Shown: positions 1-64,000 of the stretch, in pieces
Numbering within the stretch: position 1 is the stretch's first letter
How the letters are laid out: every line of letters starts with the position of its first letter
NCBI GenBank assembly: GCA_965248265.1
Contig: CBDFJF010000002.1
Span: forward strand, 2,144,001-2,208,000
Direction: 5' to 3'
Origin: Candidatus Latescibacterota bacterium
GTDB taxonomy: Bacteria; Latescibacterota; UBA2968; UBA8231
Length of the DNA stretch: 64,000 nucleotides
Program-made: the position numbers and the translations under genes
The notes under the pieces: model-generated
What the model was told of the DNA's origin: nothing
The model's database searches: none
Seen by the model: the letters and a program-made list of their open reading frames with translations, nothing else

Positions 1-1649
1 GAGCGCCAGTCGCGGCGCACGGTGTCGGGCCGGATGTCCTGGTCGTCGTTGTCCTCGACCATCTCCACCACATGGTTGCGTTCGCTGGTGTAGTCTATCC
101 GTCCATCCGGCGCAGCGACGAAGGTGCGTGTGTTGTATCGCGGGTCCATACTGTAGAATTCGCTGAAGAAGAAGAACGGGGCGGCCTGGTGCGCTACGTT
201 TACCATCCACGCGGGCGCGCTCTCATCGCCCCCGATGCCGGAAGTGGCCTCGTGCTTGTCCTTGCCGAGTTTCGGGTATTTGCGGTAGCTCCAGCTCCGG
301 TCATACTCGGCGTAGAGGTCGAAACCGAGGAATTCGCGTACTTCGAGGGAGGCTCCCGCGACATGGGTGGCGGTGGGCAATCCGTAGCTGAAGCGGAGGG
401 TCGTCAAGTTGGTGATGTCCTTGACGTTGCCTTCCGCCTGGGTCACCAGTAGCAGCGCCGGTCGCCGTTCGATGTCCGTCTGTCGGTCCGAGGTCATCCA
501 GACCTGGTAGTCGTTGCCTATTTGCAGGTCGAAATCGACGCCGACGATCTGGTCTTTGGAAAGGCTCAGATCTGCGAGGTTATTGTCGTTCCGATAGCGC
601 TCGATGTTCTGCAGGTAATCGACGCCGTCGAAATCGTAGAGCAAGCGGATCTCCTCGGCGCCGTCGGCCGCGAGGAACCCCTGGCGCACGAAACCGCCGT
701 CGATGACGGGTTCGAACTGAAAATCCGTGCCGCGCAGGACGGTGCCATCCTCATAAGTGATGATGATGTCCGTGCCGGCCGGGAAGAAGGCCGCCCCACC
801 TTCGCCGTCTTCGGGTGAGTCGTCCCGCAACACGATCTGGATCAAGCCGATGGTCTGATTCTGATCCACGGTCAGGGCGCCGGCAAAAGGGGTCCAGTCG
901 ACTTTGTCCGACAGGGTACTGCCTTGATGTGAGTTGACCATATGGGCCCCGAGCTTGACGAAGCTGCCCAACTGCGCTGTGAAGCGGCCCCCAAGCAGGC
1001 TGGTGAGGTTGGTGGTGCGCGACTCTCCGGTGCCTGTTGAGGAGCCACCGGGATCGCTGATACGGGAAAAGAGCAACGTCGCTTCGTAGCGATCGGCAGC
1101 CAGGTCGAACTGGATGCCGTCGAACATCGGCTTGGAAAAGACCATCGGTGTCAGCGTTGTGCGCAACCGATTGGAGATGCTCATCGCGTAGTGATACTGG
1201 CCCTTTTGGTCAGAAGCCACGAGGAGCCCGGAAAACCAGTCCTGGAAGCGCTCGGGTTTGACCAGGGTGTTGCCGAACTGCTGTGGGGAAGTCTGGGCGT
1301 TGTTGTAGATCAACCAGCCGCGGGTGACGAAGTTGCCGTAGAGATCGTAGAAGTAATCTCCCTCGAGGATGTTGGAAACGTAGCGCTGGTAGGGACTGCT
1401 GGCGTAGTTCGTGTACTCCCACTGCCGCCACCGGTGCTCCTCGAACAGCTCCTGAGGCACGTACCAGCGGCGCACGGCTGGATCGACGGCGTTGAGCATG
1501 ACGCCCGGTCCCTGTGGGTCGAAGCTGAGTGCCCCGCCCTGCCGCACTCCCAGACGTGACCCGTAGTCTGTCTGACCTGAAGCCGCCGTGTAGGCCATGA
1601 GCAGGTTGAGCACTGATATGCAGAAATACAGCGGGAGCCTGACGCTCAT
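1..1649 (-). CDS. Exported protein of the unnamed ~950-aa putative outer-membrane barrel family (paralog A; runs off left edge)
   Basis: Manual translation from ATG 1649 (SD AAGGAAGG): MSVRLPLYFCISVLNLLMAYTAASGQTDYGSRLG...RRWYVPQELF...WEYTNYA...GDYFYD.YG...RTTLTPM.FSKP...DDSPEDGEGGA...YGLPTA...EDNDDQD; motifs match the genes at 26130, 31237 and 34103; no stop inside the window. Confidence 0.9.
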   Translation of the reverse strand, partial: MSVRLPLYFCISVLNLLMAYTAASGQTDYGSRLGVRQGGALSFDPQGPGVMLNAVDPAVRRWYVPQELFEEHRWRQWEYTNYASSPYQRYVSNILEGDYFYDLYGNFVTRGWLIYNNAQTSPQQFGNTLVKPERFQDWFSGLLVASDQKGQYHYAMSISNRLRTTLTPMVFSKPMFDGIQFDLAADRYEATLLFSRISDPGGSSTGTGESRTTNLTSLLGGRFTAQLGSFVKLGAHMVNSHQGSTLSDKVDWTPFAGALTVDQNQTIGLIQIVLRDDSPEDGEGGAAFFPAGTDIIITYEDGTVLRGTDFQFEPVIDGGFVRQGFLAADGAEEIRLLYDFDGVDYLQNIERYRNDNNLADLSLSKDQIVGVDFDLQIGNDYQVWMTSDRQTDIERRPALLLVTQAEGNVKDITNLTTLRFSYGLPTATHVAGASLEVREFLGFDLYAEYDRSWSYRKYPKLGKDKHEATSGIGGDESAPAWMVNVAHQAAPFFFFSEFYSMDPRYNTRTFVAAPDGRIDYTSERNHVVEMVEDNDDQDIRPDTVRRDWR

Positions 1650-1705
1650 CAATTAACCTTCCTTTGCCAATATCGTGACAGCCGGAGGTAGCCGTTCTGC
1701 GAGTC

Positions 1706-3343
1706 CTACCCCAAGCGTTCTTCGAATATCTCGATGCGCTCCTCGTATTTATCGCGCAAGCTCCTGATGAACGCGATGGTGAGTTCCTGCTTGCGCTCCT
1801 CGGTGATCAAGTAACGTGCCTGTTGTTCCACTTTTTCGAATGGCCGAATATGGCTGTCGATGCGCTCGACGACACGTAAGAGCGAGTAGGCTTTGTGGTG
1901 CTTGACCCAGACAGGGCCCACCAGCTCGCCTTCCTGTGCGGCAAGGGTCGGCTCGATCAGCTCGGGCATGGCGCCGGCCCTTACCTTATGTACTCGCAGC
2001 TCACCTCCCAAGGCCCTTTTGCCATGGGTGTGCACGTCTTTCCGGGTCAGCAGTTCGGCGATCGTGGTGCCTTCCTCAAGTAACCGACGCCACTCTCTGG
2101 CCTCGGCCTCGCCGGCTGTATACACCTCACGCACGACCGCTTCCTCGAAGGCGCGGAAGCGCTCGCGGTTGGCGTCGTAGTAGGAGCGTACGTCTACATC
2201 TCGGATATCGAGCTGGTTGTCCACCTCATACCCCATCAGGTCTTTCACCAGCAGCTCGTCATGTTTGCGCTGGCGCCAATCGATTAATTCCTCCTCATCC
2301 TCCCAGCCCTCGTCGCGCGCAGCTGCGGCGAATAGCCACTTGTGTAATACCACTCTGTCTGCCAGATCGACGACCTGAGTGCTGTCTTCGAGGGGTATGT
2401 GGTGCCCGATCGCCTGTAGGCCCTTCAGGCACTCACCTGCGTCAATGTGACCACCATTGAAGCTGTAGAAGGGCTGTCCCGCCTGCTCCGGGGCCAGCTC
2501 CACTTTCTGCAGGTTCTCGTGTCCGATCAGAACGCGCAGACCCGGCATCAGGCGAACACCATACCTGTGGGTGAGAAGCTCGACCTGTTCCTGCTTCCGG
2601 AGCCAGACTTTCTCCTGGTAGGCACGTCGCTCGATCCGCTCCCGATGAGTGAAGAGATCCGCATCCCGATCCTCGACGAACTGGATGACTTGCCACAGCT
2701 GTGGTGAAATCTTGTTGATGGCGAACTCCCCCGTGGGAAGGGAAGTGAAAACCCGACGCTGGATGGACCACCGCCTGGCGTCCATGAGACTGATCCAGCC
2801 GAGCTCTCCGTCGCGGGTCAACTCGTCGTTGGTAGCGAAGCGCTGCGCCATCTCTTCGAAGGGAGAACCGGAATTCAGCTCTTTTGCGATCTGTTCCGCC
2901 TCGGTTTCGCTGCGCACCATTACGCGTCTCAACCGCCGTTCGCGGTCCAGACCCGTCTCCTTGAAAATGCGTTCGATGTCCTCCTCAGTGACCTCCACCT
3001 GGGGGCCGATGGTCCGGAATTCATACATCTGGGCCAGGCGCCCCTGGATCGTCTGCCGGAGATCGTACAGGAATGCCTCGTCCTCATGCAGACCCCGAGC
3101 CCGAGCCTCCACGATGAGCATCTGATGATCTAGGGCTGAGTTGAGGTGGTCGAGGTCGGCTTCCCGGCCCTTTTCCGTCGAGCGAACGGTCTCTGGCAAA
3201 CGCGCCACGAAACGCTCGAGATCGGCCACCGTGATCTGATTGTCGCCGAGGCGGGCGAGTACCGGGCTGTCATCGGAACCGCAGCCGGATAGGGTGACCA
3301 GTAGCAGAGAAATGATGAATCTCAGAGAAATGATGAATCTCAA
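1706..3343 (-). CDS. SurA/PrsA-like lipoprotein chaperone with two PpiC (parvulin) domains
   Basis: Lipobox LSGC; 'VLARLGDNQITVADL' SurA-N-like start; two rotamase-like segments (EAEQIAKELNSGSPFEEMA...GELGWI; EAREWRRLLEEG...GELVGPV); TTG start after GGAAGG. Confidence 0.82.
   Translation of the reverse strand: MRFIISLRFIISLLLVTLSGCGSDDSPVLARLGDNQITVADLERFVARLPETVRSTEKGREADLDHLNSALDHQMLIVEARARGLHEDEAFLYDLRQTIQGRLAQMYEFRTIGPQVEVTEEDIERIFKETGLDRERRLRRVMVRSETEAEQIAKELNSGSPFEEMAQRFATNDELTRDGELGWISLMDARRWSIQRRVFTSLPTGEFAINKISPQLWQVIQFVEDRDADLFTHRERIERRAYQEKVWLRKQEQVELLTHRYGVRLMPGLRVLIGHENLQKVELAPEQAGQPFYSFNGGHIDAGECLKGLQAIGHHIPLEDSTQVVDLADRVVLHKWLFAAAARDEGWEDEEELIDWRQRKHDELLVKDLMGYEVDNQLDIRDVDVRSYYDANRERFRAFEEAVVREVYTAGEAEAREWRRLLEEGTTIAELLTRKDVHTHGKRALGGELRVHKVRAGAMPELIEPTLAAQEGELVGPVWVKHHKAYSLLRVVERIDSHIRPFEKVEQQARYLITEERKQELTIAFIRSLRDKYEERIEIFEERLG
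3305..3342. repeat. 18-bp tandem duplication CAGAGAAATGATGAATCT x2
   Basis: Seen directly; gives LRFIIS-LRFIIS in the signal peptide. Confidence 0.95.
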
Positions 3344-3511
3344 GGTACCTTCCAATATGGCGATCGGATTGCATGGAACTGGCAAACAAAGTAGCCAATT
3401 TCACTTCTGTTTCCGAGCAAAAAATATGGTGTGGTGGTGTGATTCTGAGGCTGCGGGCTATGTTCTCGACCGAACCTGCCGCAGTGCTCTCAGCTTTCGA
3501 GGCCTCGTGAC

Positions 3512-4465
3512 TTGGTAACCCTGCAAACAAGACATTCCCTATCACTGATCATTGGCGTGCTGGCAGTAGGCGGCATGACAGCTGCTGAGCCGGAGGCCGG
3601 CGGAGCCGCCATAGGCCAGGAGAGCACCCAGGGGGTCTGGTTGCTTCGACAAGGGCGTCCGAGGGAAGCACTGACCCTTCTGAAACAGGCCGCGGAGAGA
3701 GAGCCGACTGATCCCCAAATCCACTACAATCTGGGCGTCGCCCACGCCAGGCTGAGAGACTTCGCGAAAGCGGTGAAGGCCTTCGCGCGTGCCGTAGATC
3801 TGGCACCGCAACATCCAGACGCGCATTTCGCCCTGGCCGTCGTCATGGGAGTTGAGCACCGCCAGACCGAGGCAGCCGCCCACTTCGAAAAGGCGGCAGC
3901 GCTGGCGCCACAGCGGGCGGATTACCATTTCCGCCTCGGCAAAGTCCGCAAGGCTCTGGGCCAGGTCGAAGAGGCCCTGACGGCTTTCGCGACGGCGATC
4001 GAACTGGATTCGACGCATGTGGAAGCCCACTATCTGCGAGCCGACTTACTGGCCTTGAGCAACCGACCTGAAACAGCCGAGGAGGGGTACCGGCGCGCAC
4101 TCGAAATCGACGGGCAGCGCGCCGACGTCCTACTGGGTTTGGGCACGGTCTGCGTGCAACAGGGGAAATACCTGCAGGCCGCCAAAGCGCTGATTCGTGC
4201 CGTCGAACTGGAACCGCGCAATACCGCTGCCCTTTACCTTTTGAGCCAAGCGTACCTGCACCTTGGCCTGCCAAGCGAGCGTGAGCAGGCTTTGGAGGCC
4301 TTCCAACGGCTGAGCTCGGCCCAGTGGTTTTACAAGCAGGGCGACCTCTACGCCCGGCGCGGAGCGCTCGCAGCGGCGCGAAAGGCATTGGGGGAGGCCC
4401 TGGTGCTTGATCCGGACCACGCCGAGGCGCGGGAAAGGTTGTCGCAGCTGGGAGCAGAGCCATGA
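3512..4465 (+). CDS. Tetratricopeptide repeat protein, probably exported
   Basis: Repeated TPR consensus (HYNLGVAH, HFRLGKV, LLGLGTV, AVELEP); hydrophobic N-terminus; overlaps the next start. Confidence 0.88.
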   Translation: MVTLQTRHSLSLIIGVLAVGGMTAAEPEAGGAAIGQESTQGVWLLRQGRPREALTLLKQAAEREPTDPQIHYNLGVAHARLRDFAKAVKAFARAVDLAPQHPDAHFALAVVMGVEHRQTEAAAHFEKAAALAPQRADYHFRLGKVRKALGQVEEALTAFATAIELDSTHVEAHYLRADLLALSNRPETAEEGYRRALEIDGQRADVLLGLGTVCVQQGKYLQAAKALIRAVELEPRNTAALYLLSQAYLHLGLPSEREQALEAFQRLSSAQWFYKQGDLYARRGALAAARKALGEALVLDPDHAEARERLSQLGAEP

Positions 4466-6150
4466 AGGGACACTTTCAATTTTCCGTAGCGCTTCTGATC
4501 CTGTTCTCAGTCTGTTCGTCGTCGGAGGCGAAGGAGGGGGGGAGCGCTGGGACCGCGGTCGCGCCGCGCCGCTTTACGGAGGTGGGTGCGGATCTGGGTT
4601 TAACGCGACTCCACACTGGTGGCACCGATGAAAAGGGCTATATCGTCGAGGCCAAGGGGGGAGGAGCCGCCTGGTTGGACTTCGACGGCGACGGAGCTCT
4701 GGACATCTACTGGGCTAACGGGTCGACGCTGGACGACGCGCAAGGAGCTGGCAACGCCCTTTATCGCAACGCAGGCGACGGTTTCGTCGATGTGGCCATG
4801 GCGCTGGGCGCAGAGGGAAGGGGCTGGTCGATGGGTGCCGTCAGCGCCGACTACGACAACGACGGAGATGCGGATGTATATGTCACCAACCTGCAAGACA
4901 ACATTCTCTACCGCAATGACGGCGATGCTGGTTTCCAGGAAGTGGGTGGAGAGGCCGGTGCCGCTGCCGCCATCTGGAGCACGGGCGCGGCCTTCGGAGA
5001 TTACGACAGGGATGGGGATGTCGATCTCTACGTAGCTTCCTACGCGGAGTTCGACCCCGGGCAGATCCCGCACCTGGGAGCCTTGTGGAAGGGGGTGAGG
5101 GTGTTCGTCGGGCCGATGGGCCTGGTGCCAGAAGCGGATAGATTCTACCGCAACGACGACGGCCGCTTCGTTGACATCACCGGGGAGGCCGGCCTGGCGC
5201 AGCGGCAACCGGGTTACGGCTTCGGCGTGCTCTTCGTCGACTACGACGACGACGGGGACGCCGATCTCTTCGTCGCCAACGATTCCAGCCCCAACTTTCT
5301 CTACCGCAACGACGGCGACGGAACCTTCGCAGAGGTGGGGCTGCAGGCTCAGGTGGCGTACGGGGGGATGGGAATGCCGCAGGCCGGCATGGGTGTGGCC
5401 TGGGGCGATTTTGACGGTGATACACGTGCCGACATTTTCGCGACCCACTTCGAGGATGACTACAACACACTGTATCGCAACGAGGGTGGGGGCCTGTTCG
5501 TCGATGCTACGGTCGGGGCCGGATTGGGCAGGGCCAGTTTTCACTACGTGAGCTTCGGCAGTGGGTTCTTCGACTGGGACAACGACGGCGATCTGGACCT
5601 GCTGGTGGCCAACGGCCATGTCTATCCCCAGATAGAGCGTTCGGGTAGTGGCATCAGTTACGCCCAGCCCGACCAGCTCTTCGACAATCGCGGTGGGGGG
5701 CGTTTCGAAATGCTGCTGCCGGGAGCCGGAGACAGTCTGGGCACGGCCAGGGTGAGCCGCGGGAGTGCCATCGCCGACTACGACAACGACGGCGATCTGG
5801 ATATGCTCATCGCCCACCTCAACGACCGGCCGGCGCTTTGGCGCAACGACGTGGGAAACAGGCAGAACTGGCTGGGTGTGAAGTTAAATGGCAGTAGAAG
5901 CAATCGGGGCGGAATCGGCGCCCGGCTGCGCCTGACGGCGGGAGGCCGGGTGCAGGTCCGCGATGTTATCTGCGGGAGCAGTTTTCTCTCCAGCGAGGAC
6001 CCGCGGGCGCACTTTGGACTGGGCCAAATCGCCACGGTGGATTCACTCGAGGTGCGCTGGCCGAGCGGGACTGTCCAGGTGTTGAGAGACGTGGGGATCA
6101 ATCAGTACCTGGTTGTGGAGGAGGGCGAATACCCCGAGCCTAGCCACTGA
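4462..6150 (+). CDS. CRTAC1-family FG-GAP/ASPIC-UnbV protein
   Basis: Multiple DYDNDGDxD FG-GAP repeats, NxLYRNxG motifs, C-terminal SNRGGIGA...GSSFLSS...HFGLG...WPSG; signal peptide. Confidence 0.93.
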   Translation: MKGHFQFSVALLILFSVCSSSEAKEGGSAGTAVAPRRFTEVGADLGLTRLHTGGTDEKGYIVEAKGGGAAWLDFDGDGALDIYWANGSTLDDAQGAGNALYRNAGDGFVDVAMALGAEGRGWSMGAVSADYDNDGDADVYVTNLQDNILYRNDGDAGFQEVGGEAGAAAAIWSTGAAFGDYDRDGDVDLYVASYAEFDPGQIPHLGALWKGVRVFVGPMGLVPEADRFYRNDDGRFVDITGEAGLAQRQPGYGFGVLFVDYDDDGDADLFVANDSSPNFLYRNDGDGTFAEVGLQAQVAYGGMGMPQAGMGVAWGDFDGDTRADIFATHFEDDYNTLYRNEGGGLFVDATVGAGLGRASFHYVSFGSGFFDWDNDGDLDLLVANGHVYPQIERSGSGISYAQPDQLFDNRGGGRFEMLLPGAGDSLGTARVSRGSAIADYDNDGDLDMLIAHLNDRPALWRNDVGNRQNWLGVKLNGSRSNRGGIGARLRLTAGGRVQVRDVICGSSFLSSEDPRAHFGLGQIATVDSLEVRWPSGTVQVLRDVGINQYLVVEEGEYPEPSH

Positions 6151-8081
6151 CAAGTTGTAGCACCAGTGCGTACAGCGCCATCACGCCCTGCGGCACCCAC
6201 TCGCCGATGATGAGCCCGAGAAAAAAGGGGCGCAGGGCCTTGAAGAGCCGCGGTCCCCCGTATTTGAGGGCTGCGCTCTTGATCGCCCAAGCGAGCAAAA
6301 TGCTGAGGAACATTTTGTTGGCGGCGACGCTGATGGGGAAGGCGATCGGGTGAAAGGGCCACCAGACGAAGCGGTGCCGGGCGACAGGCACCGAGTCCGG
6401 CGTGGCCCCAGTACTCCCAGCTGGGCTCCGTCATCGTCCCGAGCCGCCCCGCGGCATCCTCCCAGGGCCGCAGCGTCTGGCCGCGGAAGTACCATGACGT
6501 GTTCAGCCCCCCGTGCTCGTAGGCCAGATCGAGCACCAGCCACACGGCACTGAACAGCGTTACAACGACGGCAATCAACATGCTCCAAAAGAGCAGCCGC
6601 CGCCCTTGCTGTACCGTCTCCTCGATCACCTTGAGCCCGTTGGCCGCCGAGGTCATCACCAGCAGGATCATGTCACTGGCCCAGGCATACGTGAAACCCA
6701 GGGCGATGATGCCGCCCGGCTGCAAGGCGCGGGTGCCGAGGCCGCCGACGATGGCGTCCGAGGCGACGATGGGGATCAGGAACTGGGCGACGCCACCTTC
6801 GGCGATGATGCGGGTAATCCCCAGATAGATGATGAAGGCGATGAACAGGTAGAGGGGAGTGATCCAGGCCGGCATGCCCGCGCGCCACATCCAGAAGGCC
6901 ATGAACCCCAGGCTGCCGAGCGTCGCCAGCACGGCGGCGCGATACGACATGATCTCGCCGACGTCATCTTCGCCCTCGCGCTTGAGTCCGATGGTGTGGC
7001 GCAGCACCAGCAGGAGATGGTGACGGGCGTTCCACAGGCCTACCCCCACGAGGGCGACGAAGGCGCCCAGGCCCTCGAAGGCGAAGGTGGACTCCTGCGA
7101 CCACGAGCTCCACAAGGGGTCTTGCTCGCGGGGGCCTTGCAGGGTGGATAAGATCTGGTAACCCACATAGACGACGAAGAAGAAGCACAGCCCGAGGCTG
7201 ATGTCGCGGCGGATGAAGTAGGCGAAACCGATCATCATGAAGCTGATGCCCATGCGGATGCCGACGGTCTCGCGGAAGAAGTAGAAGTAGGTGCCGCCGA
7301 CATGGATGTAGTCGATGGGGAAGTGGCGGGCGAGGCCGTTGTTCATGTTGATGATGAACGGAACGATGAACCCGGCCCAGAACAACCAGTTTCTGAACAG
7401 CGGTTTGATCAGGGAGGGTCTTCGACCCTCATCGTCCAGGATCATGGCGATGGGCAGCTGGATCATCGGGTAGGACAGGCGCTCGTGGTTGATCCACTGC
7501 TTGCGCAGGATGACGACGATGGCAATCATGGCGATGTAGAGGGACAGCATCAGGGGCAGCCACTGGAGCAGAGCCGGCAGCCACAGGCCCCAGGCCACGG
7601 AGACGCCGCTGCGGCCCTCGTAGAAATCCTTGAGCAGCTCGCCGTCCTTGGTGGGGATGGCCCAGTCGGGGACGAGAGGCAGGATCACCTCCGTCCAGTT
7701 GTTCTCGGGCGAGGCGTAGTAAGCGAGGGTGGTGATCTCGGGCAGGAACGGGCCGACGAAAGCCGATGTAGTGACGGCCGAACCGACCGTCCACATGACG
7801 AAGATCTGTGTCAGCTCAGCTGGCCTCAGCATCCAGCTGCGCCGTACCAGCCCCACGGCCGGGTTCACGATCAGCGCCATCATGAACAGCATGATATTGG
7901 CGCCAATGGTGTAGTACCAAACGGCGAAGGCAAAGCCGCCCAGCACCATATCGCAGTACTGAAAGCCAGCACCCACGATTAAGCAACCGAGAGAGCCGAC
8001 GGCGAGGCCGCGGTAGCTACAACCTGAGCCGGAGGGCGAGTGGATCACGCCGCCTGGCACGCCGTGCCCACTGCGAGGCAC
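6140..8081 (-). pseudogene. DUF6785/DUF6784-type polytopic membrane protein, frameshifted by a ~20-nt deletion near 6386-6390
   Basis: YYASPEN, LRKQWINHERLSYPM; C-terminal WWPFHPI...GGPRLFKALRPFFLGLIIG lies in another frame (ORF 6140..6391); paralog residues VVMALLM are missing. Confidence 0.78.
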
Positions 8082-8087
8082 CTTACA

Positions 8088-9746
8088 TCACTCTTTCTTG
8101 GGCTCTTCAAGGTCAATTAACTGATTCACCCCAACAGCACCCATTTCGAGCAGGTTTCCATTGGGAAGAGTGGCCACGATCCTGTCGATGACGGTGCGAC
8201 GTCCGAGACCGAAGTGTACGACCAGATCATTCTGGGAAAGGTAGCTGGAACCACTCTTCACGTCGGCAATCTGAGCTAGCTCACCGGCGACTACCCTAAC
8301 TCGCGTACCGATTCCCGAACGATTGCTGGCTGTACCCACAACACGCACCTTGATCCAGTTGTTGCGGTTGCCGCCATCGTTCCTGAAAAGCTGTGGTTTA
8401 TCGTTGCTAGTCGTGACCAGTATGTCGATATCGCCGTCATCGTCATAATCTCCGAAGGCCGCACCGCGACTCGACGCCTTGCGTGAAAAGTCCCCTCCCA
8501 CGTGGTCGGTGACCTCCTCGAAAGTGCCGCTCGTCAGGTTTTTGAAAAGGTGATTCGTCTGTTCGTACGTGGTCTCGGGATGAAATGACTCGACGTTGTA
8601 TTCGACATGTCCATTGGCGATGAAAAGATCCTTGTAGCCGTCGTTGTCATAGTCGAAAAAGCACGTGCCCCAACCCAACGAAGGGAGGGTTTTCTCGCCC
8701 GTTCGGGAGACATAGGAAACATCCGAGAAAAAACCATCACCATCATTGTGATATAGCGTTGCTGTCTGGTCCTGAAAATTGGTGACTACGATGTCCAGAA
8801 ATTCATCGTTGTCGTAATCTCCAAAGTCGACACCCATACCGCTCTCCATCTCGCCGTTCTCACTCAGAGCGACTCCACCATGGTAGGCTGTATCGGAAAA
8901 AGTGCCATCGCCGTTATTGTGGAAGAGGTAGTTCTCGTTGGTGTCATTGGCGACGTAAAAATCGAGATAGCCGTCGTTGTCGTAGTCGCCCCAAACAACA
9001 CCAAGTCCTCGGCCGCGCGGTTTGTGCACTCCCGCTTCGGTAGTGATGTCGGTGAAGGTGTCGTCTCCAGTGTCGTTTCCATTGTTTCGATAGAGCACAT
9101 CTGCGGACCCGGAAAAATCCTGTGGTCTGCAATACGTCAAGATCCCTCTGATCTCGCACGTTTTGTTTTTCTCGAGGGCGAACTGAACGTAGTTGGTGAC
9201 GTAGAGGTCCAGGTCACCATCCCTGTCAAAATCCGCGAAAGCGCAGGAAGCTCCCCAGCGCCCGTCTCCTACGCCGGCACGGTCGGTGACATCGGCAAAG
9301 GTGCCATCACCATTGTTGGAGTAGAGGATGTTGCTGCCGAAATTGGTCACGGACAGGTCGAGATAGCCATCGTTGTCGGTGTCTCCTCCGCAAACTCCAA
9401 CACCGTAAGCGGCGTCGCCGACGCCAGCAGATTTTGTCACATCAGTGAAGGTCGCGTCGCCCTCGTTGCGATACAGGGCATTCGTCGGCGGGGTGTTGGA
9501 CTGAAAACCGGGCAGATCGGCCCCATTCACGAAGTAAATATCCAGATCGGCATCGTTGTCGTAGTCGAGGAAGGCTGCGCCGGACCCCAGCTCTTCGACA
9601 AAATAGAACCTTCCACTTCTGCCATCGGTGTGCTTGAAATGGATGCCGGATGCCGCGGTGACATCGGTGAATGTCGGTGTTTGGGCAAAAAGCATCGTAC
9701 ACATACAGCAGAACATGATGAGGACAAGCAGAGCGTAACGGATCAT
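8088..9746 (-). CDS. CRTAC1-family FG-GAP/ASPIC-UnbV protein
   Basis: Signal peptide, FTDVT...GI.F.H start, FG-GAP repeats, SNRSGIG...SGSSYLSQ...HFGLG. Confidence 0.93.
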   Translation of the reverse strand: MIRYALLVLIMFCCMCTMLFAQTPTFTDVTAASGIHFKHTDGRSGRFYFVEELGSGAAFLDYDNDADLDIYFVNGADLPGFQSNTPPTNALYRNEGDATFTDVTKSAGVGDAAYGVGVCGGDTDNDGYLDLSVTNFGSNILYSNNGDGTFADVTDRAGVGDGRWGASCAFADFDRDGDLDLYVTNYVQFALEKNKTCEIRGILTYCRPQDFSGSADVLYRNNGNDTGDDTFTDITTEAGVHKPRGRGLGVVWGDYDNDGYLDFYVANDTNENYLFHNNGDGTFSDTAYHGGVALSENGEMESGMGVDFGDYDNDEFLDIVVTNFQDQTATLYHNDGDGFFSDVSYVSRTGEKTLPSLGWGTCFFDYDNDGYKDLFIANGHVEYNVESFHPETTYEQTNHLFKNLTSGTFEEVTDHVGGDFSRKASSRGAAFGDYDDDGDIDILVTTSNDKPQLFRNDGGNRNNWIKVRVVGTASNRSGIGTRVRVVAGELAQIADVKSGSSYLSQNDLVVHFGLGRRTVIDRIVATLPNGNLLEMGAVGVNQLIDLEEPKKE

Positions 9747-11128
9747 TTGCTTTCAGTGCCGCTCTGGTTGTGAATGGTCCTCTGTATCTCGAGATACTCA
9801 GGCTGGCCGGGTTCGAGCTCGAGCGCCTTGGCGATGGCAGCTACTGCGTCGTCGTGCTTTCGGTTTTGGTGATAGGCGTGAGCGAGTGTAGCCCAATAGG
9901 GGCCAATCGGGTCCAATTCAACAGCTCTGCGGGCAAGCGCCATGGCCTCATCCAGCCGCTGACCCTGCTGGAGATAGTACCATGCGAGGGCATTGCAAGC
10001 CGGCGCAAAGTCCGGTTGGAGAGCGACTGTCCTTTCGAAGGACTGAATCGCGGCGTCGGTCTGCGCTTGTTTTTGGTAACTCCATCCAAGCTGATAGTGT
10101 GCCACCGCGAAATCGGGCTGCAATTCAACGGCTCGCTGCAGGTTAATCTGTGCGTCGGTCAACCGAGAAAGCCCCATATAGGCGGCTCCGAGTCCATAGT
10201 AGGGGTAAGCATCCGTCGGGCTCACAGCCACGAGTTGCTCGAATTCCTCTGCGGCCACGGTGAAATCCTGCAACTGAAGCGCCGTGGAGCCCAGCATGCG
10301 ACGAACCTCTACCGACTCCGGCTTCAGCTCGAGGTAGGCGCGATAACTTTGAACGGCGTCTTCCCATTCCTTCTGTTGAAACGCAATGGCGCCGACTTTG
10401 GCATGAGCAGGCGCGAACTCGGCATCCATGTCGAGCGCTCGTTGGTAGGCATTATTGGCTTCCCGTAAATCGCCTTTCTTGAGGGACTGCTCTCCCTCGA
10501 TGAACCGTTGCTGCGCTTTGATGGATTGGAAGGCCTTCAAGCGCCGTCTGCCTTCGTCTTGATTGCCCAAACGGAAATGTGCATTGGCCAGTTGATAGTA
10601 GGCGCCCGTATTGGTGGGATCGAGGTCAATCGCTTGTTCGTACTCGGGGATTGCTTCCGAAAAGTTTCCCTGCTGGGCGAGCAAAATACCCAATTTGTAG
10701 TGGGGTAAGGATCGGTCCGGGTCGATCTGGATGGCATGTCGATACTGTGCCAGCGCTTGTTCAAAGAGCCCTCGGCGCGCGAAGATCACACCCAGGTTGT
10801 AGTGGGCTTGAAGCAAGTTGGGCTGGAGCTGCAGGGCACGGGTATAGGATTCAATCGCCTCGTCGAGTTGGCCGATCTTGGAGTAGACGGTGCCCAGTTG
10901 TACATGCGCTGTGACATTTCGAGGGTCAATGTTCAAGGCCCGCGTCAGGTATTCGATCGCTTCGGGGAAATTGTTCTGTTTCCTGGATCGCTCCGCGGCT
11001 TCGATATGGGCCTGTACTTCCGATTCCGAATGGACAGGCCAGGCGCAGAACAACAGGAGCAGGTGAATGCTCCAGGTGACGCGCGACGCTTGTTGCCATG
11101 TCAAAACCATCCGAATGTCCCGGGCCAC
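9743..11128 (-). CDS. Exported TPR protein
   Basis: About ten TPR units (AHYNLG, YYQLANA, NALAWYY...TLAHAY); stop overlaps the CRTAC1 start. Confidence 0.9.
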   Translation of the reverse strand: MARDIRMVLTWQQASRVTWSIHLLLLFCAWPVHSESEVQAHIEAAERSRKQNNFPEAIEYLTRALNIDPRNVTAHVQLGTVYSKIGQLDEAIESYTRALQLQPNLLQAHYNLGVIFARRGLFEQALAQYRHAIQIDPDRSLPHYKLGILLAQQGNFSEAIPEYEQAIDLDPTNTGAYYQLANAHFRLGNQDEGRRRLKAFQSIKAQQRFIEGEQSLKKGDLREANNAYQRALDMDAEFAPAHAKVGAIAFQQKEWEDAVQSYRAYLELKPESVEVRRMLGSTALQLQDFTVAAEEFEQLVAVSPTDAYPYYGLGAAYMGLSRLTDAQINLQRAVELQPDFAVAHYQLGWSYQKQAQTDAAIQSFERTVALQPDFAPACNALAWYYLQQGQRLDEAMALARRAVELDPIGPYWATLAHAYHQNRKHDDAVAAIAKALELEPGQPEYLEIQRTIHNQSGTESK

Positions 11129-11144
11129 ATTGTACGCTTTGAGG

Positions 11145-13086
11145 TCACACGTTCACCTGCACTAGTTCAACGAGCGCCATCACGCCGCTGGGCATCCAAT
11201 CACCCATGATGAGGCCCAGAAAGAACGGACGCAGCTTGCGGAAGAGGCGTGGTCCTCCATAGCGAATCGCGGCGCTCTTCAGTATCCAGGCGACCAACAC
11301 ACTGATGAACATCTTGCCCATGGCAAAACTCACGGGAAAGCCGATCGGATGGAACGGCCACCAGAGGAAGCGGTGGCGGGCGAACATGAGCAGGGCCATG
11401 ACCACCGCACCGAGTGCCGTATGGCCCCAATAAGCCAGGTTCGGCTCGGTGTTGGTACCCATGCGCGCGGCGGCGTCCTCCCAGGGATAAAAACCCTGAT
11501 CCTTGAAGTAATGAGAGGTGTTGAATCCGCCGTGCTCATAGGATACATCCAGCATCATGCCGATGCCGCTGCACAGAGTCACGATCAGCCCGGCTATCAT
11601 ACTCCAGAACAGGAGGCGCCGACGGCGTCTGACGGTCTCTTCGATAACCTTGAGGCCGTTGGCCGCCGACACCATCACCAGAATGATCAGGTCGCTGGCC
11701 CAGGCATAAGTGAAAACCGAACGCGACGATACCGCCCGGCTCCAGGGCGCGCGTCCCGACACCGCCGACGATGACATCTGTGGCGATGATGGGTGGGAAA
11801 AACCAGGGCATGCCGCCCTCGGCGACGATTCTGGTGATACCGAGGTAGATGATGAAGGCGATGAGGATGAAGAGGGGAGCGATCCAGGCCGGCAACCCGA
11901 CACTCCACATCCACAGGGACATGAAGCTGAGGCTGCAGACAGCGGCGATGGCGGCAAAGCGGTAGGACATGATCTCGCCCGAGTCGTCTTCGGTGCCCAG
12001 ACCGATGGTGCGGCGCGCTACGCGCACGAGATGGTGACGGGCGTTCCACAGCCCGACGCCGACCAGCGCAACGAAGGCCCCCAGCCCCTGAAAGGCGAAG
12101 GACGAGGGTCCGTACTTCGACCACGGACTGATGATCGGGTCGAACTTGCCGCCTCCCTGGATCGTGGACACGATCTGGTAGCACACGTAGATGGCAAAGA
12201 AGAAGCACAACCCCAGCGTCACGTCGCGGCGGATGAAGTAGGCGAAACCGATCATCATGAAGCTGATGCCCATGCGAACCCTGACCGACTCGCGAAAGAT
12301 GTAGAAGTAGCCGCCGCTGATGTAGATGGGGTCGATGGGGAAGTAGCGGGCCAAGCCGTTGTGCATGCCGATGATGAAGGGCAGGGCGAACCCCAACCAG
12401 AACAACCAGTTCTTGAACAGCGGCTTGATCAGTCCCGGTCGCTGCGAGTCATCGTCCTGAATCATGGCGATGGGCAGCTGCATCATCGGGTAGACGAGCC
12501 GCTCGTGGTCGACCCACTGCTTGCGCAGGATGACGACGATGGAGATCATGGCCACGTGGAGGCTCAGTATGAGCGGCAACCAATGCAACAGGGGCGGCAG
12601 CCACAGTCCCCAGGGCACGGCGCCGTCGCTGCGGCCTTCGTAGAAGTCCTGCAACAACTCCGCGTCTTTGGAGGGAATGGCCCAGTCCGGCGCATGGGGA
12701 AGTACGAGTTCGCCCCAGTTGTTTTCGGGCGAGGCGTAGTAGGCGAGACTGGTGATTTGGGGCAGGAGCGGTGAGACGAAGCCGGATACGGTGACGGCCG
12801 AACCGACAATCCACATCACGTAGACCTGGGTCAATTCTGCAGGCGTCAGCATCCAGCTGCGGCGCATCAGACCCAGGGCCGGATTCACGAACAGCGCCAT
12901 CAGGAACAGCATGATGTTGGCGCCGATGGTGAAATGCCACCCTGAGAACGAGCCCGTGCGCAAAACCATGGAGCTGTACTGGAATCCGGCACCGACGACG
13001 AGGCACCCGAGGAGGCCGATGGCAAAGCCCCGCAGGCTGCAACCGGAGCCTGATCGCGAAACGTCGTTTACGGATGGAGCGGTCAC
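11145..13086 (-). pseudogene. DUF6785/DUF6784-type membrane protein, frameshifted by +1 nt in the A4 run at 11713-11716
   Basis: ORFs 11536..13086 and 11145..11957 join to a full paralog if GGTTTTCACT is read as GGT TTC ACT (paralog: GFTYAW). Confidence 0.8.
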
Positions 13087-13303
13087 GGAGTCAACGCCTG
13101 ATCACCCTACTCTCCAAAGAACACCTTACCTTGTCTCATAGATCCTCTCCTCTGATCAGGCTGCGCTCCTCGCGCGACGTGCACTGAGCCAGTTGAACAG
13201 TCAGCATGATAACAGAGCCCCTCGGTCCGGACCAGTCCTCGTCTGGAACGAGTGTTGGGCAAGACCGAACGACTTGAGTTGACTCGGTAGAAAGGGATTG
13301 GCG

Positions 13304-14089
13304 ATGAAGATCACCTTCCTAGGGACTTGCGCCGGTACGGAGCCAATGGCCGGCAGACGACACAGCTCGTTCGTGGTCGAGCACGGCGGGGGACTCTATT
13401 GGTTCGACGCGGGAGAGAGCTGCGCCTATACAGCCCATCTGCTCGGGATCGATTTGCTCGCTACAAGGGCGATTTTCATCAGCCACCGGCACATCGACCA
13501 CATCGGGGGATTACCCAATCTGCTGTGGACGATCCGCAAGCTCAACACCCGCTCGGAGCTCGAGCCGAAGCCATGGCATGACATGACCCTACCGGTGTTC
13601 CTTCCCGACATGGGCACCTGGAAGGCAGTGTGGGAGCTGTTGAATCGGTACGCGGACTTCACTTTTACGATTGAACCTTCCCGGCCGCAGGACGGGTTGG
13701 TATTCGAAGGAGACGGACTGAAGGTTGTCGCGGCGCACAACCGCCACCTGGGCGAACCGGCCGAAGGCGAGCCCTGGGAGTCTTTCTCCTACCGCATCGA
13801 GGCAGAGGACGGCAAGCGCGTCGTATTCTCGGGTGACGTGGCAGACACATCGGAGTTGCAACCGCTTCTAGGTGGCGCCGACCTCGTGCTCATGGAGACC
13901 GGCCATCACACGGTCCAGGATGTATGTGTCTACCTGCGCGATTCCGGCCTGGCTCCCGACCAGCTGGGGTTCATCCATCACGGCAGGGCGATTCTTGCCG
14001 ATCCTGACGGGGAACTGAGGAAAGCCAAAAGCATACTCGGCGATGGAGTTTTCCTGGCAGAAGACGGCATGGTGCTCGAGTTGGATTGA
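13304..14089 (+). CDS. MBL-fold metallohydrolase, RNase Z/AtsA-like
   Basis: MKITFLGT, FDAGE, SHRHIDHIGG (HxHxDH), VVFSGD. Confidence 0.85.
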   Translation: MKITFLGTCAGTEPMAGRRHSSFVVEHGGGLYWFDAGESCAYTAHLLGIDLLATRAIFISHRHIDHIGGLPNLLWTIRKLNTRSELEPKPWHDMTLPVFLPDMGTWKAVWELLNRYADFTFTIEPSRPQDGLVFEGDGLKVVAAHNRHLGEPAEGEPWESFSYRIEAEDGKRVVFSGDVADTSELQPLLGGADLVLMETGHHTVQDVCVYLRDSGLAPDQLGFIHHGRAILADPDGELRKAKSILGDGVFLAEDGMVLELD

Positions 14090-14204
14090 CGCCATGGTCC
14101 AGTAAACTACATACTGTAATCGAGGACGCTTCGATGACGGAAGCAACACCTGACGGCTACGCCTGCCGAAGGTGCACAACGCACCCATCTACGGACCAAG
14201 AGAG

Positions 14205-16082
14205 ATGATCTCAATCACCGCGACCCAGATTGCCGACCCGCCACGATGGGCAGCGCTGCAACGGCGCCTGTTCTCCGTCATGGAGGAAGCTGCCAGGATA
14301 ACGGTCGACAAATACACCGACGACGAGGGCATACCCTACTTCGCCGACGATGTCGACGATATCTACGAGCGCTTCTATAGCTGGCCACTGTTCTACTCGG
14401 TAGGCGCCAGCGACGACATGCTGCGGTTGTCCGCCCGGGAGTACGAAGTGATCACCCGCTCCAACGGGGAGGATGCGCAGAACCCGCACTTTCCGTGGCT
14501 GTTCCCGCAGCTCCACAATGAGTATTACAGCCTGACCGTTCCGGAGGGACAGGCCGCATCGTGGATACCCGGCCAGCGGATCATCACCGACTGGCACCAC
14601 ATGGGCGAGGGCAACGAGTTGTTCTACAACATTGGGATGGCTGACCCCGCGACTCCCGGGCACGCGGAGAGATCGGAGCGCTTCGCCGCCATGATGATCG
14701 GCGAAGACCCGGGGGCCGACAACTACGATTACGGCCTAAATCAATTTCGGTCCGTGTACACAGACGCACGGGGCCCCATCTACGAAGTCAACCTCGAGCA
14801 GGCAAAGGGTTTCCTCCACGGCGGCAGCCCCACGATGCCCGATTGGGCGCCTCAGCCGATGGGAGTGCGTGTGGGGTTGTATCCGGCCGTCAAAGACGCG
14901 GAGCCGGACTGGTACGACCGCCCCGAGCGGGCCACCCACATACTCGACACCTTCAATCGGCTCGTCATGCCGGGCGACATCCCTCACAATATGGGTGCCG
15001 CCGGGCTGGTCACCAACGCCTACCTGCACACGGGCGACGAGCGCTACAAGCAGTGGGTGCTGCGCTACGTAGAAGGCTGGATCGACCGCATGAAAGTCAA
15101 CGGCGGCATCATGCCCGACAACATCGGGCCGACCGGCAAGGTCGGTGAACACCGGAACGGTCAGTGGTGGGGTGGTTGGTACGGTTGGAACTGCTACAAG
15201 GGTATCAACATCGGTCTGACCTCGATGACGATCGCCGCGGAGTGCGCTCACCTGCTCAGCGGTGACGACGCGTTCCTCGAGGTGATTCGATCGCAGATGA
15301 AGGTGCTGTTCGAGAATTCGCGGACCCTCGACAACGGGCAGCTGGTGGTTTCCTGGCGGTACGGTCCCGATGGATGGTTCGATTACCAGCCGATGTCTAA
15401 CAAGTGGCTGCCGCACGTGTACCACGCTTCGATGGCCGACGTAGACCGCCAGATGATGGAGCGGGTGCGCGAAGGTGATGCGGGGCGCGATTGGTCCGAG
15501 CTCGGCAGTGGCAAATGGGCATTCTTCCAATACCACAGCGGAAAGTTTCCGAACTGGCCGGAGAAGCTCATGGAGTTCGGGTTGGCGCAGGCCGAGGATG
15601 CCCTGGCACGCGTCAGGGCGGAGTCGCGCGAGCCAGATCAGATGATAACCGAAAACAGCGGCATCCCGAATCCGGTAAGCATGGAGGTCTTGACGCAGGT
15701 GATGCTCGGATCACCGGGCACGGTCTACAACGGCGGTCTGTTGAGGGCGACAGTGCGCTACTTCGATCCGGAACGATCCCGTGCCGGTCTTCCTGAAGAC
15801 GTGGCGGCGCTGGTAGACGGGCTCGGTCCGGACCGTGCCGGAGTCCACCTCGTGAACCTCAGCCATCACGAGACGCGCCGGATCGTGGTGCAGGCCGGGG
15901 CCTTCGGTGAACATCGCTTCAACAACGTGAAGTACGTCGACGCGGACGGTGACAGGGGTGTCGAAGTTGCGGCGAAGCATCTCGAGGTGGTGTTGCCACC
16001 GGGCACTGCAATCCACCTCAGCTGCGGTCTCGAGCGCTTCGCCCACAAGCCCAGCTACGCATTCCCCTGGCATGGCGAGTGA
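14205..16082 (+). CDS. Conserved hypothetical cytoplasmic protein, possibly an (alpha/alpha)-barrel carbohydrate enzyme
   Basis: Long Trp/Gly-rich ORF (DWHHMGEG, GIMPDNIGPTG, WWGGWYGW, VQAGAFGEH); fold assignment is inference. Confidence 0.7.
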   Translation: MISITATQIADPPRWAALQRRLFSVMEEAARITVDKYTDDEGIPYFADDVDDIYERFYSWPLFYSVGASDDMLRLSAREYEVITRSNGEDAQNPHFPWLFPQLHNEYYSLTVPEGQAASWIPGQRIITDWHHMGEGNELFYNIGMADPATPGHAERSERFAAMMIGEDPGADNYDYGLNQFRSVYTDARGPIYEVNLEQAKGFLHGGSPTMPDWAPQPMGVRVGLYPAVKDAEPDWYDRPERATHILDTFNRLVMPGDIPHNMGAAGLVTNAYLHTGDERYKQWVLRYVEGWIDRMKVNGGIMPDNIGPTGKVGEHRNGQWWGGWYGWNCYKGINIGLTSMTIAAECAHLLSGDDAFLEVIRSQMKVLFENSRTLDNGQLVVSWRYGPDGWFDYQPMSNKWLPHVYHASMADVDRQMMERVREGDAGRDWSELGSGKWAFFQYHSGKFPNWPEKLMEFGLAQAEDALARVRAESREPDQMITENSGIPNPVSMEVLTQVMLGSPGTVYNGGLLRATVRYFDPERSRAGLPEDVAALVDGLGPDRAGVHLVNLSHHETRRIVVQAGAFGEHRFNNVKYVDADGDRGVEVAAKHLEVVLPPGTAIHLSCGLERFAHKPSYAFPWHGE

Positions 16083-16110
16083 AGGCCAGGAGATCCGTCG
16101 GGAGGACACC

Positions 16111-17667
16111 ATGAGAAAGCCACGGCTGATCTACTACAACGACGGCCACCACTACCACGGCAAAAGGGTCGACCCCCCGTTGAGCCTGAGGAAGCTCTAC
16201 TGGCCCGTCGACGAAGTGGTAGGCACCGGCGTGGAGATGCTGGTGTTTGGGATGGGCTACGGAGATGTCTACTTCCATCAGAGCAGGATCGGCAGGACCA
16301 TCGGCGAGGCCAAGGAAGTGTGGGAGAGCTTCATCGATTGGCGGATCATGCGCATGGTCCGGGAAGCCAAGGAGAAGTACGATACGGACCAGATCCACGA
16401 GGTTGTCAGGCGAGGACGGCACCTGGGCATGCCTGTGGTCGCCAGTCTAAAAATGAACAACGGCCATGCGCCTGGGGCGAACCGCTGCGGCTGGCTCAGG
16501 TGGAACAAGGGCAAAGAGGTCTGCCTTGACGAGCCACCCCAGGAGTGGTGTTACGACTACACCAACACCGATGTCATCGAGTACAAACAAGCCCTGATCC
16601 GGGAAATGCTGGAGGACTACGAAACGGATGGGATCGAGCTTGACTTCATGTTCACCCCTGTGTTCTTCCGCAAGGCTGAGGTGGAGAAGGGCACCCTGGT
16701 GATGAACAAGTTCGTCGCCGACGTGAGGCAAATGGCAAACGAAATTGGCGCGAAGCAAGGGCGTGACATCACCGTGATGGCGCGGGTCTACCACCGGCGA
16801 GATGCCAACCTCGAGATAGGTCTCGACGTCGAGACGTGGCTCAAGGAACGCAGCGTGGACCTCGTGGTCGGCCAAGTCAAGCCAGTATCCCTCTTAGAAA
16901 CGGGTGATACACAAGGCCGCTGGATGGCCGACGCCGCCAACGCCGCTGGCGGGGCCGCCTACCTCCGGCCACCTCTGCTGGTGTACGACGAGCGCACGAT
17001 CTTCGCACATCCCGAGATGTACCGGGCCCTCAGGCAGGCCCTCGACTATCAAGGCTTTGCGGGGATGTACTTGGGGTACCTACCGTGGCCCTTTAGTCAT
17101 ACCGAATACCAGATCCTCAGGGAGGTAGCATATCCTGAGGTGATCGCCCGCCACGACAAGCGGTACATCCTGCAGCCCCGCGAGGCGCAGGTACAAGCCC
17201 GAGCGCTGCCAGCCAAGCTCGAGGAGGGCGAGACGGCGCGTATCGACATTCTCGTCGGCGACGACCTGGATAGCGCGCGCAACGAACACGAGATGCGCAA
17301 GCCGGTGCTGACGATACGGTTTGCCGAGTTCTGCGTGGAAGACGACATCGAAATACGATTCAATGGGGAAGTGCTGCCCTTCGAGGATGCGGAGATCACG
17401 GACGAGCGGGCTACCCGCATATTGGGGAGGTTGCGTACACCCGGGGTGGAAGCCCCCGACACCATCGGTGGTTTCTGGTTCCGCTACAGACTCGACCTCG
17501 ACCTGCTTAAGCAAGGCGACAACACCCTTGAGGTCGAAGTCAGGAGCTTCGAGAAGACCGCGGGCTTCGACCGTACGGTCAGCGGTGTCGAGGTACAGAC
17601 GCGCTTCAGGGACTTCGTGCGGCCTGAGGGCCTCAGCATCGGGCGCATGCCGCCGACGGCGCAGTAG
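16111..17667 (+). CDS. Glycoside hydrolase family 10-like (GHL10/DUF187-type) TIM-barrel protein
   Basis: SD GGAGG; RLIYYNDG, SLKMN, DY...V......IREMLEDYETDGIELDF. Confidence 0.72.
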   Translation: MRKPRLIYYNDGHHYHGKRVDPPLSLRKLYWPVDEVVGTGVEMLVFGMGYGDVYFHQSRIGRTIGEAKEVWESFIDWRIMRMVREAKEKYDTDQIHEVVRRGRHLGMPVVASLKMNNGHAPGANRCGWLRWNKGKEVCLDEPPQEWCYDYTNTDVIEYKQALIREMLEDYETDGIELDFMFTPVFFRKAEVEKGTLVMNKFVADVRQMANEIGAKQGRDITVMARVYHRRDANLEIGLDVETWLKERSVDLVVGQVKPVSLLETGDTQGRWMADAANAAGGAAYLRPPLLVYDERTIFAHPEMYRALRQALDYQGFAGMYLGYLPWPFSHTEYQILREVAYPEVIARHDKRYILQPREAQVQARALPAKLEEGETARIDILVGDDLDSARNEHEMRKPVLTIRFAEFCVEDDIEIRFNGEVLPFEDAEITDERATRILGRLRTPGVEAPDTIGGFWFRYRLDLDLLKQGDNTLEVEVRSFEKTAGFDRTVSGVEVQTRFRDFVRPEGLSIGRMPPTAQ

Positions 17668-18540
17668 CTAGCGTAATCCTTCCGGCAGACCGTAGGGCTT
17701 ACCGATTCCCCTTGTCTGCACCGGCCAGCTCGCGCCGCCCAGATTCCGGAACTTATCGTGTTCGCCGCACAGCCACAGAAACATTTCCGCGATTCTCACG
17801 GCCGGACGAAGCTGCTCGGCCAGCGCGGCGACGGGACTTCGGTAGTTGGCGCTCGCGAAATCGAAGTCATCTTCCCTGACCCAGTCCCGCGCCGGCGGCG
17901 TCGTGCGCCAATAGTTGTACTTGAGCAGGTTGCGCGTGCCGGTCGCCGTGGCCTTGCCGCGTCGATGCCAGATCTGGTACACGGTCAAAAAAATTGAACC
18001 GGCCGGCGCCGCCGTCGGCATGGCCCCGGCGATACTCCCCAGATGCGCCATGAAACGGGCGGCGTTTCGGATCAGGTGCGAACCTGGAACCACGTCCGTC
18101 GGGCCCAGCTCAACCGGCGTGTCCTGCGGGTAATAGAAGACCTGCAGATAGTTCAGCTCGTGTGAGAAATCGAAATTCCCGTCAACGTGCCATCCCTGGT
18201 TCGCAAAAGGGGCTTCCTCACGGTGATTGGCCACCCACACGGGCAGGTGAAAGTTCGGTCCCAGCAGCGACCGGACCGCCCCCGCCGCCTCGCGGTTCAA
18301 GATCACGTTCTCCATGAACCAATCCTGCTCGAGGATGTCATCGGGGGAGAACGATTTCTGGCCGTGCGGACGCGTCCCGTGTTCGACGTTGTGGTCGCAG
18401 TAGTCCAGCGTTTTCTGGTTGATGTCATCGGCGACGACGCTTTCCAGCATGATGAACCCGTTCCTGCAGAAATCGAGCACCGCCGAGTCCGTCAGCGTCG
18501 GCCCACAGTCGTGGCGTTCCCGGGTCGTGGTCCCCGTCAT
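17668..18540 (-). CDS. Phytanoyl-CoA dioxygenase (PhyH) family protein
   Basis: WHVDG, GPTDVVPGSH, distal WHRR; ATG overlaps the upstream stop. Confidence 0.85.
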   Translation of the reverse strand: MTGTTTRERHDCGPTLTDSAVLDFCRNGFIMLESVVADDINQKTLDYCDHNVEHGTRPHGQKSFSPDDILEQDWFMENVILNREAAGAVRSLLGPNFHLPVWVANHREEAPFANQGWHVDGNFDFSHELNYLQVFYYPQDTPVELGPTDVVPGSHLIRNAARFMAHLGSIAGAMPTAAPAGSIFLTVYQIWHRRGKATATGTRNLLKYNYWRTTPPARDWVREDDFDFASANYRSPVAALAEQLRPAVRIAEMFLWLCGEHDKFRNLGGASWPVQTRGIGKPYGLPEGLR

Positions 18541-18911
18541 CGTGATCTCCAGCGCTCGAGGATGAACTCGAATCCGAGCCCGTGCGGTTCGTCCGGCGAC
18601 ACCGCCAGCAAGGCCATGTTCGGAAAACTGATGATGCGCCAACCATCGCGCAGCGCCCCCAGCACGGTCTTGTACGGCCAGTCCGCCGGGTCCGGAGGAC
18701 CTTCATTCAGCTCGCCGTCTTCGAGCAGCATCATGCCGATGACGTTGCCTTCAACCGAGCTGTTGTGCACCTGGAGGTACAGGAGATCCTGCCGCTTGTG
18801 ATGGTCCGACATCAGTTCGGCGATGCCGTCGCGCAGCTCTTCGGCGGTGAGCGTGCCGGCGGTGAGTTTGGCCGCCAGCGCGTTTGTGATGTCGCATGGT
18901 CTGTCAGTCAT
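18537..18911 (-). CDS. Small hypothetical protein coupled to PhyH
   Basis: ATGA overlap with PhyH; globular-looking sequence (RQDLLYL, WPYKTVLGALRDGWRIISFP, FEFILE). Confidence 0.7.
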   Translation of the reverse strand: MTDRPCDITNALAAKLTAGTLTAEELRDGIAELMSDHHKRQDLLYLQVHNSSVEGNVIGMMLLEDGELNEGPPDPADWPYKTVLGALRDGWRIISFPNMALLAVSPDEPHGLGFEFILERWRSR

Positions 18912-19101
18912 CTCGAGATTCCGTCCGCCGACGCCGTCCTGCACCAGTGCCGGTTGGTATCAACGGCATGCGCTGTCCTCTCGGTTCGTTTGTGGCATGA
19001 CGGAAATCATACTCGGCTCGAGCACGCCGGTCCAGGGGCTCGAGATCGAGATGAGAGGGCTTCGGTATGAGAGGTCCTGCCGATCGGCTATACTTTGCAC
19101 C

Positions 19102-20457
19102 ATGGACGACGTCTACGACTATATCGACGGTCAGCGCGAACAGGCTCTAGACCAGCTGTTCGAGCTGATCGCGCAACCGAGCATCAGTGCCACCGGGGAG
19201 GGCATCCCGGCGTGCGTCGAGCTACTCCGTCGGTTGATGGAGGCTTCGGGCGCGGACGTCCAGGTTTTTTCGGGCGCGGGTCCTCCCATGCTGTACGGCG
19301 AAGTGCTCTCTCCCGGCGCCGAGCGGACCATACTCGTCTACGGGCACTACGATGTGCAACCGCCCGATCCCCTGGATGAATGGATCACTCCACCCTTCGA
19401 TCCGACTGTCAGAGACGGCAAGATCTACGCCCGCGGCAGCGGCGACAACAAGGGTCAGCTGTTCGCCCAGCTCAAGGGTGTCGAGGCTGTATTGCGCAGT
19501 CGCGGCAAGCTGCCCGTGAACGTGAAGTTTCTCTTCGAGGGTGGAGAAGAGATCGGCAGCCCCGACATCCCCACCTTCGTCGGCGAGCACCTTGATCTGC
19601 TCGCCTGCGATCTGGTCTGCTGCGCCGACAACCACCACTCCTATGGCCCGCGCCCGGAAGTGATCTTTGGTGTGCGCGGCATACTCTACCTCGAGCTCAC
19701 CGCCCACGGTCCCAGCTTCGACAGACACTCCGGTAATTTCGGCGGGCTCGTCAACAGTCCCAACGAACGCCTGGCGCGCCTCGTTCCCCGACTGAAGGAC
19801 GAGCACAATCGCATCCTCATCCCCGGTTTCTACGACGACGTGCAGCCCCCGTCCGCCCTCGACCTGGCGGCGCTGGAGGAACTGCCTCTGGACGAAGCAA
19901 CGCTGGCGCAGGAGCTCGGCATCAACCGGATTGCCGGCGATCCGAAGATTCCCTTTCTGCAAAAGCGTTTGCTGCAGCCGACGCTCAATGTCAACGGCTT
20001 CTGGGGTGGTTACACCGGCCCCGGCATGAAGACGATCATCCCGCACCAGGCGACGATGAAAATCGACATGCGCCTCGTCGAGCGGCAATCGCCCGACGAC
20101 ATCTACGAAAAATTCACTGCCTATCTGGGTGAGCTGGGTTGCGGCGACGTGGGCGTGACGAGCCACGGGCGTATGTTGCCCTGGCGCACGCCATTAGACC
20201 ATCCCGGGGGTGCCGCGGTGGTTCGCGCCGTGGCAGCCGGTTTTGGCGCACCGCCGTACCGGGTCCCGAGTATCGGCGGCAGTCTACCCATGGCCGCGTT
20301 CAAACAGATACCCGGTGCCGGGATCTTCCTGATACCCTATGGTCAACACGACGAGAACAATCACTCTCCCAACGAGTGCTTCGCCGTAGAGAACTTTTTC
20401 AAGGGTATGTGCACCATGGCCAACCTGATCGTAGAGATCGGCACAGAGGGAGACTGA
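19102..20457 (+). CDS. M20 family dipeptidase/amidohydrolase
   Basis: YGHYDVQPPDP, ARGSGDNKGQ, EGGEEIGS, HSGNFGG, HSPNE. Confidence 0.92.
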   Translation: MDDVYDYIDGQREQALDQLFELIAQPSISATGEGIPACVELLRRLMEASGADVQVFSGAGPPMLYGEVLSPGAERTILVYGHYDVQPPDPLDEWITPPFDPTVRDGKIYARGSGDNKGQLFAQLKGVEAVLRSRGKLPVNVKFLFEGGEEIGSPDIPTFVGEHLDLLACDLVCCADNHHSYGPRPEVIFGVRGILYLELTAHGPSFDRHSGNFGGLVNSPNERLARLVPRLKDEHNRILIPGFYDDVQPPSALDLAALEELPLDEATLAQELGINRIAGDPKIPFLQKRLLQPTLNVNGFWGGYTGPGMKTIIPHQATMKIDMRLVERQSPDDIYEKFTAYLGELGCGDVGVTSHGRMLPWRTPLDHPGGAAVVRAVAAGFGAPPYRVPSIGGSLPMAAFKQIPGAGIFLIPYGQHDENNHSPNECFAVENFFKGMCTMANLIVEIGTEGD

Positions 20458-20466
20458 CAACACGGT

Positions 20467-21372
20467 ATGAGCGCATTCCCGACCGACGAGATGGACGCAA
20501 TTGCTGAGCAGTTCGAGGGCCGTTTCGGCTTCTACGTGGAAGACCTGAACACCGGCATCAACCACGGGCACGATGCCGACAGACGGTTTCCGACCGCCAG
20601 TGTCTGCAAAATACCGGTGATGGTCGAATTGTTCCGGCAGTCCGAGGAGGGTGCGCTCGATCTGAGTGAGCGCCGCCGTCTCGAACCGACCATCTCCAGG
20701 CACGGCACCGGCACTCTCAGCATGCTCAACGATGACCCCGAGCTGACCCTCAACGACTACGCCCGCCTGATGCTCGCGGTCAGCGACAACATGGCGACGG
20801 ACATGGTCATGGCTGCCGTCGGGCTCGACAACGTCAACGCCACGATGCAGCGCATGGGATTTCCCGACACGACGACGCCATTGACGATGAGCAATTGGCA
20901 CTACCTCATCGTCGGTATGGGCGACGTGCCCCAGACCCTCGAGAACAACGAGGCGATGCACCGACGTCTCGCGAGGCGGGAGCTCGACCACGACGGCATC
21001 GCCTACCGGGATGTACGCGGCAACAACATGACCACGCCACGGGAGATCGCGACGCTGTGCAAGCGTATCCACGAGCGCCAGGTCGTATCCGGCAAGGCAT
21101 GCGACGCCATGATGGAGCTGCTGCTGAGCTGTACCGACCGGAGTATGATTCCCCTCCATCTGAACTGGCGTGAGCTGAGAATCGCCCACAAGGTCGGTTT
21201 CAGTACCCGCATCAAGGCCGACACCGGCATCATCTGCTTGCCGACGGGTCCGCTGGCCATCGCCGGCATGACTCTGGTGGAGGATGAGCACGTCGACTCC
21301 GGCAAGGAGACGATTGCGGAGTTGGCGCGGTTGGCCGTAGAGGCGTTTTCGCCGGAGAGCGTCGCCGCTTAG
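20467..21372 (+). CDS. Class A beta-lactamase-related serine hydrolase (cytoplasmic)
   Basis: FPTASVCK (SxxK), SDN, AHKVG; no signal peptide. Confidence 0.85.
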   Translation: MSAFPTDEMDAIAEQFEGRFGFYVEDLNTGINHGHDADRRFPTASVCKIPVMVELFRQSEEGALDLSERRRLEPTISRHGTGTLSMLNDDPELTLNDYARLMLAVSDNMATDMVMAAVGLDNVNATMQRMGFPDTTTPLTMSNWHYLIVGMGDVPQTLENNEAMHRRLARRELDHDGIAYRDVRGNNMTTPREIATLCKRIHERQVVSGKACDAMMELLLSCTDRSMIPLHLNWRELRIAHKVGFSTRIKADTGIICLPTGPLAIAGMTLVEDEHVDSGKETIAELARLAVEAFSPESVAA

Positions 21373-22124
21373 GACGCCTTTTCCTGCATGAGTTCCCCCA
21401 GGTTGCGAAGGTATTCATCCTGGGCTCGCTGGTCGAGCTTGGCACGTGTTGAATAATAGATCCCGCCCATCGCACGACGCGGCCGCGCGCTGCGGTTGGC
21501 GCCGGCACGGTGGATGGTGAGGCAGTGGTGCACGGTCAGATCGCCCGGCCCGACGGTGACGGCCACTTCGTTGGCATCATCTTCGTCAGACCAGTCCGTC
21601 ATGCCCTGTGAAAAACCCAACACACCCGATTGGCCATGTGAGCGCAGACCACGGCGGTGCGAGCCCGCCACGTAGCGAATGCAACCGTTATCCTGATTGA
21701 TCTCATCCAGCGCCAGCCACATGTTGACGGCTTCATTGGGCACGAGACAGAAATAGAACCCGTCCTGGTGTGCGGGCGTGGGCGAACTTTGTGCCGGCGG
21801 CTTGTTGAACCATTGCTGATTCTGCGGCTCGATTGGGCCGTCCAACAGCAACTCACCCAATTCAATGAACCTCTCGTCCTCCATGTACTGCTTGAAGTAG
21901 TGGTCGTGGGCATTCATGTGCTCGAGCTGCTTAAGCGTGTCGGGATGATCCCCCACCTCATAAAAAACGCTCGTCGCCGGCAGCCCGGGCACAACATCCT
22001 CTACGTACCGCGCCATCTGCCCATGAAGGGCGGCCACTTCGTCGGCTGTAAAAAAACCGGGAATGACGGTGTATCCATCTCGGTCAAACGTCTGTTTGGT
22101 TGCTTGTCGATCGTAGGTTGACAT
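21369..22124 (-). CDS. PhyH family dioxygenase
   Basis: FNKPP...TPAHQDGFYF, MWLALD, NGCIRYVAGSH, TIHRAGAN..RRA; SD AAGGAGG. Confidence 0.9.
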   Translation of the reverse strand: MSTYDRQATKQTFDRDGYTVIPGFFTADEVAALHGQMARYVEDVVPGLPATSVFYEVGDHPDTLKQLEHMNAHDHYFKQYMEDERFIELGELLLDGPIEPQNQQWFNKPPAQSSPTPAHQDGFYFCLVPNEAVNMWLALDEINQDNGCIRYVAGSHRRGLRSHGQSGVLGFSQGMTDWSDEDDANEVAVTVGPGDLTVHHCLTIHRAGANRSARPRRAMGGIYYSTRAKLDQRAQDEYLRNLGELMQEKAS

Positions 22125-22132
22125 CTGCCTCC

Positions 22133-22317
22133 TTACAGGTCAATGCCGGTCCATTCATTGGTAACGCCCCAGTTGGCTACTGCCGCCAGGGATCGATCCC
22201 TGATTACGCCGCCGCTCGCCCTCATCGAGTGACCCCTTTGGGCCCGGCCGTCGGAAACCGCGAACAAGAGGAAGCAGCGACTGAGCTAGACGCGATGTCG
22301 CGTCGCCTGGCCGGCAC
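22133..22317 (-). pseudogene. 5' stub of a FlgD-Ig family gene (paralog of 42290) fused to an unrelated 3' end
   Basis: Minus frame reads LLFAVSDGRAQRGHSMRASGGVIRDR versus LLCAVSGAQAQKGHRIRANDVVIEGR at 42290. Confidence 0.68.
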
Positions 22318-23937
22318 TTACAGTCTTTCCTCGAAGACCTCGACGCCGTATTTCTGGCGCAACCCGCGTATGAACTCGACGTATTTCAAGCCCGATCGGG
22401 AGCGGGTAATGTACGCCCCGGCACGCCGCTCCGAGAACGCGTTGAACGGCTTCGTCGTAGCGGGGAGCCGCTCGCGGACCACTAGTATGGTGTAGCCCTC
22501 CTTCACTCTGACCGGGCCGGCCACCTCGCCGATCGCCAACTCCTTAGCGATATCCCAACGACCGGGGAACACGGCCTCGCCATACTTGGTCAACTTGATT
22601 CTCCCACCATGCCCCGCCGCCGTCTCGCGGATGGTGTACAGAGACGCGAGCTCGGCCGGATCGGCACCCGCGTCGATCTGCGCGCGCAGCTCCTCCGCCC
22701 TGTCTTTGAACATCACCAGGATTTCCGTGGCGACGATGGTCTCGAGAGTCTGGAACTTCTCGGGGTGCTGCGCATAGAAGTTGCGCGCTTCCTCGACGGT
22801 GGGCTCGGGAATGAGGTCATCCACGCTCTGCTTGCGCACCCAGCTCACCAGCAGATCCTCTCGCTCGTCTTTCATCGCCGCCTCGATAGCCGGGTGGACG
22901 TCGAGTCCGAGGCGAAGGCCCTCTTCGAGAAACAGCCGCAAGGGCAGAATGTCCTTCACGAGAGAGTCGACGTTGTCTGCGTTTGAGAAGTCCGCTCTGG
23001 GTACCAGGGCGCGCAGATTTCCGAATGTCACTCGCCCTCCCGCGAAAGTGCACAGGACCTGATCGTCGAACTGGGAGCTGTCCGCGACGTCCCTTGCGAA
23101 CGCCTGCGACAGTTGTGCGATGGTCGGCTCAATCAACTCGGGCTCGTAGGCCTGGAACAGGGAGTCCGCGACGGTCAGGGCTCGCTCCTTCACCTTCCGC
23201 TCCAGGACTTCCCCCCTGACTATGTCCTTCACCTCCGCCAGCCGTACAGGCATTTCGTCCAGAATCTTGATCACTGCCCACTTGCCGTGAAACGCCAGGG
23301 ACTCTGACAGCTCACCGACTGCCAGTTTGAAAACCGGGTCTCTGATAGGCTCCGCGGCGGTATCCTTGAGATGATAAACGCCGGCGTCTCCGCCCTGGTC
23401 CCGCGTCTCGTGTTCTGACCGCTCTCTTGCGAGCTGGGCGAAAGGGACCCCCTCTTCCAGCTCCTCCAAGACCTGCGCTGCTTGTGCTCGCGTCGGCACG
23501 AGAATGATGGCCAACCTGAGGGCGCGATCTCTGTCGGTCGCGTGGAAGTGCTGGAGGAGCTCTTCCGCAGAGACACTGACTTTGCGTTGAATCTCCTGGT
23601 TGGCATAGCGCCTAGAAATCTGCCTTTCCCTGAATTGCAGCAACTTTTTTCGGAAGCCGGGTTCCCGGTCGATGCCCAGGCTAGTCGCCTCCATCAACAG
23701 GACAGTCTTGTCGACGAGGCTGCGCAGGAGAGCGCTATCGGTCTGAGCATCCTCGGCCGTCGCTTCGACGAGCCGCGCCTTGAACTGCTCGAAATCGGCT
23801 ATCGTGACGGCGCGGCCACCGACCTTCGCCAGAACGGTGGAGGGGGAGGAATCGGCCCTCACCTGCTCTGATGGGAATCCCGACAAGGCCAGAACCACCG
23901 CGAGGCCGCGAAGGCGCGTTGCAGATTTACGAAGCAT
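22318..23937 (-). CDS. SurA-like exported chaperone with two PpiC domains (paralog of 1706)
   Basis: Signal peptide, VLAKVGGRAVTIADF, FAQLARERS...QGGDAG, GEVAGPV. Confidence 0.83.
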   Translation of the reverse strand: MLRKSATRLRGLAVVLALSGFPSEQVRADSSPSTVLAKVGGRAVTIADFEQFKARLVEATAEDAQTDSALLRSLVDKTVLLMEATSLGIDREPGFRKKLLQFRERQISRRYANQEIQRKVSVSAEELLQHFHATDRDRALRLAIILVPTRAQAAQVLEELEEGVPFAQLARERSEHETRDQGGDAGVYHLKDTAAEPIRDPVFKLAVGELSESLAFHGKWAVIKILDEMPVRLAEVKDIVRGEVLERKVKERALTVADSLFQAYEPELIEPTIAQLSQAFARDVADSSQFDDQVLCTFAGGRVTFGNLRALVPRADFSNADNVDSLVKDILPLRLFLEEGLRLGLDVHPAIEAAMKDEREDLLVSWVRKQSVDDLIPEPTVEEARNFYAQHPEKFQTLETIVATEILVMFKDRAEELRAQIDAGADPAELASLYTIRETAAGHGGRIKLTKYGEAVFPGRWDIAKELAIGEVAGPVRVKEGYTILVVRERLPATTKPFNAFSERRAGAYITRSRSGLKYVEFIRGLRQKYGVEVFEERL

Positions 23938-24047
23938 GGTTATTTCAGTCCTCAAGCGTTTGCTTTCCATTTCCCGGCACGGATCTAGGATACACCAAGG
24001 AAGTGGTACCTCCAAAGCGAATCGCTCCCCGTGCCATTAAAACATTG

Positions 24048-25991
24048 CTACATATATCCCAGGATCCGTCCCTTGTCCACGGTGAGCGAGTAAATTGCAC
24101 CCCACATGCCCCCTACTACCACCTGTCCAAGGATCAATCCCAGAAAGAACGGTTTCAGCCCCTGAAACAGCTTGCCTCCCCCCACCTGCAGGATAATCGC
24201 CTTCAGCAACCAGGCGAGAAAGGCGGAGAACCAGATCGTGCTCGTCAGCCATCCCACTGCGATCACCATCCCGATGGGGTGCAGAGGCCACCAGTGCCAG
24301 CGGTACTGCGCCCACATCAAGAACCACTCGATCGCTCCGCCGATTCCCTTGAACAGCCATCCCCTCATGTTGGCGTCGGGCAGCTTCTCGATCGTCGGAC
24401 CTATGTGGGGCCAGCCATGGATGCCAGCCACTGCGAGCTGGGCCAGATTGATGGCACCGTGGCTGTAGGCCATATGAAGCGACATAAACAGAGATGCTCC
24501 GAGGCTGGCGATCAGAGCGATCATCAAGCCCCAGAACAGGCGGGTCTTGCTACCCCGTATGCTCTCGGCCAACTTGAGCCCGTTGGTGACGGCAACCATG
24601 GGCGAGGTGCGCGACTCTCCCTGCCAGATGAAGGTAAAGGTGAGGGCTACCAGCCCCTTGGCTCCCAGCATCGACGTCCCGAACCCCGATATGATGAAAT
24701 AGGCCGGCACGATCGGGCTGCGGGCCGTCGGCACACCTGCCGTTGCCACGACCCGGGCGACGAGCGCGAAGAAAATGAGGCTGACGATGACGAGCACCGG
24801 GACGAACACGAGAGGCACGCCCGAGCGCCACAGCCATATGCAGACGATGACGAAGCTGACGAGAAACCCGAAAACGGCAGTTCGGTAGCGCAACAGCTCC
24901 TCACTGTCATCCACGCCGCGCGACGGATTCCACGCCGTGTTCAGTACATCGCGAATGTGGCCGCGGGCACTCCACAATCCGAAGAGGATGAAGACGATGA
25001 CGGCGCCTGTCTGCTGATGGGTCAAATCTGCCGCGATCGGGTATGACTCGTACTTGCTCAGTCTTTCGGTGCTGGCGATACCCAGTACGTTGAAAATCCC
25101 TTCCTGCACCCTGCACAGGACGTAGAAGAACCAGACACTGAAGGTGAGCTCGAGACTTGCTAGATAGAAGAAGCCGATGTAGGCGAAGTTGACAATCAAA
25201 CCCAGCCTCACTGTGTCGCGAAACAGGTTGAAGGCGCCCCCTATGTGCGGGTCCGGGAGGAACGGCCAGACGAAGCTGAGCCCTTTCATGCTGAAGAACA
25301 CGAACGGCACGGCGAACCCCACCCACATGATCTTCCGCTTGAACAGCGGAGCAATTTGCGATGTCGTGCTGCTGTCGTCCTCGAGCATGCCCTGTGGCAG
25401 CTGCATCATCGGATAGGCCAGCCGCTCGTGCACCGACCACTGCCGGTGCAGGATGGCGCTCACGCAGATGAGCATGAAACCCATGACGACGATGAGGCCG
25501 AGCCAGTATGCCATCGGCTCCACCCAGGTCTCCCACGGAATCGAGGCTCCTTGCGGCAACCCTTCGTAGTATCCCTTGATCGCCTCGAGATCCTGCGGCA
25601 CCATCCACGTCGGTATGTGATCGTGAAAGAGCTCCTCGAACCTGTTCTCCGGAGAGGCATAGTAGTACGGGTAGAGGATCGTTCCGATAAGGAAGAACAT
25701 GAGACCCCAGGTGGGCACCGTGACCGCCATGAGGAGCATGCAGTAGATGAGTACGAGGTCGGCCTTCGACAACTGGAAGCGGCGGCCGAGATAGCCGACG
25801 ATGATGTTGACGAAGAGGATGCAGGCGAAAAAGAAGATGGCCCCCGGAGAAGAGGGATTGTAGCCGATCAGGAAGTACTCGTATACGACCCCGAAGGGGG
25901 CGACGATACCGACGGCCAGGCACAGAGCCGCGCCTAGAGCGAGCCCCTTGAGGCTGAAGGAAGAGTTTGTCACGCTATCGGTCGAGGACAT
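24048..25991 (-). CDS. DUF6785/DUF6784-type polytopic inner-membrane protein (intact)
   Basis: Many TM segments; YYASPEN, RQWSVHERLAYPM, WWPLHPIG, KPFFLGLILG. Confidence 0.85.
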   Translation of the reverse strand: MSSTDSVTNSSFSLKGLALGAALCLAVGIVAPFGVVYEYFLIGYNPSSPGAIFFFACILFVNIIVGYLGRRFQLSKADLVLIYCMLLMAVTVPTWGLMFFLIGTILYPYYYASPENRFEELFHDHIPTWMVPQDLEAIKGYYEGLPQGASIPWETWVEPMAYWLGLIVVMGFMLICVSAILHRQWSVHERLAYPMMQLPQGMLEDDSSTTSQIAPLFKRKIMWVGFAVPFVFFSMKGLSFVWPFLPDPHIGGAFNLFRDTVRLGLIVNFAYIGFFYLASLELTFSVWFFYVLCRVQEGIFNVLGIASTERLSKYESYPIAADLTHQQTGAVIVFILFGLWSARGHIRDVLNTAWNPSRGVDDSEELLRYRTAVFGFLVSFVIVCIWLWRSGVPLVFVPVLVIVSLIFFALVARVVATAGVPTARSPIVPAYFIISGFGTSMLGAKGLVALTFTFIWQGESRTSPMVAVTNGLKLAESIRGSKTRLFWGLMIALIASLGASLFMSLHMAYSHGAINLAQLAVAGIHGWPHIGPTIEKLPDANMRGWLFKGIGGAIEWFLMWAQYRWHWWPLHPIGMVIAVGWLTSTIWFSAFLAWLLKAIILQVGGGKLFQGLKPFFLGLILGQVVVGGMWGAIYSLTVDKGRILGYM

Positions 25992-26129
25992 TGCTCGTAA
26001 TCATCAACGGCGCGCCGTTTGCCGTCAATCTTGCTCTGTCAGTCGTTGTCCATCGTCAGGCTCGAGGATGTGGGTCGAGACGGCGGTACCGGCTTGTGGG
26101 AGCACGAACTTCCACTGTATCTTCTCGGC
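25992..26129. promoter_or_regulatory. Divergent promoter region with a 14-bp palindrome
   Basis: Minus: TTGACG(26028-26023)-17-GATGAT; plus: TTGTGG-18-TATCTT(26118-26123); palindrome AACGGCGCGCCGTT at 26006-26019. Confidence 0.5.
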
Positions 26130-28916
26130 GTGAACCCCGCCAGGACATTCTCCGTCGTCGCCGGAATGTGGTTGGTTAGCGCTGCCACCTGGGCCGGCAC
26201 GCAGGATTACGGCGCCCGCTTCGGCACCCAGCGGGGCGGCGAAGTCAGCTGGGAGCCGGGCGGCCCCGGCGTCCTCTTCGACGCTCTTACCCCGTCTTTA
26301 CACCATTGGTACATACCCCAGGAGTTATACGCCGAGTACCGGTGGCGGCAGTGGGAGTACACCAACTACGCCCGCTACCCGGCCGAGCGCTACGTGAATA
26401 CGCTCTTGGAGGGGGACTATTTCTACGATTTCTACGGCGATTTGGTGAGCCGCGGCTGGCTGATCTACGACTGGCGGCAGGACCAGCCCAAGCAGGATGG
26501 CAGCAGCCTATTCAAGACCAGCGAGTTCGAGCGGTGGTTCACCTCCGTCACGATTGGCAGCGACGAAAAAGGCCAGAACGCCTACGCCATCACCGTGGGC
26601 AACCGCATCCGCACCACCCTGACGCCGATGACGTTTTCCAAACCTACCTTTAACGGCGTGCAGGCGGACCTCCTCTCCGACAAATACGCCCTCACCGTGC
26701 TCGCATCGCGAATCAGCAATCCGCTGGCCGGAACGCTGATGGCGCCGCAGCGCCAGACGAACTCGACGAGTATGTTCGCCGGGCGCGCCACGGCGCAGGT
26801 AGGTGACTTCATCACCATCGGCGGCACCCTGGTGAATGCCCGCAACTCGAATGCTGCCCTCGATATGTTCGACGGCAACTTCGTGGCGGGAAATCTGACC
26901 GCCGGGCAGAGCGGCACGCAGGTGTCCGCCATCGCCGTCCTTCTCAGCGACGACTCGCCGGAGGATGGGAGAGGCGGTGCGGCGCTGTTCGCTCACGACA
27001 TCCGCATCACCAGCCGCGATTTCGACACCGGCGATGAGACGCTGTGGACGCTCGAGCAGGTGGTCCGCCCGGACGCGGAGTGGCCGGCGGTGTTCGGTGG
27101 CTTCGAGCGCGATGGATTCCTGGCCGCTGACGGCGACGAACGCGTCATCCTGAATTACGACTTCACCGACCCCGACTACATCGGCCCCGACGTGACCAGT
27201 ATCGTCGATGTGGAGTTCGACTACGTTCTGGCCAACGACTTCAAGATCGAGATGTGGTCGAACAAGCAGACCGGCCGTGGAGCGGTGCCGCTGCCACCGC
27301 TGACCGCCGACGTCATCGACGAGCGGGATCCGGCCTTGCTGCTCGTCAAGCGCGCCGCCGGCAACGTGGAGGACATCTCGAATATCCAGCTGGTGAGGTT
27401 CGATTACGGGCTGCCCACGGCGAGCGTCGTCGCCGGGTTCACGCTCGAGGGCAAGAATATCTGGGGAATCGATTTCTACAGCGAGTGGGATCGCAATTTC
27501 CGCTACTCCCAGTATCCCAATGCGGCCCTGTTCCACGCCAATGAGGGCCACGAGATATCGCGGCAAACCGCCGACGCCCGCTACCTCACCATCTCCAAGC
27601 AACAGGATCCGTTCTTCGCCTACGGTGAGGCCTACGACATCGACTTCGACTACGCCACCAGCGTCTTCATCGTGGACACGAGCGGAGACACCGAGTACGA
27701 CTCGCCTGGCGGGTTTGTCTACGAATTCGTGGAGGACAACGACGATCAGGACGCGCTGCCCGATTGGGTCCGCGCCGGCTCGCAGGCGGGCGATACGGAC
27801 ATCTTTCCCGGATGGGACGAGAACAACGACTTCATCTCGGATTTCAACCAGAACGACAACAGGGCGGTGCCCAACGCCTTGCCGGACTACGAGGAGCCCT
27901 TTCTGCGTTACGACGTGGACCGGCCGGAGTTTCTTTTCGGCATCGATCTGAACAACAACGGCTGGATCGACCGCTTCGAAGACGACGAGCTGCCGGACTA
28001 TCCGTACAAGGGTGACCGCAAGGGCTACAACGCCTTCGTGGGTACCCATCTGATGCCGGAGATGCGGGTGATGGTGGGTCGCACGGATGAGCGCATGCTC
28101 TCAGATGATGGCGCCAATGTTACCAACTACGGACTGCTCACGTTTGACAAGAGTTATCCCGGGCTGGGTCGGCTGCGCGCCTTCGACATGCTGAAGCGGG
28201 CGTCGGACACGATCCCGGACGACCGGCTGCAGGCGTCGGCCGTCCTCGGCGAGATCAACCGGCCGGTGGTGGCCGACATTCTGCCGGCACAGGACACGTG
28301 GATCAACACGGCCTGGTTGCAGTTCGACTACACTGCCATCCCCCAGATGAAGGTGGTGAACAAGCTGAAGTACGAGCTCTTCAACCATACCGACGGCGAT
28401 CCGCGCGATCTCACGAACCGGCCCATGGCCGCTTCGCCGAGCACGTTCGGGCTGATCAACAAGGTGGAGTACGACTTCGACCTCGGCCCCCTGGTGCTGC
28501 GGTCAAGGCTGAAGAGCGAGTATCTGCGGCGGGACTCGTTGGTGCTGGAAGAGGACGACCAGAACCACTGGCTGGGAATCGCCATGCTCACCGCCTCGTT
28601 CCCCTATCTGTCTCACAGCACCATCGCCACAGGTCTGGAACTGGCTCAGTTCGCCGATCGGACAGCGGACGAAGACGAGATGGTGGAACTCGGTCAGGTG
28701 GGAGCGACGGGGGATGAGCGCTCCCTGAACCTCGCGCTGCAGATGACGAACCAGTCGAGCTATGAGGGGTACCTGCTGACAACCCAGGTCGGCCTGCGCG
28801 TAGCGCGCATCTTCGCAGAGCGGGTGCGGGGGACGGATACGGGCGGGTTCGAGAAGGTGAGCAAGGGCCGCACGGAAACCACCAGCTTCATCGCCGTATA
28901 CGCCGGAATACAGTGA
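26130..28916 (+). CDS. Putative outer-membrane barrel-family protein (paralog B)
   Basis: GTG start giving signal peptide then QDYGARFG; conserved family motifs; ends in amphipathic strand TTSFIAVYAGIQ. Confidence 0.85.
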   Translation: MNPARTFSVVAGMWLVSAATWAGTQDYGARFGTQRGGEVSWEPGGPGVLFDALTPSLHHWYIPQELYAEYRWRQWEYTNYARYPAERYVNTLLEGDYFYDFYGDLVSRGWLIYDWRQDQPKQDGSSLFKTSEFERWFTSVTIGSDEKGQNAYAITVGNRIRTTLTPMTFSKPTFNGVQADLLSDKYALTVLASRISNPLAGTLMAPQRQTNSTSMFAGRATAQVGDFITIGGTLVNARNSNAALDMFDGNFVAGNLTAGQSGTQVSAIAVLLSDDSPEDGRGGAALFAHDIRITSRDFDTGDETLWTLEQVVRPDAEWPAVFGGFERDGFLAADGDERVILNYDFTDPDYIGPDVTSIVDVEFDYVLANDFKIEMWSNKQTGRGAVPLPPLTADVIDERDPALLLVKRAAGNVEDISNIQLVRFDYGLPTASVVAGFTLEGKNIWGIDFYSEWDRNFRYSQYPNAALFHANEGHEISRQTADARYLTISKQQDPFFAYGEAYDIDFDYATSVFIVDTSGDTEYDSPGGFVYEFVEDNDDQDALPDWVRAGSQAGDTDIFPGWDENNDFISDFNQNDNRAVPNALPDYEEPFLRYDVDRPEFLFGIDLNNNGWIDRFEDDELPDYPYKGDRKGYNAFVGTHLMPEMRVMVGRTDERMLSDDGANVTNYGLLTFDKSYPGLGRLRAFDMLKRASDTIPDDRLQASAVLGEINRPVVADILPAQDTWINTAWLQFDYTAIPQMKVVNKLKYELFNHTDGDPRDLTNRPMAASPSTFGLINKVEYDFDLGPLVLRSRLKSEYLRRDSLVLEEDDQNHWLGIAMLTASFPYLSHSTIATGLELAQFADRTADEDEMVELGQVGATGDERSLNLALQMTNQSSYEGYLLTTQVGLRVARIFAERVRGTDTGGFEKVSKGRTETTSFIAVYAGIQ

Positions 28917-31228
28917 TGGAAGCGATACGGACGAAGCTCTTCACCATCTCCCACGCGCCGCGCCTCGGCGCCGGAGCCGCTGGAGTACTCATAGTTGTGA
29001 CGGGTTGGCTGGCGGCGGCGCAGGCCGAGACCCAGTCGGTGATCGTGGGCGGTGATGCGGGTGAGATCTGGCGTCAGGAAGGGGCGGCATCGTGCGACCG
29101 CTGCAGGAAGATCGATGCCATCGTAATCCGGGGAGCCCACTCTGTGGAGCGGACGAATGCTCCCGGTGGGGTCATCGATTTCGACCTGGAGAACCGGGCA
29201 AACTGGATCTTTCCGCAGCGGGCGGACACGACTCAGAACATCATGCTCGCACTGGAGCGGCGTGGCGGAGGCATGACCACGCCGACCTTCGGCTTTCGCG
29301 ATCTCGAGGAGAGCTTTTCCCTCATGATCGACAACAAGGGGACTACTGCCCTCGAGGTGCGGGCGGACGAGCCCGGGCAGAGCGCCAACGCCTTCGGCAT
29401 GATCATCCAGTTCGACCTGGGAGCCATCTTCGGCATCAATCGAATCAAGTTCTTTCCCCGCAACGCCGACCCCGGTTATCCCGCACCACTTCATCCGTAT
29501 CAGAGGGATTTCCTCAAGGGTTTCGAGATCTTCGTAAACGACGGGGCGCCGGAGAACGAGCGCGACAACATCCTCATCTTCGAGAATCTCGAGGAGGGAT
29601 TCGTACCCCAGAACGAGGACGCGGTCGTGGACCTGCAGTTCGAGCCGCGGTTCGTCCGACACCTGAGACTCAAATCGCTCACCACCACTGAATTCGAGGT
29701 CGCCGAATTCCAGATTTTTGCCCGTGGCTTCGTGCCCGAAGCCACCTACGTGTCCAATGTCTTCGATTTCGATGAGCCTGCCCTGCTGGGGAACATCCGC
29801 TGGGTTCTCGAGCACGTGGGGGATCCTTTCCTCTCGTCGGCGCGAATCCGCACCCGCACAGGTGTCGATCCGCAACCGATCGTGTATCCCCGCGTGGGAC
29901 TGCAGCCATCGGGCCGCATCGCGCTCCAGTTCACACGGGGTGGGACGAGGTCGGAGGAGGTCCCGATCGAAGCCCTGTGGAAGAGGGCGGACGACGTCGA
30001 AGACACCGAACTGAAAACCATCGTTGAGACCGTCCTCGACAATCCCGACGTCGACGGCAGAGAGGCTCTCCTCTTTTTCAGCGAGCTGCCGCAGGTTCAG
30101 AGGCTGGGGCTGGAGATCGATCGGGATTACTACTCGGGCATCGCCGGCAGCGAGAAGAGGAATCTGAAGGACGACCTGACCGGCTGGAGCGACTGGTCCG
30201 CTCCCTATTCGCTGCCCGGAATCATGAGTGAGGATTCACTGGGGGTTCTGGGAACTGGGGTACCGATCACCTCGCCGAGCCCGCGGCGCTACTTCCAATT
30301 CATGGTGGAGTTTGCCAACGGCTCCTTCGACGCCGCCACCGGACTCGGGGGACTGGCTTTCGATCTGTCCAGACCGGCGTTTACGGATTCCCTCATCGCC
30401 GAGATCGTGCCGCGCACGGCACGCGTGGGCGAGACCACATCCTTTACCTACGCCGTCCTGAACCGACCTGGCCCTCGCGGCATCGGTTTCGATCAGCTCG
30501 AAATCGACACCCCTCTGCGCACATCCCAGGTGCGCCAGGTCGTCATCGCCGGGTCGGACGGATCTGAGCAGCGGGCCGATTTCTCCGGCCGCCTGCTCAG
30601 CGATGACGCCCTGCCCCTCAGTGACGGCGATATCTCCATTACCGAGGTGCGGGACGACGGCCTGGTCATCTCCTTTCCGCTGGTGCAGGACGATGCCAGC
30701 CTGATCACGGTCGATTTCGACAATGCCGTCCTGCGCTTCGGCACCCAGTTCACGGCGCGGGCGCGCAATGCCGACAATCCGGCCGTGGGGCAATCCGTCA
30801 TCGCCGGCAATGCGGCGGATCTCACCACGAACGATCTGGTCGATCCGGATGTGCAGCCGATCGGCAGTCTCAACTCGAGGAATCTGTCGGTGGTCGTGCC
30901 GATTACCCGGGACCTGCTCGTGAATGTCGAAGCCGACCCACCCGTCTTCACGCCGAACAACGACGGCATCAACGATGCGTCTCTCATCCGCTACGACATC
31001 ACGAACATCGGCGCCCCGACGCCGGTGGAGATAGAGATCTACGACCTCTCGGGACGGTTGATCAAACGCGGCGAAGAGTCACGGATCAGCGGACGCCATG
31101 CCTGGTCGTGGGATGGCACCGATTCCGGCGGTGAGCTGGCACCGCCCGGCAACTACCTGTTCTCCGTTTCCCTGGACGCCGGTCCCAGGATTTCGACTTC
31201 CGTCGGCATCGTCGCCGTCGTGTACTGA
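28913..31228 (+). CDS. Secreted discoidin-like protein with C-terminal FlgD-Ig / CHU_C-like domain
   Basis: Signal peptide; FDLG...RIKFFPR...VAEFQIF; FTPNNDGIND...IYDLSGRLIK...WDGTD..G...PPGNY. Confidence 0.83.
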   Translation: MMEAIRTKLFTISHAPRLGAGAAGVLIVVTGWLAAAQAETQSVIVGGDAGEIWRQEGAASCDRCRKIDAIVIRGAHSVERTNAPGGVIDFDLENRANWIFPQRADTTQNIMLALERRGGGMTTPTFGFRDLEESFSLMIDNKGTTALEVRADEPGQSANAFGMIIQFDLGAIFGINRIKFFPRNADPGYPAPLHPYQRDFLKGFEIFVNDGAPENERDNILIFENLEEGFVPQNEDAVVDLQFEPRFVRHLRLKSLTTTEFEVAEFQIFARGFVPEATYVSNVFDFDEPALLGNIRWVLEHVGDPFLSSARIRTRTGVDPQPIVYPRVGLQPSGRIALQFTRGGTRSEEVPIEALWKRADDVEDTELKTIVETVLDNPDVDGREALLFFSELPQVQRLGLEIDRDYYSGIAGSEKRNLKDDLTGWSDWSAPYSLPGIMSEDSLGVLGTGVPITSPSPRRYFQFMVEFANGSFDAATGLGGLAFDLSRPAFTDSLIAEIVPRTARVGETTSFTYAVLNRPGPRGIGFDQLEIDTPLRTSQVRQVVIAGSDGSEQRADFSGRLLSDDALPLSDGDISITEVRDDGLVISFPLVQDDASLITVDFDNAVLRFGTQFTARARNADNPAVGQSVIAGNAADLTTNDLVDPDVQPIGSLNSRNLSVVVPITRDLLVNVEADPPVFTPNNDGINDASLIRYDITNIGAPTPVEIEIYDLSGRLIKRGEESRISGRHAWSWDGTDSGGELAPPGNYLFSVSLDAGPRISTSVGIVAVVY

Positions 31229-31236
31229 CCCTGACC

Positions 31237-34101
31237 ATGAGAGCGCTCGCTTTGGCATCGATCGCCAGCTGCAGACGCAGACACTCGCCGAGAGCTTGGG
31301 GCGTGCTCGCTCCCGTGTGCGTGCTCGCGGCGATGCTGTACGTTGTCGATGGACTCGATGCTCAATCGTACGGCGCCCGCAGCGTACAGCGCGGCGGCAC
31401 GGTGAGCTTCGATCCGATCGGCCGCGGAGTGCTGTTCGGTGCCCTCGACCCCACAGTGCAGCGCTGGTACGTGCCGCAGGAGCTGTTCGTCGAGTACCAG
31501 TGGAACCAGAGACAGTACTCCAACTACGCCCGCGATCGCTACCAGCGCTATGTCGGCAGAGTTCGCGAAGGGGACCACTTCTACGATTTCTTCGGCGACT
31601 ACATCAGCCACGGCTGGCTCATCTACGACTGGAGACAGGCGCAGCCCGCTGAAGAGGGCAGTGCCCTGTTCAAGGGTGAGCAGTTCAATGGTTGGTTCAG
31701 CAACGTCACCGTCAGCAGCGACAGGAGAGGAGACGAGTCCTACGCCATCACGGTGGGTAATAAGATTCGCACGACCTTGACGCCGATGACGTTTTCGAAA
31801 CCCTCCTTCAACGGCATTCAGGCAGACCTCGTCTCCGACCGCTACGCCCTCACCGTGCTGGCATCGCGCATCAGCGATCCAATCACCGACCCAGTTCCAC
31901 GGGCGCGACGCAGGACGAACTCAACCAGCCTCGTCGGCACTCGCGCCGAAATCGACGTCAGCGATCGGATCACCCTGGGCGGCACTTTCGTCGACGCCCG
32001 CAACTCCTACACCTCCCTCGATCTGTTCAGCGGCAATTTTCTGGCCGGCAACCTGACGGCTGGCCAGAGCAGCGCCCCGGTGACGGCCATCGCCGTCATT
32101 CTCAGCGACGACTCGCCGCATGACGGAGTCGGTGGCGCCGCCCTGTTCAGCCACGACGTCCGTATCACGACCAGGAACTTCGAGACGGACACCGAGCAGC
32201 TATGGACCTTGGAAGAGGTGGTGCGCCCCGGCACCGAGTGGCCGGCCGTGTTCGGCGGGTTCGTGCGTCCCGGGTTCATCGCCGCAGATGGCGACGAGCG
32301 CATCGTCCTCAACTACGACTTCACCGATCCCGCCTTCCAGCTCGTGCGCGAAGACGGTTCCGAGCTCGATGCCACCAACATCATCGAGGTCGAGTTCGAC
32401 TATGTCCTGGCCAACGACTTCAAAGTTGAACTGTGGTCGAACCGTCAGACCGGTAAGAACGCGGTTCCGTCGCCACCTCTCACGAGCGACGTCATCGACG
32501 TGGAGGCGCCGTCCTTGCTGCTCGTTCGCCGGGCCGAGGACAACGTCACGAATATCTCCAACATCCAGCGGCTCAAGTTCGAGTACGGTCTGCCCACGGC
32601 CAACATGGTGGCCGGCTTCACGATCGAGGGCACGGATGTCTGGGGAATCGATTTCTACGGGGAATGGGACCGCAACTTCCGCTACTTCCAGTATCCCAAC
32701 GCCGCCCTCTTCAACGCCAACGAAGCCCACGAGATCTCTCGTCGGGAGGCGGATGCGCGCTACTTCACGGTCTCCAAGCAGCAGTTTCCATTCTTCGCTT
32801 ACGGCGAGGCCTACGGCATCGACGAAGACTACGGCACCAGCGCCTTCATCGTCGATGGAGACGGCAACACGCAGTACGACCGGCCCACCCTTTGGAGCTA
32901 CGAGTTCGTGGACGACAACGATGATCAGGACGGCACTGCGGACTGGGTGCGCCGTGGTTCGGGCGGCGTAGATCGAAACGTATTCCCCGGTTGGGATGAA
33001 AACAACGACGCCATCTCCGATTTCAACCAGAACGACAACAGGTTTGTGCCCAACGAACTGCCAGACTACGAAGAGCCGTTTCTCCGCTACGACGTAGACC
33101 GGCCCGAGTTTCTGTTTGGAATCGACCTGAATAACAACGGCTGGATCGACCGCTTCGAAGACGACGAGCTGCCGGACTATCCCTACAAGGCGGACCGCGA
33201 GGGGTACAACGCCTTCGTCGGCATGCACCTGTCGCCGGAGACACGGCTGATGGTGGGTCGCACGGACGAACACATGCTGTCCGACGACCGGGAGAACACG
33301 ACCACCTACGCGCTGTTCACCTTCGACAAGAGCTATGCGGGAATCGGTCGGGTGCGCGTCTTCGACATGGTTCGACGGGCCTCTGACACGATCCCTGATG
33401 ATCGCCGGGAGATCTCGCCGTTTCGCAGTGCGCCGGCCCAGCCCATCTTAGAGGACTTTCTGCGGGCGCAGGACACCTGGATCAACACCGCCTGGCTGGG
33501 GCTCGAGTACATGGCGATTCCGAAGCTGAAGGTCGAGGGCGTGCTGAAGCACGAGTATTTCAACCAGACGCAGGATGAGCCGCGGGATCTGACAAGCCGA
33601 CGCATGGCTGGGGCACCGAGCCTGTTCGGCTTGGTGAACAAACTCGAATACAACATCAGCCTGGGGTCCCTGATGCTGCGGCCGCGGCTGAAGAGCGAGT
33701 ACCTGCGGCAGGATGCGTTCGTGCAGGAAGAGGACGACCACAAGCAGTGGACGGGTCTGGCCATGCTCCTGGCCCAATTCCCCGTCCTCACCGAAAGCTC
33801 GCTGACGGCGGGCATCGAGCTGGCCCAGTTCGCCGACAGAATGAAAGACGAAGACGAGCTGGTGGAGACGGGAAAGGTCGGCGCTACGGGGGATGAGCGC
33901 TCCGTCAACGTCGCCGTCCAGGTGGCCAACCGATCGTCCTATCTGGGCTATCGGTTGACGACCCACATCGGCCTGCGGCTGGCGCGGGTGCTTGTGGAGC
34001 AGGTGCAGGAGCGTGAAGCTGCTCCCGGAGAGTTCGAGAAGGTGAGCCAAGGCAGGACCGAAACCACCAGTTTCATCACCGTCTTCGCCGGGTTGGAATA
34101 G
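31237..34101 (+). CDS. Putative outer-membrane barrel-family protein (paralog C, close to B)
   Basis: Colinear with 26130 along its whole length; ends TTSFITVFAGLE. Confidence 0.87.
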   Translation: MRALALASIASCRRRHSPRAWGVLAPVCVLAAMLYVVDGLDAQSYGARSVQRGGTVSFDPIGRGVLFGALDPTVQRWYVPQELFVEYQWNQRQYSNYARDRYQRYVGRVREGDHFYDFFGDYISHGWLIYDWRQAQPAEEGSALFKGEQFNGWFSNVTVSSDRRGDESYAITVGNKIRTTLTPMTFSKPSFNGIQADLVSDRYALTVLASRISDPITDPVPRARRRTNSTSLVGTRAEIDVSDRITLGGTFVDARNSYTSLDLFSGNFLAGNLTAGQSSAPVTAIAVILSDDSPHDGVGGAALFSHDVRITTRNFETDTEQLWTLEEVVRPGTEWPAVFGGFVRPGFIAADGDERIVLNYDFTDPAFQLVREDGSELDATNIIEVEFDYVLANDFKVELWSNRQTGKNAVPSPPLTSDVIDVEAPSLLLVRRAEDNVTNISNIQRLKFEYGLPTANMVAGFTIEGTDVWGIDFYGEWDRNFRYFQYPNAALFNANEAHEISRREADARYFTVSKQQFPFFAYGEAYGIDEDYGTSAFIVDGDGNTQYDRPTLWSYEFVDDNDDQDGTADWVRRGSGGVDRNVFPGWDENNDAISDFNQNDNRFVPNELPDYEEPFLRYDVDRPEFLFGIDLNNNGWIDRFEDDELPDYPYKADREGYNAFVGMHLSPETRLMVGRTDEHMLSDDRENTTTYALFTFDKSYAGIGRVRVFDMVRRASDTIPDDRREISPFRSAPAQPILEDFLRAQDTWINTAWLGLEYMAIPKLKVEGVLKHEYFNQTQDEPRDLTSRRMAGAPSLFGLVNKLEYNISLGSLMLRPRLKSEYLRQDAFVQEEDDHKQWTGLAMLLAQFPVLTESSLTAGIELAQFADRMKDEDELVETGKVGATGDERSVNVAVQVANRSSYLGYRLTTHIGLRLARVLVEQVQEREAAPGEFEKVSQGRTETTSFITVFAGLE

Positions 34102-34102
34102 C

Positions 34103-37090
34103 ATGCCGCGACTCACACCCCCCCGACTCCCCGTTGCTCTGGCCGGCCTCGCCCTCTGGGCGAGCACCTCTGTCATGGCGCAGGACTACGGCAGTCGCCT
34201 CGGAACCCGGCTGGGCGAGGAGGTGTTCTACAGCACCTCCGGCGTCCCCATCTACACCCACGCCCTCGACCCGACCGTACACCGCTGGTACGTGCCTGCG
34301 ACGATGTTCGCCGAACTCGGCCGCAGCCAGTGGGAATACACGAACTTTGCCCGCCCTCGCGACCGCTACCGGCGCTACACCGATCGAGACCTAGCGGGTG
34401 CCTACTTCTACGATGTCTACGGGAATCTCACCACCAGGGGATGGCTCGTCTACGACTGGCGCCAGAGCCAGCCGCAGATCTCGGAAAGCTCGTCGATTAC
34501 CCAGGCGGGCGGCCGCTATGACACATGGTTCAACCGCCTGGTCATCAGCTCTGACCGCAAAGGCGAGTACGCTGTTTCCGTCCTCATCGGCGACGAGGTA
34601 TCGGCCCTGCTCACCCCCATGACCTTCCGCAAGGCCGGCTTCAACGGGGTCGTCACCAGTCTCGAGGCTGGCCCCTACCGGACTACAGGAGTGTTCTCCC
34701 GGATCAGCGATCCCTGGCTTGGGGTCGGGACCTCGACCACCCAGAACATGACCAATCTGATGGGCGGCAGAGTCGAAGTGGATGTCACCGACGCCCTCAC
34801 CTTGGGCTTCAATCTGGTCAACAGCCACAACAACAACGGCGCTCTCGACACATGGGAGGGGAATCCGCTCAAGGGCTACCTCGCGCCCGAGCAGCTCTCG
34901 TCGGCTATCTCCATGCTGGTCGTCAGGCTCTCCGATGACTCCCCCGAAGACGGCGGGGGCGCCGTTCTGGTGAGCGACGATATCGAAATCACTACGACGC
35001 TCATGCGGCGGGTGGCCGTGGGCGACACCTTCACCACCGTGCCCAGAGACACCGTCATCGTCGGCAGCAGCATCGGCTTCGAGCCTATCGCAGGACTGCA
35101 GTTCCTCACCGGGGAGGTGGGAATTGGGGAAGGCAAGCTGGTGGAGGGGTTCCGCACGGCCGATGGCTCTGACACCATCGTGCTGAACTACCTCCTCGAC
35201 GTGCCGCCCGTCGTAACCGGTGATGAGCACCGGGCTCAGCTGGAGCCGTTGACGCTGCGCTCGCTTCTGCAGACGCAGGTCGGGCTGGACAGCGATGAGG
35301 TGCAAGACGCCCTGCTGGCGATCAGGAATCTGCGGATGCGTCTCATCCTGGCCAACGACTACCGGGTGGAGGTCACCTCGGACAGGCAGACGGACAAGTC
35401 GGGCGTACCGCAGTTTCGCCCGGTTACACGGGCCGAGGGGAACATCAAGAATCGCCTCAACCAGCGCGAGATCGTGTTCGATTACGGCCTGCCTACGGCG
35501 AATACCATAATCGGTCTGACCGCCGAAGTTCGGGACTTCCACGGCATCGACCTCTACGGCGAGGTCAACGTCAACACCCAGTACCGGAAATACCCGGGAC
35601 TCGGCCGCGAGCGACACCGCGCTATCTCGGGGATTCGCGGCGACCGGAACGCCCTCGGCTGGATGGTCAACATGTCCTGGAGGGGTGATGGCCCGTTTTC
35701 GCTCTTCGCCGAGGGCTTCGGCATGGACGACGAATACACCACGAGCGTATTGCCTCAGGACAGGTCCGGGTTGCCCGACTACTCTCCGGACGCCACCAGC
35801 CTGCGCTACGAATGGGTCGATGACAACGACGACAACGACCGTCAGCCGGATTGGCACCGCGTTCGCGAGGGATCCTTCGTGCCCCGACGCGGATTCGCCG
35901 AGAGTTCGATCGATGGCCGGGGAGTCCCGGATCCGGATGTGTTTCCCGGCTACGACGAGAACCTCGATTTCATCTCCGACTTCAACCAGAACAGCACGCC
36001 GGAGCGCCCCAACTTCTTCCCCGATTACGACGAGCCGTTCCTGCGCTACAGCTCCGACCGGCCGGAATTCCTGTTCGGCATCGATCTGAACAACAACGGC
36101 TGGATCGAGCGTTTCGAAAATGATGACGAGCCGGACTACCCCTACAGGAGGGACCATTTCGGCTACAACCTCTACGGCAGAGCCGAGCTCGCCCGCAGCA
36201 AGCTCACCCTGGGGCAACTGCAACAGGATGAGGGGAAATCCCGGCGCCGGAATCACACGAGATATGGCATGTTCACCTACGAGGGCGACTGGCCGGCGCT
36301 GGGACGGCTGCGCGTGTTCGACATGCTCAAGAGCGCGAAGGACACGATCGCCGACGATCTGATCCAGTGGGTGATGGAGCCCGTCGAGGAGGGACGGCCC
36401 ACCGGTTCATCGGGCCAGATGGAGCCGATCGCAGACCCCCTGGCGGCGGAGGATACCTGGATCAACACCTTTTACACCGACTGGGAGTACGAGTCCCCGC
36501 TGAACTGGAAGACCTTTCACCGCTTCAAGTGGGAGACCTGGAAGCAGCGGGACGCGGATGTGCGGATTACCCTCGACGACGCCGGCGACACCCTGTCCGT
36601 GTTCGATCCCCTCGGCCCGGAAGGGCGCCTCGGGCGCGAGGATTCCGGCTTTTTCGGCTTCATCAACAAGGTCGAGTACGTCCACCGGTTGGGAAACTTC
36701 ACGCTGTCGCCGAGATTCAAGAGCGAGTTTCTCCGCCGGACCCCGTTCACCGTGACGAGAGAAAAGCAGCGCTCCTGGGATGGCATCGGCTTCTTCCTCG
36801 TCGAGTTCCCCATCCTCAAGAGGACTCGCATCAAAGCGGGTCTCGAGCAACGCTTCTTCTACAACCTGAAAGGGGACGAAGGAGATCTCGCGATGGGTGA
36901 CATATCGGGAGATTTCCGCGGCACGGCAGCGGCTATCCAGCTGACAAACGTGAGCGACTACCTCGGATACGCCCTGACGACCCAGGTCGGCTTCCGTATC
37001 GACCGCCGCTCCCTGGAGGTCATCGACGACGATCCGGAATCGACGACGGCTGGTCTGGGGTACATGACCGTCTTCGCCGGACTGCGCTAG
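34103..37090 (+). CDS. Putative outer-membrane barrel-family protein (paralog D)
   Basis: Signal peptide then QDYGSRLG; family motifs; ends YMTVFAGLR. Confidence 0.87.
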   Translation: MPRLTPPRLPVALAGLALWASTSVMAQDYGSRLGTRLGEEVFYSTSGVPIYTHALDPTVHRWYVPATMFAELGRSQWEYTNFARPRDRYRRYTDRDLAGAYFYDVYGNLTTRGWLVYDWRQSQPQISESSSITQAGGRYDTWFNRLVISSDRKGEYAVSVLIGDEVSALLTPMTFRKAGFNGVVTSLEAGPYRTTGVFSRISDPWLGVGTSTTQNMTNLMGGRVEVDVTDALTLGFNLVNSHNNNGALDTWEGNPLKGYLAPEQLSSAISMLVVRLSDDSPEDGGGAVLVSDDIEITTTLMRRVAVGDTFTTVPRDTVIVGSSIGFEPIAGLQFLTGEVGIGEGKLVEGFRTADGSDTIVLNYLLDVPPVVTGDEHRAQLEPLTLRSLLQTQVGLDSDEVQDALLAIRNLRMRLILANDYRVEVTSDRQTDKSGVPQFRPVTRAEGNIKNRLNQREIVFDYGLPTANTIIGLTAEVRDFHGIDLYGEVNVNTQYRKYPGLGRERHRAISGIRGDRNALGWMVNMSWRGDGPFSLFAEGFGMDDEYTTSVLPQDRSGLPDYSPDATSLRYEWVDDNDDNDRQPDWHRVREGSFVPRRGFAESSIDGRGVPDPDVFPGYDENLDFISDFNQNSTPERPNFFPDYDEPFLRYSSDRPEFLFGIDLNNNGWIERFENDDEPDYPYRRDHFGYNLYGRAELARSKLTLGQLQQDEGKSRRRNHTRYGMFTYEGDWPALGRLRVFDMLKSAKDTIADDLIQWVMEPVEEGRPTGSSGQMEPIADPLAAEDTWINTFYTDWEYESPLNWKTFHRFKWETWKQRDADVRITLDDAGDTLSVFDPLGPEGRLGREDSGFFGFINKVEYVHRLGNFTLSPRFKSEFLRRTPFTVTREKQRSWDGIGFFLVEFPILKRTRIKAGLEQRFFYNLKGDEGDLAMGDISGDFRGTAAAIQLTNVSDYLGYALTTQVGFRIDRRSLEVIDDDPESTTAGLGYMTVFAGLR

Positions 37091-37099
37091 CAGAGCGAC

Positions 37100-38989
37100 A
37101 TGCACCCGGCCGCGCTGCGTTGGACAATGATCGGCGCGGTCGTTTTGTCGAGCTGTACGGGCGGTGAGGAGGGACCCGCCGAGGGTCGGGCATTTTTCGT
37201 CGACGTCGCCGCAGAGAGCGGCATCGAGTTCGTCCACACCGCCGGCGGCCAGGGAGACTACTACCTCATCGAGACCATGGGTGCCGGGGGGGCGTTCTTC
37301 GACTACGACAGTGACGGGCTTCTCGACATCTATCTCGTGGAAGGATTCTCCATCGGTATCGGCACCGATTTCAGCCCCCTGAACCTCCTCTCGGAGACCT
37401 CTACCCGCTATCTCATCAGGCATCCCATGGAGTACCGCCGCCCTCCTCGTCTGGACGGGGAAGTCGACAGTCTCGCGTATCGGGTTCGTCAGAGCGCCGA
37501 GCCGTTCGTCAGAAACCGCCTCTATCGCAACAATGGGGAACGGGCAGAGGGAACATTCTCAGACAGGACCTCGGAGGCCAGAGTGGGAGATACGGGGTAC
37601 GGTATGGGGTGTGCAGTGGGAGACTACGATAACGACGGCGATGCGGATCTGTATGTCGTCAACTACGGACCGAACACGCTGTACCGGAATGAAGCAGACG
37701 GCAGTTTTGTCGACGTCACGGAGCACATGGGGGTCGGCGATCCGAGCTGGAGCGCGGGCGCGGCCTTCTTCGATTATGATAGCGACGGTCGGCTCGACCT
37801 CTACGTCGTCAACTACCTCGACTTCCACGTCGGCAATAACCTGATCTGCGGCGGCAACGAGGAGGCGCAGGAATCGCCGGCTGGCACCTTGCTGAGAATG
37901 CGCAAGGACCGCCGCTCGTACTGCAGCCCGAAAGGGTACAACGGCGCTGCTGATGTCCTCTACCACAACACCGGAAGTCGCTTCGAGAGCACGTTCGAGA
38001 ACGTGACGCGAGAAATGGGCATCTTCAGCCCGTACGGAAAGGGTCTCGGCGTCGTGACGTCCGATTTCGACGGGGACGGGGACACGGACGTCTACGTGGC
38101 TAACGACGGCGTGAGAAATTTTCTCTACCGGAACGAGGGCGGCGAGCAGTTCGCGGACATCGCAGTGGCGGCGGGAGCGGCGTACAACCGGGATGGTCGT
38201 GCGGAGGCGGGCATGGGCGTGGACTGGGGCGATTTCGATGGAGATGCCGATTTCGATCTCTTCGTCACCAATTACTCGAGACAGACCAACACACTCTATC
38301 GAAACGATGGTGCAGCCGTGTTCAACGACGTCACGGATGTCGTCCAGCTGTCAGAGAGCAGCCACAACCCCCTCGGCTTTGGGACGTTCTTCTTCGAGGC
38401 CGACAACGACGGCGATGTGGATCTGTTCGTCGCCAACGGCCACGTCCAGGACAAGGTTCATTTTTTCGCCGGAAACGAGGGCATCACGTATCCACAGCCG
38501 AACCAGCTTTTCGCCAACAGCGATGGTCGTGAATATGTGGAAGTGTCCAGTCAGAGCGGTCCCGGGCTGGAGCCTGTCCTCGTCTCCCGCGGGAGCGCCT
38601 TTGGAGATTACGACAACGACGGCGATCTCGACATTCTCGTGACCAACTGCGACGGCCCGGCACAGCTGCTGCGCAACGACTTGTCAGCGAAGAGGAACTG
38701 GCTCTCGGTTCGCCTGATCGGCAGAGACGTGAACCGAGATGCCGTTGGATCCAGAATCGCGGTCACCTGCGATGGCGCTACCCAGGTTCGGGAGGTGAAG
38801 ACGAGTGGCAGCTACGCCTCAGCCAGCGATATTCGGCAGCATTTCGGGCTCGGTGACTGCGGTGCGGTCCAGAGTCTGGAGATCATCTGGCACGACGGTT
38901 CGCTGCAACTGGTGGACGGGAAGGAGGTGTTGGTGAATCAGTTTCTGACGATCGAACAGGAAGATTCTCGCGGGGCCTCCCGTCAATAG
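37100..38989 (+). CDS. CRTAC1-family FG-GAP/ASPIC-UnbV lipoprotein
   Basis: Lipobox LSSC; FG-GAP repeats; NRDAVGSRI...SGSYAS...HFGLG. Confidence 0.92.
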   Translation: MHPAALRWTMIGAVVLSSCTGGEEGPAEGRAFFVDVAAESGIEFVHTAGGQGDYYLIETMGAGGAFFDYDSDGLLDIYLVEGFSIGIGTDFSPLNLLSETSTRYLIRHPMEYRRPPRLDGEVDSLAYRVRQSAEPFVRNRLYRNNGERAEGTFSDRTSEARVGDTGYGMGCAVGDYDNDGDADLYVVNYGPNTLYRNEADGSFVDVTEHMGVGDPSWSAGAAFFDYDSDGRLDLYVVNYLDFHVGNNLICGGNEEAQESPAGTLLRMRKDRRSYCSPKGYNGAADVLYHNTGSRFESTFENVTREMGIFSPYGKGLGVVTSDFDGDGDTDVYVANDGVRNFLYRNEGGEQFADIAVAAGAAYNRDGRAEAGMGVDWGDFDGDADFDLFVTNYSRQTNTLYRNDGAAVFNDVTDVVQLSESSHNPLGFGTFFFEADNDGDVDLFVANGHVQDKVHFFAGNEGITYPQPNQLFANSDGREYVEVSSQSGPGLEPVLVSRGSAFGDYDNDGDLDILVTNCDGPAQLLRNDLSAKRNWLSVRLIGRDVNRDAVGSRIAVTCDGATQVREVKTSGSYASASDIRQHFGLGDCGAVQSLEIIWHDGSLQLVDGKEVLVNQFLTIEQEDSRGASRQ

Positions 38990-41013
38990 GCCAGTGAGAC
39001 GACCTTGAGAGCGGTGTTCGTCCCCTCGTCGGTAGCGACGTCGAGGCGCAGGATGTATACCCCCGGTACGGCGAGTGTGCCGGCGCCGTCTGTGCCGTCC
39101 CAGGTTGCGCTCTGACGTCCGCTCGTCGAAGGCCCGTCAAAGACGACGGCCACCTTTCTGCCCGCCAGGTCGTACAGACTTAGTGTGACGGGTACGGCAC
39201 CGGACAAGTTGACGAGGTCGAAGGAGATCTCGATGGCGTCGTTGACACGGTCGCCGTTGGGGGTGGCCACCGGAGTCGACAGCTGGAAGGCTTGTATCGA
39301 GCTCTGGCCGAGATCGGCCAGTCCCACTGAGAGGGTGTTGCTGTCCACCAATTCGTCGGCGTCGCCGGCGGCGATGCGCTGACGCGGCTCCCCAAGTCGG
39401 GAGCTGTCGAAGACCCTGCCCCGAAAGACGGTTCCGAACTTGAACACCTCGGTCTGGAACACGATTTCGATCAACTCGTTCGTGCGCTGCAGGTCGATGT
39501 GGGGGAGATTGACGACGAAGCTGGTCGGACCCGGCTCCCAACCCCACTCCGACTCATCCAGGTACACCTCGTTTATCCGCACCGAATCCACGCTGGTGAC
39601 CTCGGTCGCCGTCTCGATCTCGATGCTGTCGAACCCGAGGTCCCTGCGGAGCAGCTGCGGCAGCACCAGGTACCGGAACTGGGTCAGGGTTCGCGCCGCC
39701 ACTACGGGTGGAGCGATCTCCGCCACCACCTGGCTGGCGATCGGCGGGCTCGATACGCGGAACTCGAGATAGTCGAGGCGCCGTCTCGAGCGGGTGTTCG
39801 AGGACGTGAGGTCGACGTCGAACTGCACGTATTGGCGTGGTCCATCCGCCGCCAGCGGCGCTTCGCGGGCATCGAAATCGAGCGGGGTCGTCCAGAACTG
39901 CCAGTTCTTGCTGTCCGGCGCGATGCCTGCCCGTTCACCGGCCTCGAGTCTCGCGTAGCTGGCGCGGGTCAGGGGTTTGCCGTCGGTGTCGAGGCCCGAG
40001 CGCTCCTCTCCTCTGAAGGTGTAGCGCGAGTATTTGTTGGGATCCGGGGTGTTGCCGCTGCGGGTGATGAGGTCCACCGTGGCGTCGGCCTCGCGCACCC
40101 CGCTCCACACGAGATCACCCAGGGTGGAGGGCTGTCCCAGATCGAGGATGTTCGAGCGGTAGCTCGCCCGCGGTACGTACCCATCTCCGTAGATCTCGAA
40201 CTCGGCGATTTCCCAGTCTCCTGTCAGGGCGATCAGGAAGATATTCTGAGTCGGGAAGCTGCTCACTTCCAGATCGAGGGTGGATATCCGGTTCTCGGTC
40301 GAGGAGAACACGATCCCCTCTCTCTCCCAGTCGACGAAGTCGGTCTCGTTCCGCGCGTATTGTAGGCTTCTGCGGGCTGTACCCTCAGGGGGTCCTATCG
40401 GAAGACCCAGACCTCGCAGGCCGTCCTTGCGTTCATCGCCGTCGTTGACCGCAATGGTGATCTCCTGCACGAAGCGCTGGTGCGCGTATCTCGGTGTGGG
40501 ATACATCTTGATGCGGGTAATGGGAAGGGGACCGCCGAGATCGATCGCGAGAATCTTGTACTGGCCATACGAGAACCCCGAAGAGCCGCCGTTGAACGCC
40601 GTCGTCGGGGCCTCGTCGATCATCAAATCGAGACCTGGTTCGTCACTGGAGGAGAAGCCGTCCGTCGACTTGATGGAACCGCCCCTGGCCCTGACGAAGG
40701 GAGTCAGATTGACGTTGGGGTCCAGCCTCTCGGGGGCTATGAAATCCGGGGCGAGTTCGACGAGACGACTGCTGCCGAAGAGCGCGTCGTCCGTCCCCGT
40801 CCACGGCAGCTGGACGAATCTGGAGGCGTCCCCGACCTCCGGTGCCGGCAGCTCGTCCCAGTTCAACCGCATGATCTCCAGCGGTCCGTCGATATCCGGC
40901 GCAGGGAGGCTCTCGCCACCGATTCTGTAGATGGTGACCGCGCCGCTATCCGATATCGACGACATGGCGAGTGCTAAGGCGAGTAGCCTGAACTGCAGTC
41001 GAGGCTTATCCAT
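38983..41013 (-). CDS. Secreted discoidin-like + FlgD-Ig protein (paralog of 28913)
   Basis: IDLGG...RIKMYP, WEIAEFEIYGDGYVP, TPNGDRVND...LYDLAGRKV...WDGTD...PGVY; ends VSLAY. Confidence 0.83.
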   Translation of the reverse strand: MDKPRLQFRLLALALAMSSISDSGAVTIYRIGGESLPAPDIDGPLEIMRLNWDELPAPEVGDASRFVQLPWTGTDDALFGSSRLVELAPDFIAPERLDPNVNLTPFVRARGGSIKSTDGFSSSDEPGLDLMIDEAPTTAFNGGSSGFSYGQYKILAIDLGGPLPITRIKMYPTPRYAHQRFVQEITIAVNDGDERKDGLRGLGLPIGPPEGTARRSLQYARNETDFVDWEREGIVFSSTENRISTLDLEVSSFPTQNIFLIALTGDWEIAEFEIYGDGYVPRASYRSNILDLGQPSTLGDLVWSGVREADATVDLITRSGNTPDPNKYSRYTFRGEERSGLDTDGKPLTRASYARLEAGERAGIAPDSKNWQFWTTPLDFDAREAPLAADGPRQYVQFDVDLTSSNTRSRRRLDYLEFRVSSPPIASQVVAEIAPPVVAARTLTQFRYLVLPQLLRRDLGFDSIEIETATEVTSVDSVRINEVYLDESEWGWEPGPTSFVVNLPHIDLQRTNELIEIVFQTEVFKFGTVFRGRVFDSSRLGEPRQRIAAGDADELVDSNTLSVGLADLGQSSIQAFQLSTPVATPNGDRVNDAIEISFDLVNLSGAVPVTLSLYDLAGRKVAVVFDGPSTSGRQSATWDGTDGAGTLAVPGVYILRLDVATDEGTNTALKVVSLAY

Positions 41014-41015
41014 GA

Positions 41016-41049
41016 GAAAAGGGGGAGAATCCAGCCGGATTCTCCCCCT
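41016..41049 (-). terminator. Intrinsic terminator-like hairpin after the 41086-42000 gene
   Basis: 13-bp perfect stem AGGGGGAGAATCC/GGATTCTCCCCCT (41020-41049), 4-nt loop, followed by TTT on the minus strand. Confidence 0.75.
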
Positions 41050-41085
41050 CCCCGTCCTATGTGATGGGTAAAGTAAGGCGACTCG

Positions 41086-42000
41086 CTACTTCCTGAAGGA
41101 CGCCTTGATGTTCGCCCAGCTGTCCTCTTCGACGGCCGTCGGGTCGATGATGTCCGTGTCTATTGGCAGCAGGAGATAGTCAGACAGGAAGTCGGCATTG
41201 CAGCAGGCCTGGCCGGGGACGCCCAGATTCCAGCGCGCATTATTTCTGTCCTCGCCTTCATCGGTGCCGTCAGTGTCGTCCACGCTCACGTTCAGGCCGA
41301 TGATCTCGCCTTCCATCATCGGGTGCTCGACGCCGGCGTTGGGATCATCATGGTTGTAGTCGTCAAACACCGTGAACATGAACTCGCCACGGTAATTAAA
41401 CTCCTCACTGTTTCCCGGCGTACCCTCGTATTCGTAGACCCCGTCCCCCCACGGCAAGTCATCGTGCCAGTCCGACGCGGACATCCAGGCCCAGAGCCAC
41501 GTTTCCTTTCTCAAGCCGTCGTCGAAATAGACCTGGTAGATCTGGGCGTGGCGGTTCCGGTTCCGTAGGTTTTCCTCATCCGTGCCACCTTCGATGTTCC
41601 AGAAGGTGCCGCCCGAATGGTCGGCGTCGATGGCAGGCGAGATATTGTCCCATTGCGTCCAGTCGTTGTCGAACCGCTCGTAGGCCCAGTGGAGCTTGCT
41701 CGAGCCCTGCACGAAGCTCGGTATGAAGCGGAACGAAAGGTCGGATGCGTCGAGGTCTGCCGCCTTCGTTTCATTTCCGTCGAACATGAACGAAGAGTTC
41801 ACATTGTAGTTCTCGTGCGTAAACCAGAATTCCTCCGGGACCCTGTCCCAGTCGGACAGGTCTGCATCACGCACCGGCACTTGGTTCGCCGGCCACTGCC
41901 AGATTATGCCCCGATAACCTTCCGGAGCATGCCCAACCACAGGGGCGCTGAGGGCGCAGATCAGAGCACAGACACCCAGGCCTGCTACGATCTTCTTCAT
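41086..42000 (-). CDS. Secreted acidic protein (CBM9/DOMON-like) with C-terminal PTAVEEDSWANIKASF tail
   Basis: SD AAGGAGG, MKK signal peptide, DADLSDW, IDADHSGG, IIGLNVSVDD; fold call is inference. Confidence 0.78.
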   Translation of the reverse strand: MKKIVAGLGVCALICALSAPVVGHAPEGYRGIIWQWPANQVPVRDADLSDWDRVPEEFWFTHENYNVNSSFMFDGNETKAADLDASDLSFRFIPSFVQGSSKLHWAYERFDNDWTQWDNISPAIDADHSGGTFWNIEGGTDEENLRNRNRHAQIYQVYFDDGLRKETWLWAWMSASDWHDDLPWGDGVYEYEGTPGNSEEFNYRGEFMFTVFDDYNHDDPNAGVEHPMMEGEIIGLNVSVDDTDGTDEGEDRNNARWNLGVPGQACCNADFLSDYLLLPIDTDIIDPTAVEEDSWANIKASFRK

Positions 42001-42123
42001 GAGAAGCCTCCTTGTAGGGAAGGAACGAAGCTCGGCACGTCTTTCAAAAGTGCACCGAGTCTTGAATAAAGAGCAATGTAGATTGCTGCACCGCTAGTCA
42101 TTAGTGTGGCCAAGTGTGGCTAA

Positions 42124-42179
42124 ACATTGGTTGAAACAATGTAATAAATAGTTTGGTTGAAACAATATAATAAGATAGT
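42124..42179. repeat. AT-rich imperfect 26/27-bp tandem repeat with operator-like palindrome
   Basis: TTGGTTGAAACAATGTAATAAATAGT / TTGGTTGAAACAATATAATAAGATAGT; ACATTG-N7-CAATGT at 42124-42142. Confidence 0.8.
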
Positions 42180-42289
42180 TTGTAACTACCTACCGAAAAG
42201 TTGTGCGTGAAAAATCGCGGCCTGCTCAACTGGGCCAAATAACCCAAATTGCACGAACCAAACCGAGGAGAGCCTGTAAGAGGTCCCCC

Positions 42290-44905
42290 ATGAGGTGGTT
42301 CGGATACAACATGCTGGTCGTTTCGACTCTCCTGTGCGCCGTTTCCGGCGCCCAGGCCCAGAAGGGTCACAGGATCAGAGCGAACGACGTCGTGATCGAG
42401 GGAAGACGTCACTTCGAGAACTGGGTGTCGGCCGCCGCCACCGTCGAGGTCGGCGTGGATGGCGTCCGTCCGCGGCACCTGCGAAGGCACACGAACGCCG
42501 TCCTCGAAATCGTGGAGGCCTTGCGCCAGCGGCCACCGAAGCACCTGAGGAACACGCCGCCGGAGCAGATCGAGCTGATCGACGCGGTGCAGGCCGGCTC
42601 GAACCGGGAGGATGTGGTCAACGTCTTCGACGGTGACATGAAAACCTACTGGGAGCCCGAGCCCCCGTCGTCAGACGAGGTCAATCTGGCCAGCGAGTGG
42701 TGGTTCACGGTGGATCTGGGACGGGTCGTGTTCGCCAACCGGATCGTCCTGCGCTTCGTCCATCCCAGGCAGGGAGATCCCTTTCTCCTGTTCGACGTGC
42801 TCACCTCGGATGGCCAGAAGCCGCCCTCCGCGATCGCCGGCGAGAACATCGAGTTCCTGCCGGTGATCGAGACAATCGAGCCGAACAGGACCCGGCGGCG
42901 CTTCGAAGTGGATCTGTCCTACGCCGGCGAGGACGCGCGAGAGACCGTCATCAGGTTCGTCCAGGTCGTCGTCCGGGGCAGCAATCTGGACCGCGGTACT
43001 GAGGTGGGCGAACAGGAGTACGGTCTGCTGGATGCCGGGGAACAGGGAGTGGTGGAGTATACCAAGCGCCTCAGCGACGCGAGGGAGTCGGCAGTGCCCG
43101 AGCAGGTCTACTGGGAGCTGGAGCCCGAGCGACGGGGCAGCATCCGCTACTTCCGCCGCGAACGCCCCCGGCTTGCAGAGCTCGAAGTGTGGGGAGATGG
43201 CGACGAGATCCTGGGCGGCACGCTGTTCCGCGGTGGGGCGATCGAGGGAGAGAAATTGGAAAATGTCGGCACCCTCCTCGACGACGATATGCTCACGAGC
43301 CTCTTCGTGGATACCGATGGTCCCGTCGGGAGTCAGGATGAGGTCGTGGTCGATCTGGGTTCATCCTACTGGATCGACAGTCAGCGAATGGTCGTGTCTT
43401 TTCGGCCGAACGAGCATGCTTCCAGTTTCTTCAAGTACGAGCTGGATTTCTCAGACGGTCGCCGGCATGCAGACGGCAGCCCCGTGTGGACAGTGGTGAA
43501 GCGCATCGAGCGGGAGCATATCGGCCATTTCTTAGGCCGCGTCCCGGCGAGCAGCATGATCGTCGATCGGCACGATTTCGATCCCGTCAAAGCCCGTTTC
43601 TTCCGGCTCCTGTGGGACGTCGAGCCGCGTAAGATTGGGAACCACGTCTATCTGGCGGAGATGCAGCTGTTCGGCTCTGGCTACCAACCCGAAGTCAGGC
43701 TGGAGTCTGACAACATCGAGATGCCGGGCAGTCAGAATCTCACCGAGATATCGTGGGAAGCCGACACGCCTCCCGGTACGCAGGTGGTGCTGCAGACGAA
43801 GACGGGAAACACCGTCCTCTCTGATACGCTCTATTACACCGATGACGGTGAGCTGCTGGGCAGAGGGGAGGCTGGGTCGAAGAAGTACTACAGCCGGGCT
43901 TGGAGGAGCAGCCAGGGCGAGAAGAAGCTCCTTCTCGAGGATGGACCGGATTGGTCGCCTCTGAGCGAGCGCTACGAGGATTCCTCCGGGAGCAAGATCA
44001 CCTCGCCGGCGCCTCGCAGAATGGTCAAGGTCCGTGCGACGCTGCTCTCCGACGACCCTCAAACCGCCGCCACGCTGCGCTCGATCCGGTTGAGGTTTGC
44101 CGATCCCATAGCGCGTCGGCTGCTGGGCGAAGTCATGCCGGCCAGAGTCGAGGCCCTGGGAGTCGAGCGCTCCTTTTCGCTGTATGTGAAGGTGGACACA
44201 CTGGAGCAGCGGTTCGACGAGCTCCTGGTGCGGGCTCCCGCGGGCATGGTGCTGGGAGAGGGAGATGATGTCGAGGAGCAGGTACACTTGTTTTCCGGTC
44301 TGGCCGCGGCAGACGAGCTGCAGCAAGCCGGCGATCTGCAGGTCCTGGGCTATGGCGACAGTCTCCACGTAAAATTTCCCCTCCTAGAATCCAGCGTAGA
44401 GGTCTTGCGGCTGGATTTTCCGGCGACGCTGTATTCCAGCGGCGGCCGTCTGGAGGCTTCCCTGCGGAACTCGGACTCGGAATTCTGGCAGCAAGTCGAT
44501 GTGGGCGATGCCACCAGCGAGATCGCCAGCAACACGCTGATAGTGGTCGCTCAGCCCGAGAGCAAGCAACTGTTCCGGGAACTGAATATCTCGCCGCGGG
44601 TCGCCTCTCCCAACGGCGATGGCATCAACGACGAGATCGTCGCCGAGTTTACCGTCGTCCTCTTAGGAGTGAGCGAGGCCGTTGAGATGGAGATCTACGA
44701 TCTGAGCGGTCGTCTCGTTCGTCGCTTGACAGCGCAGCGCGAGGCAAGCGCTGGCCGCTATCGGATCGACTGGGATGGCCTCGACGAGTCGGGCAAGCTG
44801 GCCCCGCCGGGGTTGTACGCGCTGCGGCTGAGCCTCGACGCCGACACCGAGGGCGCCGGGATCGATGAAAAGCACGCGGTGCGTACGATCGCACTGGCGT
44901 ATTGA
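42290..44905 (+). CDS. Secreted protein with two discoidin-like domains and a FlgD-Ig C-terminus
   Basis: FDGDMKTYW...VDLGR...LAELEVWG; second VDLGSSY...LAEMQLFG; SPNGDGIND...IYDLSGRLVR...WDGLD...PGLY; ends IALAY. Confidence 0.84.
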   Translation: MRWFGYNMLVVSTLLCAVSGAQAQKGHRIRANDVVIEGRRHFENWVSAAATVEVGVDGVRPRHLRRHTNAVLEIVEALRQRPPKHLRNTPPEQIELIDAVQAGSNREDVVNVFDGDMKTYWEPEPPSSDEVNLASEWWFTVDLGRVVFANRIVLRFVHPRQGDPFLLFDVLTSDGQKPPSAIAGENIEFLPVIETIEPNRTRRRFEVDLSYAGEDARETVIRFVQVVVRGSNLDRGTEVGEQEYGLLDAGEQGVVEYTKRLSDARESAVPEQVYWELEPERRGSIRYFRRERPRLAELEVWGDGDEILGGTLFRGGAIEGEKLENVGTLLDDDMLTSLFVDTDGPVGSQDEVVVDLGSSYWIDSQRMVVSFRPNEHASSFFKYELDFSDGRRHADGSPVWTVVKRIEREHIGHFLGRVPASSMIVDRHDFDPVKARFFRLLWDVEPRKIGNHVYLAEMQLFGSGYQPEVRLESDNIEMPGSQNLTEISWEADTPPGTQVVLQTKTGNTVLSDTLYYTDDGELLGRGEAGSKKYYSRAWRSSQGEKKLLLEDGPDWSPLSERYEDSSGSKITSPAPRRMVKVRATLLSDDPQTAATLRSIRLRFADPIARRLLGEVMPARVEALGVERSFSLYVKVDTLEQRFDELLVRAPAGMVLGEGDDVEEQVHLFSGLAAADELQQAGDLQVLGYGDSLHVKFPLLESSVEVLRLDFPATLYSSGGRLEASLRNSDSEFWQQVDVGDATSEIASNTLIVVAQPESKQLFRELNISPRVASPNGDGINDEIVAEFTVVLLGVSEAVEMEIYDLSGRLVRRLTAQREASAGRYRIDWDGLDESGKLAPPGLYALRLSLDADTEGAGIDEKHAVRTIALAY

Positions 44906-44970
44906 GCGACCTCCAGGCAGAATCTTCAGGCCGGGGATCACCGTCCCGGGTCGGAACAGTCCATCGAGCC

Positions 44971-46188
44971 CTACTCCAGGCCGATGGAGCCGTCGGGTTT
45001 GATGATGACGGGTCGGTCAAAGTCCTTTGGTGGATATGTGGCAGCAGCTTCTTCGTTCAGGTCGATGCCCAATCCCGGGCCCTCGGGCAACTCCATGTAG
45101 CCGTTGGCGATCTTCGGGAGAGGGGAGAAGAGCTCCTGGTTGAACGAAGAGGTGACGTCGTCGTTCACCTCCTGGATGAGGAAGTTGGGAACGGAGGCAT
45201 CGATCTGAGCACACGCGCAGAGCCCGACGGGGCTGCAGGCGTGGTGCGGGGCCAGTGAGATGTTCGAGAGTTCGGCAAACGCGGCCCGCTTCACGGTCTC
45301 CAGGATGCCGCCACAGGCGGTCGGTTCGAGCTGGATGATGTCGACGGCCCGCTTTTCGATGACGTCCTTGAACAGGTCGCGATGAACGACGCGTTCGCCA
45401 CCGGCGATCGGGATGCTCGTCTGACCTTTGACCTCGACGAGTTGATCGGGATTTTCGGTCAGGGCAGGCTCTTCGAGGAAGTAGGGATGGAAAGGTTCGA
45501 TGCCTTTCGCGAGTCGAATCGCATCGGCCGGGCTGAAGCTGCGCCCGTGGAAGTCGAGACAGATGTTGATGTCGGGTCCGACTGCCTCGCGAACCAGCCG
45601 CACGCGTTCGATGGATTCCTCGTATTCGCGGATGGGCGATTTTTCGACTTCCGTCCGCGTGACCCGCGGTTGATCCGAGAGGAGGTCGATGGCCTGCGGC
45701 CCGAACTTGAGTCCTGTCCATCCCTTCTCGACCAAAAGCTTCGCCTGCTCGTGGATCGGCTTTCCCTGCATCTGGGGCCAACGGGACCAGACGTTGCCGC
45801 TGGCGTAGACTCTGATCCGGTCTCTGACCGGACCGCCGAGCATCTTGTAGATGGGGAGCCCGCACGCTTTCCCCGTGATGTCCCAGAGTGCCTGCTCGAT
45901 GGCGCTGAGGGCCGACAACTCTCCCGTCCCGAGGGGATACCGCATCCCCCGGTAGATGGCGTTCCAGTTGTGGACAACACGCGTAGGATCCTGGCCGATG
46001 AGCCAGCGACGGAACTTCCGAACACAGCCCTCGATGATGTCCTCCAGGCTGTGGAAGGCCTCGCCGATTCCGTGGATGCCGTCGTCCGTTTCGATTTTGA
46101 CGATGGCGTGGTTACCGGCGTTCCCCGGGCCGAAGTTGACCGTATGGGGCTGGTTGATGAGGAAGAGCCTGACGTCAGTTATCTTCAT
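44971..46188 (-). CDS. Mandelate racemase/enolase-superfamily acid-sugar dehydratase (DgoD-like)
   Basis: MKITDV, IETDDGIHGIGE, ALWDITGKACGLPIYKMLGG, LDFHG, LEEP, GGER, APHH. Confidence 0.9.
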   Translation of the reverse strand: MKITDVRLFLINQPHTVNFGPGNAGNHAIVKIETDDGIHGIGEAFHSLEDIIEGCVRKFRRWLIGQDPTRVVHNWNAIYRGMRYPLGTGELSALSAIEQALWDITGKACGLPIYKMLGGPVRDRIRVYASGNVWSRWPQMQGKPIHEQAKLLVEKGWTGLKFGPQAIDLLSDQPRVTRTEVEKSPIREYEESIERVRLVREAVGPDINICLDFHGRSFSPADAIRLAKGIEPFHPYFLEEPALTENPDQLVEVKGQTSIPIAGGERVVHRDLFKDVIEKRAVDIIQLEPTACGGILETVKRAAFAELSNISLAPHHACSPVGLCACAQIDASVPNFLIQEVNDDVTSSFNQELFSPLPKIANGYMELPEGPGLGIDLNEEAAATYPPKDFDRPVIIKPDGSIGLE

Positions 46189-46258
46189 GGGAGCTTGTAT
46201 TATCTGGCCTCTCGCGAAGGAGGACAAGGGCGGCTTTCCGGTATAGTGCCGCGCGGCA

Positions 46259-47221
46259 CTAGTCAGCACTCTGCTCGATGCGCAGCAGCGCCTGGTGGAT
46301 GCGGTCGGCCTCGACGCGGATCTCGACGCCGGCGCGCTCCTCCTGCAGAAGCATGGCCGCGCGCGAATCGCGATCGCCCCAGCCGCGTTCGAGCGCTTGC
46401 GTGAGCTCGTCGAGGGCGAGATCCGCCATCGGGGTCGGTACCTCTAGCTCGCGCGCCAGTTCGATGGCCAGTGTCACATCCTTGTGCGCCAGGCGCAGAG
46501 CGAATCTCGGTGGCTCGAAAATGCCGGGTAGGAACTGGTTCACGAGCAGATCGAAGGTCCGCGCGCGTCCGGCCACCCCCTCCCGTATCGCCTCCCACAG
46601 CTCCAGCGGTTCGACGCCGGCTTTGACGCCGAGCGTGAACACCTCTGACAGGACCCGGTTGAGGGCGTAGTGCGAACAGTTGTGCACCAGCTTGGCGACC
46701 GTGGCGGCGCCGATCGGCCCGACAAACCGAGGCCTGTCGCCGATCACTTCGAGAAGCGGCCTGTAGTGGCTGAAAACGGACTCCTCACCGCTCACCCAGA
46801 TGGCGAGCGTGCCCGCAGCGGCACCGTGCGGCCCGCCACTCACCGGCGCATCCAGCAAGTGGACGCCTCGTCGGGCGAAGACCCCGTGGATGCGGCGCAC
46901 GACGGTAGGCGAATTCGTCGATAGATCGAACAGCACGCCACCCGCTTTCATCCCCGCAGTCATTTCATTGACAAGACCGTTCTCGCCCAGGGCGACGGCT
47001 TCCACTTCAGCTGGTCCTGGCAGTGAAGTGAACACGACCTGAGCAGCCCTGGCTACCCCGGCCGGTGACTCACCCCAGACGGCGCCCGCCTCCAAATGAG
47101 GATCGGCTGCAGCCCGGGACACATCGTGCACGACGAGGTGGTACCCCGCTCTCTGGAGATTGGCGGCCATCTGCCCGCCCATCGTCCCGAGGCCGATGAA
47201 TCCGACTCGCTCCTCCGCCAC
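46259..47221 (-). CDS. NAD(P)-dependent oxidoreductase, 3-hydroxyisobutyrate dehydrogenase family
   Basis: VGFIGLGTMG, DAPVSGG, AKLVHN, KDVTLA. Confidence 0.92.
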   Translation of the reverse strand: MAEERVGFIGLGTMGGQMAANLQRAGYHLVVHDVSRAAADPHLEAGAVWGESPAGVARAAQVVFTSLPGPAEVEAVALGENGLVNEMTAGMKAGGVLFDLSTNSPTVVRRIHGVFARRGVHLLDAPVSGGPHGAAAGTLAIWVSGEESVFSHYRPLLEVIGDRPRFVGPIGAATVAKLVHNCSHYALNRVLSEVFTLGVKAGVEPLELWEAIREGVAGRARTFDLLVNQFLPGIFEPPRFALRLAHKDVTLAIELARELEVPTPMADLALDELTQALERGWGDRDSRAAMLLQEERAGVEIRVEADRIHQALLRIEQSAD

Positions 47222-47222
47222 G

Positions 47223-47546
47223 TCAGGCCTGCTCGGCGAAGACGTCGACGGCGACACCGGCGGCGGACATCCCCGAGGGCCAGCCCGAATAGAACGCGAG
47301 GTGGGTCATCAATTCGCTCAGCTCGTCCTTCGTGACGCCATTCTCGAGCGCCCGGCCCAGATGTACCCGCAGCTGCTCGGGCCGGTCGAGGGCGACGAGG
47401 GCGGCCACCGTGATCAGACTCCGGTCGCGCTTGGAAAGCTCCGGGCGTTCCCAGACGTCGCCGAAAAGCACATCTTCCGTGAGCTCGATGAGCTTCGGCA
47501 CCACCGGACGAAGGCGCTCGCGACCTGCTGTCGATGTCTTGGCCAT
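47223..47546 (-). CDS. Carboxymuconolactone decarboxylase family protein
   Basis: LFGDVWERPELSKRDRSLITVAAL...HLAFYSGWP; SD GGGAGA before ATG 47546. Confidence 0.9.
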   Translation of the reverse strand: MAKTSTAGRERLRPVVPKLIELTEDVLFGDVWERPELSKRDRSLITVAALVALDRPEQLRVHLGRALENGVTKDELSELMTHLAFYSGWPSGMSAAGVAVDVFAEQA

Positions 47547-47753
47547 CAGTCTCTCCCGTTTCCAGTTTCGTGAATGATCGTGCGCTGGTTTGCAGCACGA
47601 AAGGAGGCCGCTGGCGCGGCTCCTGTCAACGACGAAGAGCTCGACGATCAGGCTCTGCCCGGTGGCTCCAGCCCCTTGACAAACTACCGGTAAAAAAGTC
47701 CCTTTTCGTCTCTGTCCGTTATCCTTCCTAACCAAACGGAGCGAAACTGTGCA

Positions 47754-48260
47754 ATGAGCTTCCGATCGATTGACCATTTCGGTATCTCGGTGGAGAGCCT
47801 CGACCGCTCGATCCCCTGGTGGACGCGATTTCTCCAGAGCGAGCCGTTCCAGCGCGGCACATGGACGGCGTCCGAGCTGGACGATTACGTCGGCCGGGTA
47901 CTGGCGTATCCCGAATGCGACATGTCGGCCGCGTTTTGGGCCTTGCCGGGGGGATCCGTCCTGGAGCTCATCGAGTACCACAACCCGCCCCCAGGACGCG
48001 TCGACATGGAGACGAACAACGTCGGCAACAGTCACCTGTGCCTGGAGACGGAGGACATGCGAGCTGAATACGAGCGCCTGCGCGATTTCGTGGAATTCCG
48101 CAGCCCGGAGCCAGTCGAAAGTGTGTGGGGGCCTTACAAGGGCACCCTTGTGTGCTACCTGCGAGATCCGGACGGCATCTCGATCGAGCTGGTACAGTTT
48201 CCGAAGATCGGACGGCCCTTCCAGGAATCCAGTCCGTTTTCGAGTCCTTATGTGAGGTAA
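47754..48260 (+). CDS. VOC/glyoxalase family protein
   Basis: IDHFGISVESLDRS, LELIEY, SHLCL, YLRDPDGISIELVQ. Confidence 0.9.
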   Translation: MSFRSIDHFGISVESLDRSIPWWTRFLQSEPFQRGTWTASELDDYVGRVLAYPECDMSAAFWALPGGSVLELIEYHNPPPGRVDMETNNVGNSHLCLETEDMRAEYERLRDFVEFRSPEPVESVWGPYKGTLVCYLRDPDGISIELVQFPKIGRPFQESSPFSSPYVR

Positions 48261-48295
48261 GGGAAACCGGCGTGGCTTCTTGGGATCTGGAGGCG

Positions 48296-49369
48296 TCAAG
48301 GCAGTCGAGGCAGCACTTCCTCTTTCAGCAATTTCATCGAATGGAGTGACGGTTCCCTTGGCTCCCACTCGTGCCCCATCGCCAGCAGGACCCCGAAACC
48401 ACCGACCTCTTCGTAGATGTCCTGTATCTTCTGGACGACGTCGTCGGGGCTGCCGACAATCCAGACGTTTTCTAGCAGGTACTCCAATGTGACATCGGAA
48501 TCCGGCATGTCTGGATCGGTCTTCATCAGGTCGAGCATCTTGACCTTGGGCAACAGATGTAGGAAGTAGTCGCGGTAGTCTCGGGCAAGCGTGCCACTCA
48601 GCGCCAGTTGCCGCGCTTCTTCAGTCGTGTCTGCGACCACCACCTCGCGGGCGATGCGCCATTGGGACCTGTCGGCGGCGATACCGGCCTCCTCAGCCCC
48701 CTCTTCAACCGCTGCCCAGTGCGTTTCGAGCACCCGCGTCGGCACGATGTTGATGCTCATCGGAATCCAGCCGCGCGCACCGGCCGTCACCAGCGTTCCC
48801 GACTTTACGGTCACGCCCGCTACGCCAATCGGCGGATGCGGCTTCTGGTACGGTTCCAGATGGAAACGCAGCCCGATTTCGTCGTCTTCCTCGGGGACCC
48901 AGAACTTCCAGAACTTGTGCTCGTACAGACCCGGACTCGGATCGCGCCACAGTTTGAGCACCAGTTCGATGGCGTCAGCTGTCATCCCTCGCTGTTCACC
49001 CGTCTTCGGGTCGAACCCGAAGACCTCGAAGTCCCCGGGGAAACCGCCCGAGCCGACGCCCCAGTAGAAGCGCCCGTGGCACATGTGGTCCAATTGTGCA
49101 ATCCGACTGGCAATGACAAACGGATTGTGATTCGGCATGCAGGTGACGCCGGTGCCGAGCACGATGTCGCTTGTCTGGTTGATCGCGCTGGCGATCAGCA
49201 GGTCCGGGGCGGGGATATTCTCCCAAGCAGCGGTAAAGTGCTCTCCGATCCAGGCCTCTTTGAATCCGAGATCATCGAGTATGATGATCTGCTCGAGATC
49301 GTCGTCCAGCCCCTTTGTGTAGTCCGCTCCGGGAGGATGGAGCGGCATGGTAAAGAATCCGAGTTCCAT
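48296..49369 (-). CDS. LLM-class (luciferase-like) flavin-dependent monooxygenase
   Basis: LGFFTMPLHPP, AWIGEHF, HNPFVIASRIAQLDH, PYQKPHPPI, IVGSPDDV. Confidence 0.92.
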   Translation of the reverse strand: MELGFFTMPLHPPGADYTKGLDDDLEQIIILDDLGFKEAWIGEHFTAAWENIPAPDLLIASAINQTSDIVLGTGVTCMPNHNPFVIASRIAQLDHMCHGRFYWGVGSGGFPGDFEVFGFDPKTGEQRGMTADAIELVLKLWRDPSPGLYEHKFWKFWVPEEDDEIGLRFHLEPYQKPHPPIGVAGVTVKSGTLVTAGARGWIPMSINIVPTRVLETHWAAVEEGAEEAGIAADRSQWRIAREVVVADTTEEARQLALSGTLARDYRDYFLHLLPKVKMLDLMKTDPDMPDSDVTLEYLLENVWIVGSPDDVVQKIQDIYEEVGGFGVLLAMGHEWEPREPSLHSMKLLKEEVLPRLP

Positions 49370-49444
49370 GAGTTTACTCCTCGCGCGTACGCACCAAGCT
49401 AGTACCTACATTGGACCGCCACAAGCTGCAAAGCCGCAGTGCGG

Positions 49445-52400
49445 CTAATCGGCGTCGATCTCCATCGAGACCCGGTGGTACGGCACGAGTCGAACCGGCC
49501 CGACCAGGCCGTTGAGATCAATGGCGCCCATGTAGGGCGGTGCGTACCAGCCGCGCCACCCGTAGTGCCACAGGTCGAACCGCCCTTCGACCATGCGCTC
49601 AACACTGGCCTCGGCTCGCCGGTTGGCGTCGGAGTTGGTAACCGCGATCCTCAACCGGTTTGTCCCGGGACGGATCTGCGCGGACACATCCAGCTCGAAA
49701 GGGGCCCACAGTCGGGTGGCCACGAGCTCGCCGTTGAGCCAGACCTCAGCGGTGAGACCCACCGAGCCGAGATCGAGCATGACGTTGCGGCCGGCCAATC
49801 CCGGGTAGAGGTCGAACTCCGTTTCGTAGACCACCTCCCCGGAGTAGTGCGTCAGACCGGTCCAGGTCCAATTGCCGAGCCGGTATTCGGTAGTACCGCT
49901 CTCGAAGATGAGGTAGTCGACGAGGTCCTGATCGGCCGGCATGCACAGGGCGACGCAGTTCGGTCGCTCGAAGTCGAGTTGACCAAAGCTCACCCGCCTC
50001 CTCCCCACATCGGCCTCCGCGAGATTCCCGTTTACGTAGACTCGCAGGTCTTGTGGTTTTTCGGGCACCACGAAGGACGTGGTCCCCGGCGGGATGTCGA
50101 CGCGATACCACCGTTCCCTGCCGCCCGGGCGCGTGAAGCATCCCTCGCGGATCTCGGCGGGCGGAAAGGGTGGGAGAAAACGCATTCTCTCGCGCGGGAC
50201 TCCCCGCTGGCGCCTTTGCAACAGCTCTCGTGGGTCGCCCGGGCGCTCTGCGCTGATCAGTCCGGGAGCCGGGAAGCCCTCTCTATTCGTGAACCGGAAG
50301 ACGAACTGGGAATTGAAGGCAGGAAAGGAGCTCTCGATTTTCAACAGAATTTCGTTCCACCCCTCGTCGAGCCGGACCGACAGCCGTTCGGCAAAGCCGT
50401 CGGTCATCTTGACGAACCCGATCTGGCCGTAGAAACGATACACCTGCTTGCCGTTGACCCAGATCTTGCCATTGCCGAGCTCGAACCGCGCCTGGACCTC
50501 CTGGGCCTGCGGCGAATAGACATACGTCGCCGCGTAGGCGACACCGGGTTGGCCTACGTAGTCGAGAATCTCCCCCACGTTCAACCATGGGTTGCGGCCG
50601 TGCACGTACTGCCACAGCAGCGTCGCGCCGCCGTCCGCACGACAGGGTCGATCCGGATCGAAGTCCTGTTCCGGTGGATAGACCGTGTCGAAGCCGCGGC
50701 CGTTGTCGCTGCGAAAAGGGCCGATGATCCACCAGTTCCGCACCGTGAGGCGCTCCCGCGACAGCCAGGTGAGCGGCCAGGCGCGGTGGTTGTAGGCCGC
50801 GTCGGCAAAACCGGCTGCCACTCCGCGTCCCTCCGCCTCGACCATCTCTGCCGCGTAGCGAATTTCCACCCGCGGCGCCGACGGCGTGAAGCTCCAGCCC
50901 GTGGCCGGAAGCTCTTGAATCGGCGGCTCCTCAATCGGTTTCTCCTGGTTGAACGCTTTGCCGCGCCAGCTGCCCCGGACGAATGCGGTGGTGGCAGTGC
51001 TGATCCGGCCCTCGATCCGTGGACGGTCCCCGCTCACCGTCAGCGAGCAGCACTCGAGATTGGTCTCCTCCAAACGGATCGGTCGGTCTTCTGTGGCATG
51101 CTGAAACACCACGGCGAATCCGTCCCACGGTGCAAACTCCAGGTGGAGGATGGTCCGGCCATCTTCGACCCAGTACAGGGGCTCGCGTCGCTCCCCTGAT
51201 TCTGCATCCCAGATCTCCGGTGTGCCGAGGGCATCAAACGCGGCCCTGATCGAACGGGCATGGCCAGTGTCGCTGGCCAGCCAGTAGATATCCCGGCCCT
51301 CCTTTACTCGGTGACTGTAGAACAGGTGCTCCGACGGCCCCTTCACGACCGCGAAATCCGCCGGCAGAGTCTGCTCGATATGCCTGACAACTTTCTCGCG
51401 TCCTCCGGCGACAAACCAGGCCCTACCGCCGCCGGCATGCTCGATCGCCGCGTCCTCACCGTGATCGGGCGGCACGCCGAAGATCGCTTCCACGTGGTCA
51501 CGTATCTCCGGATCGTTCCAGCCCTCGTCCGAGGAGCCGCGAGGCAGAACACCGTACGCGATGACCGCACCGCCCCCTTCACAGAATCGGCGGATCGTCT
51601 GCATCGATCGGCGGCTGATGATGCTCATCCGCGGCAGCACGACGATCTTGAAGCGGCTCTCGGCGATCTCTAATTCACCGGAGGCGATGGTCGAACGAGA
51701 CAGATAGTGTTCGTCCGCAACCTCGAAGTCGCGCTGGGATTCGACCAGGAGCCTCATCAGCGCTTCGTAGTCGGTTTCCACCAGTTGCACGAAGTTACTG
51801 CCCCGGTCCTGTTCGACGAGTACGGCGTCGACACCGGCGAACTCACCGGATCCTTCGAAGGCGGAGCTCGGCGCACTCACCGCGGCCGCTAGAGGCTTGA
51901 GTAGCAGAATCGGCGCCACGGATGTCCCCGCATCGTTCAAGAAGCCGATCCGCTGCATCAGGTCACCGTACTGATGGAAGAACTTCCAGTGCGGTTGCTC
52001 GGGTCCCCACATCGGATTTCCGTCCAGCATGTTGTAGCGGTCATAGGAGAGCATGGCCGTCTGAAAGGTGACGCCCCATGCGCCCAGCACATTGCCGCCC
52101 GCCCGCATTTTCTGAGGGCTGATAAACGACTCGACGCCCTCCAGCAGTTGGGCCTCGACCCACAACGGCTTGCCTTCGAAGTGGGCGATCGAGGCGACTT
52201 CCTTGAAACCGCGCGGGCTGTGATGCCAGGAGAACAGGTCCTCCATGAACGGGTAGGTCATCGCCCGCTGCGACGCCATGAAGTCCCCGGCGCGTGTTGA
52301 CTCCAGAACCAGGTTGTCCCCCCACGACTGCTGGATCGTCTCGATGCCGTGGCTCTCACACCAATCGGCAATCAGCTGCCAGTAGTTCTCGACGAACAGC

Positions 52401-53290
52401 TCGCTCACGATGCGGAAATAGTCGTTGCGGATCTTCGGCGTGACGGCGCCGCCCTCGTGCATCAAAAGCGGCAGGACCGGCCGCAAATCGTAGCCGCACC
52501 GCTTGTGAAAAGTCTCGAAGAAGAGTGGGCTCCACGCGATCGGTCCGCCGAAGCTGCCTTCCGAATCGAGCAGGGCGTACTTGAAGGTCGTGCCCGCATG
52601 GTCGGGAAAGCGACGGACCAGCTCCCCCAGGGTAAGATCGATATAGCGGCGGGTCGCATCCGGATTGAGCGGATCGACCCGCATGTTGATGGGGCCCAGA
52701 TAATCGATGGGATGGTAGAAGCTGAGGAGCCACTCGCCCTCCCCCAGCTCGGTTGCGAAGTCTTCACCCTCGAGCGCCGACGACAAGTCCTGCAGGCTCT
52801 CAGCATCGAGCTCGCCGTTTGCCCTCACCCGCCCCGCGACGGCTATGACGCAGGAGTCCGGCAGCCCCCGAATCAACGCCCGGCCCGGTCCGCTGAATCG
52901 TCGCTCGATCAGTTGCAGACGCTGGAGCCGGTATTCCGGATGGCCTTCCAGCACCCGGCTCGGATCCGGTGGGTCCATGCGTACATCCCGGGCATCTCCC
53001 TGAGGATGGAAGAAGTCGGGCACCATGCCGAGAGCCACGTCTGTGCGCCTGGCGTGATCGAGAAAGATGGCCCACAACTCCCACCATTCCTCGCTCAGGA
53101 AGTGAGGACGCATTCCGTGGGCGGGATAGACGATGACGGTGCCGATGCCCTGTTGGCGGAAGTCGTCGAGCTGCCGTTTGCCTTCGTCTGCTTCGATCGT
53201 CGTCGACCACCACCATAACATGCTCGGCCGGTACCTTTGTGGCGGCGATCGAAACGAATCAAAGAGCTTGTCGCTGCTTTGCACGATCAA
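49445..53290 (-). CDS. Large glycoside hydrolase, GH106-like, with inserted jelly-roll and GH2-type C-terminal sugar-binding domains
   Basis: FRSPP..YRP..WWW, FLSEEWW, GYDLRP.LP, KEVASIAH, LDLGSV...EVWLNG...PGTNRLRIAVTN. Confidence 0.78.
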   Translation of the reverse strand: MIVQSSDKLFDSFRSPPQRYRPSMLWWWSTTIEADEGKRQLDDFRQQGIGTVIVYPAHGMRPHFLSEEWWELWAIFLDHARRTDVALGMVPDFFHPQGDARDVRMDPPDPSRVLEGHPEYRLQRLQLIERRFSGPGRALIRGLPDSCVIAVAGRVRANGELDAESLQDLSSALEGEDFATELGEGEWLLSFYHPIDYLGPINMRVDPLNPDATRRYIDLTLGELVRRFPDHAGTTFKYALLDSEGSFGGPIAWSPLFFETFHKRCGYDLRPVLPLLMHEGGAVTPKIRNDYFRIVSELFVENYWQLIADWCESHGIETIQQSWGDNLVLESTRAGDFMASQRAMTYPFMEDLFSWHHSPRGFKEVASIAHFEGKPLWVEAQLLEGVESFISPQKMRAGGNVLGAWGVTFQTAMLSYDRYNMLDGNPMWGPEQPHWKFFHQYGDLMQRIGFLNDAGTSVAPILLLKPLAAAVSAPSSAFEGSGEFAGVDAVLVEQDRGSNFVQLVETDYEALMRLLVESQRDFEVADEHYLSRSTIASGELEIAESRFKIVVLPRMSIISRRSMQTIRRFCEGGGAVIAYGVLPRGSSDEGWNDPEIRDHVEAIFGVPPDHGEDAAIEHAGGGRAWFVAGGREKVVRHIEQTLPADFAVVKGPSEHLFYSHRVKEGRDIYWLASDTGHARSIRAAFDALGTPEIWDAESGERREPLYWVEDGRTILHLEFAPWDGFAVVFQHATEDRPIRLEETNLECCSLTVSGDRPRIEGRISTATTAFVRGSWRGKAFNQEKPIEEPPIQELPATGWSFTPSAPRVEIRYAAEMVEAEGRGVAAGFADAAYNHRAWPLTWLSRERLTVRNWWIIGPFRSDNGRGFDTVYPPEQDFDPDRPCRADGGATLLWQYVHGRNPWLNVGEILDYVGQPGVAYAATYVYSPQAQEVQARFELGNGKIWVNGKQVYRFYGQIGFVKMTDGFAERLSVRLDEGWNEILLKIESSFPAFNSQFVFRFTNREGFPAPGLISAERPGDPRELLQRRQRGVPRERMRFLPPFPPAEIREGCFTRPGGRERWYRVDIPPGTTSFVVPEKPQDLRVYVNGNLAEADVGRRRVSFGQLDFERPNCVALCMPADQDLVDYLIFESGTTEYRLGNWTWTGLTHYSGEVVYETEFDLYPGLAGRNVMLDLGSVGLTAEVWLNGELVATRLWAPFELDVSAQIRPGTNRLRIAVTNSDANRRAEASVERMVEGRFDLWHYGWRGWYAPPYMGAIDLNGLVGPVRLVPYHRVSMEIDAD

Positions 53291-53338
53291 TGCTTGCGCT
53301 GTGCTCGTCGGGAAGACTCGGGTAGTCGAGCCGGCAGG

Positions 53339-53522
53339 TCACTTAGGGAAATCTGTCGTGTCCAGACAGACCGCGAACTCGCCCTCTGCGTCGGCGTACA
53401 TCGCTCGGCGGACACGCCGTTGCGATCAGGACCGAGCCATTGCGGCCAGTCAGCTGCCGGCGTGTGCGCAGCACCGAAGAGAATGGCCGCACAAACGGCG
53501 AGAATGGCTCTTTTTTGTACAC
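53339..53522 (-). pseudogene. Remnant of a PQQ-like beta-propeller (BamB-like) gene
   Basis: KRAILAVCAAILFGAAHTPAADWPQWLGPDRNGVSAE, then in another frame MYADAEGEFAVCLDT and a stop. Confidence 0.72.
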
Positions 53523-53635
53523 GAAGATAGTGGTTCTATGAGAGCGATTGTCAAGAGCAGACTTCGCCCTTTTTGATGACCCAGCCGTTTTTTTTGGGCA
53601 ATCAGCCCTGACTTCTTACCCGAGAGTCCCGTTTA

Positions 53636-53693
53636 TTGCAATTCCCCACTCCGTGCAGTATGGTTTCGTCGTGAAATCTGGAGGTTTCCAGAT
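53636..53693 (+). promoter_or_regulatory. Sigma70-like promoter with downstream inverted repeat
   Basis: TTGCAA-17-TATGGT; ATCTGGA-N4-TCCAGAT at 53676-53693. Confidence 0.5.
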
Positions 53694-53735
53694 GATCGTT
53701 GATAAGCCTAAACGTGCACACGAGGAGGGTCTTAC

Positions 53736-54620
53736 GTGGGTGAGAGTATCTACCTGAAGTGGCCGGCATGCGGCGCCTTTGAGATCAAACTCGGCGATGT
53801 CAACGTCGCCGTGGACCCGTACCTGTTCGGTCCAGCCCTGGAGGCGGCCGAGCCCATCTTCGACTACATCTTCATCAGCCACGAACACTTCGATCACTGC
53901 CATCCCAAAACGCTCTTGAAACTGTGCCGCGGCGACCGCTTCAAGAAGCTGTTCGTCAACATCGGCTGTCTGACCCCCAACGAGCCGGTCGACGAGAACT
54001 ACGGTGACGCCGCTTTCGCCCGCGACCTGCCGATCACCAAGCACATCCCCGCCGACAAGGTGCAGGCCATCTACCCGAAGTACTGCGACGACGACGATCG
54101 CAGCTGGCCCGGGCCGTTTGAGGTCGACCTGGGACCCATCCACGTCGAAGCGATAGAGAGCGGCGAGCAGGCGAGCCCCGATCTGGTTACCTGTGGCTAT
54201 CTGATCACCCACAAAGAGAAGGGGATTTCATTCTACCACACCGGCGATCTCCACAAGTCCTTTCCCTCGATGGAGAAGCTGCGGGGACGGGTCGACTTCC
54301 TCATCCACATGAAGACTTACGACCGGCGGCCCGGTGAGTTTGCCCGCTGGCTCGAGATGATACAACCTCGCTGCCTGATCCCGACTCACTATAGAACTGA
54401 CAGAGAAAGCGAGCCGGTCCCGGCCGGACATTGGCCGCCGAACCTCACCGATGTGAACGCCTATCTTGAAGATTTGCGACAGCACCTGCCTGATGGTGTA
54501 CGTCTGTTGCCGTTTACTGCTGGAGTCGAGTACGAAATCGAACTACCCGGAATGCAGGTAAGGTGGAATTGGGAGTGGTACAATTCCTGGACCGTACCGC
54601 TGTGGCGTGAGGAGGACTAA
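53736..54620 (+). CDS. MBL-fold metallohydrolase (UlaG-like)
   Basis: VDPYL, ISHEHFDHC, FYHTGD, LIPTHY; SD GAGGAGG. Confidence 0.85.
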   Translation: MGESIYLKWPACGAFEIKLGDVNVAVDPYLFGPALEAAEPIFDYIFISHEHFDHCHPKTLLKLCRGDRFKKLFVNIGCLTPNEPVDENYGDAAFARDLPITKHIPADKVQAIYPKYCDDDDRSWPGPFEVDLGPIHVEAIESGEQASPDLVTCGYLITHKEKGISFYHTGDLHKSFPSMEKLRGRVDFLIHMKTYDRRPGEFARWLEMIQPRCLIPTHYRTDRESEPVPAGHWPPNLTDVNAYLEDLRQHLPDGVRLLPFTAGVEYEIELPGMQVRWNWEWYNSWTVPLWREED

Positions 54621-54672
54621 GACCTCTGATTGGCGGGAAGTGCCTGCGGTTCAGAGGGAAAGAGATGGTGAA

Positions 54673-56049
54673 ATGATGAAAACTGAACAAACTCTTCTGT
54701 CTTCGCGCGGATGCCAAACTGCGACGTTCGGAACGGGCAACAAGATCATCACTCACGGGGGAAAGAGGCACGTAGCATGGCTGGATTCTACTGAAGAAGG
54801 CTACTTTGCCAGGATTCGGACGTTGGATCAAAAGAGCGGCGAGTGGTCCGAGACGTACACTTTGGGAGAAGCGAGTGACGATCACGGTCGTCCGGCGCTG
54901 ACGATGGATAGCAAGGGGTATCTGCATGCGGTTTATGGGATACACTGGGATGAAGTTCCGTACCGGCGGTCGGTGAGACCGAATGACGCCTCTGAATGGA
55001 CGGAGCCGGTCATCTTTGGTGTGGATATGACCTACCCTTCGTTTCTCTGCGGATTTGATGACACACTGTATCTGACGGGGCGTTCGAAGTGGGGAGGGGA
55101 GAGGATGTTTGCCAAGCCGGAGGGAAAGGGATGGGAGGATCGGGGGCTAATCATCCGGACGAGAGACGACTGCTTCAGCTATGTGGGTTTTCAGACAGGA
55201 CTGGTGTGGGGGCCGGATCATCGCACGCTGCATCTGGCCTGTGAGACGTACCAGAGCAAGACCGAGCAGACGAACCTTTGGGGCACAATACAGTCGGCCA
55301 ACTACATGGTTTCGAGGGATCTTGGGAAGAGCTGGGAGGGTGCGGACGGCAGGTCGATCGAGACGCCGGCGACTTCCGAGACCATGGATGTGCTTGCTGC
55401 AGGTGAGAGTTGCTATCCGAAGCCGGGGATACGGAACTCTGGAGCGATTGTAGTCGACTCTGAGGGGAAGCCGTATGTCCTGTACATGCGCTACAACATG
55501 CCGTCGCAGCCGGGGCAGGTATTTCTCGTAACGCCTGATGAGGGAGGTGTGTGGCGGCAGCTGCCGATACAGGCTGCGATGGATGAGTGCTGGCCTGGAA
55601 AAGCCGTGGTAGACATTCGTGCCGGTTTCAGCATCACCGATGACGATGTGATATGTGTTGCGATGACGGTCATTCCGCGTGAGCATGGGGTGGCGGAAGA
55701 AGAGAAAGCGTCATGGGAGGCGGGCACGGGCTATTCCACGAATGCAGAAAATGCCCGGTATAGCTTCGAGTCGGCCGGCGTCTGGGACAGAGAGTTTCCG
55801 AATAAGCGAGAGATCGCCTGGTTGGAGTCGCATGACAGAGGAAGGACATTCGAAGCCAGAAGTGTGATCGAGCCAGATCCGGAAGCATTACAGAATCAGC
55901 CGAGTCTGGAAAGGCCTACGGGTTTCAACCGGATTCCTGCCGGCAGTTATCCCGGTCTCATTTATTTTCTCGGGGAGCGTAGAAACCCGCGCGAAAACGA
56001 GGTCATCGACAACGACGTTTTTTGGGTCGATGTAGGGGCGGTGCGCTAA
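54673..56049 (+). CDS. BNR-4 repeat / sialidase-like beta-propeller protein
   Basis: DDHGRPALTMDSKGYLH, TYP, Asp-boxes SRDLGKSW and SHDRGRTF. Confidence 0.8.
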   Translation: MMKTEQTLLSSRGCQTATFGTGNKIITHGGKRHVAWLDSTEEGYFARIRTLDQKSGEWSETYTLGEASDDHGRPALTMDSKGYLHAVYGIHWDEVPYRRSVRPNDASEWTEPVIFGVDMTYPSFLCGFDDTLYLTGRSKWGGERMFAKPEGKGWEDRGLIIRTRDDCFSYVGFQTGLVWGPDHRTLHLACETYQSKTEQTNLWGTIQSANYMVSRDLGKSWEGADGRSIETPATSETMDVLAAGESCYPKPGIRNSGAIVVDSEGKPYVLYMRYNMPSQPGQVFLVTPDEGGVWRQLPIQAAMDECWPGKAVVDIRAGFSITDDDVICVAMTVIPREHGVAEEEKASWEAGTGYSTNAENARYSFESAGVWDREFPNKREIAWLESHDRGRTFEARSVIEPDPEALQNQPSLERPTGFNRIPAGSYPGLIYFLGERRNPRENEVIDNDVFWVDVGAVR

Positions 56050-56160
56050 CCGAGCCGCAGCACTCACCCATGACCTCCGAATACGGCTTCTTCGTCGACA
56101 GCCTCGTCGCGGGGCTTCCTGCAAACGCTGCGGTGCGGACAATACAAGGGAGGATACAGA

Positions 56161-58125
56161 TTGCATTACGTGGCGAACCGTTTACCGCTACAGCAGACCC
56201 GATTCGTACATCTTCCCCTGGGGGCTACTCGACCGGAAGGATGGCTTCGTCATCAATTGCTGATCCAGGCCGATGGGTTGAGCGGATATGTGTACAGCGC
56301 CTTCGATGCGCCTACCTGGGCTGACCGGAGCAATTACGAGGAAGGGATTGTGGCCCTGGCCTATGTTCTCAATGATCAAAGACTGGAGCAAATAGCAAAG
56401 GCCATTGTAGATCGGGTGTTGGCATCCCCCCCGCGACCACAGGGCATGAATGTCTGCTACCAGCATCGCATGCGCATGCTTATTGAGTACCACGAGGCCA
56501 CTAGTGATGTCCGTGTTATTCTGTGGTTGACCTCGTACTTTGAGGAGATTGCCGACACACCACTCTCAAGGCAGGAGATGGCGTATGGCGGAGACAAGGA
56601 CCGAGCCGGCGAACATTTGATTCCTGCCTACTGGCTGTACAACCGCACGGGGAACCCGAAAATACTGGAGGCCATTCGCGTTAATTTCAGATCAGAAGTA
56701 GGTCTGGATAATATCGAGAGAGCTGTGGAGAGCTTCCTGAGTCCAGGACGCCGGTCCGACTTCTGGAATAACCACAGTGTTACCCTTGCCCAGGCGATAA
56801 AGTTTCCGGGACTTCTGTACCAACAGTTCCCGGAGACTCGCTACGAGGAAGCGGTCTTTCACGGCATTGACATACTGGACCAATATTGCGGGCAGGTCGG
56901 AGGGCGATATGCCGGCCATGAACACTTGCCGGAAAGCAATGGCCACTCTCCTGCCAACGGCACCGAGTTGTGCACTGTCGCAGAGCAGATGTACTCGATG
57001 CAACGGCTGTTTGAGATTTATGGTGACGTCAGGCTGGCAGACCGCATCGAATACCTGATGTTCAACTCCCATCCAGGCACCTGCACGCCGGACATGTGGA
57101 CGCATCAATATGATCAGCAGGCCAATCAGGTTTCGGTGAGTGTAGCCGAGCGTGTCTTTGACAACAGTGACACCGCCAATATCTATGGTTTGGTTCCCCA
57201 CTATCCATGTTGTCTGTCCAACATGCACCAAAGCTGGCCGCGATTTGTCGAATACCTGTGGATGGCCACGCACGACAACGGATTGGCAACGGTCGCCTAC
57301 GCCCCCAGTCGAGTCACGGCCAAAGCAGGCACCGACGGCGACGTGGTCACAATAATCGAGGAAACGGACTACCCCTTCGGAGGAGAGATCCTCTTCAGGC
57401 TGAAGATGGTCAAGCCCGTGGTATTCCCCCTGCACCTTCGAATTCCGAGCTGGGCGCACGGAACCACCATCGTCGTCGATGAAGAGGAAGTCCATCCTAA
57501 AGCCGGCAGCATTTATGCTCTAAAACGGTCGTGGCGGAACGACGATGTTGTCAGGCTCGTCTTTCCGATGAAGGTGAGAGTTGAAGAGCGGCATAGAAGG
57601 GCCGTTTCGATCCTCCGAGGGCCCCTCTATTTCTGTCTGCGAATAGGCCAGGAGTACCGTGAGTGCGCACATCACGCCAGGTTGATCCGAGAACAGACGG
57701 GGTTTCCAGTGTATGACTGGGAGATTCACCCGACGACGCCGTGGAACTACGGGTTGATTGTCGATTGCCGGCATCCGGAGCGTTCAATCGAAGTCGTAAC
57801 TCACGAAGTCGCTCGTGTCCCGTTTGCCCAGAGAGGGGAGCCGCTTTTTAGAAGGGAAGATCCAGATACGCTGCCGAACTCAGCGGCGTGTGTTCATAGA
57901 CCGATGCCGGCCATCGCTTTCAGGAGGGTCGAATGCCAGCACAAAGAGCCGGTGATCTTGAAGGTCAAAGGTCGCCTGATTCCCAGTTGGAAAATGGCGA
58001 GCGCGAGCGCCGCTGATCCACCGGAATCTCCGGTTCAGTCTGACCAGCCGATTGAGGATCTCGAGTTGATTCCGTATGGCTGCACGCGGTTGAGGATCTC
58101 GGAGTTCCCGGTTACTGTCAACTGA
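56161..58125 (+). CDS. GH127-like beta-L-arabinofuranosidase domain protein
   Basis: LPLG..RPEGWL, GTELCTVAE, YDQQANQ, YPCC.SNMHQ.WP, ETDYPF, LRIPSW, LIPYGCTRLRISEFP. Confidence 0.88.
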   Translation: MHYVANRLPLQQTRFVHLPLGATRPEGWLRHQLLIQADGLSGYVYSAFDAPTWADRSNYEEGIVALAYVLNDQRLEQIAKAIVDRVLASPPRPQGMNVCYQHRMRMLIEYHEATSDVRVILWLTSYFEEIADTPLSRQEMAYGGDKDRAGEHLIPAYWLYNRTGNPKILEAIRVNFRSEVGLDNIERAVESFLSPGRRSDFWNNHSVTLAQAIKFPGLLYQQFPETRYEEAVFHGIDILDQYCGQVGGRYAGHEHLPESNGHSPANGTELCTVAEQMYSMQRLFEIYGDVRLADRIEYLMFNSHPGTCTPDMWTHQYDQQANQVSVSVAERVFDNSDTANIYGLVPHYPCCLSNMHQSWPRFVEYLWMATHDNGLATVAYAPSRVTAKAGTDGDVVTIIEETDYPFGGEILFRLKMVKPVVFPLHLRIPSWAHGTTIVVDEEEVHPKAGSIYALKRSWRNDDVVRLVFPMKVRVEERHRRAVSILRGPLYFCLRIGQEYRECAHHARLIREQTGFPVYDWEIHPTTPWNYGLIVDCRHPERSIEVVTHEVARVPFAQRGEPLFRREDPDTLPNSAACVHRPMPAIAFRRVECQHKEPVILKVKGRLIPSWKMASASAADPPESPVQSDQPIEDLELIPYGCTRLRISEFPVTVN

Positions 58126-58251
58126 AACGTGGTCGACTTCCGCCACGCTGTAACACCTTGAGGATCTGAGTCACCTGCACGAGCTCCTCAACAAGAATCC
58201 GGTTCTGATGATAAACGGCATTGGGGACATCCATTTAACTCACCATAGCCA

Positions 58252-60393
58252 TCAGTCACCCAGCTCGAGCTGCACGTGCTGGATGTGGTCGTAACCCGGA
58301 GGCGCGCGAACCGGCTGGCGCTGACCCACCACCTCAACCCGCCCTCCCTCAGAGCTGAACCCGTATTCCCCGGCCTCCGGTAACACGAACCAGCTCGCCC
58401 CAGTCCGGTCTGCCTGCACCCCGAAGGGAGTGATCCCCTGCCCCTCGCGCGGCTCGACGAAAACCTGGGCACCCGCCACCGGCTCACCTCCCCGTGTCAC
58501 GTGCACCATCACCTCTGGCACCCGCGTCTCAGCCAGCGGACCCACATCTCTGCCCGCAATCCGTCGATACAGCTCGCGCGACCACTCCCATGTCGCCGTT
58601 CGCCGCGACATCTGCTCTTCCGGATCACACCAGTTGATATACAACACCGCCTTCCCCCATGCCTCCTGCGTCCCCTCCCCAAAAGGATCGATGCGCGCAT
58701 TCAGGCCCGACTGCGATGGCCAACTGATCTTCGGATGGACCGGCGCCATGAGGTTGCCCGGGTTCGAGTCCGTGAAGCCCCGAGTATCCTGGTCGATGAA
58801 GTAGAATGTTTGCAGCCCGTGGATCTTGCGTTCCGGCATGCTCTCCAGGAAGTCCAGCCAATCCTCCCCCTCCTTCATGGGTGGCGCTTCGTCATACCCC
58901 CAGGTCTTCTGCTCGAAGATGCCCGCCTCGCCCACGCGGATCGGCTTGACTGGCATCTCCGGATTCGAGCGGATAAAGTCAATCGTCTCCTCGATGTGCT
59001 CCCTGTCGCTGAACAGCCGGTAGCTGTCGATGAGCTCAACCAGCTCAGGTGAGGCACTCGTGTGATCGTAGGTAACCTCCCTGATGCGGGTCGAATCCAG
59101 CCCCTTCGCCCGCCGCAGCAGCGGCACGGCGAATCTCGGTTCCCGCGAATCGGTCACGTCCCAGAACAGGATGCTCGGATGGTTGCGATCTCGCCTGATC
59201 CAGGTCTCGCAGATTGCCAGGTCGTTCTCGAGCACGATCTCGAGATCCTCCCCCTCCAGCTCCTCGTCCACCATGCCAGTGGCGACACAGAAGTTCGACG
59301 ACACCACGAACACACCCAGCTCGTCCGCTACCTCGTAGAGCACCGGCGGCGGGTCGTGGCGATGGTTTTCGACGATGCTGACATTGCCGTCGGCCAGGTC
59401 CACGAGTTTGCGCATCAACCACTGCCGCTCGTGCACGTAGGGCAGAGAGTGATCACCCCACGGCAAAAGCGGCTGCCCGTTGAGCAGCAGCTCCTCCCCC
59501 TCCGTCCACACCTCCCTGAAACCAAAGCGCTCGACGCGCGTGTGTGCCAGTACAGAATCACCCTCATTCCGCAGCGCCCCCTGCAGGAAATACAATACGG
59601 GGTCCCCGTACGGGGGGCGCCCCCAGAGCACGGGATCCGCCCACGGCACGGAGACCCGCACCACCTGTTCCGATCCCGGTTCGAGCCTGAGTTCCTGGGA
59701 GGGCAGCTCGAGCTCGACCCCTCCTTCCCGGGTCACCACCAGGTCCAACACCGCCGAGGTTGTCGCCGGTGTCTCATTGCGCACCGTTGCTTCGACTGTC
59801 AGTGCTTTTTCCCGCACCGATGTCACCACGTAGAGATCCTCGATGCGCAGCCGCTTCTCCAGTAGCAGCCACACATCCCCCTCGATCCCGATGGTGCTCG
59901 AACCCATCTTCCACGTGTACGTATCGAGACCCGTCGCGACCAGTTCGCTGACCTCGTCAAGCTCGGGATGGACATAAGAGCCCGCGGAGTTGTGCGTGTA
60001 AATCAGCAGCTCGTATTCGCCACCCGCCTCCACCACCCCACGTAGTTGTACCTGCCACGGCGTCCGCATGCCGTGATGCTCACCGACGATGCGGTCGTCC
60101 AGGTACACCCGGCCGTAATGTCTCACTCGCGTCAGGTCGAGCAGCGGATCACTGCCGCGAAGATCCCAGTGTTCGGGCACCTGCAGGATTGTCCGGTACC
60201 AGCCCGATGCCGGCGCCTCGGGTTCGAATTCTCTGGATCGGTGCGGCACCCGCACCCGCTGCCAATCATGGTCACGGGCCGGTGGCGACCCATCGGGCCC
60301 CTCCGTGAACTGCCACTCGCCGTTGAGCAGCAGACGGCTGCTTCCTGCGGGGTGCTCCAGTGACAATCGTGCCAAAGCCTCGCTCCTTTTCAT
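58252..60393 (-). CDS. GH2-like glycoside hydrolase (atypical catalytic site)
   Basis: LNGEWQF, GWYR, GIEGDVWL, RFGFREV, RDRNHPSILFW. Confidence 0.8.
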   Translation of the reverse strand: MKRSEALARLSLEHPAGSSRLLLNGEWQFTEGPDGSPPARDHDWQRVRVPHRSREFEPEAPASGWYRTILQVPEHWDLRGSDPLLDLTRVRHYGRVYLDDRIVGEHHGMRTPWQVQLRGVVEAGGEYELLIYTHNSAGSYVHPELDEVSELVATGLDTYTWKMGSSTIGIEGDVWLLLEKRLRIEDLYVVTSVREKALTVEATVRNETPATTSAVLDLVVTREGGVELELPSQELRLEPGSEQVVRVSVPWADPVLWGRPPYGDPVLYFLQGALRNEGDSVLAHTRVERFGFREVWTEGEELLLNGQPLLPWGDHSLPYVHERQWLMRKLVDLADGNVSIVENHRHDPPPVLYEVADELGVFVVSSNFCVATGMVDEELEGEDLEIVLENDLAICETWIRRDRNHPSILFWDVTDSREPRFAVPLLRRAKGLDSTRIREVTYDHTSASPELVELIDSYRLFSDREHIEETIDFIRSNPEMPVKPIRVGEAGIFEQKTWGYDEAPPMKEGEDWLDFLESMPERKIHGLQTFYFIDQDTRGFTDSNPGNLMAPVHPKISWPSQSGLNARIDPFGEGTQEAWGKAVLYINWCDPEEQMSRRTATWEWSRELYRRIAGRDVGPLAETRVPEVMVHVTRGGEPVAGAQVFVEPREGQGITPFGVQADRTGASWFVLPEAGEYGFSSEGGRVEVVGQRQPVRAPPGYDHIQHVQLELGD

Positions 60394-60651
60394 CGCGTCG
60401 GTTGGACTCAAGATAGAATCTTAGACTGATTGATTTTGCAGGGGTGGCAGCGCATCGCTGCTTTGCAGCATCAATTCTTGCGCTGTGCGGTTTGTCGGGA
60501 AGAATCCGGTAGTTCGAGCCTGCAGGTCGTGTCAGTTTCCCCGTTGCACCAACGAGACACTGTCGTGCACGAGGGCAGTACCGTACAGGAGCTCTGTACA
60601 CTGGAGCCCGCCTTCTCCATCGACAGGAGCGACGCAGGCTGTCCCCTCGAG

Positions 60652-61010
60652 AATAGGTCAAATAAGGAGTATTATCGTTAGTCTATTTCGGTGGTGTTGT
60701 GTTGTTGAGGGGTATTCGAGGTGGTCTGACGGCCGAACGAGCAGGTGTCGGTCCCGAACTGGCGGGTGTGAGGGTCGATTGGTTGAGCAGGGGCGGCCGA
60801 TTGGCCGATGTCGGTAAATGCAAGGGCGGATTCGGGCGCAGGGCTTGCTCAGCGGACGCCAACGCCCGACTATCACCGCCCCTGTATCACACGGCGAATT
60901 CGGATTGAGGTGAGGGTCGTGCCGCTGCGATCGATGGAGGGCGGGCCGGCAGCCCTACCCCTTCCAGGTAGCGCCGGATCAAGTGCGGCTCGGTCAGGGC
61001 GAGTGATTCT
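60652..61010 (-). mobile_element. IS91-family transposase C-terminal remnant with probable element end
   Basis: Minus frame ALTEPHLIRRYLEGVGLPARPPSIAAARPSPQSEFAV* (stop 60887-60889) matches recalled IS91-like C-termini; TTATTTGACCTAT resembles oriIS ends. Confidence 0.6.
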
Positions 61011-61135
61011 GCTTTCGGCTTCAAGTCGCAGAGGACATGCTGAGCGCAGGGATGTCACAAGCGCCGACTGGCCTTGAGAGGCCGTTGCGATGGCCTCTTC
61101 CCTTTCCGAAGATTCTGTCTATTATGGACGACACT

Positions 61136-61891
61136 ATGACAGAAGAAGAGAGATTCCTCTTCGACCTCGAGGGTTACCTGGTGGTGCCCGGTGTGCTCTC
61201 ATCGCAGGAAGTGACACAGCTGAACGAGCTCGCCGACGAAGCCTGGCCCGGAGAGCACGACGAAACAGGTTTGCGTCGCACGTCGAACGTGTCGCAGTGG
61301 GGACCCCGCTTCCGCGACCTCATCGACCATACCAACATCGTGCCGTATCTGATCGAGCTTCTGGGTCCCAAGTTCCGCATCGATCACGACTACTGCATGT
61401 TCATGCGCCGCGGAACCTCTCGCAGCCGCCTGCATGGAGGTCCCTCACCGCATAGCTACGAAGGCGACCACTGGTATCGCTTTCACCCCGACGGCACGAT
61501 CCGCAATGGTCTCACCGTCTTCACATACAATCTGAGCGACTGCGGTCCGGAGGATGGTGGCTTCGCCTGCGTACCAGGCAGCCACAAAACCAATCTGAGG
61601 TCGGGCATTCCGCAGGACGTGATCCGCTTCGAACGGGATGCTCACTATGTGCGGCAGCCTCCCGTCAAGGCGGGAGACGTCATCATCTTCACCGAAGCGT
61701 TGGTGCATGGCACGCTGGCCTGGGATGCCGACCACGAGCGCCGGGCTTTGCTGTACAAATACAGCCCCGGGCACTCATCCTGGAGCAGCACCTACTACGA
61801 TCCCGATGACTACCCGGGCGCCACGGAGCAGCAGATTCGCATCATGGCGGCGCCCTCAGTGGGGTCCCGGCCCGATTCAGTGCAGGTATGA
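61136..61891 (+). CDS. PhyH-like Fe(II)/2OG dioxygenase (LHGG subtype)
   Basis: MTEEERFLFDLEGYLVV, GGFACVPGSHK, AGDVIIFTEALVHGT, RRALLYKY; alternative start 61124. Confidence 0.85.
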   Translation: MTEEERFLFDLEGYLVVPGVLSSQEVTQLNELADEAWPGEHDETGLRRTSNVSQWGPRFRDLIDHTNIVPYLIELLGPKFRIDHDYCMFMRRGTSRSRLHGGPSPHSYEGDHWYRFHPDGTIRNGLTVFTYNLSDCGPEDGGFACVPGSHKTNLRSGIPQDVIRFERDAHYVRQPPVKAGDVIIFTEALVHGTLAWDADHERRALLYKYSPGHSSWSSTYYDPDDYPGATEQQIRIMAAPSVGSRPDSVQV

Positions 61892-62085
61892 ATGGTAAGA
61901 CGAACTGTGACAGCGGCGAAATGGGACGCTGCAGTTGTGCCGTCTGTGTCATCGTACGAAAACCATCCTCCCTCGCCGAATCCTGAGATGACGGGGATCT
62001 GCGATCCCGCGGGCGAGATTGGCTGCGAGCAGCCGTCAGCAGTGCTCGTCGCTGGCCCCACGGATTGGGGGTAGGCTGTGCGGGG

Positions 62086-63255
62086 TTACGATGGGGTCGT
62101 TGCCAGGCGGCCCAGTCTGGCGTCTTCGGCGGCCAGCCATTCGTAGTAGGGCCGCGGCAGAGGCTCAGGCAAGCCCAGACCGGCTTCCTCCCGCCACCGC
62201 AGCAATGGGTTGCGGCGATCCTCCTGTGGCAGATCCACGCGGCAGCCGTACGCCCCCGATTCGAAAATGGCCATCAGGATCTCGATCACGTGCCGGGCCT
62301 CTTTGCCGCTGCACTCGTGCTCGCGATTCTGGTCCAGGGCCTGTACGTATTCGTCGGCAAAACAGTAGTCGGCTTCATCGGCTGCGCCGTCAGGGTCGTA
62401 TGTTTGCGCTGAGATCGGTTCGAGCGCCTGCCATTGACCGTCGCCTGTTGGTACGTCGTGCGGGACCGGAAGGTAATACGCGGCTCCGCTCTTCCAGAAC
62501 AACCTGCCTTCCGTGCCGTAGATCTCCAGACAGTAACCTGTGGAATCCACTTTGGGGAAACGGTGCTGTAGCAGCGTTCCGGTGACGTTCCCCTCGAACT
62601 CCAGTGACGCAGTCGCACGCTCTCCCGCCACGTACCCCATGCCGCTGGCGGCTGGAACCACGTCGTTCGGAGTGATACGGCGTCCGTCTGTGAGCACCGT
62701 CGACGAGACGCTGCGACAATGGCCGGCGACTCCGATAATGTTGTTGAGCATGTGGGTTCCGATGTTCCTCAGTCCGTAACCGGCGTAGTACCCCTTACCG
62801 CTACCGAGGAGATACCTGAGCTCGCCGATGCGCCCTTCATGTAGCGCTCGCTGCACGGCTCTGAAATGCCCGCCTGTCCTGCCCTGGTGATGGACGGCGA
62901 TTCGCACCCCTTGCGACTGCGCCCGTGCCAGTAGCTTGTCAGATTGCTCCAGATCGACGCACATCGGCTTTTCGACGTCGATGTGCACTTTGTGTTCGAG
63001 TACGCCCATGGCCAACTCGTAGTGAAACTCGGTCCCTGTCGGGATGGCGACGATGTCCGGCTTTGTCTGCTCGATCATCTCGTGGTAGTCGTTAAACCGC
63101 GCAGGTACACCGAATTCTTCCCCCATCGCATCGAGTCGTTCCTGGACCAGATCACAAAGGCCGACCAGCTCGGTGCGGAGGTGCTGATCGTATCCTCTGG
63201 CGGCAGCTGTCCCCCGTCCTCGACAACCCAGAATAGCCACACGATACATCTTCAC
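62086..63255 (-). CDS. Gfo/Idh/MocA family oxidoreductase
   Basis: YRVAILGC.GRG, KPDIVAI, VEKPM, GRIGEL, GTHM, EIYGTEG. Confidence 0.92.
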   Translation of the reverse strand: MKMYRVAILGCRGRGTAAARGYDQHLRTELVGLCDLVQERLDAMGEEFGVPARFNDYHEMIEQTKPDIVAIPTGTEFHYELAMGVLEHKVHIDVEKPMCVDLEQSDKLLARAQSQGVRIAVHHQGRTGGHFRAVQRALHEGRIGELRYLLGSGKGYYAGYGLRNIGTHMLNNIIGVAGHCRSVSSTVLTDGRRITPNDVVPAASGMGYVAGERATASLEFEGNVTGTLLQHRFPKVDSTGYCLEIYGTEGRLFWKSGAAYYLPVPHDVPTGDGQWQALEPISAQTYDPDGAADEADYCFADEYVQALDQNREHECSGKEARHVIEILMAIFESGAYGCRVDLPQEDRRNPLLRWREEAGLGLPEPLPRPYYEWLAAEDARLGRLATTPS

Positions 63256-63335
63256 TTATCAACTCCTTTGTTCGCATCAGTAGAATAGTCGTCAACGAAG
63301 AGCTCGAGTCTGGATTCGATGTTTAGTGGTTGCAT
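63252..63335 (-). pseudogene. 5' stub of a paralog of the divergent 63478 gene
   Basis: MQPLNIESRLELFVDDY versus SLDIDSRLQLFVDDY; homology ends after 17 codons. Confidence 0.7.
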
Positions 63336-63477
63336 TCGTCTTAGGGCTAAATGGTGGCGACAGAGGAAATCGTCGAGGAGACCGACAAGTATTACGACTG
63401 GCGCGGGCGGGGGATCTTGTGCAAGGACGTAATCAGCCCTATTCCTGTGGAATGCTGACGTGCGCCAGAACCCCATA

Positions 63478-64000
63478 ATGGCCCTTGCTGTGGCAGCGGA
63501 GAACGTCTTGGCAGAGCAGGCCAGCCGCGAGGGTTCCCTGGACATCGACTCCCGATTGCAGCTGTTCGTCGATGACTACCTGGTAGACGAGCTGCACGGG
63601 ACTCGACTCGTCCTCCACCACCCTCGTCCGGCAGGGGTGGCCCTGAGATTCGATCGGCCCTGGGAGGGTGCCTTCTGTGCCTACGTGACCGTGCTCCACG
63701 TCGGCGACATCTACCGCATGTACTACCGGGGACAGCCCAACGCCATGCCGGACGGAAGCTTTGGCGAGGTGACCTGTTACGCCGAGAGCCGTGACGGGAT
63801 CCACTGGGAGAAGCCCGATCTGGGGCTGTTCGAGGTCGCAGGGACGCGGAAAAACAACGTCGTTCTGGGCTCCGAGTATGCGCCCGTGCCCACAACTTCA
63901 TCGCGTTCGTGGACACTCGGCCCGGGATTCCTTCCTCCCAGAGATACAAGGGCCTGGGGGGCATGTTCCCCATATCCGAGGAGCAGCGCTTCAGCAACGG
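63478..64000 (+). CDS. Five-bladed beta-propeller glycosidase-like protein (partial, frameshift near 63889)
   Basis: Manual translation: SRLQLFVDDY...FDRPWEG...YRMYYRG...TCYAESRDGIHWEKPDLG...NNVVL; HNFIAFVDTRPG..RYKGLGG continues in another frame. Confidence 0.75.
   Translation, partial: MALAVAAENVLAEQASREGSLDIDSRLQLFVDDYLVDELHGTRLVLHHPRPAGVALRFDRPWEGAFCAYVTVLHVGDIYRMYYRGQPNAMPDGSFGEVTCYAESRDGIHWEKPDLGLFEVAGTRKNNVVLGSEYAPVPTTSSRSWTLGPGFLPPRDTRAWGACSPYPRSSASAT

Follow-up and report, generated by a model that had tools for sequence, protein, structure and literature searches.

A Latescibacterota-specific outer-membrane gene cassette combining very large predicted beta-barrels with lectin-like proteins that carry type-B-like T9SS tails

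The genome of an uncultured Candidatus Latescibacterota bacterium (GCA_965248265.1, 92% complete) carries a Latescibacterota-specific outer-membrane gene set. Its core is a cassette of an S gene, a barrel gene (~930 aa), often a second, diverged barrel gene, the genes CL4 and LG, and a long SurA-like parvulin gene, and the products together probably form a cell-surface glycan-binding complex. The cassette was studied at positions 1-44905 of a window of 64,000 nt, the whole stretch of DNA analysed (contig CBDFJF010000002.1, 2,144,001-2,208,000, forward strand); Pfam was scanned with the 26 ORFs of this part and with 40 window ORFs overall. An initial annotation had described recurring families in tightly packed operons and read them as one paralog-expanded envelope machine. 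The families and gene orders were real, neighbouring ORFs overlapping by 4 nt or lying 1-72 nt apart, and the paralog-expanded outer-membrane module indeed maps onto no described family in Pfam, NCBIfam and other-genome searches. The conserved module, however, comprises barrel, lectins with a C-terminal domain (CTD) and parvulin, and not the proposed DUF6785 and TPR/CRTAC1 partners.

Results

A family of very large barrels

The four barrels of the initial annotation proved to be paralogs, and no relatives of the family were found in Pfam, NCBIfam or PDB. Barrel A is cut by the window edge, which leaves its N-terminal 550 aa (3..1652, minus strand; whole gene G000:C2:2142935-2145652) with a signal peptide, a conserved Q-x-YGxR start and a score of 953 bits to profile A1. 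Barrel B (26019..28916, plus strand; 1632 bits to the same profile) and barrel C (31237..34101, plus strand) are of the C/B subtype, and the diverged D subtype is represented by barrel D (34103..37090, plus strand), which starts 1 nt after C and is 41% identical to it. In other genomes, 45 of 49 adjacent barrel pairs also had a C/B-type followed by a D-type gene. Profile A1 detected 13 full-length paralogs in the own genome, and the 37 kb preceding the left window edge contain four more barrel-cassette gene groups.

AlphaFold2 modelling of barrel C (pLDDT 67) led to a large beta-barrel of about 26-30 strands (moderate confidence), from which we predict an undescribed family of very large outer-membrane beta-barrels. 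The model resolves neither the strongly conserved N-terminal ~110 residues nor an acidic EF-hand-like insert. The best fold match was the 30-strand barrel of Deinococcus SlpA (Z 15.7, 429 residues aligned, rmsd 9.8), and LptD, MtrB, SprA, the ushers FimD and PapC and the two-partner-secretion (TPS) barrels FhaC and CdiB were matched as well; all are large barrels of a generic kind, matched at Foldseek TM-scores of about 0.2.

Composition and conservation of the cassette

Cassette copies were found at 11 loci in the own genome and at 80 loci from 41 other assemblies. S and LG each occurred within 10 kb of 7 of the 11 own-genome barrel loci, CL4 and parvulin of 5 each, and for none of the four was this proximity equalled in 2000 permutations. 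Elsewhere, S was present in 79, CL4 in 63, parvulin in 61 and LG in 57 of the 80 loci. These contain 89 barrel runs, 81 of them away from a contig edge, and 70 of the 81 had an S gene on the same strand at most 300 bp upstream. The barrel was present in all 75 genomes of the own family vs none of the 56 genomes in three sister families. S and CL4 are missing from the sampled barrel-less relatives: the S profile matched all five complete barrel-less genomes with its CTD part alone, and CL4 was absent from four of them, with weak partial matches in the fifth.

Lectin-like proteins and their tails

S proteins (600-790 aa), encoded immediately 5' of a barrel, consist of a CBM32-fold domain, Ig-like domains and a type-B-like T9SS tail, and their alignment consensus contains the FTPNGDGxND motif. 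In S1 (28913..31228, plus strand), which ends 8 nt before barrel C, the CBM32-fold domain spans residues 105-275 and the tail residues 666-771. Its AlphaFold2 model (pLDDT 90.4) matched CBM32 modules with VIA Z 13-15 (rmsd 2.1-2.8 over about 125-135 residues) and, with the tail, the PorU CTD with VIA Z 12.8; TIGR04131 gave 35.5 bits on the tail alone (cut-off 35) and 31.7 bits on the whole protein, and CHU_C 31.6 bits. S2 (38983..41013, minus strand) is a second S-family protein with a CTD (FlgD_ig 4e-7) and full-length BLAST similarity to other S proteins. Upstream of it, the supposed tail protein at 41086..42000 (minus strand) turned out to be CL4, a secreted CBM9_1-like protein of ~300 aa. 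Eight CL4 paralogs lie near barrels in the own genome, one of them matching CBM9_1 at 26.3 bits, and the nearest ESM Atlas clusters carry CBM9_1. Divergent from CL4 and S2 is LG (42203..44905, plus strand), a protein of 900 aa with an F5/8-type-C (discoidin/CBM32-like) domain and a type-B-like CTD (F5_F8_type_C 2e-6, FlgD_ig 5.5e-11, CHU_C 8.5e-5). It shows full-length similarity to other LG proteins, a family of 850-1160 aa with the same tail as S. A "FlgD stub" annotated after the second parvulin could not be confirmed, as the CTD profile found three tails only in the whole window and the next gene encodes a PhyH dioxygenase.

The tails also bear out the initially noted parallel to type-B CTD cargo whose genes adjoin that of a cognate barrel: in the own genome, 18 of 23 proteins with a type-B-like tail motif are encoded within 10 kb of a barrel vs 0 of 49 with a type-A motif. 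TIGR04131 (type B) was matched by 6/8 cassette tails vs 0/8 generic tails, 7/8 of the latter passing TIGR04183 (type A), although the curated type-B cut-off was reached by 1/8 cassette tails only and 2/8 passed the type-A cut-off instead.

Parvulins

One SurA-like parvulin gene (1706..3385, minus strand; Rotamase_2 E 2.3e-10) lies 53 nt upstream of barrel A and encodes a probable lipoprotein (LSGC lipobox), as cassette parvulins often are. The second (22318..24015, minus strand) has two PPIase domains (Rotamase_2 7e-20, Rotamase 8e-15, weak SurA_N). A parvulin gene directly adjoins a barrel in 5 own-genome loci and lies within 5 kb at 5/11.

DUF6785 and TPR/CRTAC1 neighbours

Three DUF6785 genes, all on the minus strand, are interspersed with the cassette genes. 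The first (6102..8081; PF20581 6e-105) encodes a polytopic membrane protein with about 10 hydrophobic segments. A DUF6785/DUF6784 gene (11145..13086) is split into two frames near 11712-11717 by a frameshift or assembly error, ORF 11536-13086 matching profile positions 2-437 and ORF 11145-11957 positions 437-498 plus DUF6784. The third, DUF6785+DUF6784, is divergent from barrel B (24048..25991; PF20581 1.2e-119, PF20580 1.4e-24; about 12 hydrophobic segments). Such proteins are probable inner-membrane sugar permeases, and their usual neighbours are sugar-catabolic (GHL10, DUF4838, sulfatase, DHDPS, enolase-family and aldo-keto-reductase genes).

A TPR gene (3512..4465, plus strand; TPR families) overlaps by 4 nt a gene for a CRTAC1-like FG-GAP beta-propeller with UnbV_ASPIC (4462..6150, plus strand; FG-GAP_3 5e-43, UnbV_ASPIC 1.5e-23), and a second TPR gene (9743..11128, minus strand) likewise overlaps the downstream CRTAC1-like FG-GAP/UnbV_ASPIC gene (8088..9746, minus strand) by 4 nt, both assigned by Pfam. 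A third CRTAC1-like protein, a probable lipoprotein (LSSC) with FG-GAP and UnbV_ASPIC, is encoded 9 nt after barrel D (37100..38989, plus strand). About 30 CRTAC1-like copies exist in the genome, and since one protein elsewhere (L002:1935-4823) fuses FG-GAP, UnbV_ASPIC and TPR, TPR and CRTAC1 form one module.

Neither neighbour is an obligate cassette part. DUF6785 was found within 10 kb of 7/11 own-genome barrel loci, a value reached by 0/2000 permutations, but in only 23/80 cassette loci of other assemblies, and 27/33 DUF6785 genes had no cassette gene within three genes. It was present in 56/56 genomes of the three barrel-less families and in 0/13 genomes of a family with barrel relatives. 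CRTAC1 was near 4/11 own-genome barrel loci, a weak enrichment reached by 79/2000 permutations, and occurred in 27/80 loci elsewhere, PMT_2-TPR in 14/80. DUF6785 and TPR/CRTAC1 are separate modules that share carbohydrate-acquisition neighbourhoods with the cassette.

Secretion and uptake genes elsewhere

The initial statement that T9SS and TonB genes are missing is correct for the 40 scanned ORFs of the window, whereas it fails for the genome as a whole. SprA, three PorU copies over the cut-off (one adjoining a PorV-like gene) and the PorV-like protein are encoded elsewhere and account for the T9SS-type tails of the cassette, so that a new secretion system for the CTD cargo need not be invoked. 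Searches of the 92%-complete genome for GldK (best 92 bits, cut-off 350), GldL (no positive control) and GldM were negative, and a functioning T9SS is therefore only putative. No PorP/SprF family was found in a genome search that likewise had no positive control. About 26 ordinary TonB-dependent receptors (TBDTs) are encoded, and SusD gave one marginal match (23.2 bits).

Discussion

The best explanation, to which we would give about an even chance, is that lectin proteins exported by the T9SS are retained on the cell surface by the barrels, in the manner of SprF-SprB or PorP-PG1035 but via an unrelated giant barrel. PorP-PG1035 and SprF-SprB complexes are a precedent for cargo held by a barrel (PMC9143113). 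As in Bacteroidota systems of this kind (SprB-SprF, PG1035-PorP-PorE), cargo and cognate barrel are encoded by directly adjacent genes, the cassette tails carry an FTPNGDGxND-type motif and prefer the type-B model, generic type-A cargo is encoded elsewhere, and SprA, PorU and a PorV-like gene are present. Unlike in these, GldK, GldL and GldM were not detected, the cassette also includes a SurA-like parvulin and a CBM9-like protein, and the host is a member of the Latescibacterota. The barrel itself is of another family than PorP/SprF, often forms an ordered two-subtype pair and has the acidic EF-hand-like insert; PF11751 (PorP/SprF) gave no match at E<=0.01 in the window scan and 0/29 family members matched at E<=5. 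As no relation to PorP/SprF is detectable, the analogy is based solely on gene adjacency and tail type. At about 930 aa the barrel is also roughly three times as large as PorP/SprF, and with 26-30 strands it seems too large for a mere anchor.

A large lumen would suit a Sus-like role, in which the barrel or ordered pair, with its conserved N-terminal domain as a possible plug, would be an oligosaccharide conduit fed by S, LG and CL4 in place of SusC/SusD, with DUF6785 permeases taking the products on through the inner membrane. S, LG and CL4 all resemble CBMs, the S fold matches include a SusE-like protein (Z 11.8), the 13 paralogs recall polysaccharide utilization loci (PULs) and SusC/SusD/SusE/SusF loci, the sole SusD match is marginal, and the surroundings are carbohydrate-catabolic, with DUF6785 enriched near barrel loci. 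We nevertheless consider this reading doubtful, if worth keeping in view. Family members showed no TonB-dependent receptor or plug signature in Pfam, hhalign of the barrel profile with the genome's own TBDTs gave a probability of 0.1%, and ordinary receptors are already plentiful. Unlike Sus loci, the cassette lacks SusD and internal glycoside hydrolases, classical ones being found in 0/55 representative neighbour families in other genomes; S and LG carry T9SS tails instead of lipoprotein anchors; and DUF6785 is phyletically uncoupled from the barrel. A role of the barrels as cognate translocons or usher-like platforms appears improbable; in this view they would secrete S, LG and CL4 or assemble them into a fibre or layer at the surface, and the parvulin would serve as a chaperone in the periplasm. 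The fold matches to FimD/PapC, SprA, FhaC and CdiB and the parvulin adjoining the barrel point in this direction, as does the report that both the SprA translocon and the Bacteroidota BAM complex include a periplasmic PPIase subunit (PMC12611786); yet the matches are generic, POTRA, usher and TPS domains were absent from family members in Pfam, and the cargo has T9SS-type tails in a genome with SprA and PorU.

By size class the barrel resembles partner-housing large barrels (LptD-LptE, MtrB-MtrA/C, Deinococcus SlpA, SprA), and in E. coli lptD adjoins surA, a parallel to the barrel beside a parvulin; unlike these, it has a high copy number per genome, no sequence relation to them and the low TM-scores given above. 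SlpA-like tethers, porins or BAM-accessory-like barrels with extracellular CBM-fold and PPIase partners would fit the best fold match, a weak SlpA_C match in 1/15 divergent members (19.8 bits, cut-off 35) and the Flavobacterium BAM complex, whose subunits include a second barrel, one protein of CBM fold and one of PPIase fold (PMC12611786). We give this very little credence, as SlpA_C matched 0/29 family members and the SLH domain was also absent, entire sister families lack the barrel, and thirteen diverging paralogs, each with a lectin set, suit substrate specificity better than housekeeping. Similarly remote is a single envelope-spanning machine with barrels, CTD cargo, parvulin, DUF6785 and TPR/CRTAC1 as obligate subunits. 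It would explain the co-location of all families in overlapping or near-abutting genes and the DUF6785 enrichment, and PorE of the T9SS, which joins TPR and beta-propeller and binds PorP (PMC9143113), is a loose parallel to TPR plus FG-GAP; the uncoupling of DUF6785 from the barrel largely refutes it, and the low frequency of both modules in cassette loci argues against DUF6785 as inner-membrane partner and TPR/CRTAC1 as subunits.

If the barrels do hold T9SS-exported lectins, S and LG would pass the inner membrane via Sec and the outer membrane through the SprA translocon, directed by their type-B-like C-terminal domains, and would remain attached to the surface through the cognate barrel, as in the Bacteroidota pairs SprB-SprF and PG1035-PorP. 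Folding or insertion of the unusually large barrels may be aided by the parvulin, which may alternatively keep cargo periplasmic. Once displayed, the CBM32- and CBM9-type domains would bind glycans of polysaccharide particles or of a host or algal matrix, and each paralogous cassette may give a distinct specificity.

Gene content of the window

The window lies at G000:C2:2144001-2208000 in a genome (G000) of 7.32 Mb, two contigs and 92% completeness, and the families named in the initial annotation were borne out when 26 ORFs between 1 and 44905 and 14 ORFs further right were scanned against Pfam. Detected were two long parvulins, two TPR genes, each with a 4-nt overlap into a CRTAC1-like FG-GAP/UnbV_ASPIC gene, one further CRTAC1-like gene, three copies of DUF6785 (in one, a change of frame near 11712-11717 splits the gene), FlgD_ig/CHU_C tails on three proteins, and four paralogous proteins of ~930-995 aa without Pfam or NCBIfam match (barrels A-D). 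The gene orders and short intergenic gaps claimed before likewise match the gene coordinates. A search of the whole window for C-terminal tail domains (CTDs) led to three CTDs only, and the proposed 'FlgD stub' was not found; the supposed 'tail protein' (41086-42000, minus strand) is a CBM9_1-like protein (CL4).

The barrels form a cassette with S, LG and CL4, three families of putative surface proteins, and a SurA-like parvulin. Between the two cassette parts of the window lies an island (13298-22124) with an MBL-fold protein, two PhyH dioxygenases, an M20 peptidase, a class-A beta-lactamase-family protein and two proteins of ~600 aa that lack annotation, except for a weak GHL6 match in one. 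Enolase-superfamily, dehydrogenase and luciferase-like genes (44971-49369) make up a sugar/sugar-acid catabolic stretch together with a 1281-aa GH106-like protein and GH127-, BNR_4- and GH2-like genes (49445-60411); according to Pfam, the GH106, GH127 and GH2 genes are found on the right, 5-15 kb past the last cassette gene. The cluster also extends ~37 kb beyond the left edge of the window (G000:C2:2106712-2144000), with three further complete barrels, the remainder of barrel A, a parvulin, three PMT_2-TPR (GT-C-like) membrane proteins and genes for S, LG and CL4, which gives seven barrels in ~82 kb of window and left flank together.

The barrel family

In the barrel proteins a signal peptide precedes the conserved start Q-x-YGxR. 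Barrel C was modelled with AlphaFold2 from 29 sequences; the model is of moderate quality (mean pLDDT 67), has about 26-30 long antiparallel strands and leaves two parts undefined. These are the ~110 residues at the N-terminus, which are strongly conserved, and residues 507-631, an acidic insert whose D-x-N-x-N-G loops are EF-hand-like. Fold searches with this model (Foldseek, VIA-align) led to generic large barrels only, with Foldseek TM-scores of ~0.2; the Deinococcus SlpA barrel ranked first (Z 15.7, rmsd 9.8 over 429 aligned residues), ahead of MtrB, LptD, SprA, ushers and TonB-dependent receptors. Membership in the SlpA family was considered and dropped: Pfam revealed no SLH domain in the window barrels, SlpA_C gave a weak sub-threshold match in 1/15 divergent members and in 0/29 others, and the likeness is one of fold only. 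A PDB sequence search with the barrel profile gave nothing meaningful, and no weak Pfam family was common to the members (0/29). At E<=0.01 PF11751 (PorP/SprF) matched none of barrels A-D, and at E<=5 none of the 29 family members, nor was it found genome-wide, in a search in which no control genome matched either. TonB_dep_Rec and Plug had no match in the window barrels or the 29 members, and kinship with TBDTs and with PorV was rejected by hhalign against 16 own-genome TBDTs and the own-genome PorV-like proteins, respectively (probability 0.1% each).

A search of 1.84 billion representatives gave 944 representative clusters of the family at E<=0.001, and another, in which 8000 candidates were scored, gave 640 proteins at the same threshold; few of the 120 relatives listed have a source name, and each of these names reads 'hypothetical protein'. 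A genome scan detected at least 608 barrel loci, mostly in Latescibacterota-labelled MAGs, with some in MAGs labelled Gemmatimonadota and one labelled Handelsmanbacteria.

Cassette composition and phyletic distribution

Barrel paralogs in the genome itself number 13 at full length plus about 5 distant ones; their neighbours were defined by crude gene calls (a GC3-based greedy pick) and all-against-all BLAST; because some genes were missed by these calls, e.g. two S genes adjoining barrels, the neighbourhood counts are lower bounds. Recurrent neighbours are S (600-790 aa; in the window S1 at 28913-31228(+) and S2 at 38983-41013(-)), LG (850-1160 aa; 42203-44905(+)), which has an F5/8 type C domain and its C-terminal ~400 residues in common with S, CL4 (~300 aa) and the parvulin (560-730 aa), joined in some loci by a PMT_2-TPR membrane protein. 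When gene positions were permuted 2000 times for 11 own-genome barrel loci, the presence of S (7 loci), LG (7), CL4 (5) and parvulin (5) within 10 kb was reached in 0/2000 permutations each. The same held for DUF6785 (7/11; 0/2000), followed by PMT_2-TPR (3/11; 5/2000), CRTAC1 (4/11; 79/2000) and generic CTD proteins (2/11; 1613/2000).

Co-occurrence of barrel, S, LG, CL4 and parvulin was checked with HMMs trained on the own genome, and the same neighbours recurred when 41 other assemblies, contributing 80 loci, were examined. S was found in 79, CL4 in 63, parvulin in 61 and LG in 57 of these loci, which are not independent as many are orthologous; CRTAC1 (27), DUF6785 (23) and PMT_2-TPR (14) were less frequent. 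Eight of 89 barrel runs are at contig edges, and 70 of the remaining 81 have a same-strand S gene <=300 bp upstream. Adjacent barrel pairs are ordered, with a C/B-type barrel followed by a D-type barrel in 45/49.

Several other genes were observed around the cassettes. PMT_2 (protein O-mannosyltransferase-like, GT-C)-TPR fusions directly adjoin barrels in 3/11 own-genome and 14/80 other loci (e.g. in the extracted loci L005:10291-12486, L012:712-2673, L012:14102-16120 and L013:14853-16931) and may glycosylate surface proteins. Sulfatase and FGE-fold genes are present among the cassette neighbours in other genomes; small FGE-sulfatase-fold proteins (GldK/PorK fold) occur within ~10 kb of some cassettes, far under the GldK cut-off (G000:C1:1836620-1837789, C2:1905070-1906122, C2:2000432-2001409; L058:21445-22746). 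Large spermine/spermidine-synthase-domain proteins of 860-960 aa, one with an MFS-like N-terminus, also recur near cassettes of this and other genomes (L001:7685-10429, L002:4947-7835; L031:2525-5212, L094:19338-21914).

The barrel profile matches 107/168 genomes of the phylum, with 75/75 in the organism's own family versus 0/56 in three sister families, many of these genomes being >95% complete. DUF6785 is present in 154/168 genomes, including all 56 barrel-less sister-family genomes, and in 0/13 of one family that has distant barrel matches. In each of five complete genomes without barrels, matches to the S profile are confined to its tail (positions 601-728), and CL4 is absent from 4/5, the fifth showing weak partial matches only. 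S and CL4 therefore co-occur with the barrel across genomes, unlike DUF6785.

Putative surface proteins and type IX secretion genes

The structure model of S (pLDDT 90.4, pTM 0.81) revealed a CBM32 / F5-8 type C fold at residues 105-275 (Z 13-15 and rmsd 2.1-2.8 over about 125-135 aligned residues in comparisons with many CBM32 modules that bind glycans), followed by a short helical segment, Ig-like domains and a region at residues 666-771 resembling the PorU CTD in structure comparison (Z 12.8). By sequence, the sole PDB match of S was FlgD, to the tail, and an ESM Atlas search led to its own kin only. For CL4, the nearest ESM Atlas clusters bear CBM9_1 and one paralog is over the Pfam cut-off; a sequence search of the PDB gave nothing. 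A lipobox is present in one parvulin and one CRTAC1-like protein.

Two tail classes could be told apart, with motif patterns taken from the alignment consensus and the initial annotation and class names from NCBIfam descriptions. Generic CTD proteins have an NYPNPFN-type end, and 7/8 sampled pass TIGR04183 (type A), with 0/8 matching TIGR04131. Cassette proteins have an FTPNGDGxND-type end, which stands in the alignment consensus of the S family; 6/8 match TIGR04131 (type B) at E<=0.01, with only 1/8 over the curated cut-off, and 2/8 pass the type-A cut-off. At the 27-bit cut-off of CHU_C, S1 is over and S2 and LG are not. Genome-wide, 18/23 proteins with the type-B-like motif are located <=10 kb from a barrel, compared to 0/49 with the type-A motif.

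The genome search also led to a SprA homolog (a frame of 2090 aa that scores 103 bits to SprA_N), three PorU copies (626-655 bits, over the 420-bit cut-off) and a PorV-like gene, which at 155.6 bits is under the 250-bit cut-off but adjoins one PorU (for the set, G000:C1:1897904-1902307, C2:2871983-2875108, C2:1023220-1026390 and C1:394094-395350). In this 92%-complete genome, GldK matches were FGE-fold paralogs only (best 92.5 bits, cut-off 350) and GldM_1st had no match; GldL was not found, in a search in which no control genome matched. SprA, PorU and PorV-like genes with GldK, GldL and GldM undetected would be a reduced T9SS outside the Bacteroidota; a literature search found no paper linking type IX secretion with Latescibacter. 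About 26 TonB-dependent receptors are encoded in the genome. SusD_RagB gave one marginal genome match, far from any cassette, and none in the window.

DUF6785 and TPR/CRTAC1

The three window copies of DUF6785 (PF20581) match the full-length model with 352, 342 and 400 bits. The DUF6785/DUF6784 gene at 11145-13086(-) consists of two overlapping frames near 11712-11717, where a short T run is the only base run, and its split is due either to a genuine frameshift or to a mistake in the assembly. Genome-wide, DUF6785 was found at 36 places, 32 of them near-full-length, and gene calls gave 33 genes >500 aa, only 6 of which lie three or fewer genes away from a cassette gene. Their varied neighbours code for GHL10-/DUF4838-type hydrolase-like proteins, sulfatases, DHDPS-family aldolases, enolase-superfamily dehydratases, aldo-keto reductases, PhyH proteins and histidine kinases. 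The commonest neighbour is a 450-560 aa family without Pfam match, with 9 members within three genes (in loci L096, L097, L098 and L104, e.g. L096:471-2156). DUF6785 proteins have about 10-12 hydrophobic segments; a PDB sequence search gave nothing and no paper mentioning DUF6785 was found in a literature search. From the gene context, DUF6785 is most likely a putative inner-membrane sugar or sugar-acid permease family. UnbV_ASPIC follows the FG-GAP propeller in 3/3 CRTAC1-like copies of the window, and the existence of a fused FG-GAP/UnbV_ASPIC/TPR protein supports TPR and CRTAC1 as a module of its own.

Proposed function of the cassette

For SprB-SprF and PG1035-PorP, the type-B cargo gene is known to lie beside its own barrel gene and type-A cargo elsewhere; in these pairs the cargo is held at the cell surface by its barrel (PMC9143113; PMC12635249). 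The cassette shares type-B-like cargo beside its own barrel and type-A cargo elsewhere, whereas its barrel, often one of a pair, comes from an unrelated family and is of much greater size, and its cargo is lectin-like. Because of this shared cargo/barrel gene pattern we favour the cassette as a surface lectin-display complex, a reading that has an even chance of being correct; as the organism is uncultured, we infer every functional step.

The main rival, a Sus-like import of captured glycans through the barrel, is clearly less probable. The CBM content of the cassette, the paralog expansion, the proximity of DUF6785 and the near-absence of SusD favour it, but the barrels lack a TonB-dependent signature, and classical glycoside hydrolases account for 0/55 representative neighbour families around the other-genome cassettes. 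Unlike SusC/SusD loci, the cassette has no TonB receptor and plug, no SusD neighbour and no carbohydrate-active enzymes inside. In its strongest and rather unlikely form, the ordered barrel pair and T9SS-delivered CBM32/CBM9 proteins would make up a machine of a new class that captures glycans at the outer membrane and imports them, unrelated to the TonB-dependent SusC/SusD and replacing them in Latescibacterota, with the conserved N-terminal domain or a calcium-binding insert gating a lumen of about 26-30 strands. That the barrels are an export pore seems improbable, and a structural or BAM-like role very improbable. Equally improbable is the single envelope machine proposed initially, with DUF6785 and TPR/CRTAC1 as obligate subunits, as DUF6785 is phyletically uncoupled from the barrel and DUF6785 and CRTAC1 accompany just 23/80 and 27/80 cassette loci.

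DUF6785 is set apart from the cassette and probably represents a family of sugar permeases. The barrels make up a large family, detected in 107/168 Latescibacterota genomes and without relation in Pfam, NCBIfam or PDB. If lectin display is correct, the rule that type-B cargo is encoded beside its own barrel would reach beyond the Bacteroidota, with a different barrel, and it would explain how lectins are displayed on the surface in an abundant uncultured phylum, partly sponge- and sediment-associated. It would also provide names and a testable hypothesis for five families of genes so far left without annotation in hundreds of MAGs.
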